Source of the DNA: a virus
Lineage: Duplodnaviria > Caudoviricetes
Direction: 5' to 3' (one strand)
IMG/VR virus record: IMGVR_UViG_3300048854_000065
Location: 2,100 to 66,099 of that record
DNA: 64,000 bases
Shown: piece by piece, positions 1-64,000 of the stretch
How the letters are laid out: the number at the start of each line of letters is the position of its first letter
How positions within the stretch are numbered: position 1 is the first letter of the stretch
Notes under the pieces: generated by a model
Seen by the model: only the letters and a program-made list of their open reading frames with translations
What the model was told of the DNA's origin: nothing
Database searches by the model: none
Made by a program: the position numbers and the translations under genes

Positions 1-11
1 GACGCGAGCAC

Positions 12-1001
12 ATGAACATTGTGGCAGCGTCGGTCTCGAAGTATGCCCTCGGCGTCAGGTGGCTAGAGCTGCCACTGAACAACCCGAAAGACGACATTGC
101 AGACTATCTGGAGAACCATGAGTTTCCAGAGCTGCAGGAGGAGATACGCAAGGCTCCAGTGTGGCGACGGCCGGATAGCAACTCCGATCTTCTGGTAGCC
201 GCGCCGAGGTTCATCAAAAACGTGCCCACGGTAATCGATTGGAAGCTGGAGGGCATTATCGAGAAAAATACCAGCGGGTTCGTGATCGCATTACCGAAGT
301 CGGGTAAGAGCTTTGCTACGGTATGTCTCGCAGTCGCCCTGGCTGGCGGTGGCGAGTGGTTAGGCTACAGGGTGACCGAACCTACCCGCGTGGCGCTGGT
401 AAGCAGGGAGGACGCTCCGGGGCTCACAGCGAGGCGTTTACGGAGAGCCATGATCGGCATGGGCTTCGATCCTAACGATACGTTGTGGGATACCAATCTT
501 CTGGTGAACAGCCGCGAGCAGAGCAAGAGCCTGATGCTGGACGATGACGAGCAGCTTGCTGCGCTGATCGCAGAGATGCAGCGGAAGAAGATCGAGTTCT
601 GCATTCTGGATGTGCTGAACATCCTGCACAACGCCGACGAGAACGACAACACGGAGATGAGAAAGATTCTTGGCCGGGTTACGCAGATCAGAGACGAGGT
701 TGGCTGTCAGATTTGCGTGGTGCATCACTCGATCAAAGATTGGGACGACACGAAGACCCTCAGCCAGTTGGCTAGAGGATCGAGCGCGATTGCAGGCTTT
801 GCCGAGTTCATCGTAGGCGTGCGCATGGTGGACGAAGACAAGCAGGTGCGACAGATGCGCTTTGAGACCAAGAGCGACAGTCCGCAGGCTGCGATCTATT
901 GGAAGATTCGCGATAAGGAGGCAGGTGTGCTGCTGGAGCGAGTGGACTTTGAGCCGAAGACGACAAGCACGCGAAAGAAGTTTGCGAGTGTATCGGGATG
1001 A
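12..1001 (+). CDS. AAA_25/RepA-family helicase, C-terminal part of a probable primase-helicase (reading frame open to the window edge)
   Basis: Walker A ALPKSGKS, Walker B FCILDVL, VVHHSIK...ARGSSAI motif; N-terminal PKDDIADYL resembles the end of a TOPRIM domain. Confidence 0.85.
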   Translation: MNIVAASVSKYALGVRWLELPLNNPKDDIADYLENHEFPELQEEIRKAPVWRRPDSNSDLLVAAPRFIKNVPTVIDWKLEGIIEKNTSGFVIALPKSGKSFATVCLAVALAGGGEWLGYRVTEPTRVALVSREDAPGLTARRLRRAMIGMGFDPNDTLWDTNLLVNSREQSKSLMLDDDEQLAALIAEMQRKKIEFCILDVLNILHNADENDNTEMRKILGRVTQIRDEVGCQICVVHHSIKDWDDTKTLSQLARGSSAIAGFAEFIVGVRMVDEDKQVRQMRFETKSDSPQAAIYWKIRDKEAGVLLERVDFEPKTTSTRKKFASVSG

Positions 1002-1089
1002 AGTTCCTGCGGATAGGACCGCTGGAGTGTTGGTTCTTTCTGAAGCCCTTCTGTTTCAAAAGAGGGCTTTGGGTGATGTGGCGGCATAG

Positions 1090-1968
1090 ATGGATCGTGA
1101 GAGGGGGAAGGGTCTGATGAGTGATGTGAAGCTGTGTGAGTGCGGATGCGGGGAAGAGACCGCGATGATTACCAAGACGGATAAACGGAAGGGCCACACG
1201 AAGGGCGAGTACTTGCGCTTTGTGCAGGGTCACCACGCGCGCATGAAGATGACTGCGGCGACTATGGCAGTGCAATATTTCACTCCGCCTGCGGATGAGA
1301 TCACGGAGAAGGACATCATGAATCTTCGTGAGGGCGATGACGAAGAGGCAGCTCGCGTACTGGATGAGCGCGCAGCGGTGATTGAGAGTACCACCCGGCG
1401 CTCGTTCATTGAGTTGGGGATGATCTGCAGGGAGATGCGGGATCGGCTGCTGTGGACCAAGCGCGTGCATCCTGCGACCGGCGTTGCTTACCACTCATGG
1501 GAAGAGTGGGTGATCGTTCGCCTTGGCGTAGGTCGGCGGTCGGCATTCCAAGCGATCAACGTACTGGATAAGGTGAAGGGCGTCGATATCGAAGACCTGA
1601 AGGAGATGACCCGCGCCAACGTGACCCGGTTGGCATTGCTGTCTACGAAGGTGCAGAGCGATCCCAAGGTGATCGAGTCGGCAAAGGAGGACTCCGAAGA
1701 GGGCTTCGTCAAACTCCTGCAGGAGGAGCATCCCGATCAGCACATCGGACATGCACCAACTGTGGTGCTGAAGCTGAGTCCGGAGAACCGTGGATATTTC
1801 GATGATTGTGTGGAAATCGCCGAATGGTCTTACGAGGTGAACGGGCGGGAGGATGCCCTGTCGAACGTCTTCGCCTTCTTTCTGGATGGTTTGTGCGAGC
1901 GCGAGGGCTACCACAACCAGACCAATCGGGAGGCATACGAAGCTTTCAAGCGCCGGATGGAAGCCTGA
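1090..1968 (+). CDS. Hypothetical protein: N-terminal CECGCG...RFVQGH zinc motif (as at HNH protein N-termini) plus DUF3102-like helical/HTH region
   Basis: KLCECGCGE...YLRFVQGHH; SFIELGMICREMRD..LW...YHSWEEWV...LGVGRRSA. Confidence 0.55.
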   Translation: MDRERGKGLMSDVKLCECGCGEETAMITKTDKRKGHTKGEYLRFVQGHHARMKMTAATMAVQYFTPPADEITEKDIMNLREGDDEEAARVLDERAAVIESTTRRSFIELGMICREMRDRLLWTKRVHPATGVAYHSWEEWVIVRLGVGRRSAFQAINVLDKVKGVDIEDLKEMTRANVTRLALLSTKVQSDPKVIESAKEDSEEGFVKLLQEEHPDQHIGHAPTVVLKLSPENRGYFDDCVEIAEWSYEVNGREDALSNVFAFFLDGLCEREGYHNQTNREAYEAFKRRMEA

Positions 1969-1975
1969 TATTATT

Positions 1976-1993
1976 TGTGGGCTACAGCCTACA
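1976..1993. promoter_or_regulatory. 18-bp palindromic operator copy
   Basis: TGTGGGCTACAGCCTACA, intergenic, 1 mismatch to TGTAGG-N6-CCTACA. Confidence 0.75.
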
Positions 1994-2011
1994 CAGCCAA
2001 AAGGGGACCCG

Positions 2012-2209
2012 ATGCACCATACTCGCCAGTTGACGCCATCTGCATTGCTCGCAGACATGATGAACGAGCACTACGATCTCTCAGAGAAAGAGCTGATTCA
2101 CAACCTTGGGACGGATTGGCATTGGCCGATGCGTGACCTTGTTCAGCTCAATCTGGTGAGCACTTTCATCAACCATGGGGAGCGCTACTTTGCCATCTCC
2201 CGAGGATGA
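2012..2209 (+). CDS. Small hypothetical protein (possible winged helix)
   Basis: RBS AAGGGGA, ATG, MHHTRQL..., coupled to next gene. Confidence 0.5.
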   Translation: MHHTRQLTPSALLADMMNEHYDLSEKELIHNLGTDWHWPMRDLVQLNLVSTFINHGERYFAISRG

Positions 2210-2585
2210 TGTTGAATTCATTTCGCTCGATCTAAGCCTGTGCGATGACCACGGCGAGAAGATCATGAATGGCCTGAAGAGCCGGAACCTATGGCAGTTC
2301 GTAGGAGACGACGCAGGCGCGGGAATCAAGAGCTTCATGAACCGCCATGGGGTTTTGGGTGCCGGACGCAACAAGGACGGCGAGAAGGTGCCCTATGACC
2401 CTCTGGTTGAGATTCACATGGAGATCATCTTTCGCGCCATGGCGAACATCAGCGATGGAGAGATGGAGCCTTCCGGCTGCCCTCTGTGCAAGATTCTCAA
2501 TCCAGATGAGTGGATGAACAAGGCGATGGATTCCATCGAAATGCATTTCAGGTCGAAGGGCTGGATGAAGGAGACGGTGAATTGA
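2175..2585 (+). CDS. Hypothetical protein
   Basis: ORF track; LCDDH...CPLCK possible metal ligands. Confidence 0.55.
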   Translation: MGSATLPSPEDDVEFISLDLSLCDDHGEKIMNGLKSRNLWQFVGDDAGAGIKSFMNRHGVLGAGRNKDGEKVPYDPLVEIHMEIIFRAMANISDGEMEPSGCPLCKILNPDEWMNKAMDSIEMHFRSKGWMKETVN

Positions 2586-2845
2586 GTACCGCACCCATTC
2601 GTCTTGTTGGGCTGGAGCTGGAGCAGCTACGCATCGATTGCTGGAACCGGGATGGACGTAGGTGCGTGATCTGCCTGCGTCCTGTTCGGCTAAAAGCTGG
2701 AAGCTTCGATTCGCTGCATATGGCCCATGTCAAAGGCCGTGGGGCTGGAGGCCCGGATGTTCTGGAGAACGTGGTGGCGAAGTGCATGGATTGCCATAGC
2801 GGTTTGGAACATAACCCGAAGTCAGTACCGAAGAAGGTGAGATGA
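2582..2845 (+). CDS. HNH endonuclease
   Basis: RDGRRCVIC...HMAHVKGRGAGGPDVLENVVAKCMDCH; TTG start overlapping previous stop. Confidence 0.85.
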   Translation: MSTAPIRLVGLELEQLRIDCWNRDGRRCVICLRPVRLKAGSFDSLHMAHVKGRGAGGPDVLENVVAKCMDCHSGLEHNPKSVPKKVR

Positions 2846-3018
2846 GTCCGATCAAAACAGAGGCATTGTTCAAGCTGGTGCGTGCGGTCGATAAGCAGTT
2901 GGGTGGCGTACCGGCGTGGAAGCAATTGCTGAATGAGGCACGCGCCGAGTTGGGTGTGATCGAGCTGCGCAAACACGCCGAGTACGAAGATGCCGTGATG
3001 CGTATCGAGGAGCGGTGA
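2842..3018 (+). CDS. Small hypothetical protein
   Basis: ATGA overlap with HNH stop; MSPIKTEALFKLV... read by hand. Confidence 0.5.
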   Translation: MSPIKTEALFKLVRAVDKQLGGVPAWKQLLNEARAELGVIELRKHAEYEDAVMRIEER

Positions 3019-3170
3019 TGGACGCATATATCGATCTGGTGGTGTTGGGCGTGCTGATGGAAGAGCACAAGCTTTCCAAAGAGGTAGCGTTCGATCTGGT
3101 GCGACGGAACCGGCAACGCCACTGGAAACAAGAGAAGGACCTGAAGAGCATTCTGGCAGTGTGGCAATGA
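3018..3170 (+). CDS. Small hypothetical protein
   Basis: TGATG coupling; MDAYIDLVVLGVLMEEHK... read by hand. Confidence 0.5.
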   Translation: MDAYIDLVVLGVLMEEHKLSKEVAFDLVRRNRQRHWKQEKDLKSILAVWQ

Positions 3171-3595
3171 GTCAGATCAGCTTCACTGTCTATGACAAGG
3201 CGGAGCCGCAGGGTTCTATGCGTGGGTTCAATACACGCGTAGGCATCCGACTGACCAGCGACAATAAGAAGTTGAAGCTCTACCGTCACAACATTACGCA
3301 GATCGCGCGCATGGAGATGTCCAAGGCCAATCTTCTGGAGCCCATGGCAGCGAAGCACGTCCCGGTGGAGGTGTGGATGGAGTTCACCTTCGTGCGGCCG
3401 CCAAGCGTCTCCAAACGTCGGCTATGGCCTACTGTGAAGCCTGACATCGATAAGCTGGAGCGTGCAGTCTTCGATGCTCTGAAGGGTGTTGTCTTTGCCG
3501 ATGACTGTCAACCCGTTCTCGTTCATAAAAAGAAGTGTTATGGTCCAGTTGAGCAGATATACATCTCAGCGCGGATCGTAACGGAGGCGGGATGA
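3167..3595 (+). CDS. rusA: RusA-family Holliday junction resolvase
   Basis: PQGSMR...KPDIDKLERAVFDALKGVVFADDCQ catalytic signature. Confidence 0.92.
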   Translation: MSQISFTVYDKAEPQGSMRGFNTRVGIRLTSDNKKLKLYRHNITQIARMEMSKANLLEPMAAKHVPVEVWMEFTFVRPPSVSKRRLWPTVKPDIDKLERAVFDALKGVVFADDCQPVLVHKKKCYGPVEQIYISARIVTEAG

Positions 3596-3714
3596 ATGAG
3601 GGCAGGGACTATCTACAGGTGTTCTTCGCTTTATTGTTCTCTCATTGTGTGGCCATCGGGATCGGGCTTCTGATCGCTCTGTTGATTGCCAAGGCCGCAG
3701 GGTGCGGAGTGTGA
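3592..3714 (+). CDS. Small membrane protein
   Basis: ATGA overlap with rusA; hydrophobic VFFALLFSHCVAIGIGLLIALLIA. Confidence 0.45.
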   Translation: MNEGRDYLQVFFALLFSHCVAIGIGLLIALLIAKAAGCGV

Positions 3715-3725
3715 AGCCGGGTGGC

Positions 3726-3902
3726 TTAGGAACCAACCCGGCGTTCTTCATTTTTGGGAAGCATGGTCATAATCTTCCATGCGGTTTTCGAATCAAGGCT
3801 CATCCAGTCGTAGTCCTTCAGTTCCATCCGAACAGCGCGCTGCGCTTTCTTCTGAATCAAACGAAGGCGATCAGCCTCCTCATATTTTGCTCGATCCTTC
3901 AT
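3726..3902 (-). CDS. Small hypothetical protein
   Basis: RBS AAGGA then MKDRAKYEEAD... Confidence 0.45.
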   Translation of the reverse strand: MKDRAKYEEADRLRLIQKKAQRAVRMELKDYDWMSLDSKTAWKIMTMLPKNEERRVGS

Positions 3903-4026
3903 CGGTCGAGTCCTTTCTTTCCGGGTTGATTTGACGATAAATCGACTTGGGAGAAGGAAAGAAAGAGGCCGCAACGCTTTACAGTGTCGGCGGCCTTCTG
4001 CAGTGGGAGGAAATACAGGCACGGAA

Positions 4027-4149
4027 TTATGTAGTTTGTTTGTTACCGGCGTGTCGGACGGCGATGTGGAAACTAAGCCATCGCCAACGATTCCAAGGTC
4101 GGATATGCCATGGCGGTCGGTCATCACAATGAGGACAGACGCAAGGCAC
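4027..4149 (-). CDS. Putative C2H2-type zinc-finger microprotein (40 aa)
   Basis: GTG start; CPHC-x19-HIAVRH; weak RBS. Confidence 0.4.
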   Translation of the reverse strand: MPCVCPHCDDRPPWHIRPWNRWRWLSFHIAVRHAGNKQTT

Positions 4150-4168
4150 GCCAATATGGTTTCCGTAC

Positions 4169-4828
4169 TTACGAGGAGCGGCGAATAAGGGCAGTGAGTT
4201 CTGAGGCAAATTGCCTCGAAGGTAGGTCATACTCTCGCGCCATACTCGCTGAAAATTCGAGGAATCTGCCATAGGCAACGGCGAGGGTGGCTTCGGGTAT
4301 TCGCGGCGGGTTACGGTGGTCGTAATACTCTTGGGCTGCTTTGTCGCTGGTGATGTGGACTTCGATTTCGCGAGTGTGAGATTTTTCTTTGCGGCTGGCA
4401 GCGTTCGTTTTTCGTGATTTATAGGGACCACGTTTCTTGCCGAGCTTTGAGGCATCTTGCGCATTCTCCTTTGTGGTGGCGAGGTGTGTTGCTTGCTGAG
4501 GCTCATGCTCTGCGATTGGTTCCGGAGCCGGTAAAGTGGGTAGGCCTTCTGCCTCTCTTCTTTTGCGAAGGCGATATTCGCGTTTGTAGTCACGCTCTTC
4601 GCGTCGGAGAGCAGCAGCGTCTTTGGCGGCCTTTGTAGTTGGCTCATCCTTTTGGGTCCGTGCAATCACGGCTCCTTTGGACTCGCCTTTAATGCCGTGA
4701 GCCGAGCGGCGATGCGAGGAAAGCCCTCTCGGGTTCTGGTAAGGTCCGGCCTTGCATTCAGGACAATAGAATTTCCCATCTGGAGCAGGCTTGAATGGAA
4801 CATAAGCTCCAGCTTTCTTTGTGGACAC
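4169..4828 (-). CDS. C2H2-type zinc-finger protein with basic/charged central region
   Basis: RBS GAGGAG + GTG at 4828; FYCPECKAGPYQNPRGLSSHRRSAH (CX2CX13HX4H). Confidence 0.7.
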   Translation of the reverse strand: MSTKKAGAYVPFKPAPDGKFYCPECKAGPYQNPRGLSSHRRSAHGIKGESKGAVIARTQKDEPTTKAAKDAAALRREERDYKREYRLRKRREAEGLPTLPAPEPIAEHEPQQATHLATTKENAQDASKLGKKRGPYKSRKTNAASRKEKSHTREIEVHITSDKAAQEYYDHRNPPRIPEATLAVAYGRFLEFSASMAREYDLPSRQFASELTALIRRSS

Positions 4829-4887
4829 TTTAGTAACTCCTCTGTCTGGCGGTAACTGTAGCATTAAAAGCGCAAGTGTAGCGCAAG

Positions 4888-5559
4888 TTACGTGGAGGTA
4901 ACCTGTCGCTTGAGTATCTTTGCGACTACGGGACCCGTCCAAGGTTTACCGGATCGGGTAGGGACTGCGCGCGTGTTGAACGTGTCTGCGATCTGTTTGT
5001 AGGTCAGACCAGACTCTTTGTGAGTGAGAGCTGTAGCTAACGCAATAGCCTCAGCAGGATGAGAGGGATGGAAGCCGAACGCTTTGCGTCCTTCACACTT
5101 GCCGTGACGCGCACGTTTACGCTCGCGTGCGCCTCGTAGTTTCAGAACTGTCATTGCGCGGTCGTACTCCGCGATGGCTCCAAAGATTTGGCGCATCAGC
5201 TTCCGGCTAGGGTCGTCAGAGCACAGATCGGGCTCTGCTGTGGAGATCAGCAGATAACCACTCTTGCGTAGATCGGCAATGATGGTTTCCTGCACCATGA
5301 GATCGCGCGCTAGGCGGTCAAGGCGCTCGATCACGATGGTTCTGCAGTCGGAGGCCTCAAGAGCTGCCAGAAGGCGCTGTAAGGCCGGTCTGGACTCCAG
5401 CTCGTTGGCACCACAAACACCCTCTTCGCGGAAGATTTCGGTGATGACCAGATTGTGGGCTGCAGCATACGCTTGGCAGGCGGCTAATTGTCGGTCGAAG
5501 CCATCACCGTCTACCTGTCCAAGGCCAGAAACCCGGAGGTAAGCGAAACAGGGTTTCAC
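4888..5559 (-). CDS. Serine recombinase (resolvase catalytic domain + short recombinase DNA-binding domain)
   Basis: FAYLRVS catalytic Ser motif, RPALQRLL, IERLDRLARD, C-terminal KQIADTFN...TRSGKPW. Confidence 0.92.
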   Translation of the reverse strand: MKPCFAYLRVSGLGQVDGDGFDRQLAACQAYAAAHNLVITEIFREEGVCGANELESRPALQRLLAALEASDCRTIVIERLDRLARDLMVQETIIADLRKSGYLLISTAEPDLCSDDPSRKLMRQIFGAIAEYDRAMTVLKLRGARERKRARHGKCEGRKAFGFHPSHPAEAIALATALTHKESGLTYKQIADTFNTRAVPTRSGKPWTGPVVAKILKRQVTST

Positions 5560-5735
5560 TGTACCTCCCGTTTGTGGGCCAGAAGGATTTGGCGAGCGTG
5601 TTCCAAGTGGACGATGGCCTTGGCGGCTATGTCTACGGAGTGATCGTCGCGAGGATTCTCGCGAGCTTCGGATGCTAGATGGTTTTGGGTGGCGTCCAGT
5701 TCATCGATTCGGTTGTTGATGAAGGCGAGTTTCAT
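5556..5735 (-). CDS. Small hypothetical protein
   Basis: MKLAFINNRIDELD..., stop overlaps recombinase start. Confidence 0.5.
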   Translation of the reverse strand: MKLAFINNRIDELDATQNHLASEARENPRDDHSVDIAAKAIVHLEHARQILLAHKREVQ

Positions 5736-5745
5736 CGTGGGTCCT

Positions 5746-5958
5746 TTAGTCGATTTGTCTTATTTTTTTGGGTTTGGGTAGCAACGCATGGGAGGTGTCG
5801 CGTGGACCACGTGGGCGTCCAATCTTCTTAGGCCCGTTCCACTTCCTAGACTTGCAGCTAGGGCACATGGCCGGGAGCAGTTGGGTGATGGATATCCACA
5901 TGTGGGCACACGCGTCACAATTGCACTGGTGTGCAACAACTTTCACATTCTTGACCAC
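5746..5958 (-). CDS. Zinc-ribbon protein with AT-hook
   Basis: CDAC.H.W...LPAMCPSCKSRKW followed by KKIGRPRG. Confidence 0.7.
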   Translation of the reverse strand: MVKNVKVVAHQCNCDACAHMWISITQLLPAMCPSCKSRKWNGPKKIGRPRGPRDTSHALLPKPKKIRQID

Positions 5959-5984
5959 TTAACAGGTCCTCCTTACACGGACCG

Positions 5985-6263
5985 TTATACGCCTTTGAGC
6001 AGATCGGACAAGGTAATTCCGAACCCAAGGGATAGAACTTCGAGCATTTGTAGACTTGCAGTTTTGCTACCAGCTTCGAGGCAGGAGTAGTGACCGCGAT
6101 CAATGCCCCACTGTTCGGCAACGTCTTGCTGAGTGAGCTTAGCCTTCAGGCGCAGCGACTTCAGACGCATGCCGAAACGTACTTCCACCTCATCCACAGA
6201 CGCAGCCTTGGCAGGCGCGCCTATGGATTTGCGGAGTGTTTTGATTGTCTTGTTCATCTTCAC
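5985..6263 (-). CDS. XRE-family HTH transcriptional regulator
   Basis: FGMRLKSLRLKAKLTQQDVAEQWGIDRGHYSCLEAG...SLQML. Confidence 0.88.
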   Translation of the reverse strand: MKMNKTIKTLRKSIGAPAKAASVDEVEVRFGMRLKSLRLKAKLTQQDVAEQWGIDRGHYSCLEAGSKTASLQMLEVLSLGFGITLSDLLKGV

Positions 6264-6388
6264 AGGAGTTGTCCTTTTGCCAGCGGTATAAGGGCGATGG
6301 AGAACCAGTCCACCATTCGATTGAAATGTAGCCCGTAGCCATCATCGTGAATCGCTTGCGCTAAAGTCAACGAAAAAGGCGTTTATTG

Positions 6389-6565
6389 TTACGACTTTCT
6401 TTTATTAGGGGCCTGTTTGTCTCCATTGTCTACGATTTGGCGGAGGCTGGAGATCACGAAGTCACGGAGGGTCATATCGTTGTGCAATGCCGCCGTTTTG
6501 AGTGACTTCAGAAGGTCAGAGGGGAATTCTTTGAGGCTGAGAACGGATTGGCGGGTCTCGTCCAT
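6389..6565 (-). CDS. Ribbon-helix-helix DNA-binding protein (58 aa, below ORF-track cutoff)
   Basis: MDETRQSVLSLKRIPSDLLKSLKTAALHNDMTLRDFVISSLRQIV: beta strand + two helices pattern. Confidence 0.65.
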   Translation of the reverse strand: MDETRQSVLSLKEFPSDLLKSLKTAALHNDMTLRDFVISSLRQIVDNGDKQAPNKRKS

Positions 6566-6593
6566 GGGGTTCTAGGGTCTCCTATCAGTTGTT

Positions 6594-6658
6594 GGGCTGC
6601 TTATCAGGGCCGTTTATCAAGGCCCTTTATCAGGGCTGCTTATCAAGGCTGTTTATCA
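6594..6658. repeat. Five tandem 13-bp direct repeats (consensus RGGCYVYTTATCA)
   Basis: gggctgcttatca gggccgtttatca aggccctttatca gggctgcttatca aggctgtttatca. Confidence 0.85.
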
Positions 6659-6755
6659 GAGGGTGATGAGGGTAGAGGGTAGGTGGTGCCCCCTGTATCA
6701 GCTCCGCAAGGTCCTCCTCTGCGATGCGGAGCTGGCGACGTAAGAATGTCGCAAA

Positions 6756-7007
6756 CTACAGCTTGGCGAGCGATCCTTTCCGCGTAACTTGGGTAGCTGT
6801 CGTTAGACATAGTTCTCCTTGTGTTTGATGAATAGCCATAGGCGATTGCGCAAGTGCAACATTGCACTCCATAGACGCCATGGGGATGGATTGGAGCGGG
6901 TTTGTAGACTGATGGTGTTGCCGTGCTTGCCAGTCCTCAATCAGGACCGGCACCACGACAACGGCCAGCAACGCGAGTAACCAAAGAAGAAAATGTAAGA
7001 CTTTCAT
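6756..7007 (-). CDS. Small protein with N-terminal hydrophobic segment
   Basis: RBS AAAGGAA; MKVLHFLLWLLALLAVVVVPVLI; C-terminal extent doubtful. Confidence 0.4.
   Translation of the reverse strand: MKVLHFLLWLLALLAVVVVPVLIEDWQARQHHQSTNPLQSIPMASMECNVALAQSPMAIHQTQGELCLTTATQVTRKGSLAKL
6847..6868. repeat. 22-bp sequence repeated exactly (inverted) at 52015-52036
   Basis: TGCGCAAGTGCAACATTGCACT; contains palindrome GTGCAA-CA-TTGCAC. Confidence 0.8.
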
Positions 7008-7045
7008 CGGCGAGATGAGTTCCTTTGTTCGTTCAGGATTGAATT

Positions 7046-7222
7046 CTAAAACGCAATGGGTTTCCAGTTCTCCGGGCTGACGGGTGAGTAAACCCGATGA
7101 TGGCGAGGTGCGTAGGTAATCACCTCTGTAAATCGCAGGCCGTACCAGCGGTAGGAAAAGTCACCCTGCGCGCGTTCTGCGAACGATAGAAGAGCTTGCA
7201 TGTTGGTGAATGACTCCATCAT
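7046..7222 (-). CDS. Small hypothetical protein
   Basis: ATGA coupling to upstream gene; MMESFTNMQALLSF... read by hand. Confidence 0.5.
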   Translation of the reverse strand: MMESFTNMQALLSFAERAQGDFSYRWYGLRFTEVITYAPRHHRVYSPVSPENWKPIAF

Positions 7223-7407
7223 TGGGCTGACCGATTGAGCCGGTTAGCGCGTCTGCGAGCTGCACTGATGGCGTCATAACGCTTGATACGACCATTACGG
7301 TCTCTGATGGCCACTGGAGGCCCTGACAGGGTTCCATAGGCCTGTAAGGTGGCTTCTGTGTCCAGAATCCACGCCTGACCTTTGAACGTGTGCACGGTAT
7401 AGCGCAT
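7219..7407 (-). CDS. Small hypothetical protein
   Basis: RBS AAAGGAG; ORF track. Confidence 0.6.
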   Translation of the reverse strand: MRYTVHTFKGQAWILDTEATLQAYGTLSGPPVAIRDRNGRIKRYDAISAARRRANRLNRSAQ

Positions 7408-7494
7408 AGTTCTCCTTTAGTGCCCGGTGGTATCGGGCTGTCATTTTTCCCGCGCGAGATCCCGCGCGCGATTTTTGTAAGTTGTTCTGACGGT

Positions 7495-7548
7495 GGTCTC
7501 ATCAGTGCGTGAATGACACGCATACAGGCCCGTAGGCCTGTTTCGACC
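7495..7548 (-). ncRNA. Type II hammerhead ribozyme HH1
   Basis: Minus strand GGTC-GAAA-CAGGCC(TACG)GGCCTG-TA|TGCGTG(TCATT)CACGCA-CTGATGA-GACC; predicted cut after GUA between 7523 and 7522. Confidence 0.93.
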
Positions 7549-7550
7549 TG

Positions 7551-7895
7551 TTAGACATCCATTGCGAATAGTTCATGAACGGCATCAAAACGCGGATTGT
7601 TCTGATGGATGACTTCATGCTGGAACTTCATATCGCCGCGCATGATGGTGATGAAGCCATAGAGGGTCAATTCAGCGATGTAGGTACGGCCATCAGAGCC
7701 GTCAACGATGCGCGCTTTGGTCTCATAGGTAAGCTTTTTGGGCGCTCCATCAGTAGTGCGCACAGCGCGCTCGCCGCGTTTGGTCTGTTCTATCTCGAAG
7801 ATGGCAGTGACGCGTTTGGAACCGCTAGGCCAGTCCTGAATCACTGCGCGCATGCGAGGGTTGCTGTAGGTGAGGGTTACGGTTGCTTCGTTCAT
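7551..7895 (-). CDS. Hypothetical protein
   Basis: RBS AAAGGAG; ORF track; stop lies 2 nt before HH1. Confidence 0.65.
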   Translation of the reverse strand: MNEATVTLTYSNPRMRAVIQDWPSGSKRVTAIFEIEQTKRGERAVRTTDGAPKKLTYETKARIVDGSDGRTYIAELTLYGFITIMRGDMKFQHEVIHQNNPRFDAVHELFAMDV

Positions 7896-7958
7896 GGGGT
7901 ATTGCTCCTTTAGTCGGCACTGGTAGCGCGTTTGGGGTTGTGTATCAGGGTTGGGTGA

Positions 7959-8546
7959 TTACATTGCGTACAGCAGGCCGTCATCACCCGCGTAAATCTC
8001 GCACTCGCCGAAGGCCTTAGAGGTGGCATCCATGCGTTCACCCTCCCCCTTTGGCCAGTCGCCATCCCAAAAGCCAGCGCCATGGCCATTACGGGTAAGC
8101 CAAAAGTCATGGCCAGCGCTCGCATAGGCTGAATCGATGTCTTGGCCGTGTGCAGCTTCGAAGATGGCGCAATCGTGGATAAGTTGGCGCGCCAGATCGA
8201 ACGAGACATCATCCACGTCTTTGCCCTGCATGGACTCTTCAGAGTTAGGGGTCACTTCAGTAAAGAAAAGAGCTTCGACATACGCGGCCAGAAAGTCATT
8301 CTTGCGCATTGCATCGCGCAACATCTTTGCCCCATTGAATGATTCGGGATCATTCACAACTTCCCATGAGCCGATAGGGTTTTGTACCGCGTAATCGAAC
8401 ACAGGCCCGGTATCGCCGACTGTGGGAGTTGAGCTGGCGCAATAGCCAGATGAGCCAACGTTGACGATGGCAGTTTTCAGGCCATCACGTACGGTCTGGA
8501 AGTCGTCAGATTTACCGGGAAGTGGGATGGTTAGTTTGAATTGCAT
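7959..8546 (-). CDS. Conserved phage hypothetical protein
   Basis: AGHDFWLTRNGHGAGFWD motif that I recognise from phage hypothetical proteins. Confidence 0.65.
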   Translation of the reverse strand: MQFKLTIPLPGKSDDFQTVRDGLKTAIVNVGSSGYCASSTPTVGDTGPVFDYAVQNPIGSWEVVNDPESFNGAKMLRDAMRKNDFLAAYVEALFFTEVTPNSEESMQGKDVDDVSFDLARQLIHDCAIFEAAHGQDIDSAYASAGHDFWLTRNGHGAGFWDGDWPKGEGERMDATSKAFGECEIYAGDDGLLYAM

Positions 8547-8912
8547 TTAGTTTGCCTCCTTCTGCATGCAGTCATTGCAGAGCATTGTGCAGTCATCTAC
8601 GATTCCGCCTGCAGGTTGCCAAACCATAGAATCGGGTGAGGTGCGGAAAGCTTTGTTGCAGTTTTCGCAGTTAGACCATTCATCGGACCATTCAATGGAA
8701 TAGCCATAAGACTCCAGAATCGAATCGATGCTGCTAGCAAAATAGTTCCAGTTGGCGAACAAGATGCACTTTGCCGGGTTGGTATATCCGGGCTCTGCAT
8801 ATCCTGTTGCGAAGTTCATGTTTTCAATTTCGGATATGCGCGATTGGATGGAGTAGTTGCCGCAGTGAGGTTCGCGGCAAAGTGAAGCTTTCAAAATGTA
8901 CTGTGGGGTCAT
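8547..8912 (-). CDS. Hypothetical protein with Cys pairs
   Basis: RBS AAAGGAG; CENCNK...LCNDC. Confidence 0.6.
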   Translation of the reverse strand: MTPQYILKASLCREPHCGNYSIQSRISEIENMNFATGYAEPGYTNPAKCILFANWNYFASSIDSILESYGYSIEWSDEWSNCENCNKAFRTSPDSMVWQPAGGIVDDCTMLCNDCMQKEAN

Positions 8913-8950
8913 GTTCGGGTAAATCTCCTTTAGTTGAATCTTCTGACGTT

Positions 8951-9004
8951 GGTCTCATCAGCATGCGCGTAACGCATGGACGGCCTATACAGGCCGTTTC
9001 GACC
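8951..9004 (-). ncRNA. Type II hammerhead ribozyme HH2
   Basis: Minus strand GGTC-GAAA-CGGCCT(GTAT)AGGCCG-TC|CATGCG(TTACG)CGCATG-CTGATGA-GACC; predicted cut after GUC between 8979 and 8978. Confidence 0.94.
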
Positions 9005-9005
9005 T

Positions 9006-9197
9006 TTAGAGGTGCTTGGACATCATCATGAGCCTACGGAAGCGTAGGACGGGCACCAAAAGCTGGAAAATGGCCTCTGTGGATATGCCGATAACGAGTG
9101 CAAAGATAATGATGCTTCGAAAGTCGAAGCCAACATGAAAGCCATAGACGAAGCCTGCGAGTAGAAGAACGATACGAAGAATAGAGCGGATGTGCAT
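9006..9197 (-). CDS. Small two-TM membrane protein
   Basis: Two hydrophobic segments; RBS AAAGGAG; stop 1 nt before HH2. Confidence 0.6.
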   Translation of the reverse strand: MHIRSILRIVLLLAGFVYGFHVGFDFRSIIIFALVIGISTEAIFQLLVPVLRFRRLMMMSKHL

Positions 9198-9241
9198 TTT
9201 GAATCTCCTTTTGTGCCTTTGGTGAGGCTTAGGGTTGAGAA

Positions 9242-9478
9242 TTAGTTTGTGCCGTTGGCGACACGGATAAGACGCTCGCCTAATGCGATGGCTTCATCTT
9301 TGGACATAGCAGCGTGAATGCATACGTTGGTCACTTTGAAGTCACCAAAAGAGAGAGTCACGACGGGTGACCAGTTAGGGCCAACGTTGGACGCGCCTAC
9401 GCTGGTCTCAACATCGATGGATGGTATGCGGGTCCTACGCTTGGTATTCAGGTCCCGGAATCGCGATTGCATTTTCAT
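9242..9478 (-). CDS. Hypothetical protein
   Basis: RBS AAAGGAG directly after HH3; MKMQSRF... Confidence 0.6.
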   Translation of the reverse strand: MKMQSRFRDLNTKRRTRIPSIDVETSVGASNVGPNWSPVVTLSFGDFKVTNVCIHAAMSKDEAIALGERLIRVANGTN

Positions 9479-9497
9479 GGCGAGTGAATCTCCTTTT

Positions 9498-9550
9498 GGT
9501 CTCTTCAGTGACCGCATCACGGTCAGACGGGCAAGATGCCCGTTTCGACC
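9498..9550 (-). ncRNA. Type II hammerhead ribozyme HH3
   Basis: Minus strand GGTC-GAAA-CGGGCA(TCT)TGCCCG-TC|TGACCG(TGATG)CGGTCA-CTGAAGA-GACC; predicted cut after GUC between 9526 and 9525. Confidence 0.94.
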
Positions 9551-10350
9551 TATGCTGCTATGGCATCTAGCAACGTGGATGCCGTTTTAGAGATGACTTC
9601 GATCGATGCGGCAAAGGAATCCGCATCACCGTTATAGAGCTTGATGTAGTCAGCGCTTGATGTGTTCATGTCCAGACCGATGGCAGAACCTACGATGAAG
9701 GCAACGGCTTCGGCTTCGAGTTCGCGCGATTCCTTCGTTGTGCCTGTGCGCTTGTCGCCTTTGTGCATCAACTCATGCGCTACTTCGTGAGTCAGGGTTG
9801 AGAACAATTCAGCACCGTTTGTGCACGATGCAAGCTTGATGGTCCCACCGTAACTCATGCCTTTAGCCGGAAGGATGTCATCAGCATCAAAGGCAACCGT
9901 GATGCTGTTATCTGCGCACAGGGTCAAAAGCTTTTGATAGGAATCAGCAGCGTCACCCGATGCTGTGGCGAATTCTGGTAATTCCTCGCCATCGGTCTGC
10001 GAGATATCGAACACACACACAGACCGGAACCCGAACACGAAAGATTTATCCTCTGAGGTGGCTTCGTCCTTCTTTTTGCCTACCATTGGGGCAAGGATGC
10101 GAATCGCCTTTGATCCCTTCTTTACAAAGCGATTGTGATCCTTCCATGCGTTGAATCCTGCCACTCTGGAGGCATCGGGCATCTGAGACCAGATGAGTAT
10201 CTGATTGCCCCATGAGTAGCGATAGAAGGTGCCCATCGCTTTGAGGTATGCGGTTAGGGCTTCGGACTGGCCAGCTTTTAGCAGCTCGGTCAGTTTGGTG
10301 ATTGCTTCGCTGATTGCTTCTTTGCCATTGGTTTTGATTGCTTCGGACAT
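9550..10350 (-). CDS. ardC: ArdC-family antirestriction protein (ssDNA-binding domain + zincin-like HExxH domain)
   Basis: YSWGNQILI...VAGFNAWK...RFVKKGSKAIRILAP; VFDISQTDG; THEVAHELMH...ELEAEAVAF. Confidence 0.88.
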   Translation of the reverse strand: MSEAIKTNGKEAISEAITKLTELLKAGQSEALTAYLKAMGTFYRYSWGNQILIWSQMPDASRVAGFNAWKDHNRFVKKGSKAIRILAPMVGKKKDEATSEDKSFVFGFRSVCVFDISQTDGEELPEFATASGDAADSYQKLLTLCADNSITVAFDADDILPAKGMSYGGTIKLASCTNGAELFSTLTHEVAHELMHKGDKRTGTTKESRELEAEAVAFIVGSAIGLDMNTSSADYIKLYNGDADSFAASIEVISKTASTLLDAIAA

Positions 10351-10414
10351 TTGTGTATCTCCTTTAGTGCCTCTGGTAAGGCTGACCGGATAACGCTCCG
10401 GTCTGGCGTTTGGG

Positions 10415-10831
10415 TTATTTGCAGAGTGATTCGGGCAGGCCAGCTTCGCGCAATGCAGCAAGCTGGAAAGACGTAACAAACGAGTCCAAGCGATTGGAGA
10501 GGGTTTTATCGGGTGAGAGTAGGTAAACGTGTCCATCTGCGTTTACTTCCAGCCACCCGTCAGAAGAGGTGTGGATTCTATGCATATTTTTGACGCCACC
10601 GTCTAAAGCCCTCTGATAGGCCTTAGTGACATCTCCATCGGTTGTGAAGGTTACGTATTCACGGCCTGCGTTTATTGCAGCATCGGCCTGCGAAGTGGTT
10701 AGGCCGTTCTCGAATCCGATGGTGTTTGCTCCATTGCCTGATACGTGGTCCCGGTACGCTGCAATGCAGGTAAGGAGTCCGTATTTCTTGGTTGCTCTAG
10801 CCGACTTGGGGCTGAGTGTGACGTTGGTCAT
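10415..10831 (-). CDS. Hypothetical protein, first gene of the leftward early cluster
   Basis: RBS AAGGA; MTNVTLSPK... Confidence 0.6.
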   Translation of the reverse strand: MTNVTLSPKSARATKKYGLLTCIAAYRDHVSGNGANTIGFENGLTTSQADAAINAGREYVTFTTDGDVTKAYQRALDGGVKNMHRIHTSSDGWLEVNADGHVYLLSPDKTLSNRLDSFVTSFQLAALREAGLPESLCK

Positions 10832-10857
10832 GGCGAGTGTCCTTTCCTTCTTAAATG

Positions 10858-10888
10858 ATTGTACAGCATTTCCAGTGGATGCAGTCAA
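10858..10888 (-). promoter_or_regulatory. Candidate sigma70-type promoter for the leftward cluster
   Basis: TTGACT-19 bp-TACAAT in an AT-rich divergent intergenic region; spacer longer than optimal. Confidence 0.35.
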
Positions 10889-10953
10889 CACAGTATTTGA
10901 TATTATTCATACAGCCCGTTTACCCATGGGCACCAAAAGGAGAAACACTCGCC

Positions 10954-11217
10954 ATGACAGACCAGACCATTACAGCGATTGCAACGGCTTCAGTGCCTAC
11001 CGTAGCCGTCCTACTCGCCTATTTCCTCAATAACCGCAACCTGCAGGATTTACGTGCTGATGTTCGGGTTGATATGCAGGGTATCCGCGCTGAACTACTC
11101 CAGTTCAGAACCGAAGTGAATGCCAAGTTTGCATTGATCCATGCGGATGTATCGACGCTGGTCAAAGTGACCCATGAATTAGATAAGCGCATCACTCGTC
11201 TAGAGGATGCGTCATAG
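10954..11217 (+). CDS. Small protein: N-terminal TM + coiled coil
   Basis: RBS AAGGAG; VPTVAVLLAYFL then heptad repeats ending ELDKRITRLE. Confidence 0.65.
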   Translation: MTDQTITAIATASVPTVAVLLAYFLNNRNLQDLRADVRVDMQGIRAELLQFRTEVNAKFALIHADVSTLVKVTHELDKRITRLEDAS

Positions 11218-11295
11218 ACATTCACCGTGCCGAATCCTTTAGCGGTAAGTGAATCGTGCGGGGTGGTACTCGCGGCCGGTACGTAACCCGGCAAA

Positions 11296-11332
11296 CTGAC
11301 GGCCATGAGTCCTAACCGATTCATGGCCGTCA
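11296..11332. repeat. Perfect 13-bp inverted repeat (hairpin)
   Basis: CTGACGGCCATGA-N11-TCATGGCCGTCAG. Confidence 0.7.
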
Positions 11333-11838
11333 GGCCGTTGAGCACCTCAAACGCGAGTCCGCTATCCCCTTCTCATGCCTCTATACAAAGAACTAGAACA
11401 AGCTAGAACATGGCAAAGGATGGCTACGTGTAATCACCCATGGAACACACACAAAGGTGCATAGCGTATGCACATTTAGAGACGCCGAATTACTGACCGG
11501 CGATCCCTTGCCAACTCTCTCAAACAGTTTTTTGTACGCTTATCAACGCATGCGCAGGTGATGCCCAAACGCACGGTCAGCCATGGCGCATTGTCTAGTA
11601 GTTTGCTCGGTTGTCCAGACGCATAAATGCCCGTAAACATTGGTGTTTGGGCATCCACAGACAAATTCTACGGAATGGGATGCACGGCACCCAAACGCAT
11701 GCTTTGAGGTGAGGGTTCAACGCTCGCAATGGACTAGATAGGCCATGGCTATGGCTAATTTATTTGTCGGCACCCCCACCCCCACCCATGGCATTGACGC
11801 CAAACAGAACCCGCTTTTTCAGAACCAAAAAATAAAAA

Positions 11839-11856
11839 AGTAGGCTCTAGACGACA
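11839..11856. promoter_or_regulatory. Degenerate palindromic operator copy
   Basis: AGTAGGCTCTAGACGACA (3 mismatches), upstream of the rightward cluster. Confidence 0.45.
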
Positions 11857-11907
11857 GGCCCCTCGGAGTAGTAGTTGTAGTAAGTAATCTGTTTGGAGGA
11901 GAATGAG

Positions 11908-12132
11908 TTGACCACTACTACTACTGATGAATTGGAGTGCCAGCGTTGCGGCCATGAATGGGAGCCGATGTACCCGGACGCGTTGCCGAAGGTATGCCCT
12001 CGTTGCAAGAGCTACAAGTGGCAGGAACCTCGCTCTACGATGCCCATTGCTCGCGCTAGGAAGCCCGTAGCGAGCGCGCCGGGTCCAGAGGTGGCGGAGA
12101 GGGTGATCGTGTATGGGGAGGATGCAGGATGA
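11908..12132 (+). CDS. Zinc-ribbon protein (paralog of 5746-5958)
   Basis: RBS GGAGGAG + TTG; CQRCGHEW...LPKVCPRCKSYKW. Confidence 0.7.
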   Translation: MTTTTTDELECQRCGHEWEPMYPDALPKVCPRCKSYKWQEPRSTMPIARARKPVASAPGPEVAERVIVYGEDAG

Positions 12133-12377
12133 CCGACGTAAAGAAGGGTGACCGGGTTCGTGTGCGTCGGTTGGGATCGGCCGATGGCTGGTGCTACTGC
12201 ACGGTGGAGATGGTCTCTCCGAATGGTGTGGCCCTCGGTCTGGTGGTTGAGGATGGGGCGGTGTATACGGAGCGCGGAGGGATGGTGACCGGGTTCCTCC
12301 CCATCTCCGTGGTCAAAGACAACGCCTACGAGATCGGGACCATGACCAAGCTGGAGATGGAGGGGACGGTTCAGTGA
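12129..12377 (+). CDS. Hypothetical protein (SH3/KOW-like start)
   Basis: VKKGDRVRV pattern; ATGA coupling. Confidence 0.55.
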   Translation: MTDVKKGDRVRVRRLGSADGWCYCTVEMVSPNGVALGLVVEDGAVYTERGGMVTGFLPISVVKDNAYEIGTMTKLEMEGTVQ

Positions 12378-13354
12378 GATTTGGATCGATGACCAAGGAG
12401 GAGAGCTGGCAGCAATCGCTAATGCTCTACGAGGCCACGGAGAAGGATCACCCCGACTTCTGGAATCGCCTCTATCCGCGACGTTACAACGATGTCGGTT
12501 CTTATGACAGCCCCAAGGCGGTGGGACGCGCGCTGATCGATGCGATCTCCGCTTACGTCCAGAGTAAGGGTGGTGTAAACGAACAGGCTGAGGTGCTGTG
12601 GGCGTCGCTCATGGTGCGCTACAGGGTGCCTACCTACTACCTGAGTCGCGATCTGGCTGAGGCGCTGCTGAAGACCACCCCGGTCGAAAGGATTGACTGG
12701 ACGGACATGAAGCTGCCGATGCCGTGCGCGGCCTTTATGCTGCCACGCGACATGCTTCTGCACCCCGGCGAGGAAGGCTACATCTCCTTCGTCGCTTACA
12801 GCCGGACGATGGAGAACCAACGAGAGCCGGTGCCGTACCCGGTTCCGAGCGCCTTGGAGCTGCACTGCATGAAGACCAACTTCAACATCTTCGCGCGGGT
12901 CCACAATGGCTGCACTCTGCACTGGACTCTTGACGAGAACTATCAGCTCATCGATTTCAAGCAGGTTGGTGAGGATTTGGAGGCTGGTCCTTGGCATGAC
13001 ACCAAACTCAAAGAGACGCAACTGGACGGTTCCGATAATGCAGTGCTGGCGCGGTGCGTGAATCTGCTCTTCAACATCCTGCTGCTGATGACGGCTAAGA
13101 GCGAAATGGTGGAGTGCGGCCAGATATTGAAGCGGGTTCGCTTCGGCAAGAGCGGCTTCGTTGAATACTGGTCGCCCCACATCATTGGGCGGTCTTACAA
13201 GATTCGGCGCGAGGTTCAGCCCGGTGATGGCAGCCATGCTTCGCCTCGCGGCCATTGGGTATCGGGTTTCTGGCGCGAGCAGCCCCACGGTCCCGGTCGT
13301 ACCCTTCGGCGCACACTTTGGATTGAGCCGTTCTTTCGCGGAGGAGCACTGTGA
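12374..13354 (+). CDS. Conserved phage hypothetical protein
   Basis: C-terminal HASPRGHWVSGFWREQPHGPGR...RTLWIEP motif. Confidence 0.65.
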   Translation: MRFGSMTKEESWQQSLMLYEATEKDHPDFWNRLYPRRYNDVGSYDSPKAVGRALIDAISAYVQSKGGVNEQAEVLWASLMVRYRVPTYYLSRDLAEALLKTTPVERIDWTDMKLPMPCAAFMLPRDMLLHPGEEGYISFVAYSRTMENQREPVPYPVPSALELHCMKTNFNIFARVHNGCTLHWTLDENYQLIDFKQVGEDLEAGPWHDTKLKETQLDGSDNAVLARCVNLLFNILLLMTAKSEMVECGQILKRVRFGKSGFVEYWSPHIIGRSYKIRREVQPGDGSHASPRGHWVSGFWREQPHGPGRTLRRTLWIEPFFRGGAL

Positions 13355-13731
13355 GCATTCGAATAGACGAGAAGACCGTGGGCCTCTGGTATCTGAACAC
13401 CATTCCGGGGCATCAGGACTGGATGGCAGGGATTCGCGAAATCGAGCCCGAAAACAAGTACGAGGTTACCTACCGATTTCGCTACTACGAGGATGGCGAA
13501 GCCTTCGATTCGAAGGATCGGAAGAACTGGTATGGAGGCACAGTGACCGGCACCAGAGCCTATACCATCGCCGGGATCAGGGAGGCCGGGAAGTTGCTGG
13601 AGTCGGTCTCTGACGGCAAGCTCTACGAGCTGATGATGAACGACGAGCGCGACGTGAAGAAGTTCGCCGAAGCTTGGCAGTCGATGCCCTTCGTCTTCGC
13701 GCGGATGGAGTCGAAGAAGGTGCCGGAGTGA
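13351..13731 (+). CDS. Hypothetical protein
   Basis: GTGA coupling; ORF track. Confidence 0.6.
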   Translation: MSIRIDEKTVGLWYLNTIPGHQDWMAGIREIEPENKYEVTYRFRYYEDGEAFDSKDRKNWYGGTVTGTRAYTIAGIREAGKLLESVSDGKLYELMMNDERDVKKFAEAWQSMPFVFARMESKKVPE

Positions 13732-13973
13732 AGGCGACGATGGTGCTGATGCGGTTCATCGCGGATGTGGTGACTCCGATTCTGATCGGGGCGGCTATCG
13801 GGTGTTTATTGGGAAGGTAGCCCGTCTCAGACCGCTAAGCCGGGCTCAACAGGCTCCGGCCCGACTTGGCAAACTGACAAGCCCTTACAGGAAGGGGCTC
13901 CAGCTTGCGACGGGTGCCTCTAGGGTATCGACCTGAAATTAAATGTGCAAGTGAAAGCGCAAGTGATATACAT

Positions 13974-13991
13974 TGTAGGTCGCAGCCTACA
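13974..13991. promoter_or_regulatory. 18-bp palindromic operator copy (perfect)
   Basis: TGTAGGTCGCAGCCTACA, preceded by GTGCAAG/GCGCAAG repeats, followed by RBS. Confidence 0.8.
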
Positions 13992-14148
13992 GGAGGGTTT
14001 GGACGTTGAACGAGCTGGAGAAAAAGGTGCTTCGCAAGATGAAGATTCGCGCGTTTTTTCGCGGGTTACTGTTCCTCCCGCTGCGCAGTTCGCAGGAGAT
14101 TCTGAAGGATTTTGACCGCCTGACCGAACAGGCCCGGAAGGAGGCCCG

Positions 14149-14358
14149 GTGACTCCAATGAAGAAGGGCGAGATGCTTCGGCTTCTGGAGCGCATACCGA
14201 CCAAAGCGCTGCAGTCAGAGGTAGGCAGACGGAACGCCGCCCTGCGCGTGACCCATGCCGGTGGCAGACCCAAGATCGTGAAGCTCTGTCCCGGCTGCAG
14301 GGAGCCCATGGGCGTCAGGGAATACAAAGCACACAAGTGCAAAAAGGAGACCCGGTGA
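14149..14358 (+). CDS. Small DNA-binding protein (GGRPK + Cys/His zinc ligands)
   Basis: HAGGRPKIVKLCPGC...YKAHKC. Confidence 0.55.
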   Translation: MTPMKKGEMLRLLERIPTKALQSEVGRRNAALRVTHAGGRPKIVKLCPGCREPMGVREYKAHKCKKETR

Positions 14359-14612
14359 TCGATAGCACAATTCAGCAGACCGACTTGCCGCGCAGGTTTG
14401 GACCGAAGACGGTCGATCATCCCTCGGTCGGCAATGAGTGTGTTCTGTGCGATCAGAAGTTCGCCGCAGGAGATTACACGACGCTGATGCCTATTGGCCC
14501 TGATCCTGACAACAAAGAAGCGGTCCGTGCCTTTCTTGTCGGCAAGCCGTATAACTCGCGCGCGGTGGAGATTCATTGGGACTGCCTGCGCGTAATCCTA
14601 GGGGACGCATGA
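14355..14612 (+). CDS. Hypothetical zinc-binding protein
   Basis: CVLC...IHWDC; GTGA coupling. Confidence 0.55.
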   Translation: MIDSTIQQTDLPRRFGPKTVDHPSVGNECVLCDQKFAAGDYTTLMPIGPDPDNKEAVRAFLVGKPYNSRAVEIHWDCLRVILGDA

Positions 14613-14851
14613 AGACTACGAGCGAAGACATTCGGGAAGCCATCCTGAGAGTGCTCACGCTGGACTGGACGGCGGGTCTGGACGTGCACAAAGAGGTGGA
14701 GTACGTCTTTCAGCACGCCATCACCTATCAGGCCGTCTATGACGCCTTGGTGAAGCTGGAGAGCGAACACAAGATTGAATCAGAAGAGCGTGAGGGTGGA
14801 TCGGTGCGCAACTGGCTGGCCTTCAGGGTCTATCGGAAGGTGAACGCATGA
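14609..14851 (+). CDS. Winged-helix (PadR-like) protein
   Basis: ILRVL...DVHKEV...ITYQAVYDALVKLESEHKIES...RVY. Confidence 0.55.
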   Translation: MKTTSEDIREAILRVLTLDWTAGLDVHKEVEYVFQHAITYQAVYDALVKLESEHKIESEEREGGSVRNWLAFRVYRKVNA

Positions 14852-15168
14852 TTATGTCGATGTTGAACCTTACAGAGTCGAAGGAATCGATTCTTGTCGT
14901 CATCATGGAACAGGAAAACGTAGATCGCATGGCCAAGGCCGATCCGATCACGCTGGAGTCGATCTCGAGGGGTGGCTTCCTCCCGGCTCCCGAGTTCCCG
15001 GAGCAGTTCAGCATCCTTGTGGCTTACGAGCCCGACAGTAAAGAGCTGCAGGCTCGCGCGGCTGTAGGTGGTGTGGAATTCCTGATGTGGCTGGAGCGTG
15101 GCCGCAAGTGGATCGAGGGCACGGATGGCCGCCGGGACCCCATAGTCATAGGGAAGGGGAAGCAATGA
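14848..15168 (+). CDS. Hypothetical protein
   Basis: ATGA coupling; ORF track. Confidence 0.55.
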   Translation: MIMSMLNLTESKESILVVIMEQENVDRMAKADPITLESISRGGFLPAPEFPEQFSILVAYEPDSKELQARAAVGGVEFLMWLERGRKWIEGTDGRRDPIVIGKGKQ

Positions 15169-15680
15169 ACAAGATTGAGGACATCGACAATGCCGTGCGC
15201 GTCCCGGCACGCTTATGCCCGGTGTGTTTCGGGCAACTCGACGGCGCATCGTCGATTGAAAACGACAAGATTGCGCCGAAGCCCGGCGATGTGTCGTTCT
15301 GCATCTACTGCGCTGCGATGCTGCAGTTCGGCCCTGATATGGTGCTCGTCATCGAAGATCGGCCGGAAGTGCTGAACGATGAAAAGCTCAAAAGCATGCA
15401 GGAGGACATCAAAAAATTCCTTCGCGACGTGAAGAAGAATGGTCCTCCATTGCGCTGCTATGCCTGCAAGGGCGGCTTCCCGGAGGAGCTGAAGAAGAAG
15501 GCCAACCTGCAGCCGGGAATGCGCCTTGTGTGTGCCTTTTGCGCAGCGGTGAACCTCTACAACAACAAGCGATGGCTGGTGGAAGAGACCGACGAAGAGT
15601 TTCTGAACAGCGAGAGCGCGAAGGCGGCAATTGCACTGGTACGAGATGTGATCGACCAACGAAAGGCGAACGCACACTGA
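15165..15680 (+). CDS. Hypothetical protein with two zinc-ribbon-like units
   Basis: CPVC...PKPGDVSFCIYC; CYAC...PGMRLVCAFC. Confidence 0.6.
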   Translation: MNKIEDIDNAVRVPARLCPVCFGQLDGASSIENDKIAPKPGDVSFCIYCAAMLQFGPDMVLVIEDRPEVLNDEKLKSMQEDIKKFLRDVKKNGPPLRCYACKGGFPEELKKKANLQPGMRLVCAFCAAVNLYNNKRWLVEETDEEFLNSESAKAAIALVRDVIDQRKANAH

Positions 15681-15840
15681 GACGAGTAGATTGGCGCGCT
15701 CCCACGGACAAAGAGCTGGAAGAGATCAGACGCTACACTGCGGAGTGTCTGAAGGCAAAGAGGTACGAGGAGTTTTTGCGATGCAAGGACAAACTGATCG
15801 AGTACCTGCACAGCAGGAAGATCGAGCTGGAGCAGGGCGG

Positions 15841-16080
15841 ATGACGCGAGCCAAGGGCTTTTGGACGGTTACGGCCGGTGTGCTGCTGAATGAATCAATG
15901 CCGGAGTACGGAAAGCAGTGGTGCTACACCAGCGCGGACTACGAGCAGGACATCAAAAACGCAGAAAACGGGGAAGAGACCGGCTTCATGCGCATGGATC
16001 GCGAGGCGCACGAGTACGCCAGATCGATCACGCATCCGAGTTTTGTGAATTGGGTAAAGATGGAGTTCCTATGGGTATAA
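15841..16080 (+). CDS. Hypothetical protein
   Basis: ATGA coupling; ORF track. Confidence 0.55.
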   Translation: MTRAKGFWTVTAGVLLNESMPEYGKQWCYTSADYEQDIKNAENGEETGFMRMDREAHEYARSITHPSFVNWVKMEFLWV

Positions 16081-16367
16081 AAGACGATCTGGAGAAGGTG
16101 AATAGCATTCCTCGGGACATGCTTACGCTGAATCACAAGATGGTGCTGGTGCTGTCGGCATCGTTCTATCTGGCCGGTCAGATGGCCGCATTGGACAGCA
16201 CCGCAGAGGGCGCTACAGAGGTGATGCGTGACGCTTTGGGAGTCTTTTACAACTCCTACATGGCGATGTTTCCTGACGGGCCTCTGGAGGCTCAGGCAGC
16301 AATACAGGAGTTCTCGCGTCAGATCGGCATCATGCCGGGAGATGCGTGGAAGGAGGCGGTGAATTGA
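16071..16367 (+). CDS. Hypothetical protein
   Basis: RBS GGAG; MGIKDDLEK... Confidence 0.5.
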   Translation: MGIKDDLEKVNSIPRDMLTLNHKMVLVLSASFYLAGQMAALDSTAEGATEVMRDALGVFYNSYMAMFPDGPLEAQAAIQEFSRQIGIMPGDAWKEAVN

Positions 16368-16588
16368 TGACGACAGAGATTCTGTGCGCATGTGGCAGGC
16401 CCCTGCACTACGAGAACGACACCATTCGCGAACAGATGGAGCAGCTTGTCGCTGAAAACGGCGAGCACATCAAAGTAACGCGCCAGAGCCGTACATGGCT
16501 GGTGCCTCGCCATTACATCGCGCTCCATGGCCTGAACGCCGAAGAGCTGCCGTTCCTTGGTTTTGAGGAGGTGGTGGATGCCGAGTGA
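16367..16588 (+). CDS. Hypothetical protein
   Basis: RBS AAGGAGG; LCACGRPLHY. Confidence 0.55.
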   Translation: MTTEILCACGRPLHYENDTIREQMEQLVAENGEHIKVTRQSRTWLVPRHYIALHGLNAEELPFLGFEEVVDAE

Positions 16589-16763
16589 AATCAAGCTCCA
16601 TTTCCATTGCCGAAAGTGCATTGAAGAAATGCCGAAGGGTACAAAACCGAAGGACTGGCAATCGGTTGAAGTTGGGCTCACCGATGAGGGTTTCATACAG
16701 GTCTGGTGCCGTCGCCACGACATGAACATCGTAACCACAGAAGACGAGGTGACGTTTCAATGA
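16578..16763 (+). CDS. Hypothetical zinc-binding protein
   Basis: FHCRKC...VWCRRH. Confidence 0.55.
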   Translation: MPSEIKLHFHCRKCIEEMPKGTKPKDWQSVEVGLTDEGFIQVWCRRHDMNIVTTEDEVTFQ

Positions 16764-17401
16764 GTACGACTGCGTTGCGCCACGACATCCCATCGCCTCC
16801 GCTCTTCATGGAGAAGCTGCCCATCGATGAGCGTGGCTATCCTGTCCCGTTCTTCGTGGAATGGATCGACGGCAAGCCAGAGTTCCGCATCATGGATGCG
16901 AAGAAGCTGGTGCGCTGCGTGAGAGAGCGTCTGTGCTGGATATGCGGTCAACGCCTGTTTCGCGAGATGATCTTTGTGGTTGGTCCGATGTGCGCGATCA
17001 ATCGCATCAGCTCAGAGCCTCCATCGCATCGCGAGTGCGCACGCTACGCCGCTCTAGCCTGCCCGTTCCTCACCAAGCCGAAGATGGTGAGACGCGAAGG
17101 CATTCCGGAGAAGGTCAACACAGAAGGAATGATTACTCGCAACCCCGGCGTGACGCTGCTATGGTTCTGCCGAACCTACAAAGCAGAGAAGGCTAATCCC
17201 GGCGTGATCTTCGACATGGGCACACCCTTTCAGACGGAGTGGTACGCCGAGGGGCGGCCAGCAACCAGAGCAGAGGTTACAGAGAGCATAGAGACCGGCT
17301 TGCCGTTCCTGCGTGCGTCGGCACAGGTAGGTACAGAACATGACGAAGAGGCCCTGCAGGGGCTCGTAAAGGCCGCCAAGCGGTATTTGCCGAGGCGATA
17401 G
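16760..17401 (+). CDS. Conserved phage hypothetical protein
   Basis: RGYPVPFF...PEFRIMD...LCWICG...FVVGPMC...EPPSHRECARYA. Confidence 0.65.
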   Translation: MSTTALRHDIPSPPLFMEKLPIDERGYPVPFFVEWIDGKPEFRIMDAKKLVRCVRERLCWICGQRLFREMIFVVGPMCAINRISSEPPSHRECARYAALACPFLTKPKMVRREGIPEKVNTEGMITRNPGVTLLWFCRTYKAEKANPGVIFDMGTPFQTEWYAEGRPATRAEVTESIETGLPFLRASAQVGTEHDEEALQGLVKAAKRYLPRR

Positions 17402-17403
17402 AC

Positions 17404-18495
17404 ATGGGCCAACAGAAACACATTCCAGCGCTGGACGGAATACGCGGTCTGGCGGTTCTTATGGTGGTCTTCTACCACACAGGCGGAGGCGCACAGTCGT
17501 CGCAGCCTCTCCTTCACGCGATTGGCGTGGTGAATAAGTACGGTTGGACAGGCGTGACCCTGTTTTTCGTGCTCTCCGGGTTCCTGATTACAGGAATCCT
17601 GTGGGACACCAGAGAAGACCCGCATCACCTGAAAAACTTCTATGCCCGGCGATCTCTGCGCATCTTTCCGCTCTACTACTTCGCCTTGCTGCTGGTGCTG
17701 ATCGGCTCGATCCCGGCCGGTACGTTCCATGAGTGCCTGCGCAAGATGTGGATTTACGTCCTTTATCTGCAAAACGTAGACGCCTTCGGCCTGCATCCAC
17801 ACGCATTGCCCTCGCCGTTGGTGACGGTTCACTTCTGGAGCTTGGCAGTGGAGGAGCAGTTCTATCTGCTTTGGCCAGCCCTACTGCTGAGAATGAAGAC
17901 GTTGGCGCAGGCGCAAAGGCTCTGCGCTTACGTCTTCATAGCGTCGGCACTCGGCTCTGTGGCTTATGGCTTCACGTCGAACCCGATGCCCCATAGTCCT
18001 GCACTGTGGGCGAATGCAGGGAGTTTGGCGTTCGGTGGATACATCGCCATTGCCATGCGGCGAGGCCTCTGGATCGATGCGAAGTTCTTCATGCCGATCT
18101 CGTTCGTGATCTTCATTTTGGGAAGCCTTGGCAGCGACCGCATCCGGACCATCTTCGACCTGACCGCCATCGCGATCTTTTGGGGATGCCTGATCGTGAT
18201 GAGTCTCGAAAAAGGCAGAGTGCAGAGAGTGTTTGAAGTGGCTTGGCTGCGCTGGATCGGAACCATCAGCTACGGGATGTACATCTACCACTGGCTGTTC
18301 AGAACCTACTTTGACTGGCTGGCAACGCGGATCGCTCCGCACGCAGGCTACTCGAAGCATCAGGCGATCCGCTTTGTCGTGACGTTCGTTCTGACCATTC
18401 TGCTGGCATGGGTCTCGTTCACTTTCTTCGAGAAGCCGATCTCGCGACTGAAAAGGAACTTTCAGCCGAAGAGGAGGGTTGAAGTTGGAGCGTGA
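17404..18495 (+). CDS. Acyltransferase-3 (OafA-like) integral membrane O-acyltransferase
   Basis: IPALDGIRGLA, LFFVLSGFLIT, FYARRSLRIFPLYY, HFWSLAVEEQFY, GTISYGMYIYH; about 10 TM segments. Confidence 0.93.
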   Translation: MGQQKHIPALDGIRGLAVLMVVFYHTGGGAQSSQPLLHAIGVVNKYGWTGVTLFFVLSGFLITGILWDTREDPHHLKNFYARRSLRIFPLYYFALLLVLIGSIPAGTFHECLRKMWIYVLYLQNVDAFGLHPHALPSPLVTVHFWSLAVEEQFYLLWPALLLRMKTLAQAQRLCAYVFIASALGSVAYGFTSNPMPHSPALWANAGSLAFGGYIAIAMRRGLWIDAKFFMPISFVIFILGSLGSDRIRTIFDLTAIAIFWGCLIVMSLEKGRVQRVFEVAWLRWIGTISYGMYIYHWLFRTYFDWLATRIAPHAGYSKHQAIRFVVTFVLTILLAWVSFTFFEKPISRLKRNFQPKRRVEVGA

Positions 18496-18778
18496 AATCT
18501 ACAACTACGAAGCCAGCTTCGCTGCAGCTATGAAGGCGAATGAGTACATTCAACAGGGCATGTTGCCGATGTGGACGATCTACGGTCATCCGCTGGATTT
18601 CCCTGCACATTTTGTGGTGCGACTCCATCTGGTAGATGGCTCTGGAGAGCCGAAGGTGTATCGCTTCGGCGTGGTGTGCGATTCGCTCGAAGAGGCTCGT
18701 CAACAGGTGCCGGTCTACTGCGCTGTGCTACCACGCGAAGCCGCCGACGATCCCAACATTGTTGAAACATGGATATAG
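18479..18778 (+). CDS. Hypothetical protein
   Basis: WTIYGHPLDFPAHFVVR...DDPNIVETWI. Confidence 0.55.
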   Translation: MKLEREIYNYEASFAAAMKANEYIQQGMLPMWTIYGHPLDFPAHFVVRLHLVDGSGEPKVYRFGVVCDSLEEARQQVPVYCAVLPREAADDPNIVETWI

Positions 18779-18788
18779 GAGGGAAGAA

Positions 18789-19127
18789 ATGGAAGAGAGA
18801 GAAGCGATTCGAAAATTGCTCCGGGAAGACAGCTACGGAGCGCAAGTGCTCAAGCGGGGCGTCCAGTCAGGCAAGATCAAATGCGTTGACGAGATGGAGT
18901 TAGAGCCGGGAGAGAAGGCGGTGATTCTGGTTGGTCCTGACGCGTCGATCAATGGCTCGAAACAGGTGCGTTGCTCCTGCAACAAGATCGCGTGGATTTC
19001 ACCTTCGACGCAGGCAATGATGAAGGAGAAGGGCGAAGACAACTTCATCTACCTGTGCACCTCCTGCCTACCGGAGTTCGTGGCCAACATGGAGAAAGAG
19101 CAGAAAGCGAAAGGGAGCCCTCAGTAA
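18789..19127 (+). CDS. Hypothetical zinc-binding protein
   Basis: RCSC...LCTSC. Confidence 0.5.
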   Translation: MEEREAIRKLLREDSYGAQVLKRGVQSGKIKCVDEMELEPGEKAVILVGPDASINGSKQVRCSCNKIAWISPSTQAMMKEKGEDNFIYLCTSCLPEFVANMEKEQKAKGSPQ

Positions 19128-19423
19128 TGCCTTCGATCATCATCAATGGAATTGTGTCGAATCGCGACAAGCAGCCGTACGTTCAAATCCTGACGGAACA
19201 GGGCATGATCGTTCAGCTTTCTATGAACGAAGCCAGAAGCGTTGCGATGGACATTCTACGCATGGCCTCGCGGACAGAAGCCGACGCGATGATTCTGAAG
19301 TTTTTCGACAAGGCAGAGTTCCCGAATGGTGCAGCCGCAGCGCTGATGCATGATTTCCGGGAGTTTCGTTCCGAACTGGATGCCGAAGAGATACAAAAGC
19401 GAGAGACCGATCCCGATGCGTAG
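19127..19423 (+). CDS. Hypothetical protein
   Basis: TAATG coupling; ORF track. Confidence 0.55.
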   Translation: MPSIIINGIVSNRDKQPYVQILTEQGMIVQLSMNEARSVAMDILRMASRTEADAMILKFFDKAEFPNGAAAALMHDFREFRSELDAEEIQKRETDPDA

Positions 19424-19673
19424 AGGCCCCTACAAGCGCGACCGCGATCTCACTAGACTCGGAGAGCGCTTTGAGCTGCAAGGCTTCTTCCCTCCTGCGA
19501 AGATGGCCGATATCGCCAAGGATCGTACTTGGGGAATGGTTCACGCTTGGATTTATACCGGGATGCAGTTCAAACACCTTCAAACGATGGCGAATTCCTG
19601 CTACATGCAGGGCATCAACGATGCCGCCGATTCCATGATCCGTGCAGGCTGGAAACCGCCTGAGAACGTGTAG
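19416..19673 (+). CDS. Hypothetical protein
   Basis: ORF track; overlaps previous stop. Confidence 0.5.
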   Translation: MRRGPYKRDRDLTRLGERFELQGFFPPAKMADIAKDRTWGMVHAWIYTGMQFKHLQTMANSCYMQGINDAADSMIRAGWKPPENV

Positions 19674-19681
19674 TATTCCTC

Positions 19682-19699
19682 TGTAGGCTCCAGCCGACA
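19682..19699. promoter_or_regulatory. 18-bp palindromic operator copy
   Basis: TGTAGGCTCCAGCCGACA, intergenic. Confidence 0.75.
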
Positions 19700-19709
19700 G
19701 AGGGTTTCC

Positions 19710-20315
19710 ATGAATCGACGCGAGTTTTTGGGTGGTTCCGGTGCAGTGATGGCTTCGCCTTTCCTGATCTCTACGGTTGGCTGCCCCGCAAAGAACTGGA
19801 TGGACAACGCCGAGGCCGATGCGCACACGGCAACCGCTATTCTTCTCTCCGTGTTGGGTGTGGTGGCCGTAGCTCAGGCGAATGGTCAGCTCAGTCCGTC
19901 GAATGCCGACAAGATTCGACGCGCAGCACAGATCGCACAGACCACTCTGAACGAGCTGGCACAGGCCATCAACGCTTACAAGACTTCGCCGAGTGATACT
20001 GGCCTCGCCAAGATCAGCGACACGCTGAGTCAGCTCGCAACGCAGTTGCCGACGATTCTGGATGGCCTGACGATCAGCGATACCAACACGCGAACCGCGA
20101 TCACAGCCGGTCTGACGCTGGCTATCTCGATTGTGGCAGCTCTGCAGGTGATCGTTCCTTCGGTGCAGGCTACAGGACTGCAGGCGCATACGCGCACAGC
20201 GGCCAAGCCAGCGCTCAAGAGCGGCGATGTGGAGTTGCCGACGCCTACAGCCGTCATCAGCATGTATAACTCCGTGCTGGCGCAGAACGGCTTTTCCGAT
20301 CAGCAGATCAAGTAG
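19710..20315 (+). CDS. Putative Tat-exported lipoprotein, Ala-rich helical
   Basis: MNRREFL twin-arginine motif, hydrophobic core, lipobox-like TVGC. Confidence 0.65.
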   Translation: MNRREFLGGSGAVMASPFLISTVGCPAKNWMDNAEADAHTATAILLSVLGVVAVAQANGQLSPSNADKIRRAAQIAQTTLNELAQAINAYKTSPSDTGLAKISDTLSQLATQLPTILDGLTISDTNTRTAITAGLTLAISIVAALQVIVPSVQATGLQAHTRTAAKPALKSGDVELPTPTAVISMYNSVLAQNGFSDQQIK

Positions 20316-20410
20316 CCTGCAGCCCACAAAATAAATCCGATTCCGTAGCGCAAGTGAGAGCGCAAGCGTGCTATATTTTCCTCTCGGTAGCAAGAGGAGA
20401 AAGAGCCCGT

Positions 20411-20818
20411 TTGAAGCCAGAAACCGTCAACCTGATCTATGCGGCGATTTCCTCTTTCATGGCTGGCGTTCTTTTCGCTACGCTTCTGTTCGCTCGTCGG
20501 ATCGAGGCGGTCAAAAATAATCAGGCTGCTTTGGATGCGAAGATTCAGGCCGTCAAAGGCCGCTTCAGTAAACCCGATGAATATGGCTTGGATGCCAGCA
20601 AGGATTACACGCGTGTAGACAACGAGTTTTGGGATGGGACCGATGGGGCTCACCCGGCGTGGTGGAGAGGCGAAGAGTACGGCTCCATGGCCACGGCGAA
20701 CGCACTCAAGAGGATTGCAGAACAGGGCAGAGATAGCGGTTGCTTCGGCGGCCGTGAAGTTGAAGAGGCAGCACAGGCAATTTTGAAGTTGAGAAACGAA
20801 AAGGAGGTTAGAAAGTAA
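20411..20818 (+). CDS. Hypothetical protein with N-terminal TM
   Basis: TTG after RBS GAGGAG; AAISSFMAGVLFATLLF. Confidence 0.55.
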   Translation: MKPETVNLIYAAISSFMAGVLFATLLFARRIEAVKNNQAALDAKIQAVKGRFSKPDEYGLDASKDYTRVDNEFWDGTDGAHPAWWRGEEYGSMATANALKRIAEQGRDSGCFGGREVEEAAQAILKLRNEKEVRK

Positions 20819-20823
20819 ATCCT

Positions 20824-21582
20824 ATGGCGAAGTTACATGAACTACTGGCAGTGGAATCCAATCTGAAAGGGCAGGCGGAAAAGTGCAGAACCGACCTACA
20901 AGCTACCTTTGCGAACAAGCGGCACCTGTTTCAGGAGAAGTTGGTGACGTATACCCCGGACGGCGAGAATCAGCAAGCAGAGACTCGCGAGCAGTCCAGC
21001 ATTCAGACTACGGTGCAGAAGGAGATCGACTGGCTGAACCGGATTCGAGTGCGCCATATTGATGCGGCGTTTGCCATCGACATGGCGAACACTCAGGCCA
21101 AGGCTGACATCGTTCTGGAGAACGGAGACATACTGGCGAAGGATGTACCGGCAACCGCTTTGCTCCAGCTCGAAAAGCGCATCAAGGAATCTCTGGAGTT
21201 CGTGAAGGTAATTCCCACGCTCGATCCGGCGAAGGGCTTTCAGCAGGACGATCAGCGCGAGGGAGGCGTGTACAAGGCGCGCGAGGTGCGTAAGGTGAGC
21301 ACGCAGAAGCGTGACAAATACATCACCATCACCCCGTCAACGCCACAGCACCCTGCGCAGATCGCGAAGGAGACGGCTGACGAGCGCGTTGGCGTGATTC
21401 TGGAACAGGAGTGGTCTTCGCTGATTACGCCGGTCCAGAAGGCAGATTATCTGGAGCGCGGCGAGGAGCTTCTTCGTGCGGTCAGCAAGGCGCGTTCGCG
21501 CGCCAACGGTGAGGAGATCGATCCCACCGTCAACAAGATTGGCGGGAAGCTGATGGATTACATCTTTCGGGCGACCGCCTAA
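20824..21582 (+). CDS. Conserved helical protein of the MAKL(H/N)xxxAVE family
   Basis: MAKLHELLAVE...LAKDVPATALLQLEK...PTLDP...TPQHPAQI...AVSKARSRAN; resembles proteins I recall beside Ro60/TROVE-Y RNA loci (unverified). Confidence 0.65.
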   Translation: MAKLHELLAVESNLKGQAEKCRTDLQATFANKRHLFQEKLVTYTPDGENQQAETREQSSIQTTVQKEIDWLNRIRVRHIDAAFAIDMANTQAKADIVLENGDILAKDVPATALLQLEKRIKESLEFVKVIPTLDPAKGFQQDDQREGGVYKAREVRKVSTQKRDKYITITPSTPQHPAQIAKETADERVGVILEQEWSSLITPVQKADYLERGEELLRAVSKARSRANGEEIDPTVNKIGGKLMDYIFRATA

Positions 21583-21584
21583 CA

Positions 21585-21690
21585 GTTTGGGTGGCCTCGA
21601 AAGAGGTTGTCCAAGGCTCAGACTAAGACTGAGGTTGATGGGTCACGCCGAAGGCTCTCAAGCCGGAGGCATTCAGGCTCTCACCCAAAC
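21585..21690 (+). ncRNA. Multibranch structured RNA candidate
   Basis: 9-bp closing stem GTTTGGGTG/CACCCAAAC; hairpins CCTC-GAAA-GAGG and CTCAG-N7-CTGAG; repeated AGGCTC. Confidence 0.55.
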
Positions 21691-21714
21691 AGGCTCAATC
21701 TGCGTCGTAGTAAA

Positions 21715-21845
21715 GCGAAGCTGCTGGAGTAAACCACAAACCGAAGTCGCCGGTTCGAATCCGGTCCCTGCCCCCAAAAAATTCATGGCAGGGTAACTCA
21801 GTGGTAGAGTGTCGGCGGTAAGGCTCAATAACTCTAGGTCAGCCT
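21715..21845 (+). ncRNA. Circularly permuted tRNA-like RNA (YrlA Y-RNA-like)
   Basis: T arm GCCGG-TTCGAAT-CCGGT, then acceptor-like hairpin CCCTGCC...GGCAGGG, then D arm ACTC-AGTGGTA-GAGT, closed by a long stem (CCGA/TCGG, CTGGAGT/ACTCTAG, GCTG/CAGC). Confidence 0.75.
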
Positions 21846-21869
21846 AGCGGAAGCAATTCAAGTACGCAG

Positions 21870-21943
21870 TCTTCGATAGCTCACTTGGTAGAGCATCTGA
21901 ACTTTGGATCAGAAGGTTGCCGGTTCGACTCCGGCTCGAAAAA
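21870..21943 (+). tRNA. Degenerate tRNA or tRNA-like gene (Gln-TTG-like, 8-nt anticodon loop, no encoded CCA)
   Basis: D arm GCTC-ACTTGGTA-GAGC, stem TCTGA/TCAGA with loop ACTTTGGA, T arm GCCGG-TTCGACT-CCGGC, acceptor TCTTCGA/TCGAAAA with a mismatch. Confidence 0.6.
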
Positions 21944-22006
21944 CTGAAGTCGGGAGGTCGGGGTACACAGGCACGTGGCTCCGGCCTTCCGCCATTAAGG
22001 AGGTTT

Positions 22007-22165
22007 GTGATTTTCAACTACAGGTTTGGAATTCGATCCGTACCGCCCTGCGGCGACTGTTGGGAAGATGGCCAGTGTTCGATGAACTGCGGACCCGTCG
22101 CAAAGCCGAGTGAAGTGAAACAACCCAGGAAAGAGGAGCGCAGTGAACCAAAGAGAGATCGATAA
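22007..22165 (+). CDS. Cys-rich microprotein
   Basis: RBS AAGGAGG + GTG; CGDC-x5-C-x3-C. Confidence 0.45.
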   Translation: MIFNYRFGIRSVPPCGDCWEDGQCSMNCGPVAKPSEVKQPRKEERSEPKRDR

Positions 22166-22436
22166 CGCGCGCGGGATGACGCAACAGGAGTATTTGGACT
22201 GGCTGCCCACGGTAACGAAGAGATTGAAGCGCAGGACGCGGTTCATTCTCTTTCTCACCTTCATACAGCTTGCGGCTGTCGGCGCGAACTACATGACCAT
22301 GCGACGAGGACAGAAATTCCGCGATCAAAGCATGGCTGCATCGTTAGAGCTGGCGAAGAAGGCTGACGAGGTTCAGCTAAAGACAGAGAAGATGAAAGAG
22401 GCGTGCCTGATGGCGCGCGGAATCAAAAGGAATTGA
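22143..22436 (+). CDS. Single-TM protein with coiled coil
   Basis: FILFLTFIQLAAVGANY. Confidence 0.55.
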   Translation: MNQREIDNARGMTQQEYLDWLPTVTKRLKRRTRFILFLTFIQLAAVGANYMTMRRGQKFRDQSMAASLELAKKADEVQLKTEKMKEACLMARGIKRN

Positions 22437-22439
22437 CAA

Positions 22440-22457
22440 TGTAGGCTTGAACCTACA
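22440..22457. promoter_or_regulatory. Perfect palindromic operator directly after a TTGACA -35 box, upstream of the XRE gene
   Basis: TTGACA (22433-22438) A TGTAGGCTTGAACCTACA. Confidence 0.8.
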
Positions 22458-22508
22458 GGATAGAGGGCATGGCGCAAGCAGTGACGCAAGCGAAGGAGCA
22501 AAGGGGAA

Positions 22509-22769
22509 GTGAATCGACCAAAAGCGCCGACTGCCATTCAGATTGCCCGACAGAAAGAGATTGCCGAGGATTGGAAGGAATTTCGTAAGGCTCACCTGCT
22601 TTCGCAGGATGAGTTTGCCAAGATTCTCGGTATCTCGCGTAGGACCGTCCAGTATGTAGAAAACGGAAACAAACACAAGCCGGAGTGGCTTTGCATGCCG
22701 CTGCCCAACACCATGGCGAAATACAATCGCCTGAAACGCACGTTTGCACAAGAGGCTGTAGCGCAGTAA
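22509..22769 (+). CDS. XRE/Cro-family HTH regulator
   Basis: KEFRKAHLLSQDEFAKILGISRRTVQYVENG. Confidence 0.88.
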   Translation: MNRPKAPTAIQIARQKEIAEDWKEFRKAHLLSQDEFAKILGISRRTVQYVENGNKHKPEWLCMPLPNTMAKYNRLKRTFAQEAVAQ

Positions 22770-22787
22770 GCACGCAAAGGAGAGCGG

Positions 22788-23459
22788 ATGCCGGAGAGGG
22801 TTTTGAACCTGCAGTTGAACGGTGGAGAAGTTATTGAAGCGGTGCTGGATGAGATTCGAACACAGCTTCACAAGAGCTGCTACTTGAATCCAAACAGCGC
22901 CTACGATTTCATGGCGGCCAAGGTGCGTATCGATCTGGAGCTGCACGATACAGGCATGGTCATCACCGAAACATTTACCGCCGAGTCCGACACAGGGGCA
23001 AAGCCTGTCGATCCTGATGCGACGGAGGTCCATGAGGTTGAGTTCGACATCGAACCGGCACCTCCTAACGAAGTGCGAGTGCAGACCGGCCAGCCTGTTC
23101 CGGTACAGACCAACGACAAGGATGGGAAGCCAGTGGTGAAGCACGTTCGCTACTCGCGGAAGGACGCGAAGAAGGCAGCAGCCGCAGCAATGATGCTGTT
23201 CTTCTGCCTCGGGATCGGAGTGGCGCAGCAGAAACCTGCGCCACAGGCCCACGTAGAGCAGTTGTCGGCATCGGAACAGATCGCGGTTCAGGCCACGGTG
23301 GAGTTTGCGAACAAGGTAGCCGCAGAGCAGAACGAGCTGGTACAGCGGATTCGCGCTCTTAGCGATGACATCGTGAAGCGTCATCCCGGCTATCGTCTGA
23401 ACACCAACAACGGCCAGCTCGAAAAGATTCCAGCCTCCGAGGAGAAGAAGAGCAAATAA
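22788..23459 (+). CDS. Hypothetical protein (acidic N-half, internal hydrophobic segment, coiled-coil C-half)
   Basis: ORF track; RBS AAAGGAG. Confidence 0.55.
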   Translation: MPERVLNLQLNGGEVIEAVLDEIRTQLHKSCYLNPNSAYDFMAAKVRIDLELHDTGMVITETFTAESDTGAKPVDPDATEVHEVEFDIEPAPPNEVRVQTGQPVPVQTNDKDGKPVVKHVRYSRKDAKKAAAAAMMLFFCLGIGVAQQKPAPQAHVEQLSASEQIAVQATVEFANKVAAEQNELVQRIRALSDDIVKRHPGYRLNTNNGQLEKIPASEEKKSK

Positions 23460-23764
23460 TGGCTGACAACTCTTACCAGAGCGATAGGCTGAACACGGCG
23501 TTTGAAAGCATTGCTGTCTCGTTGGGCAAGATCGCCGAGATATTTGAACGAAGGTTTCCAGCGCCACGTCTGGCGAGTGAGGTAGTAGATGCCACGGTTA
23601 CGCATCGTCAAACCGAAGAAGAGCGGATCAGAGAAGAGCAAGGCTTCAGTGAAGAAACCGATGCGGAATGGATCGGCCGGAGAGAGGCACGGTTCCACGA
23701 AGCTCAAGCCAGTAAAGCTCGAAAGCCGAAGGGTGGACGCTCTAAAGCGCCTCGGAGTCACTGA
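23459..23764 (+). CDS. Hypothetical protein
   Basis: TAATG coupling; overlaps next ORF by 176 nt. Confidence 0.5.
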   Translation: MADNSYQSDRLNTAFESIAVSLGKIAEIFERRFPAPRLASEVVDATVTHRQTEEERIREEQGFSEETDAEWIGRREARFHEAQASKARKPKGGRSKAPRSH

Positions 23765-24311
23765 AGAGCAGATTGGCGAAGTTCCCGACATCAGCTCTCT
23801 GTTGAAGCAATCGCAGGGAGGCCTGAAACAGGTTCTACAGGCGATGCGCTTCTCTGCAGACCTGATCGTCCGTGCCTTTCTGGAGAAGTACGATTCGATT
23901 CCGGAGCGAGATCGCGAGTGCCTGCCATGGGAGGCGATTGCCATCGCTGGCGATATCGATACGACGCGGCTTCTAGGTTCGGCGATCCTCTCTCTACAGG
24001 CCTACAGCGTCAACGCGGTGAAGATCATCGCCCTATCGAATCATCCGAGGATTACGGCGAGCCGCGTGAAGTATGCTCTGGAGCCCGGTGGCGATAAGGA
24101 TCGCACAGCGCTCGATACCGCACTCCAATTCCTCCCGACCAGCAAGGGCAGCACCTTCATCATCAACCCGATTGGACGGCGAGAGATCGAGAACGGAGAC
24201 GGTGGTCCTCCGGCGCTTCCACCACCCATCGAAGCTGACAACGATCTGGAGCATATGTTCCCAAGCCTGACCCGCACGCAGGACGCGTTGGCTCCGGATG
24301 GTGTTCTATGA
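23589..24311 (+). CDS. Candidate terminase small subunit
   Basis: Position upstream of TerL, basic N-terminus, helical body; no diagnostic motif. Confidence 0.4.
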   Translation: MPRLRIVKPKKSGSEKSKASVKKPMRNGSAGERHGSTKLKPVKLESRRVDALKRLGVTEEQIGEVPDISSLLKQSQGGLKQVLQAMRFSADLIVRAFLEKYDSIPERDRECLPWEAIAIAGDIDTTRLLGSAILSLQAYSVNAVKIIALSNHPRITASRVKYALEPGGDKDRTALDTALQFLPTSKGSTFIINPIGRREIENGDGGPPALPPPIEADNDLEHMFPSLTRTQDALAPDGVL

Positions 24312-24505
24312 GCTACGCCTTCTGCCTGAAGGAATGGGACGATGCGACTCAGCCGGAGATGAAGCGTCACGTATGTCATCAGCCTGCAGGACACTTCTTT
24401 CATTGCGTGTGCAAGTGTGGCGCTAAGAAGTTGATTCGCGATGTGCCTCTACGAAAGTGGCAGCCGAAGCCCGTACGTTCGCGACGAAACCGGAGTATGG
24501 TGTGA
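24308..24505 (+). CDS. Small Cys/His-rich protein
   Basis: HVCHQPAGHFFHCVCKC; ATGA coupling. Confidence 0.45.
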   Translation: MSYAFCLKEWDDATQPEMKRHVCHQPAGHFFHCVCKCGAKKLIRDVPLRKWQPKPVRSRRNRSMV

Positions 24506-24711
24506 GAGCAGGTAAAACAAAAGGAATCGACCAATCCAGATAATGTCAAGGCAGATGGCGAGACTTCGGTCTCGCCGATTTTTTGTGGTACGCTTTAGCT
24601 GTCATTGGCGAGAATGACGCTGACTTGCTCATGCAGGTCTCTCCTTTGTAGGGCGCGAAGGCTTCGGAGCAATCCGAGGCCTTTCGTGCTTAAGACTTGT
24701 TCCGGGATCAA

Positions 24712-24729
24712 TGTAGGCTGTAACCTACA
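24712..24729. promoter_or_regulatory. Perfect palindromic operator, 6 nt before the TerL start
   Basis: TGTAGGCTGTAACCTACA. Confidence 0.8.
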
Positions 24730-24735
24730 CGGCAC

Positions 24736-26862
24736 ATGTACTCGCAATCAGTCATCTTGCAAAAACTGGTGGACTTCGAGCGCCGTAATGGGTGGATGCC
24801 GGAGTATCACTCGCTGCAGTGGGTAGAAGAGTTCAAGGCCTACATTGACTCGATCACGCAGACCGAAGCCAACTCCCGCAACAGCTACATCGACCTGAAC
24901 ACGCGCGTAACCGCGCAGCGCGCCAACTGGATCAGGCGCATGATCGAGAACGAGCAGATTCTTTGCACCTACGACTCCTCCTATTGGGAGACGCGCTATG
25001 CGTACATCAGCGACAACTCGGCGACGATCTACAAGTTTCAGAATCGCAAGTCGCAGGAGGTTTTTGATTCGATCATTGCGGAGTTCGATGAAGAGGGCGT
25101 AGCGATTGAGCTGATGGTGCTGAAGGCGCGCCAGCTCGGCGTCTCGACAAAGGTCGCCCTGAAGTTTCTCCATCGCCTTCTGTTCATGAAGAACACACAG
25201 GGCGTTATGGCGTCGGTGAACACGGACAAGTCGGAGCTGCTTGGCCGCATGATGGATATTTGCCTGAAGCACCTGCCATGGTGGCTGATCCCACGCCAGA
25301 CCGTAGATCGAATCAAGCTGATGGAGTTCGCCAACGGCTCCGTGCTGGCAGTGCAGTCCGGATCGCAGGCGACAGGTATCGCGCAGGGATGGACGCCGAC
25401 GCTGGTGCACATCTCCGAGATCGGCGACATCCCCAACCCGAAGAAGGTACTCGAAGAGGGCCTGTTCAAAGCCACTCATCCCACGCGCAAACTGTTCGCA
25501 GTGTACGAAGGGACCGGCAACGGCAACACAGGTTGGCAGGCTGACAAGTGGAGAGGCATCAAAGAGGATTGGCCGAATCGCCGTTCTCGCCTTCGTCCCA
25601 TCTTCCTATCGTGGCCGTGCGCTCCTGACCAATACCCGGAGCCGGACTGGTTGCGTAAGTTCCCCATCCCGGCCGACTGGAGACCACACGCAGAGACCCG
25701 GAAGCACGTGGCGCGCTGTGAGGTATACATCCGCAACACGGACTATCTAGCCAAGATTTTCGGCAAGAACTGGAAGATGCCACGCGAGCAACAGTGGTAT
25801 TGGGAGTTCAATTACGACGAGGCAATCAAGACGCACACGCAGAAGGTGTGGCTCTCGCAGATGCCTGCTGATGACTTCGAAGCCCTGCAGGGCAAAAACG
25901 ATCCTGTTTTCGATGACAACGTAATTCAGGTAATCGAGCGGGAGCGAAAGAAGGAGTTTCAGGACTACGCCATTATTGGCGATAGCATCGATGACGGCTT
26001 TGAACCTCACGATGACATGATCGACTACGACAAGGAACGCATTCGGGTCTATTGGAATTCGCATCGCAATCAGCGTTATGAGTGGGTGATGGTGCCTCTG
26101 TTGCCGTGCAACGACGAGCGAGAAGTGGAGAGCTTGGGCAGGATTCGGGTGTGGGAGCCTCCGAAGGATGGCTATGATTACACCTTCGGCATCGATACGG
26201 CCGATGGTCTCGGAACGCCCGACGAGGATCGCTCCGTGCTCTCTGTCACACACAACGTCTTCGGCGAGTTCTGCGATGAGCAAGTATGCGAGTTCGTTCA
26301 CAACCGCGTGAATGCGCCTCAGATGGTCGGCTTCGCAGCTTGTCTGGCAGCGTGGTATGGACGCAGGACGAAGGACCCGCGCGGGGTGAAGTTTGCCATC
26401 GAACAGCGCGTGAGAACCGGCGACGACTGCCAGCTCCAGTTGAAGCTGATGGGCTTCAACTATCATCACGACGCTGCCACGCAGTACGACCACAAGCACC
26501 CTAAAGAAGGTCGCAGCGTGATTCAGGGATTCCGCACCAACGCAGTGACGCGGCCGCTGATGACGGGGCGCTTTGTCGATGCCATCAACAACGGCTGGTA
26601 TAAGCCCAACTCGAAGTGGCTGATTGAAGAGTGCCGTGCGTGGGAGCGCAAGACATTGGCCAGCGGAAAAACGCGCATGGACCACCAGAGCGGGAAGAAG
26701 GATGATCGGATCATGGCCGCAGGCATGAGTTATTTCAGCCGTCATCACTTCGATGTGATGGCTGAACGCGCGACGAAACGCTACACCATGCCGACCGATA
26801 AGAAGCCGCAACTGTCAGTGAATTGGGTTGAGTCAACGCTTGTAACAGTTGGCGACTGGTAA
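24736..26862 (+). CDS. terL: Terminase large subunit
   Basis: VLKARQLGVST Walker A, LVHISEIG Walker B, YEGTGNG, nuclease FGIDTADG...KKDDRIMA. Confidence 0.92.
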   Translation: MYSQSVILQKLVDFERRNGWMPEYHSLQWVEEFKAYIDSITQTEANSRNSYIDLNTRVTAQRANWIRRMIENEQILCTYDSSYWETRYAYISDNSATIYKFQNRKSQEVFDSIIAEFDEEGVAIELMVLKARQLGVSTKVALKFLHRLLFMKNTQGVMASVNTDKSELLGRMMDICLKHLPWWLIPRQTVDRIKLMEFANGSVLAVQSGSQATGIAQGWTPTLVHISEIGDIPNPKKVLEEGLFKATHPTRKLFAVYEGTGNGNTGWQADKWRGIKEDWPNRRSRLRPIFLSWPCAPDQYPEPDWLRKFPIPADWRPHAETRKHVARCEVYIRNTDYLAKIFGKNWKMPREQQWYWEFNYDEAIKTHTQKVWLSQMPADDFEALQGKNDPVFDDNVIQVIERERKKEFQDYAIIGDSIDDGFEPHDDMIDYDKERIRVYWNSHRNQRYEWVMVPLLPCNDEREVESLGRIRVWEPPKDGYDYTFGIDTADGLGTPDEDRSVLSVTHNVFGEFCDEQVCEFVHNRVNAPQMVGFAACLAAWYGRRTKDPRGVKFAIEQRVRTGDDCQLQLKLMGFNYHHDAATQYDHKHPKEGRSVIQGFRTNAVTRPLMTGRFVDAINNGWYKPNSKWLIEECRAWERKTLASGKTRMDHQSGKKDDRIMAAGMSYFSRHHFDVMAERATKRYTMPTDKKPQLSVNWVESTLVTVGDW

Positions 26863-26891
26863 GAATCTGTTGCGGCTCCAAGAAAATGTGA

Positions 26892-26909
26892 TGTAGGCTG
26901 TAGCCAACA
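26892..26909. promoter_or_regulatory. 18-bp palindromic operator copy
   Basis: TGTAGGCTGTAGCCAACA, intergenic. Confidence 0.75.
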
Positions 26910-26925
26910 TCGCGGCCTCCCCTTT

Positions 26926-27450
26926 ATGACCGAACTTGAACTTGTTACGCCTGAAACGCTTGCGCCTCTCGCTGTAGAACAGACAGCGCAGGCACCAGCG
27001 CAAGAACCCGCGCAAGAGATCGTCATGCCTCGCGGTAATGCGCAGATGGCGACGAAGATTTACTTCTGGCACAATCCGCGCACGCAGCACGTCATGCAGG
27101 GTGCGCCTCCGCAGTTTGACTCCATGAAGCCTATGGGCTACCAGACGATTGAGTGCAACCACGCACACGAAGCGGAGATGTGGAGCGAGCGCCTGCGCAG
27201 GCAGGATCAGCGCATCACGGAGATGAGCGACTACGAGCGCGAGCAGATTGAAGGTCCCATGCGCGACGACCTGCGCAAGCAGATCAAGGGGCGTCTGCGC
27301 GAGCTAGAGGCGGGGATCGACACGAAGAACGCACGTCTGAATGCCCTCTTCATGAAGAAGGCTCTTCAGATGTTGGATCAGCAGGAAGAGAAGGCCAAGA
27401 CGATCCGCCAGAGTTACCTGCACGTAGAGGCCTTCGAGAATGGCAAATAG
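26926..27450 (+). CDS. Hypothetical protein between TerL and portal
   Basis: ORF track; coiled-coil C-half. Confidence 0.65.
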   Translation: MTELELVTPETLAPLAVEQTAQAPAQEPAQEIVMPRGNAQMATKIYFWHNPRTQHVMQGAPPQFDSMKPMGYQTIECNHAHEAEMWSERLRRQDQRITEMSDYEREQIEGPMRDDLRKQIKGRLRELEAGIDTKNARLNALFMKKALQMLDQQEEKAKTIRQSYLHVEAFENGK

Positions 27451-29488
27451 GACCCGGCCCTCGTACTGGCAATGCCCACCGTTCACAGCGTCTCCAGAGG
27501 AGCGTATGGGATGGGTGGAGGAGAACATCCAAGAGGGCGAAGGCTGGCTGCAGGGACAGCGTTCCTATAAGACACTTCCGCAGAACATGCGCATTTTCGA
27601 TGCGGTGTTCAACGACAAGACGAAATCGACGCTCATCACCAACGAGCTGAAGTACGACGTTCGCAAGTTCGTAGAGACCCTTTCGGACATGCGCGAGATC
27701 GGGACCTATGGCTCCGATGCATCACAGTACAAGCAGTACGCCGACATGGAGACGCGTCTGGCGAAGGTGGTCTATCTGGAGTCGTGCTTTACCGGCCAGC
27801 TCCGGAAGACGCTGCAGTATGCCGGGGTGATGGGGCGCGGCTACAACTGGCCGAAGGTGAAGACAGCCAACTATGGCTTTGGAGAACGTCAGTTCGTCTT
27901 CGAGCCGTTAGGCCTGATGGATGTCATCCCGACACAGGTGCCGTCCACCAACGACGTACAGGACGCCTACACCTGCACAATCTTCGAGTACATGCCCATT
28001 GCTGAGGCGCATGCCCGGTTCCCCCTGTATCAGGATGAATTGCGGCCAGTAGATCGCATGCGTTTCACATCGCTGGTCCAGAGCCGTCGCGTAGACCACG
28101 CAGAACGGTTTCGCTACGGCACTGAACAGCGCGACTTCGGCAGTCTGAACTGCGAGATTCGCTACACCTTTGTTCGTGATATCTCGATCAACAAGTACGG
28201 CAAGCCGCTCCCCATGGGGCAGCCGGGAACGAGCTGGTTTTACATCGTGCCGTTCATCGGTCAGATGATCTTTGGTGGAGTGCGTGGTGGCCATCCGTTC
28301 TATCGCCCTGCCACCGAAGAAGACTGCATGATCTACCCGAATCTTCGACTCATCATCTCCAATCGCGGGATGTCGAAGCCGATGTATGACGGTCCTGCCT
28401 TCGACTGGCATGGTCAGATTCCGGTGGTGCAGTACGAGGTGGATGACTGGCCATGGCAGTCGATAGGGAATTCTCTGGTCGGCGACGTGGGATCGATTCA
28501 GCAGGCGATCCGCAAGCTGGAGCGAAAGATGGATCAGGTGATCGGTGTGACGCTGAATCCGCCGATGGGATACGACCGATCCGCTACAGCGGGACCGAAG
28601 ATTGAGCACTTCGATCTGTTCGAAGAAGACGTACGCGCAGGCGTGGATGGAACCCCGGCGAACGTGTTGCAGTCACTTCTTCCCGATTCAGTGCAGGCAA
28701 GACAGGTTCACTTCGACTGGCTGCAGTATTTGAGCGCGAAGATGGGCAAGCAGCTCGGTCTGGAAGATGTGGCCAATCTTGCTCTGTTGAACGCGAACAT
28801 TGCCAGCGACACGGCAGACAAGCTGTTGGAGAGCATTGGACCCGTCGCCAAAGGCATCGCGGCCAACATCGAACGCTCGAATGCGAAGATTGCCTACCAG
28901 TTGAAATTTATGATCCCGCAGTGGTTCGATACTGCGCGCGTGATCTCCATGATCGGCCCCGACAACATCACTCGCGAGGTCTTCGACTACGATCCGCAAT
29001 CGCTGATTCCTAGTCATCTCGAAGACGAGCTGGTACAGGGAAAAGTGCCCTTCGATCCTTCGTACTACACGCAGCTTCAGCGCGCGAAAAAGTTCGCCAA
29101 GAACATCCGCCTGACTTCGATCCCATCTACGCTGCTGAAGGTGACGCAGATGCAGGAGCAGTTGAAGTGGCTGCAGCTCTGGCGCGGTCAGGCCCCGATT
29201 GCCTTTGCCGACGTGGCGAAGAAGATGGACATCGACAACTATGGCGAGGTGCCGGGAGCTACGCTGCGCGAGCGCTTCGTCAACGAGAAGATGCAGGACC
29301 TTCAATTGCAGGCCATGGCGGCACAGGAGGCACAGGGACTCGGCCTTGCTGGCCCTCCGGAGCCTGCAGGACCTACGCCACAGCAGGGCGGTGGCAAGGG
29401 CAAGCCGGGACGGCCGCCTAGTGGTCAGGCTCCGCCGAAGATCGTGCAGAAGAGCGATGGACGCACCACAGTAACGGAGAGCCGATGA
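27440..29488 (+). CDS. Portal protein
   Basis: 682 aa after TerL, Q/P/G-rich C-terminal tail typical of podoviral portals. Confidence 0.75.
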   Translation: MANRTRPSYWQCPPFTASPEERMGWVEENIQEGEGWLQGQRSYKTLPQNMRIFDAVFNDKTKSTLITNELKYDVRKFVETLSDMREIGTYGSDASQYKQYADMETRLAKVVYLESCFTGQLRKTLQYAGVMGRGYNWPKVKTANYGFGERQFVFEPLGLMDVIPTQVPSTNDVQDAYTCTIFEYMPIAEAHARFPLYQDELRPVDRMRFTSLVQSRRVDHAERFRYGTEQRDFGSLNCEIRYTFVRDISINKYGKPLPMGQPGTSWFYIVPFIGQMIFGGVRGGHPFYRPATEEDCMIYPNLRLIISNRGMSKPMYDGPAFDWHGQIPVVQYEVDDWPWQSIGNSLVGDVGSIQQAIRKLERKMDQVIGVTLNPPMGYDRSATAGPKIEHFDLFEEDVRAGVDGTPANVLQSLLPDSVQARQVHFDWLQYLSAKMGKQLGLEDVANLALLNANIASDTADKLLESIGPVAKGIAANIERSNAKIAYQLKFMIPQWFDTARVISMIGPDNITREVFDYDPQSLIPSHLEDELVQGKVPFDPSYYTQLQRAKKFAKNIRLTSIPSTLLKVTQMQEQLKWLQLWRGQAPIAFADVAKKMDIDNYGEVPGATLRERFVNEKMQDLQLQAMAAQEAQGLGLAGPPEPAGPTPQQGGGKGKPGRPPSGQAPPKIVQKSDGRTTVTESR

Positions 29489-29646
29489 CGAAGTGCGAGA
29501 AGTGCGGAAAGGAAGTTGGTCCCGGTAGGACAATCACTATCGGCTGTTACGGCTGCTTAGACGCGCTGGTGAAGTCGGGTTATGGCGTGGATAGATGGTC
29601 GAAACCGATAAGAGAAATGTGGGAGCAGAGGCCCGAAGAATACCGA
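29485..29646 (+). CDS. Small zinc-finger protein
   Basis: ATGA coupling; MTKCEKC...GCYGC read by hand. Confidence 0.4.
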
Positions 29647-29909
29647 TGACAGCAGCGCCAGTGCATGTGAGTGACGAGGAGATGATCGTCAGCACGACAG
29701 ACTTCATCGTGACAGAGAGCGTGTTGAATGCGAAGGCTAGCGCAGCCGATATCGCCTCGTTCATGCGGCGTATGAAGACGACAGGAAAGCTGACCTACGA
29801 GACGCAGCAAGGCGGAGTACGCACCATCGTTGTGATCGAGCGCACGAAGCTTGCAGGAAATGTTTCGAAGAGCGTTCGTCGCATGATCGGCATGAGCGAT
29901 TCAGCATAA
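29646..29909 (+). CDS. Hypothetical protein
   Basis: MTAAPVHVSDEE..., ORF track. Confidence 0.55.
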   Translation: MTAAPVHVSDEEMIVSTTDFIVTESVLNAKASAADIASFMRRMKTTGKLTYETQQGGVRTIVVIERTKLAGNVSKSVRRMIGMSDSA

Positions 29910-29917
29910 TTTCAAAA

Positions 29918-29935
29918 TGTAGTTGACAGCCTACA
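29918..29935. promoter_or_regulatory. Palindromic operator containing TTGACA
   Basis: TGTAGTTGACAGCCTACA, upstream of the scaffold/capsid genes. Confidence 0.75.
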
Positions 29936-30074
29936 TTCGATATGTTGGAGTAACGAAGACGCGATTCACTTCGCGCATGAGATTCAGTCACCCCCATCCC
30001 TCGGGACTGTGCCTGCCTCAAGAGCTGAAAAGCCTTGGGGCTTTTCTATTTTGGGCACTATTCGGAGGAAGTTA

Positions 30075-30199
30075 TGGCTGGAGCAAAAGGCGTAAAAGTT
30101 GTGGGTGGAATCAAGACTGACGCATCTGCGCACCTGATGAAAAAGGGTTCTAAGCGCAAGGGTGGCGAGAAGGCCATGAAGGCAGAAAAGAAGAAGTAA
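30075..30199 (+). CDS. Lys-rich microprotein
   Basis: RBS GGAGG; MAGAKGVKVVGGIKTDASAHLMKKGSKRKGGEKAMKAEKKK read by hand; boundaries approximate. Confidence 0.5.
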
Positions 30200-30254
30200 C
30201 TACCAGCCGGATAGGTTCTCTATCCGGCGTTCCTGTTTATCCGCGAGGAAAAGA

Positions 30255-30542
30255 ATGGCAGCAGCTCCAGTTCCCGATCCGTCACAGCAGCCCGGTGCAG
30301 CAGCGCCGCAAGGCGCGCCAGCTCCAGACCCTTCGCAGGGTGGAGCACCGTCGCAGGCTCCGGCTCCCCCAGAGCTGATGTTCCTCGCCAATATTCAGGG
30401 CGTTCTCCAGAAGTTTGCAACGCAGTATCCCGCAGCCTCCTCTGGCCTTTCGAAAGCAGCACAAGGCCTGAACGAAGCGATGAGCGCGATCACGGTTGCT
30501 CAACCGCAGCAGCAGACTCCGCAGATGAGTCCGCCTTACTAG
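30255..30542 (+). CDS. Pro/Gln/Ala-rich head-associated protein
   Basis: RBS GAGGA; position before scaffold. Confidence 0.55.
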   Translation: MAAAPVPDPSQQPGAAAPQGAPAPDPSQGGAPSQAPAPPELMFLANIQGVLQKFATQYPAASSGLSKAAQGLNEAMSAITVAQPQQQTPQMSPPY

Positions 30543-30555
30543 ACCGAGGGAGTCT

Positions 30556-31380
30556 ATGCCAACGACCGCAGAAGTTTTGAAATCCGTAGGAATGACCGAT
30601 GAGCAGATCGCAGCGCTTGACGCGAAGGCCGTCGAAGGGTTCAACGCAGTGCTTTCCAGCGCAGAGCAAGAGCGTCTTGCCGCCGAGACCGCACAGCGTG
30701 CAGCCAATGATCTTTTCGAAAAGCAGATTACCCCGGCTTTGAACGAGTGGGGAAACAAAGAAGCGAACCTGAACGCAGAGCGCGATTACTACAAGCGGCT
30801 CGCTGAAGGCGCAAAGAGTGGTGGATTTGTGGCCGACGTTCCTCCCTTCCAGCCGAACAATCCGAATCCGCGTGACCCGAACAGCGGCCGCTATGTACCG
30901 AACGCCGTGCCGGGATCGCCTGATATTTCGCAGTTTCGTTCCGAGGTAGGGAACGCGCTCGGCATGATCGCCGACCTGCAGTGGAACTACCAGAAGCTTT
31001 TTGGAACCGCGATGCCCGACTCTCCGACCGCGCTTGGCGAAGAGGCTGGACGCAACCGCATGAACATCGCGGATTGGGCAGCGCAGAAGTACAAGTTCGA
31101 TGACCGGCGCAAGGCGATTGCACTCGAAGAGTCGCAGAAGCGCGAAGAAGCGATTCGCAAGGAAGAGCGCGAGAAAACCACGCGTGAGTTGAGCGAGAAG
31201 TACGGCTCCAACCCTAACGTGCGACAGGGTTCAGTTTCACAGTTTTCTGAACTGAAAAAGGGCGTAACGGAAGGAACGCGAGTAGACCCGCTGAAGATGA
31301 CGCCTGCAGAACGCAAGGCGGCCACACAAAGCTCCATCCGTCGCGACTTGGATACAGCAGCAAACACAACGATTCAGTAG
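30556..31380 (+). CDS. Putative capsid scaffolding protein
   Basis: Helical/coiled coil, immediately before the capsid gene. Confidence 0.6.
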   Translation: MPTTAEVLKSVGMTDEQIAALDAKAVEGFNAVLSSAEQERLAAETAQRAANDLFEKQITPALNEWGNKEANLNAERDYYKRLAEGAKSGGFVADVPPFQPNNPNPRDPNSGRYVPNAVPGSPDISQFRSEVGNALGMIADLQWNYQKLFGTAMPDSPTALGEEAGRNRMNIADWAAQKYKFDDRRKAIALEESQKREEAIRKEEREKTTRELSEKYGSNPNVRQGSVSQFSELKKGVTEGTRVDPLKMTPAERKAATQSSIRRDLDTAANTTIQ

Positions 31381-31396
31381 GAAGGGATAGACGACA

Positions 31397-32635
31397 GTGC
31401 CAACCCCTAACGATCCGCTATACAACGAAATTGATGCCACGACACTTGAGTCTGTGCGCAAGAACGTTATCTTCAACAACTTCTTCGTACAGACCGCGTT
31501 TCAGGCAAAGCTGAGGGCATCGGGTGCGCTCGATCCGTTCCTCGGCGGCAGCGCGATGATGGAGACCTTCATCCATGGTCGCGTACAGGGGCAGGCAGTT
31601 CGTCCCGGTCAGTCCGTCACCATCGTCCGGAATCCGATCAATACCGGATTCAACTGGCAGGAAAAGGCCTACGTGGCTTGGTTCCCGTATGACGATTGGG
31701 AGCTGGATGACGGATCGGGACAGGGCGGAGTTATCAACTCCGGCGAAGCTCGGATCATCAACCTGTATCAGGTCATCATGGAGAACGCCACCGAAGTCAT
31801 CGAAACGATGATCGAGATGGACTCGTATCGCCATGGGCAGGCACCGACCGCAGGCGTGACCGACAACCGCATCCTGAATTCGAACGGTGTGGATGAGGCC
31901 TTCAACAACGGTATCGATCCTTCGCCTTACGGCAACGTGTATCAGTACTACGGTGGTCAGGTGCGCAACGGCGTTGTAGGCAAGGCGCTGAACAGCACCC
32001 CGTTGTATCTCGGCACCCCGACCGGTGGCGTTGGTCAGATCGACTTCAATGCGCTGATGCAGCTCTGGGCACAGTGCAAGATCACTGGCGGCGAGCCTGA
32101 TCTTGGCATCACCAACGTCTTTGGCTTTGTCGCGATTGCGAATGCGCTCGACGCACAGCGCCGTGACATCTCGAATACGAAGCACGACATTCGGTTCGAT
32201 GGCCTGAATTTCAACGGCGTAGACATCTACGCCAGCCCGTTGGCTCCTTCTTCGCAGGCACAGAATTACATTCCTCTGGCCGGTAAGAACGGCAGCGCAG
32301 GCAACAACACCTTGACGGACGGTTCGGGCGTGAGCACTCAGCTCTTTCCCTTTACCTCGCCGCAGTTTACGCAGAACGGTGCAAACGTTCCGTTCTCGCC
32401 GACCGGCTCTAACATCCCGTCGAACACTGTCATCCAGCCCGGTGAGTATCTGATGTTCTGCCAAGCTAACGATTTCAAGCTTCGGCCGACCGACAAATCC
32501 GGATGGAACTTCGGTATCCGCAAGACTCAGATGCCGAACAATGTCTCGCTGGATGCAGTCATGATCCGGCTCGGAACGAACTTGTATAACCCGATGCCGC
32601 GTCACGGCGCGATTGCTTACGGATTCGGGAAGTAA
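31397..32635 (+). CDS. Major capsid protein (HK97-fold presumed)
   Basis: 412 aa after scaffold; N-terminal NEIDATTLESVRKNVIFNNFF, C-terminal PRHGAIAYG. Confidence 0.75.
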   Translation: MPTPNDPLYNEIDATTLESVRKNVIFNNFFVQTAFQAKLRASGALDPFLGGSAMMETFIHGRVQGQAVRPGQSVTIVRNPINTGFNWQEKAYVAWFPYDDWELDDGSGQGGVINSGEARIINLYQVIMENATEVIETMIEMDSYRHGQAPTAGVTDNRILNSNGVDEAFNNGIDPSPYGNVYQYYGGQVRNGVVGKALNSTPLYLGTPTGGVGQIDFNALMQLWAQCKITGGEPDLGITNVFGFVAIANALDAQRRDISNTKHDIRFDGLNFNGVDIYASPLAPSSQAQNYIPLAGKNGSAGNNTLTDGSGVSTQLFPFTSPQFTQNGANVPFSPTGSNIPSNTVIQPGEYLMFCQANDFKLRPTDKSGWNFGIRKTQMPNNVSLDAVMIRLGTNLYNPMPRHGAIAYGFGK

Positions 32636-32644
32636 GGAGCGAGC

Positions 32645-33472
32645 ATGCTGAAGGTATTTGATTTTCTACCTACACCCCTGAACGCGGCGAATGACATCTC
32701 GCCAAGCGGCTTCTATAACTCGCGCACCTATCAGCAGACGAACGCGGGTGGATTGGTGCTCGGCGATGCCGTTGACTTTGACAATGCCGGTGCCGCGAAT
32801 CAGTCCAACACTTCGATTGGTCTCCTGTTTCAGGGGCGCTATCGCCGGGTGAAGGTATCGGCAAACGCCACGGCTGCCAACGTAGCCAAGGGACTCGCTG
32901 CCTTCGTGCAGCCCGGTTCTACGGTGATCGGCGCTCTGGTGCTGACTGCAGGTACGGGACAGAATCCCGGCGTGTATCAGGTAGCGGGAACGGGTGGAGG
33001 TGGCACAGGAGCCATCATCAGCGTGATCGTGGGCGCTGGTGGCACTGTCACCACGCAGCCCATTCTGGTCGCATCCGGCGAAGGCTACACCTCGGCACCG
33101 ACGTTTACGTTGGCCTCTGGTGGAACCCCTGCAACCTTCCAAGCGCAGATGTCGGAGGACAGCTATACCGTCACTGACTTCGCGACTACGGGAGTGATCC
33201 TGCAGCAGCCGCGTGGCATCTTCCTCAACTCGATCACTCCGGGTAACTACGGATGGATTCAGGAGGACGGTATTGCGACCGTGCTTTACGCTGCGGCTGT
33301 GACTGCGAGCACTGTAGGCAATCTCGTCGCACCCAAGGCAGCTTCGGCTGGCGCGTTTGATTCCACTGTCGCGACTACGTATCTCGTCGGCGCATACGGA
33401 ACCGCCATCGATAAGCCCATCGGCGCGACCTATGGCCGGATCGTGATGAACATCCCGGTCTGGAACGGATAA
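32645..33472 (+). CDS. Putative capsid decoration protein with inserted Gly-rich beta module
   Basis: Follows capsid; SITPGNYGWIQEDG motif; GEGYTSAPTFT module. Confidence 0.55.
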   Translation: MLKVFDFLPTPLNAANDISPSGFYNSRTYQQTNAGGLVLGDAVDFDNAGAANQSNTSIGLLFQGRYRRVKVSANATAANVAKGLAAFVQPGSTVIGALVLTAGTGQNPGVYQVAGTGGGGTGAIISVIVGAGGTVTTQPILVASGEGYTSAPTFTLASGGTPATFQAQMSEDSYTVTDFATTGVILQQPRGIFLNSITPGNYGWIQEDGIATVLYAAAVTASTVGNLVAPKAASAGAFDSTVATTYLVGAYGTAIDKPIGATYGRIVMNIPVWNG

Positions 33473-33482
33473 GGAGCGAGCG

Positions 33483-34037
33483 ATGCAGCTTACTTTTCTT
33501 CAGGGCTATCCCGATTACGTTGGCAAGCGATTCATCTTCGCTGGCTACGGAAACGGGCCTGCGTCCTACGTGGCAGGTGGCGATCCAATTGTGCTGCCTC
33601 GTTACGACAACTACATCGATGTGATCTTTTCTGCATTGACTGTTGGCGGAGCCTTCGAAGTGAAGGCTCTCCCTCAGTCCTACGGGAACCGCGCCACACA
33701 GACGCTTCTGTGGACTGGTGTAGCGGGAACCATCGCTTCGGCCGCGCAGACGACTCCGGGAACCGGGATGACTCCCGGCGCCTACATCGTCAACGGGGCA
33801 GGCGGAGGTGGAACCGGAGCGCAGATTTCAGTTGTTGTCGCCAGTGCGACCACGATTGGAGCGGTCACCGTACTGAATGCCGGAGTGGGCTATGCCACTC
33901 CTCCTACCTTTACCCCTGTGACAGGTGGGACGCCGGTTGTTCTGACCGCGACTCTCACCACAGCAGGACCGGTAGCAGCGGGAACCAATCTGTCACAGCA
34001 GGTGGTGCAGATCGGCGGATACGGCGGAGTGTACTAG
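33483..34037 (+). CDS. Virion protein with the same Gly-rich beta module
   Basis: GGGGTGAQISV...GVGYATPPTFT. Confidence 0.55.
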   Translation: MQLTFLQGYPDYVGKRFIFAGYGNGPASYVAGGDPIVLPRYDNYIDVIFSALTVGGAFEVKALPQSYGNRATQTLLWTGVAGTIASAAQTTPGTGMTPGAYIVNGAGGGGTGAQISVVVASATTIGAVTVLNAGVGYATPPTFTPVTGGTPVVLTATLTTAGPVAAGTNLSQQVVQIGGYGGVY

Positions 34038-34069
34038 CGCCGAGTGCAAGCCAGAACGATTGCCAAGGT

Positions 34070-34106
34070 GGGCCTCGTCCGGCATATGGAAGAGGCCCTT
34101 CTTTTC
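34070..34106 (+). terminator. Rho-independent terminator after the capsid operon
   Basis: GGGCCTC...GAGGCCC followed by TTCTTTT. Confidence 0.6.
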
Positions 34107-34122
34107 GAGGAGGAGGTTTTGA

Positions 34123-35154
34123 GTGCTACGGGATATGGAAAAAGAGTTGTTGGGCGACGTGCCGCAGCTTCCTCTTCCTTACGCGAAGACGCTCATCAAC
34201 CGCGCTCTAAAGCTGATCTATGATGAACAGCGCTGGAGCTTCCAAGTAAAGGAGTCGGGATGGTTGAGCCCTGGCTTGCTTGGTGGCCAACCCACGAATT
34301 TGTCTTACCGGAGTCCCGGCCGGATCAGTGTGCAGACGTACCAGAACACGGTGTACGCCGATGCTGTTGCCACGACATTGTGGGGAAGTCTGGTGGGGCG
34401 GCCGTTTCTGACGGAGCAGCAGTTCAGGATTCCGTCTTACGCTCTGTACAACATCATCGCCTACTATGCTCCCGGTGATAATCCTGACGATCCCGGCACG
34501 CCATTCGCCACGCTTGTTCTAGATCGCAACTGGATGGAACCCGCGCAGGTGAATGCGGTCTACATGATCTATCAGGCGTACTTCGCCACAGGATCAGAGA
34601 CCTTCCGCAAGTTCGGTGCGATCCGCGATACCACCAACAATGCATGGATCAACTGGTGGGGACGCGATCAGGCGTGGTTGAGCGTGAACGATCCGCAACG
34701 CGAGGTGTTCGATCAGCCTACGCATGCGATGCCCTACGAGGTGGATCAGCGGCCCAACAGCGCCACGCTAGGACAAATGATGTATGAGCTGTGGCCGCAT
34801 CCTCTCAGCATCCTTCCCTACGCCTACAACTACATTCATCAGGGACCGTTGCTGAAGAAGCCCACTGACACGGTGCCCTATCCGCTGAATGAAGAGCTGG
34901 TGCTTTGGCGCGCGAAGGAGCAGGCCTACCTCTACAAGGAATCGCAGAAGGGCGAGAACGTTCAGCGCGGGTCCGGTGCTGATTGGCGCTTCCTCACGCA
35001 GGATGCACGTGTTCAATACAACACGCGTTTGAAGACCGTGAAGCTGCTGGATGCCGGTCTCGGCGATCTGTATTGGGCGAAGTTTGTTTCTACCCCGATC
35101 TCTCAGAACGGCTACGAGACCATGGTCGGCACGCTGAACGTTGGAACTTTCTAG
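34123..35154 (+). CDS. Putative head-tail adaptor
   Basis: GTG start; AKTLINRALKLIYDEQRWSF pattern typical of adaptors. Confidence 0.55.
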   Translation: MLRDMEKELLGDVPQLPLPYAKTLINRALKLIYDEQRWSFQVKESGWLSPGLLGGQPTNLSYRSPGRISVQTYQNTVYADAVATTLWGSLVGRPFLTEQQFRIPSYALYNIIAYYAPGDNPDDPGTPFATLVLDRNWMEPAQVNAVYMIYQAYFATGSETFRKFGAIRDTTNNAWINWWGRDQAWLSVNDPQREVFDQPTHAMPYEVDQRPNSATLGQMMYELWPHPLSILPYAYNYIHQGPLLKKPTDTVPYPLNEELVLWRAKEQAYLYKESQKGENVQRGSGADWRFLTQDARVQYNTRLKTVKLLDAGLGDLYWAKFVSTPISQNGYETMVGTLNVGTF

Positions 35155-35162
35155 GAGTAACG

Positions 35163-35525
35163 ATGCCTGCATATCCCGGCAATAATCTTGCAAAACTGCT
35201 TTACGAGAACCGACAGGCATTCCTGTTTCTGGCAGAGCTGGTTGTAGCTGGAGAAGCGAGCCATGCTTACGAGCTTCGTCGCGAACGCGGTGCCTCTTAT
35301 CCGTGGGGCTGTTCCTTTCAGCTCTCCTTCAGCGCCGATCCCGGTGCCTTCGAGATCAATATTCAAGTGGCTGATACCGACGTAGACACGAACTATGTGA
35401 CCGTCGCCACGATTGATACAGCACCCGGCCGCTTCGACATGACGAACCTCTGGCCGAAGTTTGTACGGGCGCAGGTGGGTTCGATCACCAACGCAGTGAA
35501 CGTGACCCTACTGGTGACGCGATGA
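35163..35525 (+). CDS. Virion structural protein (beta-sandwich)
   Basis: RBS AGGAG; FQLSFS...FEINIQVAD...KFVRAQV. Confidence 0.55.
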   Translation: MPAYPGNNLAKLLYENRQAFLFLAELVVAGEASHAYELRRERGASYPWGCSFQLSFSADPGAFEINIQVADTDVDTNYVTVATIDTAPGRFDMTNLWPKFVRAQVGSITNAVNVTLLVTR

Positions 35526-36310
35526 AGAAGAGTACAGCCGTCATTTACTTTGTGGCTGCGCTTCTGGTGTGGGGCATGCTCTCCATGGAAGCGGATGCGC
35601 AGATCAATCCGCCGAAGTATTCGGCCTACGTCAACTCCGGGACTGGATGGATGCCGTGGGCGGCCGCTGCTGGTGGAGCTGGCATCTCTCAACCTCCGGC
35701 GATTGCGCTCTACTGCAAAGCCACGCCTACAGCAGCATGGACGCCTTGCACAGGATCAGGCGGAGGTGGAGGCGGTGGAACGGTGACCGAGTTCACTGCA
35801 GGCAATCTGTCGCCCCTGTTCACCACTACCGTCGATACTGGCACCACGACTCCGCACCTAAACTTCGCCCTTACCAACGCTCCGGCGAATACGATTTTTT
35901 GCAATGGGACAGCAGGAGTTGCAGCGCCGGTCTTCAGCGCAGCGTGTACGGCTTCTGGCGCTAACTTTACCAACCTGAACGGCTCCAACATCAGCACAGG
36001 CACAGTGGCAGCAGCAAGGTTACCCGGAGCGCTGGCAATCGCTGATGTCGCTGTGGTGCTGCCCACAACACTCATCAATGCGAACAACTGCACTACGCCT
36101 GCGACAGTCACGATGACCGGAGCGACTACAGCGATGGTGGCTGCATGGTCCTTCGCCAGCGATGCGGCGGCAAGTACAGGATGGGGCATCAACGGCGGCC
36201 TGAACTTCATGCCATGGTTCACGGCCAACACTCTGAACTGGCGGGTGTGCAACGTGACTGGAAGTGCGATCACGCCGGGAGCCATCTCGGTGAATGTGGC
36301 GGCACGATGA
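35522..36310 (+). CDS. Tail-fiber-like protein with N-terminal signal peptide
   Basis: MKKSTAVIYFVAALLVWGMLSMEADA-Q; GGGGGTVT linker; T/A/G-rich beta body. Confidence 0.6.
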   Translation: MKKSTAVIYFVAALLVWGMLSMEADAQINPPKYSAYVNSGTGWMPWAAAAGGAGISQPPAIALYCKATPTAAWTPCTGSGGGGGGGTVTEFTAGNLSPLFTTTVDTGTTTPHLNFALTNAPANTIFCNGTAGVAAPVFSAACTASGANFTNLNGSNISTGTVAAARLPGALAIADVAVVLPTTLINANNCTTPATVTMTGATTAMVAAWSFASDAAASTGWGINGGLNFMPWFTANTLNWRVCNVTGSAITPGAISVNVAAR

Positions 36311-36909
36311 AGACCCTTGTCCTATTCCTCGCGCTGTTCGTCCAGTCCTCTTCGCAGGGTTCGAATGCGATTGCAGGGACGCCGAACTGTACAGGCATTA
36401 CGGCGACGTTTGTCGATTGTTTTGTCACCCCGTTCTTCACGTTGGTGACTCCATGGAGTTCTGGAGGCTTCACCTATGGTCCGGTGAGGACGAGCGGAAG
36501 CGGAGCATTCGCCTTCAATGCTGGAACCAAGTCGCTGGCCAGCAACGCCATTACCAATTGGGCAGGGAACCAAACCTCACAGATCGTCTACAGCCAAACG
36601 ACAGGGATCGGTGTGGGTGGCCCTGCAGTGCGCATTGCAGGGAGCGGAGCTTATGTTTGGCAGCTCGCAGCAGGCGCGGTCTACACGCTTACAAGCGCAG
36701 GCGTGATGACGAGCATTGGTGGTGGATGTCCAGCGGCAACGCCGGGAGATGTGTATTCGCTCACTGCGACCGGCTTCAATCTGACCTGTCTGGATGTGAC
36801 GACAGGAGTTTCTGCAGTCATCAACGATCCCGGCTCGACGTTTGCCGCAGGGCGGCCGGGGTTCGTTCTGGATGGGGATATGAAGGTAACGAAGTGGGGA
36901 GGCAGTTAG
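36307..36909 (+). CDS. Lectin-like beta-sandwich protein with signal-peptide-like N-terminus
   Basis: MKTLVLFLALFVQSSSQG; GGPAVR...GDVYSLTATG...AGRPG. Confidence 0.55.
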   Translation: MKTLVLFLALFVQSSSQGSNAIAGTPNCTGITATFVDCFVTPFFTLVTPWSSGGFTYGPVRTSGSGAFAFNAGTKSLASNAITNWAGNQTSQIVYSQTTGIGVGGPAVRIAGSGAYVWQLAAGAVYTLTSAGVMTSIGGGCPAATPGDVYSLTATGFNLTCLDVTTGVSAVINDPGSTFAAGRPGFVLDGDMKVTKWGGS

Positions 36910-36910
36910 C

Positions 36911-39814
36911 GTGAAGAGGCTCATAACGATTGCAGTGTTTGCGTGCCTGCATGCAGTAGTGGCCTTCGGCCAGACTACGACCTATGCCGCAACGCAGGGA
37001 TACTGTCAGCTCGGCGCGACGAAGGTTGTTACTCAGGGCATGAATTCGACCACGATGGTGCAGGCTAGTTATCCCAAGTGCCAAGTAAAGGTGTACCTCA
37101 CGGGCACCACTAATCTGCAGACCATCTATGCCGACAAGGGGCATACTACACAGCTCGCCAATCCTTTCACTGCGACCACGCAGGCATCGTGGCTCTTCTA
37201 TTCGGCAACCGGGGCAAACGTTGACATCGTGCTCTCAGGCGGAACCCCTGTGCCTTTGCCGCAGACTGTGACGCTCGCTGATGTTTCGGTGGGTGGAGGC
37301 GGTGGTGGAGGCGGATCGGGACCCGCGAACAACCTGCAGGAGATTCAGGCGAACCTGAACGGCACTCTGTTTCAGGGCACTGGAAGCTATACCGACGTTG
37401 CACGCACGGTGTTCTATCAGCCTGCAATCAACAGCCCGAATCGCAACATCTGCGGTCTGCGTGGATGCGGCATGGTGAATCAGCTTGGCTATAACATCCC
37501 GGTCAAAAACAACGTGGATGTCAGCTCCGGTTGGGGGCAGGCCTTCTACAACTACCGTACTGGCCTCTGGACCGGGCTCTCCTACTTCAACGGTTATAAC
37601 TCGACTGTCAGCCAAGGCACGGAACCTCCGGGAGGTTCCTCGCTGGCCATGCAGAGCGATTCGCAGTCCTTCCACATGATGAGCATCATGCAGGACATCA
37701 GCATCAACACCCACGCAGGCAAGCCCTACGATACAGCGAACATCTACACCTATCTCGCGTGTCATGGCGGCTATTGGGGAGGCGGCGACGAGGGCTGCAC
37801 GAACATTCGTGCCAACGGCGGCAATGATTCCAACCGTCAGGGAGCGATCATCGTCAGCGGTACTCCGACACCCGGCGCTACCGTCGTCAACTATTCGAAT
37901 GCATTCAATCCGGATGACATCATGGTGGGTGGATTCCTGATCGACATCGCATCGCCATCGCTCTTTACCGGCAACATCACTGGATACGACACGGCCAACC
38001 ACCTTCTAACGATCTCTCAGCCTGCGGCTCCGCTTGGTACGGGTTCGATTGTGGTCCCGACTTCGGCAGGAACAACGACAACGGCGATCACCATCACGCA
38101 GCCTCAGATCGAGTCTTCGAATGGCGTCGGCGTGAGCAAGACGGTTTCAGTGAGCCTCGACAGCGGAACGGCTTTCAGCCCTACTGCAGTCACTCTTCTG
38201 GTCTGCGTAAATCCGACATGGGAGTTTGTGATTCCCACCTCGTTCGTCTTTGATTCGGTAAACAATGTCTATAACCTCACGGCGACCTTTCAACATGGCC
38301 ATCCCGCAGGGTGCTACGTCCAGCAGGGTGGAACGTGGGGTATTGCTGACCTGAATGCAGATCGCATCAATAACGCCATACTGAACGCATGGAGGACGGA
38401 TTACTTCGTCTATGGCGCAACAGATGCGAATCACATACATGAAGCCACATGGCTGACCGGTGCTCGCGGGTTCATCAATCCGTGGCGTCATAACTTCGGT
38501 GGTGGACAGAACCATGTGACCAACGCGCAGATTTCAGGCAATGGCAGCGTCATTACCCTGTGCGGCCTCGGTCAATCGTCACTGAACTTCGCCAGTAGTT
38601 ACATCCAGATTTCGAACGCCAACCCTGCGGCCTACAACGGTCTCTATACGACCGGCCCGATGGACAATAATTTCTGCACAGAGGCGGCTGGCACAGCGAC
38701 GGGCGCTGTAATCGCAGCGACGGTCGATGTTGGAGGCGCAGTCAACAACCAAGCCGGAACCGCATTCGGACCCGGTGGCTTTACCATCTGGCCCACGGCG
38801 CGAATCAAGCAGTTGGGAACGCAGATCAATACTGCAGTGAACGGAGCGCAGACCATCGTTCCGAATAACTCACTGATTCTCTACCCCAACACGATGACAA
38901 ACGTGGCTTCGCACATCGCCGTGATTCTTGACGACATGCAGAGCAAGGTCGAACCGCTGTCAGTCCTCGGCACTATAGACACGTCACCAACGCAAAACCT
39001 GAATCACTGGTTTCAGTCCGTTTCGGCGGGTTATGGAGTTACGACTACATCGTATTTCGGCGCGGATGTCACCAACGCGAACCCCTATAGCTGGTACAAG
39101 GGCGGCGGAACTTGCACCATCAATGGAGGCTTCTGTCTCGACGGTGCAATCGGGATGAACATTGGCGGTCCTTGGGTCTTTACGATGCGCCTGCAGCAGC
39201 CGCTTGCAGGAGGCACGCTCATCGAAGGCTATCCGTCACCGATGGCCGCAGCCAATCAAGGCAACAATACTCACTTTTTTGTTCGGGATGATGGTCCCGG
39301 TGGGAATCCCGGCTTCTATGTCAACTTCAATCCGAACACAGGTGTATCGAACATCGGCAGCGGTACTGGCAACGGAGTTCAGTCAGTCATTTCCATGACG
39401 CCGAAGACCATGACCATTGCCGCTACAGACTCGATCACCATCCAGACCGCAGCGCTTACCCTCAATGCGCTTCAGGGTGCAGGTACGCGGTGCGTGACGG
39501 CCAGCTCTGTGGGTCTATTCGGAACGCAGACTTGCGGCACAGTGAGTAGCGTCGGCGTTTCAGTTCCCGGATGGGCTTCTTCTTCTGGTGGTCCGGTTAC
39601 CGGATCGGGAACCATCTCTCTGAACTTCCCGGCCTTCGTCGGCGCAGGTGCGAGCCACGCACCCGGCATTGTTCCCGATCCGGGAGCTACACCCGGCTTG
39701 GGTAAGTTCCTGCGCGATGACGGTTCATGGAGCACTACAACCGGCTTTAGCGGATCGTGCGCGCCGACTACGACAGCAACAGTTCTGAACGGTTTGATTA
39801 CAGGATGCACCTAG
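36911..39814 (+). CDS. Tailspike/tail fiber with signal peptide
   Basis: MKRLITIAVFACLHAVVAFG-Q; VKVYLTGT...TIYAD...LANPFTA head-binding-like domain; C-terminal GIVPDP...KFLRDDGSW fiber motif. Confidence 0.75.
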   Translation: MKRLITIAVFACLHAVVAFGQTTTYAATQGYCQLGATKVVTQGMNSTTMVQASYPKCQVKVYLTGTTNLQTIYADKGHTTQLANPFTATTQASWLFYSATGANVDIVLSGGTPVPLPQTVTLADVSVGGGGGGGGSGPANNLQEIQANLNGTLFQGTGSYTDVARTVFYQPAINSPNRNICGLRGCGMVNQLGYNIPVKNNVDVSSGWGQAFYNYRTGLWTGLSYFNGYNSTVSQGTEPPGGSSLAMQSDSQSFHMMSIMQDISINTHAGKPYDTANIYTYLACHGGYWGGGDEGCTNIRANGGNDSNRQGAIIVSGTPTPGATVVNYSNAFNPDDIMVGGFLIDIASPSLFTGNITGYDTANHLLTISQPAAPLGTGSIVVPTSAGTTTTAITITQPQIESSNGVGVSKTVSVSLDSGTAFSPTAVTLLVCVNPTWEFVIPTSFVFDSVNNVYNLTATFQHGHPAGCYVQQGGTWGIADLNADRINNAILNAWRTDYFVYGATDANHIHEATWLTGARGFINPWRHNFGGGQNHVTNAQISGNGSVITLCGLGQSSLNFASSYIQISNANPAAYNGLYTTGPMDNNFCTEAAGTATGAVIAATVDVGGAVNNQAGTAFGPGGFTIWPTARIKQLGTQINTAVNGAQTIVPNNSLILYPNTMTNVASHIAVILDDMQSKVEPLSVLGTIDTSPTQNLNHWFQSVSAGYGVTTTSYFGADVTNANPYSWYKGGGTCTINGGFCLDGAIGMNIGGPWVFTMRLQQPLAGGTLIEGYPSPMAAANQGNNTHFFVRDDGPGGNPGFYVNFNPNTGVSNIGSGTGNGVQSVISMTPKTMTIAATDSITIQTAALTLNALQGAGTRCVTASSVGLFGTQTCGTVSSVGVSVPGWASSSGGPVTGSGTISLNFPAFVGAGASHAPGIVPDPGATPGLGKFLRDDGSWSTTTGFSGSCAPTTTATVLNGLITGCT

Positions 39815-39824
39815 GACGTGATTT

Positions 39825-40271
39825 ATGGGCCTGATTGTAAAGCTGACGCTTTGGTTTACCGATTTGAAAGCGTGGTGGACTTCTCTTTGGACTAAGGTGC
39901 CTGCGCCGTTGCAGGCGTGGCTGGCGGCTCTCGAAGCCTTCGTGTGGATCGGCATCGTTAGCGCCATTGTGGAGTATCCGTTCTCCGATCTGAACAAGGA
40001 ACACGGCATCAGGACCTTCGTCGCCAAGGTTTGTTTGACGGCACTGGCAGCGACAAGGGTCTACATCCAGAAACATCCCTTCCGCACGGTGGTTGCTGAA
40101 CTGGTCGCGAAGCCGGACGGAACGATGGAAGAGGTGGTTTATGACCAAGGGAAAGCAGCAGTGGATACAAAAAGCAACAGCCAAGATGAAGGCAAAGGGA
40201 ACGTTGGGGAAGTTCGGCAAGGCGACAAAAAAGAAGATAGCAGCGGGAAAGAAAGCGGGAGGCCTACGTAA
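39825..40271 (+). CDS. Putative holin-like membrane protein
   Basis: Two hydrophobic segments and a charged C-terminal tail. Confidence 0.4.
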   Translation: MGLIVKLTLWFTDLKAWWTSLWTKVPAPLQAWLAALEAFVWIGIVSAIVEYPFSDLNKEHGIRTFVAKVCLTALAATRVYIQKHPFRTVVAELVAKPDGTMEEVVYDQGKAAVDTKSNSQDEGKGNVGEVRQGDKKEDSSGKESGRPT

Positions 40272-40353
40272 GAAGGAGGCGGTCTTCGCACAGAACATGA
40301 AGGGCATCGCGAAGAAGAAGAGCAACGGAAAGCGGTCACAGAAGAAAGGGTAA
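40141..40353 (+). CDS. Lys-rich small basic protein
   Basis: RBS GAGG; MTKGKQQWIQKA...KKEAVFAQNMK; overlaps previous ORF by 131 nt. Confidence 0.6.
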   Translation: MTKGKQQWIQKATAKMKAKGTLGKFGKATKKKIAAGKKAGGLRKKEAVFAQNMKGIAKKKSNGKRSQKKG

Positions 40354-40355
40354 CC

Positions 40356-40547
40356 ATGCCGCTGATTCAGTCTGGCAGCAACAACGCGCTGAAGAAGAAC
40401 TTCCATGAGCTGAGGCGCGGGAAGGTCTTCGCGACCACGCAGCAGAAGTTTGGAAAGAAGATCGCGGATAAACAGATGGCCGCCATTGCGCTCAAAAACC
40501 AGCGCAAGAATTCAACCCTGAAAGGCACCAGCGGGATCAAGTCGTAA
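40356..40547 (+). CDS. Small basic protein
   Basis: MPLIQSGS...KKNFHEL...KQMAAIAL pattern common in phage structural modules. Confidence 0.6.
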   Translation: MPLIQSGSNNALKKNFHELRRGKVFATTQQKFGKKIADKQMAAIALKNQRKNSTLKGTSGIKS

Positions 40548-41905
40548 TGCCGTATACGTGGCTCACATATGCGCAAGCGAAGCAGCAGCTAGAGCAACGT
40601 CTTGCCGAAGCGGACCAGACCGGAAAATTCTGGATTGACGATGAGCTTGGCTTGTACATCGTGGAGGCTCTTCGTGTATGGAATGCCCTGACATTCAGTT
40701 GGAAGACGCCATTTACCTTTACCGTTGCGGCTGCATCTCAACCGGCGTGGTTATCACTCGGCAGCATGACAGGCTCTCCGAGATTGCGCACAACGACCGA
40801 TACTGCGCTCTACACGCTGGCGGAATATCACCTGTTGGAGCCTGCGACTGGAGGCACGTGGACTGGCACCAGCCAGTTTTCGATAGCTGACTTTGCATCG
40901 GCTCTCTCGCGATGCCGCGATGAAGCGATCCAGATCACCAATTGCAATCAGATCAACATCAATCCGCTGGCAACGACGCCGGGAGATTACTTCATCCCGA
41001 TCCCGGATGGTGTTCTCGACGTGCCTCGTTCGCGGTGGGTGCCCGATCCAAGTTCCGGCGAGCTGCCTACGGTCCTGATGCGCAATGACAATACCGGGCT
41101 GAACTACTACGAGCCCGGATACACGCAGGCTCCATGGGGAACCCCCTCGCAGTACAACATTGCATCGCTACCCCCTCTAGTGATGCAAGTTGATGTTCCG
41201 CCAGTGAACGAAGGTATCTACGATCTGCTTGGTCTCGTTTCTGGCGGAACCCTCAACCCTCCGAACGATACGTTGATGCCGGTGCCGGATGACAACGCGT
41301 GGACGTTCAAGTGGGGAATGATCGCCGACCTGCTTGGACGCGAGTCCGAAGCCACCGACATCCCACGCGCGCAGTGGTGCCAGAAAGCTTACTCGCTCGG
41401 CCTGAAGTTGCTGACGGGTACGCCGTGGATCATGCAGGCGTACATCAATGGCGTGCCTGCAGACATGGTGAGCGTCACGCAGATGGATCAATACTCCGTA
41501 GGTTGGGACTCCGCACCTCCGGACTATTCGACCATCATCACGGCCGGAACCGATCTCTTCACCATCATTCCCGATCCCGACAACGACATGAGCGTGACCC
41601 TGAACGTGTTGGGCAATGCCCCTGTGCCGACTGTGGATAGTGACTTCATCCAGTGCTCGCGGGATGTGTGGGATTCGGTTCTGGACTATGCGCAGTTCCT
41701 CGCAGCATTCAAGCAGCAGGGAGCCGAGTTCCTGTCAGCGACTTCGCTCTTTGAAGGATTCATCACAGCAGCGATGGCGACCAATGATCGTCTCGAAAAG
41801 CTTGGCATTTTCGCAGACGAGTTCAACGCCGAGGGTACGCGCGAGATTCGCAGTCAGGAGCGGTACACCAACGCGATAGGTGGAGGAGACGATGGGGGAT
41901 CTTAA
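40547..41905 (+). CDS. Putative tail/adaptor protein
   Basis: FWIDDELGLYIVEA connector-like N-terminus. Confidence 0.55.
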   Translation: MPYTWLTYAQAKQQLEQRLAEADQTGKFWIDDELGLYIVEALRVWNALTFSWKTPFTFTVAAASQPAWLSLGSMTGSPRLRTTTDTALYTLAEYHLLEPATGGTWTGTSQFSIADFASALSRCRDEAIQITNCNQININPLATTPGDYFIPIPDGVLDVPRSRWVPDPSSGELPTVLMRNDNTGLNYYEPGYTQAPWGTPSQYNIASLPPLVMQVDVPPVNEGIYDLLGLVSGGTLNPPNDTLMPVPDDNAWTFKWGMIADLLGRESEATDIPRAQWCQKAYSLGLKLLTGTPWIMQAYINGVPADMVSVTQMDQYSVGWDSAPPDYSTIITAGTDLFTIIPDPDNDMSVTLNVLGNAPVPTVDSDFIQCSRDVWDSVLDYAQFLAAFKQQGAEFLSATSLFEGFITAAMATNDRLEKLGIFADEFNAEGTREIRSQERYTNAIGGGDDGGS

Positions 41906-42062
41906 CGTACCGGGAGGCGACCGGCTCTTTGTACGCTGCCAGCGTTGTGGCGCTCCCGCAAATATCGGGCGCAAGGATGCTGCAGCGCCTAGCTACAAAT
42001 ATTGCGCACAGTGCCAGAAGGTTCTAGCCAAGCGCAAGTAAGCAAAAAAATTTATCTGGTGA

Positions 42063-42080
42063 TGTAGGCTACAACCGACA
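42063..42080. promoter_or_regulatory. Palindromic operator abutting the nozzle-gene ATG
   Basis: TGTAGGCTACAACCGACA followed directly by ATG. Confidence 0.75.
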
Positions 42081-45000
42081 ATGAGCGACGAACAGCAGTA
42101 CAAACGGGACCCGAACGGCAATCGCTTTCAGATGAGCGGCATCAGCACGGTGCTGCCCATCGATATGATGGCGGGTAAATATCCGTACCTGCAGAACGTT
42201 CGCTCCTACCTCGGCGGCCGCATCATGGCGCGCGCTACACAGTCGGACGCGGTAGCGAGTCTTGGCGCTCCTGTACACACGCTGCGCAGGCTGAACGATA
42301 CAACTCCGCTTGGCCCTCCTTCCGGATACGCTCTGATCGGTGGAGCTGGCGATGGCCTGTTCTGCAACAGTACTGAGGTTGCGACAGGGTTGAGCGGCAA
42401 CCCGTTTGCGATGGTTCCTTTCCGGCCGAACAGCAGCCCTGAACCGTGGATGTATTGCGCTGACTCCTCGCAGGCCACGCACATCATCAACCCGGCTTTC
42501 AACGCTGCAGGCATGCTGAAGGTGCGTGCGGATGGCCTGACCTACAAGATGGGCGTGAAGGAGCCACAGGACGCTCCAGACGTAGCCACAGAGACGACAA
42601 CGGTAACCGGCTCTGTCAGCGTGCTTGGAACCGCGCGGCCATGGTCGAACGTTGCAGGTGCAAACCCATCCTTCAACTACGGCGACAACGGCAACGGTAC
42701 AGGCCCATCTGTGATCGCAACTCCGATCACTGGAGCGTCGGTCACCCTGACCGCTACGGGCATCGCCAACGTCAACGGATCGCCGCATAGCGCAGGAGAC
42801 GCAGGCCCCACAGGTGGAAGCAATCCCGGTCAGTTCATGGGTGGATCATGCGCGATCCTCTGCGGTGCATGGACCGATAGCAGCGGCAATGTCATCGCCT
42901 CCGGTGCGCTCTCGATTGGAGCGGGTACAACGCTGATCGTTCCTGCAGGTGCGGACCAGCTCCAGCTTGGCGTAGACGGCACAGGCGGAAGTTTTGCTGC
43001 GAACAGTGGAAGCTTCACTGTCAGCTATTCGATTGTTACCAGCCCGGTGACCACCGTCGTGTCCACCCTCGGGCAGATCACTGCTTACTATTGGGGCGAC
43101 TCTCCGCACTCCGGCCCGGTGGCTGCATACATCTGGAAGAACGCTGGCGATACGGGCGGCTCCGGTCCAGTGCGTGACATCTCTACGGCTGCAGGTTCGA
43201 CCACCAACAACTCTTTCCTCTTCGACACCACGCCTTCGAATCCCAACTCGGCGATGACGTGGGATGTTCTGGATGAGAGTGGAGCTACGGTCGGTCAGAA
43301 CGTTGTCTTCTCTCCTGCGCTTGAGAGCAACGGCTATCAGGATTTCAATATGTGCATTGTCGGGAACCTGTTCGTTCCCGGACCCGGCACATACAACTTC
43401 ACCATCACCTCGAAAGACAATGTGATGTGGGGCATTGGCAACAATGCTTCATGGCCCGGTAAGGGCACCATCTTCGGTGCACTCGGTCAGAATCAGACCG
43501 TCGTCAGCAGCAATCCGCTTCTGCCTTCGCCGACCATCAACGGCGGAGGAGCTGCAACCACAATCACGGTAGCCGTCACCTTCCCCGGAGCTGGCGTCTA
43601 TCCGATTGAACTGGACTATGACTACTGGTTTCACTCGGGACGCACGCTGACCCTGAACTGCAATGGAGCGGTGATTCCTCCGATCTCTGGCAGCGTGAAG
43701 ACAGATGTCTCTTATGTCTACGTCTATCGCTCTTCGCTGACCGGAGCTACATCGAACCCATCGCCGCAGTCACCCCTGCAGTCGATCCCGGCCATTGCGA
43801 ACACCATCACCCCGGAGTGGTCGCCTGATCCGCAGGTGGATAAGGTGGATTACTACCGGATGGACTCCGGCCTCGATAACTACACCTACGTAGGCACAGG
43901 CCCGAACACCAACCCTCCAACATCGTTCACAGACACACTGCTTGACTCTGATGTGATCGGTAACCCGATCCTGCAGGTGGACAACTACGAGCCGTTTCCA
44001 TCGATTGATTTCCCGGTGAATGGAGTCGTCAACGTGATCGGCGGTGTAGTGCATTGGGCTTCGGGTAATCAGTTCAATGTGCGCTGGCTTCCGGGAACGA
44101 TTATCAACATTGGCGGCATAGCGTACACGCTCTACAACCGGCCATCGAGCACAACCGCTCTGCTTGCTGTGGACGTTGCTGACGGCCTTGGCTTGTCCTA
44201 CGAGATCGCTGAACCGATCTTGGCAGCTCAACCCATGGCTTCGATGTGGGGAACGTCTGACAACACGCTGTATGCGTTTGCCTGCGGTGATCCTCTGAGG
44301 GCGGGCACGCTCTACTGGTGCAAGGGGAACAACCTCGACTCTGCCCCTGATACCAATCAGCAGGATGTCACCTCGCCGTCAGAACCGCTCATCAATGGCG
44401 TGATCGTCAATGGCGTCGGCATGGTGCTCTCCGCTGAAAACGGGTGGATGATCTACCCGAACTTCTACGCAGCGCAAGCAACCGTCAACGGCGTCTCCGG
44501 CTCTGCGTTCAGCCTGATTCGTTCCGGCGTGACGCGTGGGCTCTACATTCGGCCGTGCATCACCACCGATGGTTCAGGCACCTTCTTCTATCGCTCGAAG
44601 GATGGTATCGAGGCCTCTGTCGGCGGATCGCGTCAGCAGTCATTGACCGATGATGATCTCTTCAACATCTTCCCACATGAAGGCTATGTGCCTCAGCCGA
44701 TCACCCTCGGCGGCTTCACGATCTACCCTCCGGATGACTCGCAGCCGGAGAAGCAGAAGCTTAACTACGCTACGGGTTATCTTTACTACGATTATGTGGA
44801 TACGACGGGGACGCCGCGCACGCTGGTCTATGACGCACAGGGTAAGGGATGGGTTGTCGATGTCTACCAGCACAGTGCAACATTGCACACGCTTGAAGAA
44901 GGACCTAACGCGAATGATGTCCTTGTGGGATCGTCGGATGGATCGATCCGGCCGCTCCGCAACGGAGCAGCAGAGACCGGAAGCGCAGTAGTCCTGACGG

Positions 45001-45962
45001 GAGCAGTGGATGCTGGAGACTCGCGAGCCAACAAGCGCGTAGGTGATCTCTACTTCCGTGCCAGCGTGGTCGGCTCTCCCATCGCCGTGACGCCTTACCA
45101 GAATCAATACGCCAACGCAGTGGTGGGATTTGCGCCTACCTCGCTGGCGGTGGGCAGCGGCCTGCAGCCCTACATCGTAGACTTTGCCGATGGCGATGGA
45201 CTCGACGCCAACGATGTCGAAGTGGCGCTGTCGTGGAGCCTCGGCAACACGACCTACCTCGATCTCTGGCAGCCTGATTTCACCTTCTTCCCGGAGGATA
45301 CGCAGAATCGTCCTACCGACTGGACCGACATGGGTTCGACCGGGAACAACTTCGTGCAGGGACTTGTTCTGCAGGCCGATACTTTCAACCAGCCGAAGAG
45401 CATCGCCGTAGAGACGCAGGATGGCGTTCTGCATGTACCGGATCAGAACCCGGTAAAGTTCAACGGTGAAGGAAAGCAGACGCTCACCTTCACCCCTCCC
45501 TTCACTGGCTACATGGTGCGCATCGTCACGACCGACAATGTGCCATGGCGGTTGTGGCCTACACCTGATGCAGCATGGGTCAAGCAGCCCTATCCGCCTT
45601 CGGTGGTGAACTGGCAGACGCAGATGTCTTCGCTTGGCAATCAGGGATGGCAGCACATCCGCGAGATGAACATTGCCTATGCGGCCACGCAGGAGGTTAC
45701 GCTTACCCTGCGCTTCGATCCCGGAGCTACAACCTCGGCGATCACCCTGACTCTTCCGGCGACAGGAGGACTGCAGTCAAAGACGAAGTTCACCATCCCG
45801 GTGAATAAGTTCAAGCTGGTCAGTTTCCGTCTCAGCTCTGCAGCTCCCTTTAGCGTTTGGGAGGAAGACATGGAGTGCAAGATCGGCATGTGGGGACGGC
45901 AGACCCCGTACCTCAATATCAAACCCATTGGAGCTGAGAGCGGAGTAGGCGCGACGGTATGA
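42081..45962 (+). CDS. Tail nozzle/stabilisation-type protein with inserted lectin-like domains
   Basis: 1293 aa before ejection genes; PA14-like GNLFVPGPGTYNFTITSKD...YPIELDY; LecA-like QLQLGVDG...NSGSFTV. Confidence 0.6.
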   Translation: MSDEQQYKRDPNGNRFQMSGISTVLPIDMMAGKYPYLQNVRSYLGGRIMARATQSDAVASLGAPVHTLRRLNDTTPLGPPSGYALIGGAGDGLFCNSTEVATGLSGNPFAMVPFRPNSSPEPWMYCADSSQATHIINPAFNAAGMLKVRADGLTYKMGVKEPQDAPDVATETTTVTGSVSVLGTARPWSNVAGANPSFNYGDNGNGTGPSVIATPITGASVTLTATGIANVNGSPHSAGDAGPTGGSNPGQFMGGSCAILCGAWTDSSGNVIASGALSIGAGTTLIVPAGADQLQLGVDGTGGSFAANSGSFTVSYSIVTSPVTTVVSTLGQITAYYWGDSPHSGPVAAYIWKNAGDTGGSGPVRDISTAAGSTTNNSFLFDTTPSNPNSAMTWDVLDESGATVGQNVVFSPALESNGYQDFNMCIVGNLFVPGPGTYNFTITSKDNVMWGIGNNASWPGKGTIFGALGQNQTVVSSNPLLPSPTINGGGAATTITVAVTFPGAGVYPIELDYDYWFHSGRTLTLNCNGAVIPPISGSVKTDVSYVYVYRSSLTGATSNPSPQSPLQSIPAIANTITPEWSPDPQVDKVDYYRMDSGLDNYTYVGTGPNTNPPTSFTDTLLDSDVIGNPILQVDNYEPFPSIDFPVNGVVNVIGGVVHWASGNQFNVRWLPGTIINIGGIAYTLYNRPSSTTALLAVDVADGLGLSYEIAEPILAAQPMASMWGTSDNTLYAFACGDPLRAGTLYWCKGNNLDSAPDTNQQDVTSPSEPLINGVIVNGVGMVLSAENGWMIYPNFYAAQATVNGVSGSAFSLIRSGVTRGLYIRPCITTDGSGTFFYRSKDGIEASVGGSRQQSLTDDDLFNIFPHEGYVPQPITLGGFTIYPPDDSQPEKQKLNYATGYLYYDYVDTTGTPRTLVYDAQGKGWVVDVYQHSATLHTLEEGPNANDVLVGSSDGSIRPLRNGAAETGSAVVLTGAVDAGDSRANKRVGDLYFRASVVGSPIAVTPYQNQYANAVVGFAPTSLAVGSGLQPYIVDFADGDGLDANDVEVALSWSLGNTTYLDLWQPDFTFFPEDTQNRPTDWTDMGSTGNNFVQGLVLQADTFNQPKSIAVETQDGVLHVPDQNPVKFNGEGKQTLTFTPPFTGYMVRIVTTDNVPWRLWPTPDAAWVKQPYPPSVVNWQTQMSSLGNQGWQHIREMNIAYAATQEVTLTLRFDPGATTSAITLTLPATGGLQSKTKFTIPVNKFKLVSFRLSSAAPFSVWEEDMECKIGMWGRQTPYLNIKPIGAESGVGATV

Positions 45963-46966
45963 GCACGAACACCCCCAACATGTTTTGGCCCGACGTTGTA
46001 GATGAGGCAGGACCGAAGACCCACTTCGCCCTGACCATCGCACAGAACGCGATCCAGAGCCATGACAAGGCGATCATCCAACTGAAGAACCAACTCGACG
46101 CTGCAATCAAGAATGGCATCAGCGGAGGCGGTAGCAGCAGTGGTGGAGGATCGAGCAGTGGAGGAGGCAGCGGGGGAGGTGGTGGAACTACTCCCACATC
46201 GCCCACCCTCGGCACTGTGACCGTCATTGGGGCTACAACCTACATGACACAAACCTCCGACTACGGAGGCATTGTCGTCTTCACCAGTGCCAGCCCGGTG
46301 GCTGTCACGGTGAACTTCGCTGTATCGATGAACTGGTTTGCCACCTACGAGAACATTGGAGCTGGCCTCGTCACCTTCACGCCGAACAGTGGCACCATCA
46401 ATGGTGCAGCCTCGCTCGATCTGGCAACCGGAACCGGTTGCGTCATCTACTTCGATGGCATCAACTTCTACGCCTTCACCGTACCGATCGGGCTGGTGCT
46501 CCAGACCGATGGCGTGGTGAATGGAAACCAGAGCCTTCTGAACCTTGTCGCCGGAACCAACGTCACTCTGACCGATGATGGCGCAGGCAACATCACCATT
46601 GACGCCGGAGGCGGAGGCGGTACAGCCGACCGAGGAGCGCTGCAGTCGAATGCAAACGGCTGGTGGTGGGTGTGGACGGATGGCGTGATCGAGCAGTTTG
46701 GATCGGTCACCATCGCGGCAACGATGAATGAACAGGCAGCAGGATTGATTACCTTCCCGACCGCATTCACGACTCAGGTTTTTTCCTTTGAGGCTTACAT
46801 TGTCGGCTTGCCGAAACCGGCTTCCACCAGAACTGCCAGCGTGCAATCCAGCACCGTAGGCCTGACCACTTCAGGCATCAATCTGCAGTGCAATGTTCCG
46901 ACCGGAGGCGGTGGCGCAACTTTCGATCAGGCCGTAGCTGTGCAATGGCGCGCAGTCGGGATTTAG
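45959..46966 (+). CDS. Tail fiber protein with gp53-like C-terminal domain
   Basis: Gly/Ser linker; NGWWWVWTDGVIEQFG...ITFPTAFT...WRAVG. Confidence 0.7.
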   Translation: MSTNTPNMFWPDVVDEAGPKTHFALTIAQNAIQSHDKAIIQLKNQLDAAIKNGISGGGSSSGGGSSSGGGSGGGGGTTPTSPTLGTVTVIGATTYMTQTSDYGGIVVFTSASPVAVTVNFAVSMNWFATYENIGAGLVTFTPNSGTINGAASLDLATGTGCVIYFDGINFYAFTVPIGLVLQTDGVVNGNQSLLNLVAGTNVTLTDDGAGNITIDAGGGGGTADRGALQSNANGWWWVWTDGVIEQFGSVTIAATMNEQAAGLITFPTAFTTQVFSFEAYIVGLPKPASTRTASVQSSTVGLTTSGINLQCNVPTGGGGATFDQAVAVQWRAVGI

Positions 46967-46981
46967 ATTTTCAGTTGCGCA

Positions 46982-46999
46982 TGTAGGTTGTAGACTACA
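46982..46999. promoter_or_regulatory. Palindromic operator before ejection-protein genes
   Basis: TGTAGGTTGTAGACTACA, intergenic. Confidence 0.75.
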
Positions 47000-47017
47000 T
47001 GGCTAGGAGCCCTCCCC

Positions 47018-47569
47018 ATGAGCTTTGCCGCGTCCCTCTTTGGCGGTTCGAATCCGACGATCAATAAGCAGATCGATCAGCTCGGCAACTTCTCCGGGTC
47101 TACGATGAAGACCGGGTTTGCCGATACGAACGCGGCTTCGACCTTCTTCCAGTCGCTTCTGAATGGGAATGATTCGAAGGTGTTGGCTCCGCAGGTTCGT
47201 TCCATCCAGAACCAAACCCAACAGGCCAAGCAGACCGCTTCGCAGTTTGGCAACCGCTCCGGTGGAACCAACTCGCAGATGCAGCAGGCCGGAGCTACAG
47301 GGCGCGCTGCCTACAACGATCTTGTCTCCAGCCTCCTCGGCACGTCGGCAAGCTCGCTGGCTGGCATTGGCAGCAACCTGTTGAGCACCAGTCTGACCGG
47401 CTACCAGCAGCAGTTGAACGCATCGCAGCAGCAGATGCAGAACTGGCAGAACAGCATCTTCGGCAAGGGCATCACAGGTGCCATTGGAACCGCAGAGGGC
47501 TTCGGCCTCGGCATGGGCATGAACGCGATCAGCCCATCAACCTTTAGCACACTGTACGGGAGTCACTAA
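47018..47569 (+). CDS. Putative DNA pilot/ejection protein
   Basis: G/S/Q/A-rich, MSFAASLFGG start, typical position. Confidence 0.6.
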   Translation: MSFAASLFGGSNPTINKQIDQLGNFSGSTMKTGFADTNAASTFFQSLLNGNDSKVLAPQVRSIQNQTQQAKQTASQFGNRSGGTNSQMQQAGATGRAAYNDLVSSLLGTSASSLAGIGSNLLSTSLTGYQQQLNASQQQMQNWQNSIFGKGITGAIGTAEGFGLGMGMNAISPSTFSTLYGSH

Positions 47570-49233
47570 TGGGAGCTTTTGACCAAGGCTTTGCGTTTGG
47601 CGCGAGCACGGCTCAACGTCAGGCAGCCCACAAGCAGGCCTACTCCGACGAAGAGCATGAAACGATGCTCGGCGATCTGAACAACAGCATTACCAATCTT
47701 CAGAAGAGGATCGCTGAAGTTGGTCCCGGTCACCCCGATTATTCCGGGCTCCAGCGCCAACTCAATCAAGTCGTCGCTGATCGGACTGCGTTGTTCCACC
47801 CCAACCAGCCGGGTGGGCTTGAGAGGCTTGGCAAACTTCTCTGGGAAAAGGTTCATGGTCCTGACACTCCTGCGGCTGACGCACCTCGCATCGCTGAAGT
47901 TCCGATTGCGGGTACACAGGGTTCTACGTTACCTCCAATGCCCGGTGGTGGACCCGGTGGAGTGAGCATTACCACCCCTAATTTGCCTGCAACTTCTGTG
48001 CCAGTAGATACGCGGCCAAGCACTCCGACGAACACGCCGACGCCTGCAGAGCTGAAGTCTCGCATACCGCAGGACATCGCCGCAGGCGCGCAGCACACCA
48101 ACCAGTTTCGCGATCTGCATCAGGCTCTTGTCGAAGGTGGCTTCTCTCCTGAAGACGCAGCGAAGGCCGCACGCATCAGTGCAGGGCTCGCACCGAAGCC
48201 GATCTCGTATCGCCCTGTAGCTCCGCACTGGCAGCCCTACAAGCTGGCAGATGGATCGACGCAGGAATTCAATCTGAACGATCCGAACCTCGATCTCCCC
48301 GATGGGGCGATCCCGGTTCCGCTGGCTTCGACTATTCCGCATCAGTCAACGGCCGCGCAGGAGACTTACATCCGCAGCCAGTTTCCGAATGGTGCTACTC
48401 CAGAGCAGAGGGAGTGGGCGATTCGGCGCTATCAGGGACTTCTTCATCCCGATGGAAGTTCTTCGCACGAATCGATCCAGTACGATTCGGACGGTAACGC
48501 TCACATTGTCACGCTGGCCAGTTCGAATAAGAAAGGTTTTGGCGTCAATGGCCCTCCCCCTCCGAACGCTGATGGTAGCAGCCCTCAAGTTTCTAACGGC
48601 GGTGCTCCAGCCCCAACCGCAGCAAGAGCAACCGGAACAGCAACCCTTTCCGGACAGCCCGTCACGGTCGGGCAACCTACATCCACAGCCGCCGTCCCAC
48701 CACCCAAGACAGCCGGAGAGGCACGGAAACGAGTTTCATCGGTAAAGGGAGTTGCAGTGCCGGGAGTGGCTTCAGCTCCAGCAGGCGATTCGCGAGTAGC
48801 CGATCTTCACAAGAACACGCCAGCGCAGACTGCAGCGGATAAGAAGGTGGGCGACTTCACAGCGCTCTCTAAGCAGGCTGATCTAGCGGAGGCAGCTCCC
48901 AACGATGCCGTCAAGCAGCGCAGTCTTATTCTCGCGCTCATCAGGGCGAGTGCAGGCCGCGTCAACATGCAGGAGTACGACAGCTACGTGAAAAGGCAGG
49001 GTCTCGCCAACACGCTTGAGCAGTGGGCGAACAATGCCGAGAGCGGTGCTCTTCCGTCTGACATCTTCCGGAAGATCATCGGCGTAACGCGGGACTACAT
49101 GGCGGGTGCAAAGGCCGAACAGCAAGAGGCCTACAAAAACACCAACGTCAAAGGCAAGAACGGCAAGGGTGCGGCTCCAGCCGGTACGGAAGACATTGAC
49201 GCCATCATGAAGGCACTGAAGCAAGGGAAGTAA
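47569..49233 (+). CDS. Putative ejection (internal virion) protein
   Basis: MGAFDQGFAFG start, P/A-rich linkers, helical C-terminus. Confidence 0.55.
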   Translation: MGAFDQGFAFGASTAQRQAAHKQAYSDEEHETMLGDLNNSITNLQKRIAEVGPGHPDYSGLQRQLNQVVADRTALFHPNQPGGLERLGKLLWEKVHGPDTPAADAPRIAEVPIAGTQGSTLPPMPGGGPGGVSITTPNLPATSVPVDTRPSTPTNTPTPAELKSRIPQDIAAGAQHTNQFRDLHQALVEGGFSPEDAAKAARISAGLAPKPISYRPVAPHWQPYKLADGSTQEFNLNDPNLDLPDGAIPVPLASTIPHQSTAAQETYIRSQFPNGATPEQREWAIRRYQGLLHPDGSSSHESIQYDSDGNAHIVTLASSNKKGFGVNGPPPPNADGSSPQVSNGGAPAPTAARATGTATLSGQPVTVGQPTSTAAVPPPKTAGEARKRVSSVKGVAVPGVASAPAGDSRVADLHKNTPAQTAADKKVGDFTALSKQADLAEAAPNDAVKQRSLILALIRASAGRVNMQEYDSYVKRQGLANTLEQWANNAESGALPSDIFRKIIGVTRDYMAGAKAEQQEAYKNTNVKGKNGKGAAPAGTEDIDAIMKALKQGK

Positions 49234-49236
49234 GCC

Positions 49237-51588
49237 ATGCAGGATTTGACCCACGATCAGGCGATTGACGCGCTGCGGAACCTGCCCGAAGATAAGCAGC
49301 GTCAAGTTCTAGGACAGCTCACGCCTGAACAGCGACAGGGCATCCTTACAAAGTTGCAGGCTGGTGGGGCGGCCGCGCCTCCCCCTGCAGCAACTACTCC
49401 AGCAACTCTTCGCCAGAAGGCTCTTGGCATCGTAGACAAAGCACAGACCAACCTGCAGACGAACACGAAGGACGCTCCAGATACGGGAGGGTTCCTGCAC
49501 GATAACGTTGTTGCGCCAGTGGTGCACGTGGCGAACAGGATTGCTTCGAACGTTGTCGGAGCTGGTCTCGGCTTCGCCCACGAAGTACTCGCTCCTCCTC
49601 CGTCGTTTCAGGAGCAGTTGAATCAGGGTGAACAGGAGTTCAAGAACACATCCCCTGCAGCGATGGTGGCCAATAACATCCCATTGCTACCCGGCGTAGG
49701 GTCTCAGGTTCAGCAAGACGTTACCTCCGGTCATCCGGTCGGCGATGTACTCGCTGACGTGGCAACCGGGGCATTGGCCCATGGCGTATCGACGACACTA
49801 CCGGGGCGAGGCTTCGAAGCTGCGCGTACGCCGGGAGAGTTCAAAGAGAATGTGCGCAACTATGCGCGCAATCAACTCGGAGTGGATGAGGGCTTCTCGA
49901 AGAACATCGCGGAGAAGTACAGCAAAGAGCAACAAGGAGTTGAAGCTGCCAACCAGAAGGCGACAGAAGACACCCTGCGTGAGCGTGGCGTTGTTGATGA
50001 AAAGAACGCTGCCAAACTGAAGGCGCACGCCGAAAAGACCCGTCAGAGGATCGAGGCCAACACGCAGGCATTGAAGGATGCTGCAGAGAAGCGTGCACGT
50101 GCTCTTTCAGAGAACACAAGGGCAGCGCAATCGCACGAGGAAGCCGTCACGCGAGCCATGCAGGAGCGTGCGGCTGCAGAGCATACCGATACTCTGCGCA
50201 CGGAGGCGGAGAAGAACTACGACAAAGCCACACAGGATTACTTCGACAGCGAACGGAAGATCAAAGGTCAGGCCAAGGCGGCCAATGATACGCAGTGGGA
50301 TGCCCTGCGTAAGGTCGTGGGCGATGTTCCCATTGATCCCTCCGGCATCACCAACGTTGTGGAACAGCAGCGTTCAGCGATCTCGACTCCTGAAGAGGCG
50401 AAACTGTTTGACGATCAGCTCCGTTCGAAGATGTCTCCCGAAGAGGTTGCCGAAGACATGGGCCTCGCCGAGGAGTACGACAAGCTCTCGCCGGAGATGA
50501 AGGCGAACGTAGACAAGATGACTTCCTCTCTCGATAACATCGGCGGCATCGCCAAGGATGGAAGCGAGCCTCTGACCTTCAACAAGCTGCATGGCATCTA
50601 CACGGAGCTTGGTATGAAGCTCTCTCGCGGCAACCTGCCCGGTCAGGTGTGGCAGGGACTCAAGACGCTGCGCGAGAGTATCGGTGGGATGATGCAGACC
50701 GTAGCCGATCAGGCTGGAGTAGGTGAAGACCTGAAGGCGGCTCGCCAGTCCAACCGTGAGTATCAAGAGGCCTTCGGCCGGAAGCCTGTAGATCGCATGA
50801 CCCTGATGGATCAGCGCATGCAGGAGACCAACCCAGAGGCATTCAAAGCGCAGCGTGAGCAGACTCGCCTTGCTGCGTTGGCGAAGATCAGTCCAGAGCT
50901 GGTCGATCAGCACAAGAACGTGCAGGCAGCGCGCGAGACCGCACGCAGCTTCCCATCGCAAGAGAGCCTGCGGAAGGGATTGCCGGAGCCTCCGGATCGC
51001 CCTTCAGAGAAGCCATTGCCGGGACCGGTGAAGACGAAGCCATTGCCCAAGGCTCCAGAGCTGGATCAGTATGGACAGCCTAAGCCGGTGACGCCAGAAG
51101 CCGAAGTGCCCGACATCTCCGAAGCGGAGCGCGCGAAGATCAAAGAGAGCCTGAAGAAGTACGGCAGGGCGGGTGCGTGGGTGTTCCGCCTCGGCATCGG
51201 TACAGCCCTCGGCTCTTCACTCCTCGAAGGTCATCACATGCAGGGGTTCGGTAGCCAGTATGTGTTGGGTGAAGTTGGCCTGCAGGCTCTTACCAGAATC
51301 CTTCAGCGGGATAGCGTGATGGACTGGATGACACGGCCATCAGCAGAGACTCTGCGTGCAATCGATTCGGTACGGCCGGAAGATGCAGCTCGCCTGCGTG
51401 CGGGTCTGACTCAGATGGCGTTGAAGGATATCGAAGACAAGCACGCGCTCTCAGGCAAGATCGACCCACGGACGGCAAAGTTTCTTGGTCCGGAGAACAT
51501 GGCTTTGATTACTGCGGCGGTCACGTCGCAGAAACCCAAGAATGCAGACGAAGCAAAAAAGATGGCGAAGTCGGTTCAGTCGCGATAG
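49237..51588 (+). CDS. Putative large ejection (internal virion) protein
   Basis: 783 aa, helical, last large gene of the structural module. Confidence 0.55.
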   Translation: MQDLTHDQAIDALRNLPEDKQRQVLGQLTPEQRQGILTKLQAGGAAAPPPAATTPATLRQKALGIVDKAQTNLQTNTKDAPDTGGFLHDNVVAPVVHVANRIASNVVGAGLGFAHEVLAPPPSFQEQLNQGEQEFKNTSPAAMVANNIPLLPGVGSQVQQDVTSGHPVGDVLADVATGALAHGVSTTLPGRGFEAARTPGEFKENVRNYARNQLGVDEGFSKNIAEKYSKEQQGVEAANQKATEDTLRERGVVDEKNAAKLKAHAEKTRQRIEANTQALKDAAEKRARALSENTRAAQSHEEAVTRAMQERAAAEHTDTLRTEAEKNYDKATQDYFDSERKIKGQAKAANDTQWDALRKVVGDVPIDPSGITNVVEQQRSAISTPEEAKLFDDQLRSKMSPEEVAEDMGLAEEYDKLSPEMKANVDKMTSSLDNIGGIAKDGSEPLTFNKLHGIYTELGMKLSRGNLPGQVWQGLKTLRESIGGMMQTVADQAGVGEDLKAARQSNREYQEAFGRKPVDRMTLMDQRMQETNPEAFKAQREQTRLAALAKISPELVDQHKNVQAARETARSFPSQESLRKGLPEPPDRPSEKPLPGPVKTKPLPKAPELDQYGQPKPVTPEAEVPDISEAERAKIKESLKKYGRAGAWVFRLGIGTALGSSLLEGHHMQGFGSQYVLGEVGLQALTRILQRDSVMDWMTRPSAETLRAIDSVRPEDAARLRAGLTQMALKDIEDKHALSGKIDPRTAKFLGPENMALITAAVTSQKPKNADEAKKMAKSVQSR

Positions 51589-51692
51589 ATGTCGCGAACA
51601 GCGCCAATCGTTTTCAGAACGCAGACGGTCATGATGAGAAGCCATAACAAGAACATAGGATGCAAGTATACGCTTGCGCTTTTGGAGTGGTG

Positions 51693-52016
51693 ATGGAAGT
51701 TCCGCAGGGCTACAAATCGAAGGATGTGATTGATCGTCGGGGTGGGGAGCAGCCTTCTGTTGGCGACAAGGTACGCGATGCGTGGATCGCGACCAAGCGG
51801 GATTGGTCAGAGATGCGCGAGACCGAGAAGCGGAAGCGCGGCGAGCAGCCGAGTATGGAGTTCAAGCAGCTTGGCGATAAGAAGTATCCCACCTTCAAAA
51901 AGGGTGGCGTGGTTCGTAAGACCGGGCTGGTCTATGCGCACAAAGGCGAGACCATCATCCCGAAGAAGGCGAAGATGAAAGCCACTCGACGGAAGGGAAC
52001 CGCGCGCAAGAAATAG
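51693..52016 (+). CDS. Basic protein with GGxV...HxGExIIP motif
   Basis: FKKGGVVRKTGLVYAHKGETIIPKK. Confidence 0.55.
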   Translation: MEVPQGYKSKDVIDRRGGEQPSVGDKVRDAWIATKRDWSEMRETEKRKRGEQPSMEFKQLGDKKYPTFKKGGVVRKTGLVYAHKGETIIPKKAKMKATRRKGTARKK

Positions 52017-52036
52017 TGCAATGTTGCACTTGCGCA
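52015..52036. repeat. Inverted exact copy of the 22-bp sequence at 6847-6868
   Basis: AGTGCAATGTTGCACTTGCGCA. Confidence 0.8.
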
Positions 52037-52041
52037 GCGCC

Positions 52042-53022
52042 ATGAATACTCCTGATTTACTCACCCATTATGAGACCTGCGACCTGAAGGGCTTCTGGTC
52101 CCGAGACTGGAAGAGGCCTCGTCTCACCCCGAATGAGTTCCTGATTCAGGGGATGACAGCCGGACTGATCGAGAGTGAGCGGGAAGACATTGGTGAGCTG
52201 GCCGGGGAGACCGTCATGGACCTAGCTGTAAACCCCGGCATGGAGACTCCGGCAAGCAAGAACATCCATGAGTCAGTAGTTCATCACGCTACCCTTGCCG
52301 ACATCCTTACCACGGCCGTCAGGAGGCCGGGAGCCCATAGATGGCTCCAGCCTACAGCCACGGTCATCGGAGGGCACCTGTGGCATTCTGGAGCGTTCCT
52401 CGATCCCTCTGGAACCTACCTGCGTCGTCTGTCTCTGGTCAGCTCTTGGAACGATGAGCGCCACTACTCGGAGATGCGGAGCTGGTATTCCCTCGGCGAG
52501 GTGGCCGCCTACAACCTGCCCATGAAGGTGGTGGTTCTGGTCCTCGGTCAGCATAGGGACGGGAGGCGACATGGACCCTTCTCGAAGGGCTTCCTTCATC
52601 CCCAAAATAAGAAGCTCCGATTCCGGAAGAGAGCGGCCGTCACCTCGGAGGTGTTCTCTGATAAGTGGGCAAAGGTCTGGCGGGAGGAGCGTGACGAGAT
52701 CACCACGAAGACATGGCTCGAAGCCATGCTCGAAGATGACATCCTCCGGGACGTTTGCTTTGTGGAGGACCTGCCCATACCTCCCAAGGTCCAGCTCGAA
52801 AGAATCCGGGACATGGCAGCTCGGAAGCTGGATAGGCTGGCCGGGATGAAGGCGAAGCCAGAGGCATCGATGTCGGTCTGTGATCGGCCAGCCTGCCAGT
52901 TCAAGGGGTGTTGCTGGTCAGAGAAGCTGTACGAGCCTAGCGGGAAGAGCGGCTTCGTTCTTGTTCAGAAAATCGGTGGGGATTTCGGTGGGGGTACAGG
53001 CGGCAATGCCGGGCAAACGTAG
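52042..53022 (+). CDS. Divergent Cas4/AddB-like (PD-(D/E)XK fold) protein, catalytic motif not evident
   Basis: N-terminal THYETC..KGFW and C-terminal CDRPACQFKGCC (Fe-S staple pattern); no clear D...DxK. Confidence 0.45.
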   Translation: MNTPDLLTHYETCDLKGFWSRDWKRPRLTPNEFLIQGMTAGLIESEREDIGELAGETVMDLAVNPGMETPASKNIHESVVHHATLADILTTAVRRPGAHRWLQPTATVIGGHLWHSGAFLDPSGTYLRRLSLVSSWNDERHYSEMRSWYSLGEVAAYNLPMKVVVLVLGQHRDGRRHGPFSKGFLHPQNKKLRFRKRAAVTSEVFSDKWAKVWREERDEITTKTWLEAMLEDDILRDVCFVEDLPIPPKVQLERIRDMAARKLDRLAGMKAKPEASMSVCDRPACQFKGCCWSEKLYEPSGKSGFVLVQKIGGDFGGGTGGNAGQT

Positions 53023-53052
53023 GCAACACATCGTGGATGCAAAACGCACAAA

Positions 53053-53075
53053 ACCCGCTTCATCAGCGGGCTTTG
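53053..53075 (+). terminator. Hairpin terminator candidate
   Basis: CCCGCT-TCATC-AGCGGG flanked by AAAA and CTTT. Confidence 0.5.
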
Positions 53076-53118
53076 AGTAATGCAGGGTAAGTGTAGGTGA
53101 TGCTATTTTAGCCTTCGG

Positions 53119-53169
<51 letters not shown>

Positions 53170-53183
53170 ATAAAATCAACAAC

Positions 53184-54380
53184 TTAGACTTGAGAGGCCG
53201 GTGAGGAATCGGTGAATCGGTGGGACTTTCGGTGGGACTGCTCGAAAGAGTGGGAAGCTGGTGGGAGTAGCTGCCCGATAGACTCAACCGCATCGCGATG
53301 TTGCTCCGTGGTGAAATGGGAGTACCGGCGAGCCATCAGCAAATACTGTGACGGGCTCCAGCCTGCGATCTCGCCGATCTGCTGGAGGGAGGTTCCAGCC
53401 ATCAGCATCCGGGTGATGCCGGTATGGCGTAGGTCATGGACCCGGCAACGAACCTTAGCCCTAGTCTGCGCTCCCTGCCATGCTGTCTTGATACTTCCGA
53501 TGTGGGTGGACGGGTCCGTGTCGTAGGCGATGCTCTGGTCTGTCGTCTTGCCGGGTTTGAAGAGGTGGCCGCTCCCACCATACCGCTCCGAAGGGAAGAC
53601 ATAATCATCGGGCTTGCGGTCGGGGAACTGTTCAGCCCACATCTGCAGAGTAAGGAACGCCTTCCCCGCGAGCGGGATGATGCGGTGATCTCCCGAGACG
53701 GTTTTGTCTTTGCCCCATTGCAGGCAGCGGGAGGCAAAGTTGACGTTCTTCCACTTCAGCCGAACGATGACTCCAAACCGGGCGATGGTGTATAGGGCAA
53801 CGATTGCGATCACGATCACAGATCGCGAACGGGACTTGGAGCACTCAGCCAGAAGCCGGGTCTCCTCGTCGGCAGAGAGAGCACGACCATGGCTCTCACG
53901 TTGCTTGAGCATTTTCACTTTGGGGGATTTGGTGTTGCCCTGAACGCGAGCCCACTGACCACAGAAGATGAGGACAGCTCGAATGGTTCCTATCTCATTG
54001 TTGATGGTTTTGTTGGCGGCACCCTTCTCTTTTCGAATGCGCTGGTAGCTGGCGATGTCTTCGGCCGATAGTTCAGTGGAGAAGTTCATGCCAAGGACCG
54101 GGAGGATGTGATCGAGATCGGTGCGAGCTATTCGAGCTGTGTTCTCTGACCAGCTAACCTTCTTCATGTCGTGCCAGTCTTCAGCTACAACTTTGAAGAG
54201 CTTTGGACCTTCTGCTTTCTTGAAACCGCTGCGACCCGATTCCAGCTCTTCACGTCGATTGCGTTCGACTCGGTTGGCCAGAGACTTGGTTCTCTGGTGT
54301 GTGGATTCTTTGATTCGGACTCCCTGAAAAATGAAATCCATCACGAAAACTTGTTGCCCTTTAGGTTTGTAGGTGGACAT
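53184..54380 (-). CDS. int: Tyrosine integrase
   Basis: HDLRHT (HxxR), AGWS, RRYSH catalytic Tyr, N-terminal arm-binding domain; adjacent to att. Confidence 0.95.
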   Translation of the reverse strand: MSTYKPKGQQVFVMDFIFQGVRIKESTHQRTKSLANRVERNRREELESGRSGFKKAEGPKLFKVVAEDWHDMKKVSWSENTARIARTDLDHILPVLGMNFSTELSAEDIASYQRIRKEKGAANKTINNEIGTIRAVLIFCGQWARVQGNTKSPKVKMLKQRESHGRALSADEETRLLAECSKSRSRSVIVIAIVALYTIARFGVIVRLKWKNVNFASRCLQWGKDKTVSGDHRIIPLAGKAFLTLQMWAEQFPDRKPDDYVFPSERYGGSGHLFKPGKTTDQSIAYDTDPSTHIGSIKTAWQGAQTRAKVRCRVHDLRHTGITRMLMAGTSLQQIGEIAGWSPSQYLLMARRYSHFTTEQHRDAVESIGQLLPPASHSFEQSHRKSHRFTDSSPASQV

Positions 54381-54401
54381 GGTGCGTAAAATTATATGGC
54401 A

Positions 54402-54440
54402 TTGACGGCAAGATTAAGTAATTGTAGGCTACAACCTACA
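54402..54440 (+). promoter_or_regulatory. Promoter for xis overlapped by a perfect operator
   Basis: TTGACG-17 bp-TAGGCT; operator TGTAGGCTACAACCTACA at 54423-54440. Confidence 0.7.
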
Positions 54441-54453
54441 TGGAGGTATCGCT

Positions 54454-54726
54454 TTGGTAAAGGGCAAATCGGAAGCCAAAAAGCTGGAAGTGGTGGACCG
54501 CAATCTGACGGTCGCAGAGGCAGCGGAGCAGTTGAGCGTCAAGGAAAAGACGGTGCGAGGGTGGATTCTACTGCGCAAGATTAGATATGTGAAGATCATG
54601 GGCGGGGCGGTTCGTATTCCTCAGTCGGCTGTAGGCGAGATGATCCGAACGATTCCTCCGCTCGCCAAAAAGAAGGGACCCGGCAGCGTAACAGCGGAGG
54701 AAATCCATGCCAGAGAATCTGCTTGA
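54454..54726 (+). CDS. Excisionase-like HTH_17 protein
   Basis: LTVAEAAEQLSVKEKTVRGWI...GGAVRIPQS; divergent from int. Confidence 0.85.
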   Translation: MVKGKSEAKKLEVVDRNLTVAEAAEQLSVKEKTVRGWILLRKIRYVKIMGGAVRIPQSAVGEMIRTIPPLAKKKGPGSVTAEEIHARESA

Positions 54727-54898
54727 TAGGCGTGAAGCACGGAAGGCTGAAGGCCGTAAGAAGGCCGACAGCAAAGCCACGGAGCCGGACTGGAAGACAC
54801 CCTGCTTCGTGTGTGGGGAGAAGCCTACGGTGCCCTGCACTGGCATGTGTGGGCCTTGTACGTTCGGCGAGGCAGAGACGGCTGGAGGCAACTGGTGA
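54707..54898 (+). CDS. Small zinc-binding protein
   Basis: CFVC...CGPC. Confidence 0.55.
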   Translation: MPENLLDRREARKAEGRKKADSKATEPDWKTPCFVCGEKPTVPCTGMCGPCTFGEAETAGGNW

Positions 54899-55155
54899 AC
54901 AGGCTGACGAATGGGCGACGTGCGCTGGAGCCTACATCGATTGAGAAGGGGCGGCCGGGTGAGCGCTTTCTTCGCGATGAAGAGGCGGTGCAGCTCGTAG
55001 ATGTAGGGGATCGGGTAGACTCCAGCCGCTACGTGGTGAGCATATGGATGCGCCGGATGGGATACCACGCAGACCCGGCAACCTGCATCCATTACCGTAA
55101 GACCTTCACGACACGAACGAAGTGGGTCTGCAGTGATTGCGGAACCTTTCTATAG
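54892..55155 (+). CDS. Hypothetical protein with C-terminal zinc ribbon
   Basis: CIHY...WVCSDCG; start uncertain. Confidence 0.45.
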   Translation: MVNRLTNGRRALEPTSIEKGRPGERFLRDEEAVQLVDVGDRVDSSRYVVSIWMRRMGYHADPATCIHYRKTFTTRTKWVCSDCGTFL

Positions 55156-55198
55156 CGAGAATGCTGGAAGTTGGATAGTCCTCAGTAGAAGAAACAAC

Positions 55199-55228
55199 AA
55201 AGGCCTCCGGGTGAGAACGGAGGCCTTT
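55199..55228. terminator. Bidirectional terminator between convergent operons
   Basis: AAAGGCCTCCG-N8-CGGAGGCCTTT. Confidence 0.8.
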
Positions 55229-55354
55229 CCTATTACTCTCTTCGTCTCCGTCTAAACCATCTTCCGTAGGTTGGTTTCCATAGAAGAGCGACAGCGAAGA
55301 CTACGAACAGCGCCAGAAAAGCGTAGGCGAGGGATGGCGGCATAGGGTTTCCTT

Positions 55355-55624
55355 TCAGGGTTCAAATACATCGTCATCGAAGGTGAGGCTTGGAGCCTTC
55401 TTCAGGAACATGGCGCGACGAGTCTCAGCGGTCATCGATTGGGCGACGACTCGCGCGAGCTGGCTGTAGGCGTTTGCTTCGTTCAAGCCAATCTCCCCGT
55501 TCAACACTTGCGTGCAGACGGCGTTGACTTGGTTCGCGAAACCTCGAATGGTTTGCGGTTGTTTCCAGCGCTTTTTCGAGCCGCTTGACGGCGCTGTTGA
55601 GGGCATGGAGTTCGGGCGGGACAT
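55355..55624 (-). CDS. Hypothetical protein
   Basis: VLNGEIGLNEANAYSQLARVVAQS helical motif; start uncertain. Confidence 0.5.
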   Translation of the reverse strand: MSRPNSMPSTAPSSGSKKRWKQPQTIRGFANQVNAVCTQVLNGEIGLNEANAYSQLARVVAQSMTAETRRAMFLKKAPSLTFDDDVFEP

Positions 55625-55817
55625 AGTAGCCAGTTTTCTCCCTGTAGGTGACGACGTGTCGGAATCTGGCTTCCGGGTTTGCTTTGACCCATCGTTTCGC
55701 AGCATCAGCTACGGCCTTCTTTCCGGTCGAGGTTTGTTTGTACGCACGCTTGTAGCAGCGTGGGCATGGACCATTTTTGCTGCGCTTATGTTCTCGTCGG
55801 CAGGATGGGCAGGGCAT
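55425..55817 (-). CDS. Zinc-binding protein resembling endonuclease N-terminal domains
   Basis: ATGA coupling; CPSC...CPRCYK...KRWVKANPE. Confidence 0.55.
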   Translation of the reverse strand: MPCPSCRREHKRSKNGPCPRCYKRAYKQTSTGKKAVADAAKRWVKANPEARFRHVVTYREKTGYYVPPELHALNSAVKRLEKALETTANHSRFREPSQRRLHASVERGDWLERSKRLQPARASRRPIDDR

Positions 55818-56450
55818 CAGAGTTCGCCAGCGAGGAGGTTCAATAGAACGCTGGTGTTCGGTTCGTCCATCGGCAGGAACTTGCCCATGCGATCCAGCAC
55901 GACAGCTTTGCGCTCGTTGGTATTTGCGTTCAGATAGTAGCGCTCGAAGCGTGCAGCGATCTGGATACCTCGCGCCATGCTCTCTGTCTCGGCCATCATC
56001 CATCCGATGTCGCTGATGATCTCTATACTCTCTCCAGAGCACGCATGCGCCGTATCGAAACCGTAGGTTACAGAGCCGTCCCACCAGTCCTGAAAGTAGG
56101 TGATGCCTCCATGAACCGGGACGTAGACGGCTATGCCTCGATAACCGGGAGCGATCAGGGGCATTGATGGGAACTGTGCATAGCCATTGAATCTACCCAC
56201 TTCGTTTAGAAGGGTGAGCTGTTCGTACAGGTCAGGCTTTTCCGCTTTGATTCGCATGGCTTCTTTGTAGACCGGATTCTCGCAGAGATAGAACTTCAGG
56301 TCGCCCTTGCTCCAGCAGAGGTACGCCAGATTGGAGATGCGATTCTCTTTGCTTTCGAGAATGCGAACGCGATGCTCAACCTGTTTGACCTGCATGCGCT
56401 CCAGCACGGCAGTCATCGCATCGATAAGATCATCCGGAATACCATCGCTC
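55817..56450 (-). CDS. Hypothetical protein
   Basis: VPVHGGITY...YGFDTAH motif; start at MSDG. Confidence 0.6.
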
Positions 56451-56991
56451 ATTGGGTAGCCAGCCATTCTTTTACGCTCGCAGGCATCTCGGGATCACGC
56501 TTGTACAGGCGTTCCACGCGATCACTATAGGGCCAGACGATGCTGTAGTCTTCGCCGGTCCATGGCTTCTGAAAGATGGGGTAGTTGCGATGCTCGTCAT
56601 TCAGCACGCAGGCGTCACCGTTCCATGAAGCATCGTCGGCACGCTCTAGAGAGAATTCAACGCCGAAGTAGCACAGACCAGTGTTGGCCCACGTCGTATC
56701 GATCAACGTGCCGTTTTCATCGGAGTTCCATCCGTGCAGAATGACCCTACCGTCAGGAGAAACGGCGAAGCCTTCGACATACTTCAGGCCATCTATGCCA
56801 GCTCTGGCGATGGCGTTGCCGAAGCATTGTTTCTGAACGCCGATAGGCCAGCGATGATCGTACTTGCCGACGTACTGACGGCCGTGAGCCAACACGAAGC
56901 CGAACGGAGAACGATAGCAGAGGCCGGGCAGCAAAGGGTACTGATCGTCAGCCTCACGCATCTGCTGCTTCAACTGCTTCAGAATCGTCAT
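56449..56991 (-). CDS. Hypothetical protein (transglutaminase/papain-like C...H-W pattern)
   Basis: KQCFGNA...YVEGFA...ILHGWN...IDTTW. Confidence 0.55.
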   Translation of the reverse strand: MTILKQLKQQMREADDQYPLLPGLCYRSPFGFVLAHGRQYVGKYDHRWPIGVQKQCFGNAIARAGIDGLKYVEGFAVSPDGRVILHGWNSDENGTLIDTTWANTGLCYFGVEFSLERADDASWNGDACVLNDEHRNYPIFQKPWTGEDYSIVWPYSDRVERLYKRDPEMPASVKEWLATQ

Positions 56992-57245
56992 ATATCTCCC
57001 AAGTATTCGAAGACGTGGATGCGTCTGCTTTTGTCATCCTGCAGAGTTCCATCGGGCATACGCTTCGCGATGAAGATCAGGCCAATCTCGCCAGCTTGGA
57101 ACGAAATGAATTTCTCGCCGATGGTTCCCACCCATGTAGTGATACAGGCGGGGTCTCCATCGCGACCTAGAATGACGACGGTCTTCTCTTTGAGTTCAGC
57201 CGCAGTCAACTCACGGCCAAACTCTTCATTCCCACCTATGACCAC
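56988..57245 (-). CDS. Hypothetical protein
   Basis: ORF track; coupled stops and starts. Confidence 0.55.
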   Translation of the reverse strand: MVIGGNEEFGRELTAAELKEKTVVILGRDGDPACITTWVGTIGEKFISFQAGEIGLIFIAKRMPDGTLQDDKSRRIHVFEYLGDI

Positions 57246-57901
57246 GTTCCACCCATCCCCGGTATAGCGTCCAGATCGGGAGCCTGTTCCTGCGGTGGCA
57301 CGCCTTCAGGGGTCGCCAGCACTACACCCATGCCCTCCTGTACTTCGTGGCCTACTACAGCCTCATCAATGGGAGCGCCATTGACCTTGCCAGTGGTTAC
57401 CAGTACCGGCACCTGCAGTAAACCTGCAGGCGGAGCGGATGGATTGAGCTGACGGTTGAGAGCGTTGATCGTGCTCTCTAGATTCGGAATCTCCATCTGC
57501 AGCCGGAGTACAGTGGCCTGTGCTTCGATCAGCGCTTTGCGTCTCTGTGTGAGGAGAGCTTCTGCGCTCTTGAGTGCAGTGTGGAAGGGGCTGTTGGCTA
57601 CGTCCCTGCGTTTGCGCGGTGCTTTTTCGGGTGATCCTTTGGTGCGGGGCATAGCTGTCTCCTGTTCGGGCAATGTTGGCTCCTGTGTTTCGCAAAATTT
57701 GAGACCGAGTGCGGTGATCTGACGACGGTCAAAGCCTGCAACTTCAAACGCGATGAAGAGGTCTTCGATCAGCAGTTCCCGCTGCACGCTGTCAGAGAGG
57801 CGAGAGGCGGTGGAGAGAGCCGCAACGCAGCTCTCCGCATCGGGGTAGCGAATCCGGAGCATCTTTACTGACTGCTCCGACGTGAATGAGGTTCTAGGCA
57901 T
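57236..57901 (-). CDS. Hypothetical coiled-coil protein
   Basis: ORF track. Confidence 0.55.
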   Translation of the reverse strand: MPRTSFTSEQSVKMLRIRYPDAESCVAALSTASRLSDSVQRELLIEDLFIAFEVAGFDRRQITALGLKFCETQEPTLPEQETAMPRTKGSPEKAPRKRRDVANSPFHTALKSAEALLTQRRKALIEAQATVLRLQMEIPNLESTINALNRQLNPSAPPAGLLQVPVLVTTGKVNGAPIDEAVVGHEVQEGMGVVLATPEGVPPQEQAPDLDAIPGMGGTWS

Positions 57902-59072
57902 GGGCTACTTGGGAGACCGGGACTGCAGGAGGAAGAAACTTCATGGAGCTGACGCGGAACCAACCGGGAATGCCGGTTCGTTCGATAGAGGCATTACCGC
58001 CTTTGCGATTCACTTCAGCCAGAAGCCACGTATGGAGCTGTGCGCGAGAGGGATGCGGAGCCGGGAGCGATTCAGCCAACCTTAGAACGTCGTCGGCACG
58101 GAATTCTTTACCGACGAGCTGAGGGAAGACACGCTCGCGAATAGCACCGATGCCGTAACCGCAAAGATTGACAGCCTTGGCGGCTTTTCCGGGGCCTCGC
58201 TTCTTTGTGGGACCCTCTTCGACTACGACAGGGAGCGATGGGAGAAGGGGCAACAGGTCAGCAGCTTCAGCGGCTAGCTGTTCGTGCTTGGCGATGTACT
58301 GTTCCAGTTGCGTTTGCTTTAGAACGTCCTGATCCTGTTGGGCCTTCAGAGCGGCGAACTGTTTTTCGTATTCTTCGAGGCGCACGTTGGTAGCGCTCAG
58401 TTCGTTACGCGCGCGTTCTAGCAGTTGAGACATGAAGTCATCCTCGCTTGTGGGTAATGTTAGGACTGGAGCCGGAACCAAAGGCGCTGCAGGAGCAGCC
58501 CTGCGAACAAAATGCTCTTCTGTTTTGCACTGATTGATGAAGGTGTTCATCGCCTCATCGCCCTCAGCATGGAGTAAACGATTCGCCTCTTCCATCTGTT
58601 CGGTTGTGAGGGTGCGGTAACTGGAGGGTTTTGGTTTCTGTTCAGCACGAATCTTACGGGGAGATCGGTGAACAGGCTCTTGCTCTTCGACCTTTAGGTC
58701 TTCGGGCATAGCAATGATAGTGAAGTCGATCTCTTTTTCGGGTACGGGTTCGCTGCCCGGTATGGCAGAAAATGCGGAGATGGATTTCTTGGATTGAAGG
58801 AGATCGCCGATGGTGTTACTGAGTGCAGTCTTCTTTCGTATGTTCCGGCCGCGATCCGCTATCGCTGGATGGGTGTGGCGAAGTTCCCGGCGAAGAGCGG
58901 AGAGGCAGTTTCGTACACCTCGATAGTCGCTTGGGGTTTTAGGACAAACGAAGAGCTTCCCGTTTGGCAGCTCATATTTTAGGTGGCCTTTTTGCGACAT
59001 CATCCGGCTGCCTGAGTCCTTCAGCATCGACATAATGTCCCGCATGCATAGGTCATTCACAGTATGTTGCAC
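57894..59072 (-). CDS. HicA-like N-terminal domain fused to coiled coil and C-terminal winged-helix-like region
   Basis: SQKGHLKYELPNG...PKTPSDYRGVRNCLSALRR. Confidence 0.6.
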   Translation of the reverse strand: MQHTVNDLCMRDIMSMLKDSGSRMMSQKGHLKYELPNGKLFVCPKTPSDYRGVRNCLSALRRELRHTHPAIADRGRNIRKKTALSNTIGDLLQSKKSISAFSAIPGSEPVPEKEIDFTIIAMPEDLKVEEQEPVHRSPRKIRAEQKPKPSSYRTLTTEQMEEANRLLHAEGDEAMNTFINQCKTEEHFVRRAAPAAPLVPAPVLTLPTSEDDFMSQLLERARNELSATNVRLEEYEKQFAALKAQQDQDVLKQTQLEQYIAKHEQLAAEAADLLPLLPSLPVVVEEGPTKKRGPGKAAKAVNLCGYGIGAIRERVFPQLVGKEFRADDVLRLAESLPAPHPSRAQLHTWLLAEVNRKGGNASIERTGIPGWFRVSSMKFLPPAVPVSQVAHA

Positions 59073-59086
59073 CTCCTCTGATTGAT

Positions 59087-59295
59087 TGTTGTCGCCAGCC
59101 TACAAGCGCAAGCGATTAAAGTCACACACAAAAGTTACATGCAAGGGGCATCCCAAGCAATACCCCTGCGTGACCTACATTTGCCCGATGTAGCCTTGGC
59201 GTACCCTTATTTACCCTGTAAACCACAGAAAATACAGCAACTTAGAAGGTGACAAAACCGAATCGCTTGCGCTACGGTGTAGGTTGCAGCCTACA
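59087..59295. promoter_or_regulatory. Symmetric divergent control region
   Basis: Operators at 59087-59104 and 59278-59295; inverted AGCGCAAGCGATT at 59105-59117 and 59261-59273. Confidence 0.75.
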
Positions 59296-59305
59296 TAGGA
59301 GCCAT

Positions 59306-60370
59306 GTGACTGAACCCCTCGCAGCCGCACTGAAGGTAATCACCCCGGTCTTGCAGTCCGACGATCCCCGGAGCGCTCTGGTAGCTGCCCGGTGCTACGG
59401 ATTGATGCATGGTTACGATGCCCGTTGGGGTGGTGCACCCTACCGGATCGACGGCGTAGAAGCCGTCCTGACTAGCGATCTCATCAACCCTGAAACCCAA
59501 CGCAAGAGCCGGAGTTTTACCGTCGCCGGAAAGATCGACGTACGGGCTACGGAGCTGGCGACCGATACGAAGGTGATCTTCGATCACAAGACCACCTCCT
59601 CCGACATCAGCGATCCCAACGCTGCCTACTGGCAGCAGCTTCGCATTGAAGGTCAGGTGAACCATTACATGCTGCTGGAGTGGTTGAATGGGAACCGCGT
59701 AGACGGTGCGGTGTGGGACGTGATGCGGAAGCCCGGTATCGCTCCTAGCAAACTGACCAAGGCGGAAGCCAAAGAGATTCTTGAGACCGGGATGTACTAC
59801 GGCCGCGTGGTGGACCCGGAAGATGTACGCGCAGTGATGAACGATGAGAAGCCACGCGAGTCGGCAATGATGTACGCCTCTCGTCTGATCCATGACTGCA
59901 CAGTGGAGCGGCCGCAGTGGTACTTCCAGCGTCGTCAGCTCGTCAGGCTGGACTCAGAAGTTCATGAGTACGCCACCGAACTGTGGGACCACGGTCAGGA
60001 CATCCTGCAGACCAGAGCCACAGGACGCAACCCGCGCAACTCTGGTGCGTGCATGACCTACAACTCTCCCTGTCGCTATCTCGGCGTATGCAGCGGACAC
60101 GACACGCTAGACAGTGGCCGCTGGCATAAGAGGGACTATGTACACAATGAGCTGCCCATCATCGGCCAGAGCCGTGGCGTGGATGTGCTTACCAATAGCC
60201 GTATCCGTACTTTTCAGACCTGTCGCCGTAAGCATGAATTGGATTATGAACAGGGCTACGAAAAGGTGGACGAAGAGGAGAAGGAAGTTCTCTTCTTCGG
60301 GAACCTCTGGCACTCGGCAAACGAAGCCTACTTCCGAACGCTGATGGAGCTTCAGGCGGTGGCCGCATGA
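59306..60370 (+). CDS. PD-(D/E)XK Cas4/AddB-like exonuclease, apparently circularly permuted
   Basis: GVE...AGKIDV...IFDHKT catalytic motif; C..Y..PC.Y..VC followed by LTNSRIRTFQTCRRK...FGNLWH. Confidence 0.8.
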   Translation: MTEPLAAALKVITPVLQSDDPRSALVAARCYGLMHGYDARWGGAPYRIDGVEAVLTSDLINPETQRKSRSFTVAGKIDVRATELATDTKVIFDHKTTSSDISDPNAAYWQQLRIEGQVNHYMLLEWLNGNRVDGAVWDVMRKPGIAPSKLTKAEAKEILETGMYYGRVVDPEDVRAVMNDEKPRESAMMYASRLIHDCTVERPQWYFQRRQLVRLDSEVHEYATELWDHGQDILQTRATGRNPRNSGACMTYNSPCRYLGVCSGHDTLDSGRWHKRDYVHNELPIIGQSRGVDVLTNSRIRTFQTCRRKHELDYEQGYEKVDEEEKEVLFFGNLWHSANEAYFRTLMELQAVAA

Positions 60371-60657
60371 TCCACCCGGAGATTAGAGAGATTCGCGTGC
60401 CCTTTTTTCTTCATCGCCCATCCATGGGAGACATTCAGCCTGCTGCTCCTCCGGAAATGATTCCGAACCTAGAGCTGCGCTTCTTCCCGGTATCGAAGGT
60501 GAACGGCAAGGGTGTGTATCGGTGCATGGATTGCGCCTTTTCCAATCTGGAATGGGTGGGCTTCGAAGAGCAGATTTTTGAGCATGCTCAGACTCATCAG
60601 CGCATGGCGCAATGGTATGAGACGAGGATTTTACCGATGTTGAAACGCAGTAAATAA
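60367..60657 (+). CDS. Hypothetical protein with C2H2-like motif
   Basis: YRCMDC-x16-HAQTH. Confidence 0.55.
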   Translation: MIHPEIREIRVPFFLHRPSMGDIQPAAPPEMIPNLELRFFPVSKVNGKGVYRCMDCAFSNLEWVGFEEQIFEHAQTHQRMAQWYETRILPMLKRSK

Positions 60658-60672
60658 GAAGGAGAAAACAGC

Positions 60673-61629
60673 ATGGCTAACCCTGTGCGCACGGCTCGGC
60701 AACCGCTGTCGGGTTCGTCCACTACGCCAAGCAGTTCAGCAAGAACATTGTCTCTTGCTGATGTAGCCACGAAGAGTAAGAACCCTCTTCCAAAACGGTA
60801 CGCATTCCATGCGTTGCCGGGATTCGGTAAGACTTCGGTGCTGGCCTACAGCCCGAACCCGATCTTCCTCATGACCCGAGGAGAGACCGGACTGAATACC
60901 CTGATCGATGCCGGTCAGATTCCACCCACCTCCCACTTTCCAGAGCTGCAGGACTGGAGCGAATTGCTTTCTGCTATTCGACTGCTGCGCACTGGTGTTC
61001 ACGATTACAAGACAGTAGTGCTCGATACTGCCAACGGTGCCGAACGCATGATGTACGAGTACGTATGCGAAAGGGACTTCGGTGGCGATTGGGGAGAGCG
61101 CGGCTTTGCTGGATACCAGCGCGGCTACGAGGTGGCCATGGACGATTGGAAGCACCTGCAGAACGAGCTGGACAAGCTGCGGCTGGAACGCAACATGACC
61201 GTGTTCTTTCTTATGCACACGCAGATCAAAACTTTCAAGAATCCTGCAGGTGCGGACTACGACAGGTACGTACCGAAGATGCATGACAAGGCTTGGAGCG
61301 TGACGCAGGGCTGGCTGGATGCGATCTTCTTCGGCAACTACGAAGTGATGGTGAAGCAAGGGACCAAGACGGCCGATCCCGGTAAGAAGGGCAAGGCCTC
61401 TGACCAGAGCTATCGCATTCTCTATACCGGATCAGAGCCGAATCCGATCTTCGATGCAAAGAACCGCATGGGGCTTCCGCAGGAGATCGAGATGGGTGAT
61501 TCGGCGAAAGAAGGCTGGACCGCTCTGAGTAACGCATTGAAGGCGGCTCGCAGGATTGAGCCGCAGAGTGCAGCAGCAGAGCCGGAGACGGCCGTAGCCG
61601 AACCAATCAAGGAGGTCGTCAATGGGTAA
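60673..61629 (+). CDS. AAA_24 / Sak4-like recombinase ATPase
   Basis: HALPGFGKT Walker A, YKTVVLDT Walker B, FLMH, AKNRMGLP. Confidence 0.88.
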   Translation: MANPVRTARQPLSGSSTTPSSSARTLSLADVATKSKNPLPKRYAFHALPGFGKTSVLAYSPNPIFLMTRGETGLNTLIDAGQIPPTSHFPELQDWSELLSAIRLLRTGVHDYKTVVLDTANGAERMMYEYVCERDFGGDWGERGFAGYQRGYEVAMDDWKHLQNELDKLRLERNMTVFFLMHTQIKTFKNPAGADYDRYVPKMHDKAWSVTQGWLDAIFFGNYEVMVKQGTKTADPGKKGKASDQSYRILYTGSEPNPIFDAKNRMGLPQEIEMGDSAKEGWTALSNALKAARRIEPQSAAAEPETAVAEPIKEVVNG

Positions 61630-62149
61630 GCCGTTTTATGAAGAGGGTCTGCACGTCGGAGAGATTACGCAGCATGGCATTGGACGCACGAAGAGCGATA
61701 AACCACAGATCGTTTGGCGGGTGAAGGTGTTGGGTTATCCCGAAGGGACCGACGGCCTGAAGCCGCACAGGGCACAGTACGAACGCACCATCTATCAGGT
61801 GATCTCAGAGAAGACGGTGCCCTTCGTCACGGAGCAGTTGAAGTCGATTGGCTTCGATGGAGAGAAGGTCTCGCAGCTCAATCCCGATCATCCTCAGCAC
61901 GTCGATATGCGTGGCATTCAGGTCAACCTGTGGTGCAAGCATGAAGACGATCTCGAAGGCGAACCGCGTGAGCGCTGGCAGTTCAGCCGTCCACCACAGG
62001 CTCTTGATTTGCCGCAGCTTGGCAACAAGGAAATCCGAGAGCTGGATTCTCTCTTCGGCCGCAACCGGAATGCAGCGAAGCCAGCTTCATCGGCTCGGGT
62101 GCAGAACGTTCACAACGAAGAGATCACCGACGAAGATATCCCGTTTTAG
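61622..62149 (+). CDS. Putative single-stranded DNA-binding protein (DUF669-like)
   Basis: After Sak4; acidic tail ending EITDEDIPF. Confidence 0.75.
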   Translation: MGKPFYEEGLHVGEITQHGIGRTKSDKPQIVWRVKVLGYPEGTDGLKPHRAQYERTIYQVISEKTVPFVTEQLKSIGFDGEKVSQLNPDHPQHVDMRGIQVNLWCKHEDDLEGEPRERWQFSRPPQALDLPQLGNKEIRELDSLFGRNRNAAKPASSARVQNVHNEEITDEDIPF

Positions 62150-62489
62150 GTGACTTTTCCCTTTGAGAGATAGGAGGGGGGTGAAGAAGACCATGGAGAG
62201 TACAAGCCAGCAACGTTTGTCTATCACATCGAATTTGTGGCTGAAGGCAACGAGGTTATGCAGGTCGATACAGTTGAGCCTGTTTGCGATCATCGCTACC
62301 CTGACAATCCTCAGCTCCAGTGCGACAGCACAAAAGAAGGACAGGGTGGATGGATCACCATTCGATCTGCCTTCGCGGTCATCGACTATCGAAAGCAGCC
62401 GTGACAATCCCGTTATCGCAACGATTCGACGCCTGACACCACATTATCGCTGCGTTGTACACGCCTGCTGCCCGTAGGAGCCGTATCGG

Positions 62490-62831
62490 ATGGCAGAGCA
62501 TAAAACGGTTCAGAACAAAAGGGAGAGACGTATGAGTTGGCAGTATCAACCACCCGTACCTGACGAGGTTCAGGAAAAGATCAACGCGGTGAATGCAGAG
62601 AAGGCGCAAGCGAGCTTTGTGAATGGCTGCCCTCCTCCGCTGACTTATGGAGGCCAGCTTCAGGGACAGGCACAAGCCTTCGGACTTCGCGAGTCTCTGT
62701 CGCATCGTATTGAGCGTCAGCTTGAGAATGCCCGTAGTGATCGCGACCGCTATGCTCGCGCTCTGGACATCCTGAAGCGTCATCCTGAGTTCGAAGAGCT
62801 GATCGAACTTCTCAACATGCATTTGATCTAG
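62490..62831 (+). CDS. Hypothetical protein
   Basis: ORF track; coiled-coil C-half. Confidence 0.55.
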   Translation: MAEHKTVQNKRERRMSWQYQPPVPDEVQEKINAVNAEKAQASFVNGCPPPLTYGGQLQGQAQAFGLRESLSHRIERQLENARSDRDRYARALDILKRHPEFEELIELLNMHLI

Positions 62832-62848
62832 AAAGCGGAGGTAACACC

Positions 62849-63391
62849 ATGTCTGATGACCAGAACGTTAGCAATGAACAGGCCGTGGCCGACGAACAGC
62901 AGCAGCTTGACGAGCGTCAGGAAGCTACGGCCACCCACGATGCCCCACAGGAGGCCGAAGGAAGCGTTCCTGCGGACGAGTCGGCTCCTACCGACACTGA
63001 TCCCGTATCGGACGCGCCTGATGCCCCTGTACAGCCGGAGGACGCATCTCCAGAAGTACCGGAGACCGTCAACAAGCTGTACGAAGGTGTTCGCGTCGTC
63101 ACCCTGACCGGTGGAATGAATGTCGTACTGGCGAAGGCCTCTGTGCTTTCCAACCATGACGAGCAGCGCATCTCCGGTGAGTTCCCTACAGCGGCCGAAG
63201 CCCTCGCCGATGCAGAGAACACTGCCCAACTGCAGGTGGCACAGGCCAAGGAAAGCGGAGCCGTCGTCGGCGATGAGCTGAAGGACGATGACGAAGACAG
63301 CAGCGATGTCAGCGACGAAGACGATGAACCTGCAGTCGAAAACGAGCCTGCAGTCGATGCAGATAACTCGGCAGAGACGCACGCAGAGTAG
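62849..63391 (+). CDS. Highly acidic low-complexity protein
   Basis: RBS GCGGAGG; D/E-rich throughout. Confidence 0.65.
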   Translation: MSDDQNVSNEQAVADEQQQLDERQEATATHDAPQEAEGSVPADESAPTDTDPVSDAPDAPVQPEDASPEVPETVNKLYEGVRVVTLTGGMNVVLAKASVLSNHDEQRISGEFPTAAEALADAENTAQLQVAQAKESGAVVGDELKDDDEDSSDVSDEDDEPAVENEPAVDADNSAETHAE

Positions 63392-63437
63392 GTCCGGGTA
63401 ACACAGAGTAAGACAGAGCAAGCATGTCGTTTTTTGC

Positions 63438-63466
63438 TTGCGCTTGTGTAGGCTCTGACCTACATT
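63438..63466 (+). promoter_or_regulatory. Promoter for the replication gene with operator in the spacer
   Basis: TTGCGC-17 bp-TACATT; operator TGTAGGCTCTGACCTACA at 63447-63464. Confidence 0.65.
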
Positions 63467-63522
63467 GAACAAACCTTGCGCCAGCAGGTAGGCCTTCCGG
63501 CGAACCACTGGAAGCCAGAACG

Positions 63523-63560
63523 GCAGGAGAGAGAACCTCACATCTCTCTTCTGCCTGTTT
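63523..63560 (+). terminator. Leader hairpin/attenuator candidate before the replication gene
   Basis: GGCAGGAGAGAG...CTCTCTTCTGCC followed by TGTTT. Confidence 0.45.
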
Positions 63561-63586
63561 CTATCTGTGAAGGAGTTTTTCTCGCC

Positions 63587-64000
63587 TTGAGTATTCTTGA
63601 CGCACTAGATCGACCTATCGCGTTCCATCGCGTGTTTGTGGAGCTGACGGGCAGCGTAACTGCTGCGCTGATGCTGTCGCAAATCGTGTACTGGAGCAAG
63701 CGTACCTCCGATGACACAGGATGGTTTTATAAGACCCGCGAGGAGTGGGCAGAAGAGACCGGTATGCTCCGCCGTGAACAGGAGACTGCACGGAAGCTTC
63801 TGCGCAAGCATGGCTTTCTGGAGGAGAAGAGAGTTGGCGTTCCGGCCAAGCTTCACTACCGGCTGAAGTGGCAAAAGCTGCAAACTAGATTGCACGAAAC
63901 GTACCAACCAGATGGTACGAAAGCGCCCAACTGGATGGGCGGAAACGTACCATCTTTAATTGCAGAGACTACAACAGAGACTACAACAGAGATTAAGGCG
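63587..64000 (+). CDS. Phage replication initiator (lambda O-like wHTH), 5' part, truncated by the window end; missed by the ORF track
   Basis: RBS AAGGAG + TTG; RPIAFHRVFVELTGSVTAALMLSQIVYW...WFYKTREEWAEETG. Confidence 0.85.
   Translation, partial: MSILDALDRPIAFHRVFVELTGSVTAALMLSQIVYWSKRTSDDTGWFYKTREEWAEETGMLRREQETARKLLRKHGFLEEKRVGVPAKLHYRLKWQKLQTRLHETYQPDGTKAPNWMGGNVPSLIAETTTETTTEIKA
63896..63955 (+). repeat. Iteron-like repeats (23-bp period) inside the initiator gene; candidate origin
   Basis: GAAACGTACCA at 63896 and 63942, GAAAGCGCCCA at 63919. Confidence 0.6.

Follow-up and report, generated by a model that had tools for sequence, protein, structure and literature searches.

We find about 13 conserved copies of an 18-bp palindrome, TGTAGG-N6-CCTACA, in a temperate phage of soil Acidobacteriota, where they stand just ahead of nearly every gene module on the forward strand. 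On balance, we favour the view that these palindromes are double-stranded DNA operators of one phage-encoded protein with twofold symmetry, most likely an HTH repressor. The existence of the motif, its statistics and its intergenic, start-proximal placement are directly established, as are purifying selection on its arms, its phage specificity and the symmetry of its substitutions.

The DNA analysed (the window, 64,000 nucleotides) belongs to a 66-kb phage from IMG/VR with a tRNA-Asn attP, from which we conclude that the host is an Acidobacteriota. The phage integrates via int/attP; its Acidobacteriota host is uncultured. Genes confirmed in the window include those for TerL (ATG at 24736), the major head protein, an integrase, a Xis-like HTH protein, a PD-(D/E)XK nuclease and AAA_24/AAA_25 proteins, so that the TerL and xis labels given in an earlier note on this DNA stand. 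A megablast search with 20 kb against GenBank phages gave no match, and a TerL search for lysogens in 401 genomes returned a single distant match (39% identity). The motif is found in the relatives G003, G001, G002, L160 and L162; the relatives used for comparing orthologous sites are approximately 78% identical in DNA.

Sites and their placement

The window holds six perfect copies and six with one mismatch, all twelve where the earlier note had placed them. Shuffled sequences give 0.00 perfect copies, in keeping with its estimate that random sequence would hardly yield one. With up to two mismatches there are 15 matches compared to 0.98 in shuffles. With up to three there are 60 compared to approximately 14 expected, and lone three-mismatch matches therefore cannot be called individually. 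About 90% of the phage genome is coding and 10% of the window is intergenic, and all 12 strong sites are intergenic; the earlier note had said as much of nearly all its copies, the weaker ones included.

Its three weaker copies fare differently. We treat the one at 59087 (two mismatches) as a real site because its G003 ortholog has one mismatch. The copy at 11839 (three mismatches) is probably real, judging from a two-mismatch site in G003 whose spacing to the following gene is alike (107 vs 111 nt). The copy at 20311 is doubtful, since it has three mismatches and overlaps a stop codon. Two further two-mismatch matches, at 45546 and 54812, are intragenic, yet they recur in relatives at the same positions. 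The sites and the two XRE genes discussed below are as follows.

1976..1993: site with one mismatch, TGTGGGCTACAGCCTACA, in a 43-nt gap before a small gene at 2012; ortholog in G003; extended -10-like box TGATATTAT at 1966, 1 nt upstream
5985..6257, minus strand: g17, a 90-amino-acid XRE/HTH_3 protein (Pfam HTH_19/HTH_3), candidate repressor
6327..6344, minus strand: tentative degenerate site TGATGGCTACGGGCTACA, three mismatches, non-significant alone, overlapping the -10 of the XRE g17 promoter; compared with G003, arms conserved and spacer variable
11839..11856: weak site, three mismatches, in a non-coding region of 750 nt
13974..13991: perfect site at the head of an operon beginning at 14006, with TGATATACA 1 nt upstream; within a 66-bp island of 91% identity to G003 whose flanks are unalignable
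19682..19699: site with one mismatch, in a 36-nt gap before a gene at 19710; perfect orthologs in G003 and L160
22440..22457: perfect site ahead of XRE g56, its left edge abutted by TTGACA; conserved in G003, G001, L160 and G002
22509..22769, plus strand: g56, encoding an XRE protein of 86 amino acids; its position ahead of the terminase genes is conserved
24712..24729: perfect site, 6 nt before the TerL ATG and downstream of a terminator (24556-24577)
26892..26909: site with one mismatch, between TerL and a gene at 26926; the same, mismatch included, in G003, G001 and L160
29918..29935: site with one mismatch, TTGACA inside, followed by a leader of approximately 90 nt and a terminator (30027-30046); 18-mer identical across five genomes
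42063..42080: site with one mismatch, abutting the ATG of a 1293-amino-acid gene
46982..46999: site with one mismatch, before a gene at 47018; G003 and G001 have the same mismatch
54423..54440: perfect site in the interval between the integrase and Xis-like genes
59087..59104: weak site, two mismatches, by the start of minus-strand g96, 14 nt upstream of its GTG at 59072
59278..59295: perfect site in a divergent region, 10 nt before the PD-(D/E)XK nuclease gene
63447..63464: perfect site; downstream come a leader and a terminator with a 13-bp stem (63522-63555)

Most sites end 0-18 nt before a plus-strand start codon, sometimes 50-140 nt. The modules that they precede are xis, recombination, replication, the early operon, packaging, head, and tail or ejection; five of the 12 strong sites lie within the structural region. 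Strong sites are absent from minus-strand blocks, and all target genes but one are on the same strand. Perfect sites are found at likely operon heads and imperfect ones within operons.

The promoter boxes named in the earlier note are present: TTGACA at 22433, TTGACA inside the 29918 site (at 29923), and TTGACG-17-TAGGCT at 54402, whose -10 is overlapped by the 54423 site. Extended -10-like boxes at 1966 and 13964 abut their sites. A recognisable promoter box adjoins only about four to six of the 12 sites, and sigma70-like promoters are scarce in the window as a whole (seven matches on both strands vs approximately 29 expected).

Conservation and phage specificity

Orthologous sites are 96% identical in the arms and 82% in the spacer, compared to approximately 62% in the flanks, and site-centred islands of conservation adjoin swapped genes. 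The int/xis modules of G001 and G003 are only approximately 40% identical, and the 54423 site is still kept in both. Over 26 distinct intergenic sites, TGT.G/C.ACA is invariant except in one site of G002 (A18 to G), and the remaining core variation is confined to the symmetric positions 4/15 and 6/13.

Is the motif a property of the phage or of its host? Perfect copies occur in 15 of 401 Acidobacteriota genomes, at most two per genome, which is below the reversed control pattern (the tally takes in the unpublished genome G059, on which no claim depends). There are none in five Acidobacteriota genomes chosen by a tRNA-Asn attB match. Being not above control in Acidobacteriota genomes, the motif is phage-specific. 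Among phages, an IMG/VR scan with the 8-2-8 form TGTAGGCT-N2-AGCCTACA found more than one copy only in G003 and single copies in eight other contigs, and the motif is absent from related phages that have only the structural module in common.

Other dominant dyads in relatives were considered and rejected as counterparts. TGCATC-N5-GATGCA in L195 has 15 copies that form a clustered array rather than a dispersed regulon, GTTCCA-N2-TGGAAC occurs once only, in front of g56 homologs, and the GTCCAGAWTCTGGAC dyad of L291, L215 and L308 has just three to five copies of mixed placement.

Alternative readings and candidate binding proteins

A palindrome so near to start codons might act in RNA, as a 5'-leader hairpin just upstream of the ribosome-binding site that serves processing, stability or translational control, possibly through a phage RNA-binding protein. 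Several sites lie in 36-63-nt gaps with no visible promoter and end 0-18 nt before the start codon, and most can be folded as RNA hairpins with predicted energies of -7 to -10 kcal/mol. Imperfect cores also tend to have complementary flanks: two or more Watson-Crick flank pairs are found at four of six one-mismatch sites vs none of six perfect sites in G000, and at 11 of 25 imperfect vs one of 15 perfect sites across relatives. Two flank pairs co-vary between orthologs (CA..TG vs AA..TT at 46982; AA..TT vs CTT..AAG at 29918). Such flanks would be unexpected if a protein reads the duplex; they hint instead that a hairpin or cruciform forms, or that quasi-palindromes arise by templated mutation. 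The cores, however, argue against a hairpin. Among 15 core departures, 13 are unpaired combinations, two are G·T and none is compensatory, which is the chance rate, and at 26892, 46982 and 29918 several genomes share the same mismatch inside the stem. G·T and A·C occur at similar frequency (48 and 41), which leaves neither a transcribed-strand bias nor an excess of G·U over A·C. The stem sequence is conserved and the loop variable, the reverse of most protein-bound RNA hairpins, and the semi-conserved, symmetric T8/A11 is left unexplained by pairing, which is impossible in a 2-nt loop. An Rfam search of the sites matched no family. In this test for structured RNA, core pairs are maintained by neither compensatory nor wobble changes, while the flank complementarity points the other way. 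The symmetric variation, the lack of compensation, the parity of G·T and A·C, and T8/A11 together favour a DNA site for a dimer over an RNA hairpin, which we consider unlikely. Less likely still is that structure and sequence are read jointly, with TGT.G/C.ACA recognised by a phage factor in a DNA hairpin or cruciform or in a nascent-RNA stem. If so, the sites would be a genome-wide "gene-start punctuation" coupling transcription entry to each module, and selection on total helix stability would give imperfect cores their extended, co-varying flanks; such a system would differ from both duplex operators and stoperators.

The earlier note had also allowed for activator sites, and a phage-specific transcription factor or promoter element that switches on each module would fit both the presence of a site at every module and the scarcity of canonical sigma70-like promoters on the plus strand. 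The outer TGT-N12-ACA spacing recalls the Ogr/Delta-dependent late promoters of P2, where the dyad is centred approximately 55 bp upstream of the transcription start. The position of the sites is against this: start codons are too near for sites at -41 or -55 from the start point, and the 0-18 nt available, in contrast to P2, exclude a downstream promoter. A conserved -10-like box at a fixed downstream distance is absent, one activator for xis, early and late genes jointly would be biologically odd, and a palindrome is directionless, yet all targets but one are on the same strand. Pfam scans of approximately 60 proteins (several small zinc-ribbon proteins, including g16, were left out) gave no Ogr_Delta match. 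We give activation a slim chance, and no better a one to DNA elements outside transcription, such as recombination hot spots at module boundaries, cruciforms, or centromere-like sites of partition or condensation. Several G003 homology blocks start or stop at sites (genome coordinates approximately 4075, 16073, 24539 and 65546), and the flank complementarity fits hairpin or cruciform formation or templated mutation. However, all strong sites precede gene starts rather than 3' ends or random junctions, ParA/ParB genes were not found among the scanned proteins, the phage integrates via int/attP, and operators equally predict conserved regulatory islands beside swapped genes. Phages frequently bear LexA or other host regulator boxes, so that the motif might be a box of the SOS or another global regulator borrowed from the host. 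The genome counts given above and the absence from phages sharing only the structural module speak against this, and we hold it to be very improbable; a host regulon box (e.g., LexA) was rejected on finding no more than two copies per genome, although the true host species may differ.

We thus return to operators. Each subunit of the protein would read a half-site close to TGTAGGYT. In nearly every plus-strand module the sites would coincide with the transcription start, follow it closely or fall in the short 5' leader, so that RNA polymerase would be occluded or meet a roadblock once the protein is bound. Lytic programme and excision would thereby be silenced together, as in a lysogen, with perfect sites as strong primary operators and imperfect ones as weaker internal roadblocks. 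A target set of xis, early and late genes suits a lysogeny repressor. Where promoters can be guessed the sites overlap them. This speaks for repression and for a network of the stoperator or CIR type, the former in line with the likeness to mycobacteriophage stoperators drawn in the earlier note. Protein binding, repression over activation and the identity of the binder are what we infer from the sites.

The regulator proposed there was a single dimeric protein, most plausibly the XRE protein at 22509 (g56). A symmetric, phage-specific factor for nearly every plus-strand module agrees with our results; the choice of g56 gains no support from them, its recognition helix being common to relatives without the motif. 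In approximately 50 syntenic homologs across the wider phage family, where TerL identity is 45-60%, this helix (G-I/L-SRRTVQ) is nearly invariant, and the majority of these relatives lack the motif, even ahead of their own g56 copy. Covariation of g56 with the motif was accordingly rejected over these homologs, the helix being invariant with or without it. A conserved site precedes g56 (22440), and a 7-residue insertion after its HTH is specific to the motif clade, where it is confounded with phylogeny. We regard g56 as a doubtful candidate.

The XRE protein g17 (5985) is at least as likely as g56 and is a possible, if tentative, binder. It lies within the sole large site-free block, has a sigma70-like promoter (TTGACT-18-GATGAT), and counts DdrO and R-M C-proteins among its PDB relatives. 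Among the genomes checked it is restricted to the motif clade: it is present in G003 and G002 and was not found in five motif-less relatives, a comparison confounded by their having only the structural module in common. In G002, no site lies upstream of g17. Likelier than either XRE protein, if short of an even chance, is another protein, namely g96, g2, g88 or one unrecognised so far. At the 59278 site the divergent partner is g96, whose product the ESM Atlas shows to be HicA-like at the N-terminus and weakly HARE-HTH-like at the C-terminus; the odds of g96 are lowered because it is missing from G002, which retains the motif. The RHH protein at 6389, for which the neighbouring intergenic DNA holds a separate tandem-repeat array, is an unlikely binder, and g37, with a weak PadR-like match, was rejected as missing from G003. 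No candidate shows clean covariation with the motif.

Known systems and implications

The conserved inverted repeats (CIRs) of the Streptomyces phage phiC31 are reportedly palindromes of approximately 17 bp, considerably more than a dozen in number, that lie mainly between genes and near promoters, the repressor's own included; isoforms of one repressor are said to bind them. Our motif is likewise a multi-copy palindrome, with sites at XRE g56 (22440) and, in degenerate form, at the XRE g17 promoter; repressor binding has been shown for phiC31, whereas here we only infer it. We know of no sequence relation between the CIRs and this motif.

In Cluster A mycobacteriophages (L5/Bxb1; repressor gp71 or gp69), stoperators are many copies of one short sequence that are spread genome-wide, late operon included; they lie mainly between genes, are specific to the phage and do not occur in the host, and the prophage is silenced at promoters and by an elongation block (PMC9283540, PMC3029335). 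They are 13-14 bp long and asymmetric, their orientation follows that of transcription, and the two-domain repressor binds them as a monomer (PMC9283540, PMC4351075). Our sites resemble them in their many genome-wide copies, in being intergenic (12 of 12 strong sites), in not exceeding control in 406 Acidobacteriota genomes and in their putative prophage-silencing function. They differ in being 18-bp palindromes without orientation, in the dimer that this implies and in the host phylum.

Two other mycobacteriophage repeats invite comparison. Cluster O phages carry a 17-bp dyad, TGTTCGG-N3-CCGAACA, genome-wide with invariant arms and a variable spacer; PMC4351075 gives more than 30 copies, about one-third intragenic and unlinked to start codons, in apparently lytic phages. 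The dyad form and genome-wide spread are shared, whereas our temperate phage has approximately 13 copies, the strong ones all intergenic and start-proximal. The SAS/ESAS of Cluster K lie a few bases upstream of many start codons, are kept despite differing downstream genes and are absent from the host, and the ESAS inverted repeats lack compensatory changes (PMC3203893). SAS itself is an asymmetric 13-mer that includes the Shine-Dalgarno core and precedes non-structural genes only, at 3-8 bp from their start codons (PMC3203893). Our sites share the start-proximal position, the absence from the host, the retention beside swapped genes and the uncompensated dyad; unlike SAS, they are palindromic, lack the AGGAG Shine-Dalgarno core, have their looser spacing from the start and include the structural operon.

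The arrangement thus resembles actinobacteriophage regulons already known and is conceptually not new unless structure and sequence are read jointly. Acidobacteriota are a dominant soil phylum and hard to culture, and to our knowledge almost nothing is known of gene regulation in their phages. One conserved operator before nearly every lytic module and xis would provide a ready regulon map. The motif would also mark an immunity group: relatives that share it should be homoimmune, and contig L161, with TGTTG-N8-CAACA, may be heteroimmune. The compact operator-repressor pair would be a candidate for a reusable genetic tool. A genome-wide operator design, described so far mainly in actinobacteriophages, would thereby be extended to another phylum.

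Copies and placement of the palindrome

The 18-bp palindrome TGTAGG-N6-CCTACA is by far the commonest dyad in the genome. The copies listed in an earlier note were recovered at exactly the same positions, six of them perfect (13974, 22440, 24712, 54423, 59278, 63447) and six with one mismatch (1976, 19682, 26892, 29918, 42063, 46982); a shuffled window gives no perfect copy and approximately one copy at two mismatches or fewer. All 12 of these strong sites are intergenic, with intergenic DNA making up 10% of the window. At most of them the palindrome ends 0-18 nt from a start codon on the + strand (24712 fits this spacing if the ATG at 24736 is the TerL start), and longer leaders follow the sites at 22440, 29918 and 63447. 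The two-mismatch copy at 59087 is placed in the same way with respect to the start of g96, a gene on the minus strand. The window has a GC content of ~56%, and a crude gene call gives ~104 genes at a coding density of 90%, arranged as follows.

Gene blocks (gene call) and integrase (confirmed annotation)
59.3-64 kb, on into 0-3.7 kb, + strand: recombination and replication
11-53 kb, + strand: early, packaging and structural genes
3.7-10.8 kb and 55.4-59.1 kb, - strand: two minus-strand blocks
53184-54341, - strand: tyrosine integrase

Annotations were also confirmed for a serine recombinase, an ArdC-like protein, a PD-(D/E)XK nuclease, XRE proteins at 5985 (g17) and 22509 (g56), an HTH_17 Xis-like protein at 54454, TerL, the major head protein, RusA, HNH, and AAA_25 and AAA_24 proteins. 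The perfect sites mark likely operon heads: one follows the terminator at 24556, and others fall in the divergent regions 54342-54453 and 59061-59305. One-mismatch sites occupy short gaps within operons. Behind two palindromes, a leader of ~60-90 nt (29936-30046 and 63465-63555) ends in a strong terminator-like hairpin just before the next gene, a layout that suggests antitermination control or small RNAs. Two-mismatch matches inside genes (45546-45563 and 54812-54829) recur at the same positions in the relatives G001 and G003, some with one mismatch; they may either function as weak sites or just reflect coding sequence that is conserved.

Conservation among relatives, and the host

Relatives were recovered via TerL searches; no near relative was found among GenBank phages. 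At the DNA level, identity to the window is ~78% for G003 (65.8 kb, terminal repeats present) and G001 and ~69% for G002; the motif occurs at orthologous positions in all three and in the metagenome contigs L160 and L162. Over 21 comparisons of orthologous sites, identity is 96% in the arms, 82% in the spacer and 61-62% in the 20-nt flanks. The imperfect sites 26892, 46982 and 29918 stay imperfect in relatives, the last being identical across five genomes. Some sites form conservation islands beside non-homologous genes (e.g., 66 bp around 13974), and the site before xis is retained despite an identity of only ~40% in the int/xis module. No dominant dyad was found in four near-complete relatives with TerL identities of 53-60%, whose only homology with the window is the structural module. 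From the 22440 site to g56, the leader (22458-22508) is nearly 100% identical in the window, G003 and G001, next to coding DNA whose products are only 64-77% identical.

Other symmetric elements were seen in related contigs. The contig L161 (TerL 83%; 3080-3125 and 900-995) has the variant TGTTG-N8-CAACA, an A4->T change, found as TGTTGCCTGTAGACAACA, and a form with a 4-nt spacer, TGTAGGCTAGCCAACA, in the place that corresponds to the 26892 site; these variants may mark a diverged immunity type. In the more distant L291, L215 and L308, a palindrome GTCCAGAWTCTGGAC occurs 3-5 times per locus, both between and within genes. In four loci with TerL of ~55% identity, copies of TGCATC-N5-GATGCA are clustered into arrays adjoining the g56 homolog and terminase genes: 15 copies at L195:6722-7944, many ~70 bp apart, and five each in L177, L260 and L263 at ~5200-5600. 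They could represent an origin, a pac region or iteron-like repeats; CRISPR was rejected because the repeats vary.

The window spans bases 2100-66099 of an IMG/VR virus record that is 66,099 bp long and has terminal repeats of 97 bp. The attP core, at 53105-53183 and immediately following the integrase gene, consists of the 3' half of tRNA-Asn(GTT), of which a 38-nt segment matches exactly in more than 120 genomes, nearly all of Acidobacteriota (e.g., Terriglobus, Pyrinomonadaceae, Blastocatellia). Since this integrase-adjacent tRNA half matches almost exclusively Acidobacteriota genomes, we take the phage, from its sequence, to be temperate and its host to be an Acidobacteriota. The T-arm of the attP tRNA (TGTAGG-TTCGAGT-CCTAC) resembles the motif but has a 7-nt spacer, and the likeness is probably coincidence. 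A tRNA gene at 21870-21944 scores 53.8 bits against Rfam and receives an unassigned two-base anticodon from ARAGORN.

A regulator box of the host was considered and rejected after genome scans. Perfect copies are absent from five Acidobacteriota genomes, and among 401 further ones (including one unpublished genome, G059, on which no claim depends) 15 hold a copy, never more than two each, which is fewer than a reversed control pattern gives. Across IMG/VR, the 8-2-8 form of the motif is multi-copy in G003 only.

Nature of the sites and their relation to promoters

Are these sites read as duplex DNA or as a folded strand? A set of 26 different intergenic site sequences keeps TGT.G / C.ACA unchanged, bar one A18->G site in G002, and the remaining core variation is confined to the symmetric positions 4/15 and 6/13, where 13 unpaired combinations, two G·T and no compensatory pairs equal the chance expectation. 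Positions 8 and 11 are semi-conserved symmetrically (T..A), where pairing across a 2-nt loop is impossible. G·T and A·C are about equally common (48 vs 41), so there is no transcribed-strand bias, and the sites match no Rfam family. The fixed stem and variable centre look like the product of a twofold-symmetric protein binding duplex DNA. It is unlikely that the palindrome acts instead through structure, as a hairpin, cruciform or RNA stem; we keep this reading alive because of complementary and co-varying flanks and predicted RNA folds. Complementary flanks are found at 4/6 imperfect vs 0/6 perfect sites in this genome and at 11/25 vs 1/15 in all relatives, samples that are non-independent; two flank pairs co-vary between orthologs, and most sites fold as RNA at a predicted -7 to -10 kcal/mol. 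The flank complementarity could also have arisen neutrally, through templated quasi-palindrome mutation.

The palindrome overlaps the promoter wherever one can be guessed. Extended -10-like boxes TGATATTAT at 1966 and TGATATACA at 13964 end 1 nt ahead of it, TTGACA adjoins the 22440 site and falls within the 29918 site, and the -10 of TTGACG-17-TAGGCT is contained in the 54423 palindrome. The genes behind the sites (xis, recombination, replication, early, packaging and structural) would be the set that a lysogeny repressor has to silence. Upstream activation is quite unlikely: the sites are too near the start codons. No conserved box was found at a fixed distance downstream of the sites. Sigma70-like matches are scarce in the whole window (seven on both strands vs ~29 expected from shuffles), so many promoters are unseen, and any split of the sites into operators and roadblocks is putative.

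Two further recurrent elements were observed. TGATAT boxes of the extended -10-like type occur repeatedly (1966, 10898, 13964), with TGCTATATT at 20369. A second motif, GCGCAAG(Y)GA, is present 36 times vs 16 expected, often in tandem pairs with a distance of 11-12 bp. It adjoins seven palindromes and falls within or immediately 5' of the -10 boxes at 13964, at 20369 and in the g17 promoter. The motif is conserved in relatives, and a second regulator may bind it.

Some of the copies of GCGCAAG(Y)GA
13945-13966, 20348-20366, 22472-22494, 4870-4887, 26998-27016, 42032, 59106, 59266, 63437, 63475, 6355

Candidate regulators and known systems

The earlier note had proposed that g56 controls every lytic module directly. 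Repressor-type control across modules is favoured by the gene set and the promoter overlap; g56 as the binder fares worse. It has a conserved site upstream. However, the gene belongs to the core set, keeping its synteny with g57, g58 and TerL family-wide, and its recognition helix (SRRTVQ) hardly varies among ~50 homologs, most of them without the motif; the one feature peculiar to the motif clade is a 7-residue insertion following the HTH. In another clade, a single GTTCCA-N2-TGGAAC precedes the g56 homologs of nine loci (L306, L172, L212, L215, L308, L307, L272, L211, L195), whose recognition helix is the same as in the window.

The other XRE protein, g17, resembles dimeric XRE repressors and controller proteins of R-M systems. 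It sits in a minus-strand block without a strong site; its promoter, TTGACT-18-GATGAT, is one of the few sigma70-like ones, and a degenerate motif site over the -10 box is conserved in G003. Among the genomes checked g17 is confined to the motif clade, but this pattern is confounded, as other relatives have a different early region throughout. Its recognition helix is not strictly conserved. The gene g96 is missing from G002, which retains the motif. Its product (392 aa; 57894-59072, - strand), encoded divergently from the recombination operon, combines a HicA-like fold at the N-terminus with a coiled coil in the centre and a weakly HARE-HTH-like C-terminus (ESM Atlas). The RHH protein at 6389 has its own tandem-repeat array in the neighbouring intergenic region.

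The CIRs of phiC31 are palindromic and bound by repressor. In its predicted working, the motif described here is most like a CIR or stoperator regulon. Cluster A stoperators are asymmetric, oriented and monomer-bound (PMC9283540; PMC4351075), whereas the present motif is palindromic and lacks this defining asymmetry. Cluster K SAS/ESAS are start-linked yet asymmetric (PMC3203893), and the 17-bp dyads of Cluster O are described as not start-linked and of unknown function (PMC4351075). We class the motif set as a putative genome-wide phage operator of a known kind, in a host phylum that is new for it.

Follow-up and report, generated by a model that had tools for sequence, protein, structure and literature searches.

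A leftward, multi-gene transcript of a temperate tailed phage, which includes an ArdC anti-restriction gene, is likely to contain active type II hammerhead ribozymes. The phage is uncultivated; its record encodes a large terminase, a major head protein and a tyrosine integrase, has direct terminal repeats, and was analysed here as a stretch of 64,000 nucleotides (the window). Judged by its sequence, the ArdC operon carries three genuine-looking hammerhead motifs between its genes, which probably divide a single long message into three or four pieces. The motif, the fold, the covariation across the family, the conservation in a syntenic relative and the placement of the elements were observed directly, and the cleavage of related prophage arrays in vitro and in vivo, known from the literature, provides a basis by analogy. 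From these we infer cleavage, a single transcript and an effect on stability or expression in the present phage.

The three elements, all on the minus strand, are HH1 (7495..7548; core CUGAUGA, triplet GUA at 7525-7523), HH2 (8951..9004; core CUGAUGA, triplet GUC at 8981-8979) and HH3 (9498..9550; core CUGAAGA, triplet GUC at 9528-9526), with predicted cleavage at 7523/7522, 8979/8978 and 9526/9525, respectively. Each has the strand order GGUC / GAA / stem III / H17 / stem I / CUGANGA / GACC. [quoted passage not shown] The invariant core (C3 U4 G5 A6 N7 G8 A9, G12 A13 A14 and A15.1-U16.1) was intact in all three elements, N7 being U, U and A and H17 being A, C and C (never G) in HH1, HH2 and HH3. 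The core-adjacent pairs were all Watson-Crick (10.1-11.1 G-C; 1.1-2.1 U-A, C-G and U-A; 15.1-16.1 A-U). Perreault et al. (2011, PLoS Comput Biol, PMC3088659) accepted hammerheads with three helices around the core and standard pairs directly adjoining it, and the sequences and minimum-energy folds of HH1, HH2 and HH3 conform to this rule. The minimum-energy fold was a three-way junction with stem II open (-25.0, -22.7 and -22.9 kcal/mol for HH1, HH2 and HH3; z-scores of -4.1, -3.2 and -3.6).

The pattern GGTCGAAAC-N25-50-CTGANGAGACC occurred at three sites in the window (100 shuffles averaged 0.00) and nowhere else in the 66-kb virus record. When run with filters off, a covariance model of the three elements detected only these in the window (74-78 bits; the next match scored 13.8 bits). 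Sequence, fold and shuffles thus bear out an earlier note on this DNA, which had placed three minus-strand type II hammerheads with a full core at these positions; the triplets and cleaved bonds that it named were exact on the minus-strand reading. HH1-HH3 lie within 2.06 kb and form a clustered array, all of them intergenic and on the coding strand, as the same note had claimed and as the ORF layout shows. Rfam scans of the operon gave no match to twister, pistol, hatchet or other ribozyme families.

The covariance-model search suggested in the earlier note succeeded with our own model but not with that of Rfam. Hammerhead_II (RF02276, clan CL00010) gave 26.1 bits for HH1 and 26.4 bits for HH2 (gathering score of 37), and HH3 was not reported. 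These sub-threshold matches surfaced solely in 2-8 kb scans; the gathering scan of the whole window reported a tRNA only, and the E-value scan of the 64 kb reported no hammerhead. In eleven array-bearing loci, Rfam at gathering found none, vs. 52 hammerheads found by our family model. As all of these 52 related hammerheads were also below gathering, the shortfall of HH1-HH3 reflects the RF02276 consensus. Core and strand order are alike, but the consensus has a 2-bp stem II, a long loop I and a pseudoknot tail, whereas the subclass of HH1-HH3 has a 4-bp stem II, a loop I of only 3-5 nt and no pseudoknot tail. The longest complementarity between loop I and the 3' tail in 284 members equalled that of shuffled tails, and at most 3-4 bp were possible by eye in HH1-HH3. 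According to Perreault et al. (PMC3088659), most type II hammerheads have this pseudoknot, which is not obligatory, and fast cleavage of the type II ribozyme that they mutated depended critically on it. As HH1-HH3 lack it, fast cleavage at low Mg2+ would need an alternative, putative tertiary contact; the missing pseudoknot and the sub-gathering Rfam scores count against the reading as active ribozymes. Rfam gathering missed every tested member of the subclass, so routine annotation will under-count phage hammerheads.

The model built from HH1-HH3 gave 114 matches in 80 viral contigs. Among 109 distinct sequences, 99.5% of the cells were paired, with 550 double-change cells and double changes in 14 of the 17 pairs, in an alignment that was fitted to the model but for which stems I and III had been left free in the search pattern. 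Pairing collapsed to 30-45% in the slid-partner control. The helices of this class are backed, then, by covariation among homologues, and outside the helices the loop I nucleotide U1 and the flanking A(-1) were conserved in the sampled phage hammerheads. Two to nine such hammerheads were present within the sampled stretch at 19 of 77 viral loci, and other sampled loci harboured arrays of 4-10. The earlier note had read the array as cutting a polycistronic mRNA, which is the standard published reading (PMC3088659; review PMC6765202), but its claim that a regular array in a phage operon is unusual does not hold, given these loci and the same arrangement in Perreault et al. 2011. The arrangement was published for prophages in 2011 and occurs commonly in phage contigs, so that the locus is a clean, fresh example of it and not a new type of system.

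The genes around the hammerheads are all on the minus strand. The ArdC-like anti-restriction gene (9550..10536, 328 aa; Pfam ArdcN 2.2e-10, PHROG 7245 anti-restriction 3e-17) comes last in the segment upstream of HH3. The segment from HH3 to HH2 (9006..9478) has two small ORFs without a family match, of 78 aa (9242-9478) and 63 aa (9006-9197), and its predicted RNA piece is 547 nt long (9525 to 8979). The segment from HH2 to HH1 (7551..8912; predicted RNA piece of 1456 nt, 8978 to 7523) contains ORFs of 121 aa (8547-8912), 195 aa (7959-8546, PHROG 1915) and 114 aa (7551-7895), the last with >700 homologues at about 70-80% identity and no assigned function. Downstream of HH1, an 87-nt leader that contains two GC-rich hairpins comes before the first ORF (62 aa, 7219..7407). 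The leftward operon may start at a weak sigma-70-like site in the divergent intergenic region (11590..11617, minus strand, 9/12 matches) and end at a terminator-like hairpin (3863..3879, minus strand), where leftward and rightward genes meet; both are no more than consensus matches. A promoter, a single transcript and 'early' timing of the leftward operon are accordingly no firmer than these weak matches allow. A repressor/Cro pair, sought beside the divergent region as an 'early' marker, gave no family matches there, and the only HTH_3 protein found is encoded far downstream (5985-6263).

In the mechanism that we propose, each hammerhead fills the gap from the stop codon of one gene to the ribosome-binding site of the next, and self-cleavage after H17 would leave the transcript in four parts: everything up to and including ArdC, the 547-nt piece with two small genes, the 1456-nt piece with three genes, and the remaining downstream genes. 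The upstream products would retain their stop codon, and their 3' end would be formed by the stem III hairpin (7 bp, GC-rich), a 1-nt overhang and a 2',3'-cyclic phosphate. The downstream products would start with a 5'-OH immediately at the stem I hairpin, and in those of HH1 and HH2 a second hairpin would come next, formed by a 3' tail paired with the now useless core. The outcome would be uncoupled mRNA pieces with structured and chemically unusual ends, the stability and translation of which could differ.

In a search for close relatives, blastn against deposited phages gave only matches of about 60 nt, inside the 195-aa gene; a single-protein scan of viral contigs gave none, and a scan of genome contigs gave two uninformative MAG contigs. 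The same arrangement, which the earlier note had suggested looking for in related phages, was present in one syntenic contig (L126, IMGVR_UViG_3300048854_000073; 73% identity in ArdC, 79% in the 195-aa gene and 71% in the 114-aa gene), with three hammerheads at positions matching HH1-HH3. The L126 orthologue of HH2 matches it fully in stem III and differs from it in stem I by two compensatory pair changes, the third L126 ribozyme combines an HH3-like stem III with a stem I identical to that of HH2, and one L126 copy has a U4C core change.

The hammerheads abut the upstream genes. HH3 and the ArdC stop codon TAG share one base, the G with which HH3 begins and the codon ends, HH2 starts 1 nt past the TAA of the 63-aa ORF, and HH1 starts 2 nt past the TAA of the 114-aa ORF. 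In the phage samples, 77 of 110 and 104 of 150 ribozymes (about 70% of 260 sampled) had the end of the stop codon at a distance of -1 to +4 nt, and the start codon lay most often 10-25 nt past the ribozyme. HH1 and HH2 are also followed on the minus strand by a 3' tail CGUCAG (7487..7492 and 8943..8948, respectively) that is complementary to the core CUGAUG (in HH2, 6 bp including one G-U). This pairing, which spans C3-G8, and stem II are mutually exclusive, and in nearest-neighbour calculations the tail-masked conformer, which is inactive, has an advantage of about 1.5 kcal/mol, a modelled preference that would count against active ribozymes. NUCAG occurred 0-3 nt past stem II in 51 of the 284 subclass phage hammerheads (2.4 expected), and its N paired with core position 7 in 49 of these 51 (Fisher p 2.6e-6); HH3 lacks such a tail, as does 82% of the subclass. 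Neither the stop-codon abutment nor the core-masking tail is mentioned in the text of Perreault et al. 2011 or was found in a literature search. We tentatively propose, as an idea with the balance somewhat against it, that the tail, paired with core positions 3-7/8 to the exclusion of stem II, is a post-cleavage lock that leaves a fully paired 5'-OH mRNA end of the downstream piece, or an off-switch; that the ribozyme builds on the stop codon upstream of it, has a nearly invariant A ahead of stem II and ends at the next ribosome-binding site; and that, with gene-content differences between related phages falling at the ribozymes, the hammerhead serves phage accessory-gene operons as a standard 'cassette joint'. 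If true, such a joint would couple translation termination, RNA cutting and gene exchange.

The masked conformer might alternatively mean that cleavage is gated and not constitutive, the ribozymes acting as switches, a reading that we hold to be unlikely but worth serious weight. The tail would mask the core, a ribosome terminating at the abutting stop codon would unwind the 5' strand of stem II, and the cut fraction would be set by translation of the upstream gene or by folding kinetics. The C3-G8 pairing and its stability, the excess of NUCAG with its match to position 7 and the frequent start of hammerheads <=4 nt from a stop codon all suit this reading. However, HH3 and most of the subclass lack the tail, the hairpin is equally explained by a fold that forms only after cleavage, when the GGUC strand has departed, and the adjacency to stop codons may be mere tight packing of phage genes. 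It is very improbable that the elements are dead relics, either functionless or intercistronic hairpins only. The Rfam scores, the absent pseudoknot and the U4C change in L126 are consistent with relics, and 4 of 18 consensus hammerheads were inactive in vitro in Perreault et al. (PMC3088659), but every core nucleotide is intact in HH1-HH3, the core of the family is near-perfectly conserved while the stems covary freely, and plain hairpins would not require the conserved A(-1) and loop I U1 outside the helices.

Gene exchange may be what maintains the elements, hammerhead and tail persisting mainly as conserved blocks where phages exchange small genes, or travelling with the genes, and any benefit of cleavage being secondary; we regard this as distinctly unlikely for the locus. 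All four differences in operon gene content between the window and L126 abut a hammerhead, the stems are mosaic between copies (as in the third L126 ribozyme), and identical ribozymes are found beside different upstream genes (for example L062 and L063). Neighbouring genes are not constant, in our Pfam scans as in PMC3088659: among 98 downstream and 73 upstream neighbours, mostly without a match, no constant partner gene appeared, and the Pfam matches were a few ArdA/ArdC, DUF7249 and AAA. Homologues of the 114-aa gene mostly lack a ribozyme as well. In a profile scan, 49 of the 51 viral loci with this gene had no nearby hammerhead of this model, so the ribozymes are dispensable for these genes, a point against the main reading, and only one of the 51 was syntenic with ribozymes. 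Against exchange as the main explanation, a single phage pair was compared, no mobility mechanism is known, and the catalytic core is intact and the stems covary over hundreds of copies, which points to the RNA fold, rather than a DNA site, as the target of selection. Cleavage could also be followed by ligation of the 547-nt and 1456-nt pieces, by RtcB-type ligases or by hammerhead reversal, into circular or spliced mRNAs. The 5'-OH and 2',3'-cyclic phosphate ends that follow from the hammerhead mechanism would permit this, and Perreault et al. raised the possibility, but they sought spliced or circular products of such arrays and found none (PMC3088659). Nothing in the sequence would bring a segment's two ends together, no RtcB gene was present among the scanned subset of window ORFs, and ligation is in our view exceedingly improbable.

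Cleavage of a phage message between genes has familiar counterparts. The T7 early mRNA is processed by RNase III, a host protein nuclease, and RiboJ, a synthetic ribozyme insulator, joins an engineered type III hammerhead to a hairpin. Both are functional analogies only, in which intercistronic cuts give a fixed, structured 5' end independent of the upstream context; in the present phage the RNA would cut itself, at sites that are natural. The closest likeness is to the clustered prophage hammerheads of Perreault et al., which flank genes, were proposed to process long phage transcripts and cleave within native transcripts of about 2 kb in vitro and in E. coli (PMC3088659). They include a triple array around ardA, an anti-restriction gene of Agrobacterium tumefaciens, for which cleavage was shown both in vitro and in E. 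coli (PMC3088659). As in those arrays, several coding-strand hammerheads within a few kb bracket single genes or short blocks of a phage or prophage, an anti-restriction gene is flanked (ArdC here, ArdA in A. tumefaciens), the flanked genes vary between phages, and the proposed role is to make gene-length mRNAs from a long transcript. The phage and the anti-restriction family are different, however, and the present copies, with a predicted activity, lack the loop I/3'-tail pseudoknot that Perreault et al. emphasised. In Desulfovibrio vulgaris, cyPhyRNA-seq showed in vivo cleavage of type II hammerheads (Olzog et al. 2021, PMC8782182), which is direct evidence of such elements cleaving in cells; there too the hammerheads adjoin phage-like genes, and two of them lie close together, but host and sequences differ.

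For the biological role of bacterial and phage hammerheads (reviewed in PMC6765202), the present locus is a tidy, testable case, with three intact-core ribozymes and a syntenic relative for comparison. The same operon offers two hammerhead copies with the core-masking tail beside one without it, together with an anti-restriction gene, the timing of whose expression matters to the phage.

The record is that of a tailed temperate phage with a large terminase, a major head protein, a tyrosine integrase (53184-54380) and direct terminal repeats. Its genes run leftward from approximately 11.3 kb to 3.7 kb, and this stretch holds three type II hammerheads on the minus strand, HH1 (7548-7495), HH2 (9004-8951) and HH3 (9550-9498), with predicted scissile bonds at 7523/7522, 8979/8978 and 9526/9525, respectively. 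Re-reading the sequence gave the same bonds as in the earlier note, and the full type II core claimed there was recovered: every invariant position is present on the minus strand, with standard base pairs at all three places adjoining the core. The core is CUGAUGA in HH1 and HH2 and CUGAAGA in HH3. Each hammerhead consists, in strand order, of GGUC, GAA, the stem III hairpin, H17, the stem I hairpin, the core and GACC. Stem III has 7 bp, with A-C at the opening, G-U at the close and loops of 3-4 nt; stem I has 6-7 bp and a loop of 3-5 nt; stem II (GGUC/GACC) has 4 bp. H17, between stems III and I, is a single unpaired A or C.

The minimum-energy fold of all three was exactly the hammerhead junction (z-scores -3.2 to -4.1). 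The joint hammerhead pattern occurred three times in the window vs. zero in 100 shuffles, and no further occurrence was present in the whole 66,099-bp virus record, whose bases 2100-66099 make up the window. A covariance model made from HH1-HH3, used to search the window with filters off, detected these three alone (74-78 bits; next match 13.8 bits). We consider it almost certain that HH1-HH3 are a real ribozyme motif and members of the family; they are also quite probably active in vivo.

A search pattern with stems I and III left free retrieved at least 120 viral contigs (first set), and a variant of it in which stem II reads GGAC/GUCC retrieved at least 120 further contigs (second set). Among the matches listed for the first set there were 114 model matches (109 distinct), and in their alignment, which was fitted to the covariance model, 99.5% of cells were paired, with 550 double-sided changes and compensatory change in 14 of the 17 pairs; sliding the partners as a control collapsed pairing to 30-45%. 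In the second set, the junction was the minimum-energy structure for 150 of the 156 pattern matches listed. The flanks were conserved as well (counts are among the matches listed): an A directly precedes stem II in 109/110 of the first set and 145/150 of the second, and a purine directly follows it in 98/110 of the first set. Loop I was 5 nt long in 102/110 of the first-set alignment and opened with U in 101 of those 102. Natural hammerheads make loop-loop contacts. A pseudoknot between loop I and the 3' tail, tested in the subclass by shuffling, gave no signal (observed equal to shuffled). We infer that the conserved loop I U and the flanking A may replace the pseudoknot contact, with 'loop II' staying open.

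At its gathering score Rfam 15 reported no hammerhead in the window, nor did an Rfam 15 E-value scan over the whole window. With the type II model, as proposed in the earlier note, short scans gave sub-threshold matches: RF02276 (Hammerhead_II) reported HH1 at 26.1 and HH2 at 26.4 bits, below its gathering score of 37 bits, and left HH3 unreported. These scores are low because the RF02276 consensus has a 2-bp stem II, whereas that of HH1-HH3 has 4 bp; a loop I approximately 10 nt longer than their 3-5 nt; and a conserved pseudoknot-forming 3' tail, which they do not have. In eleven viral loci (L029, L059, L026, L177, L182, L188, L228, L126, L061, L183 and L221) the family model found 52 hammerheads, and Rfam 15 at gathering reported 0 of the 52. 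The shortfall is a trait of the whole subclass, which lacks the pseudoknot and has a stem II of 4 bp, and to which routine Rfam annotation is blind.

Around the ribozymes, an ArdC-like gene (9550-10536, minus strand) lies directly upstream of HH3. Two ORFs (78 and 63 aa) separate HH3 from HH2, three (121, 195 and 114 aa) separate HH2 from HH1, and more small ORFs follow HH1; weak consensus matches suggest a putative promoter and terminator for the operon. The first G of HH3 is shared with the ArdC stop codon, while HH2 and HH1 begin 1 and 2 nt past a stop codon. A strong AAGGAG ribosome-binding site follows 4 nt after HH3, 23 nt after HH2 and 72 nt after HH1. This abutment on the stop codon is general in the sampled phage hammerheads: among the matches listed, 77/110 (first set) and 104/150 (second set) had an upstream stop codon whose end lay at -1 to +4 nt relative to the ribozyme, and the next start codon was commonest 10-25 nt past the ribozyme. 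The leader that separates HH1 from the following gene contains two GC-rich hairpins (7422-7470) resembling intrinsic terminators for the plus strand, which has no apparent gene here; the hairpins may prevent antisense transcription or be 5'-leader structure.

HH1 and HH2 carry, 2 nt past the ribozyme, a CGUCAG tail (7487-7492 and 8943-8948, minus strand) that could pair with CUGAUG of the core (positions 3-7/8). The tail-core hairpin and stem II are predicted to be mutually exclusive, and nearest-neighbour energies favour the masked fold over the active secondary structure by 1.4-1.6 kcal/mol. In the downstream cleavage product the tail-core hairpin is predicted directly after stem I, so that this 3' product would start with two adjoining hairpins that leave no 5' nucleotide unpaired. 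Among the matches listed, NUCAG lay 0-3 nt past stem II in 51 of 284 non-redundant subclass hammerheads (2.4 expected), and in 49 of the 51 its N can be matched to core position 7 as a base pair (45 Watson-Crick, 4 G-U; Fisher p 2.6e-6). This core-masking tail was not found in Perreault et al. 2011 (PMC3088659) or in the other literature searched.

The array had been called unusual, a description that does not stand: Perreault et al. 2011 (PMC3088659), who discovered natural type II hammerheads, described the same arrangement, in which several prophage hammerheads often bracket one gene or a short run of genes, and multi-copy loci also occur among those sampled here. Among the matches listed, 19 of 77 viral loci held 2-9 hammerheads per fetched stretch, and single loci held up to 10 within approximately 3 kb. 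The window array is a further example of these known clusters. Three prophage arrays cleave in vitro, and an A. tumefaciens triple array cleaves in E. coli (PMC3088659); the latter flanks ardA, whereas HH1-HH3 sit beside an ArdC-like gene. Olzog et al. 2021 (PMC8782182) also showed that three type II hammerheads located close to phage-like genes cleave in vivo. Processing of long phage transcripts to gene- or operon-length mRNAs was proposed in PMC3088659, and the mRNA-processing model appears reasonable for HH1-HH3 as an already published hypothesis; a 2019 review (PMC6765202) regarded the purpose of such hammerheads as still unsettled.

The 114-aa protein encoded immediately upstream of HH1 (7551-7895, minus strand) has more than 700 metagenome homologues at approximately 70-80% identity and no Pfam or PHROG family; such conservation is unusually high for a small phage protein without assigned function. 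Its profile retrieved 51 viral loci, and only one, the 65.8-kb contig L126, had the same operon (identities of 73% for ArdC, 79% for the 195-aa gene, 71% for the 114-aa gene and 55-82% for further downstream genes). The arrangement sought in related phages was found here, with three hammerheads at corresponding places. The HH2 orthologue (L126:2528-2582, plus strand) is identical to HH2 in stem III and its loop and differs by two compensatory pair changes in stem I; its core is CCGAUGA vs. CUGAUGA (U4C), with all stems still paired. U4C lowers activity in vitro and can be tolerated in vivo (PMC3088659); this copy may be slow to cleave or in decay. The L126 hammerhead after the 114-aa gene combines an HH3-like stem III with a stem I identical to that of HH2; therefore, hammerhead copies exchange parts. 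Between window 4000-11800 and L126, a single phage pair, 4/4 gene-content differences abut a hammerhead. These differences and the mosaic stems suggest recombination at or between ribozymes. Of the other loci with the 114-aa protein, one had a weak hammerhead match and 49 of the 51 had none, indicating that the ribozymes come and go.

Elsewhere in the window, a tRNA gene (21870-21943, plus strand; 53.8 bits) has directly upstream of it a sub-threshold YrlA (Y RNA-like) match (21724-21840, plus strand; 32.8 bits against a gathering score of 69). Within 4169-5559 (minus strand), a 223-aa serine recombinase ORF (Resolvase and the start of the Recombinase domain) is overlapped and succeeded by a 257-aa ORF in another frame; the pair may represent one large serine recombinase that a frameshift has divided, in addition to the tyrosine integrase.
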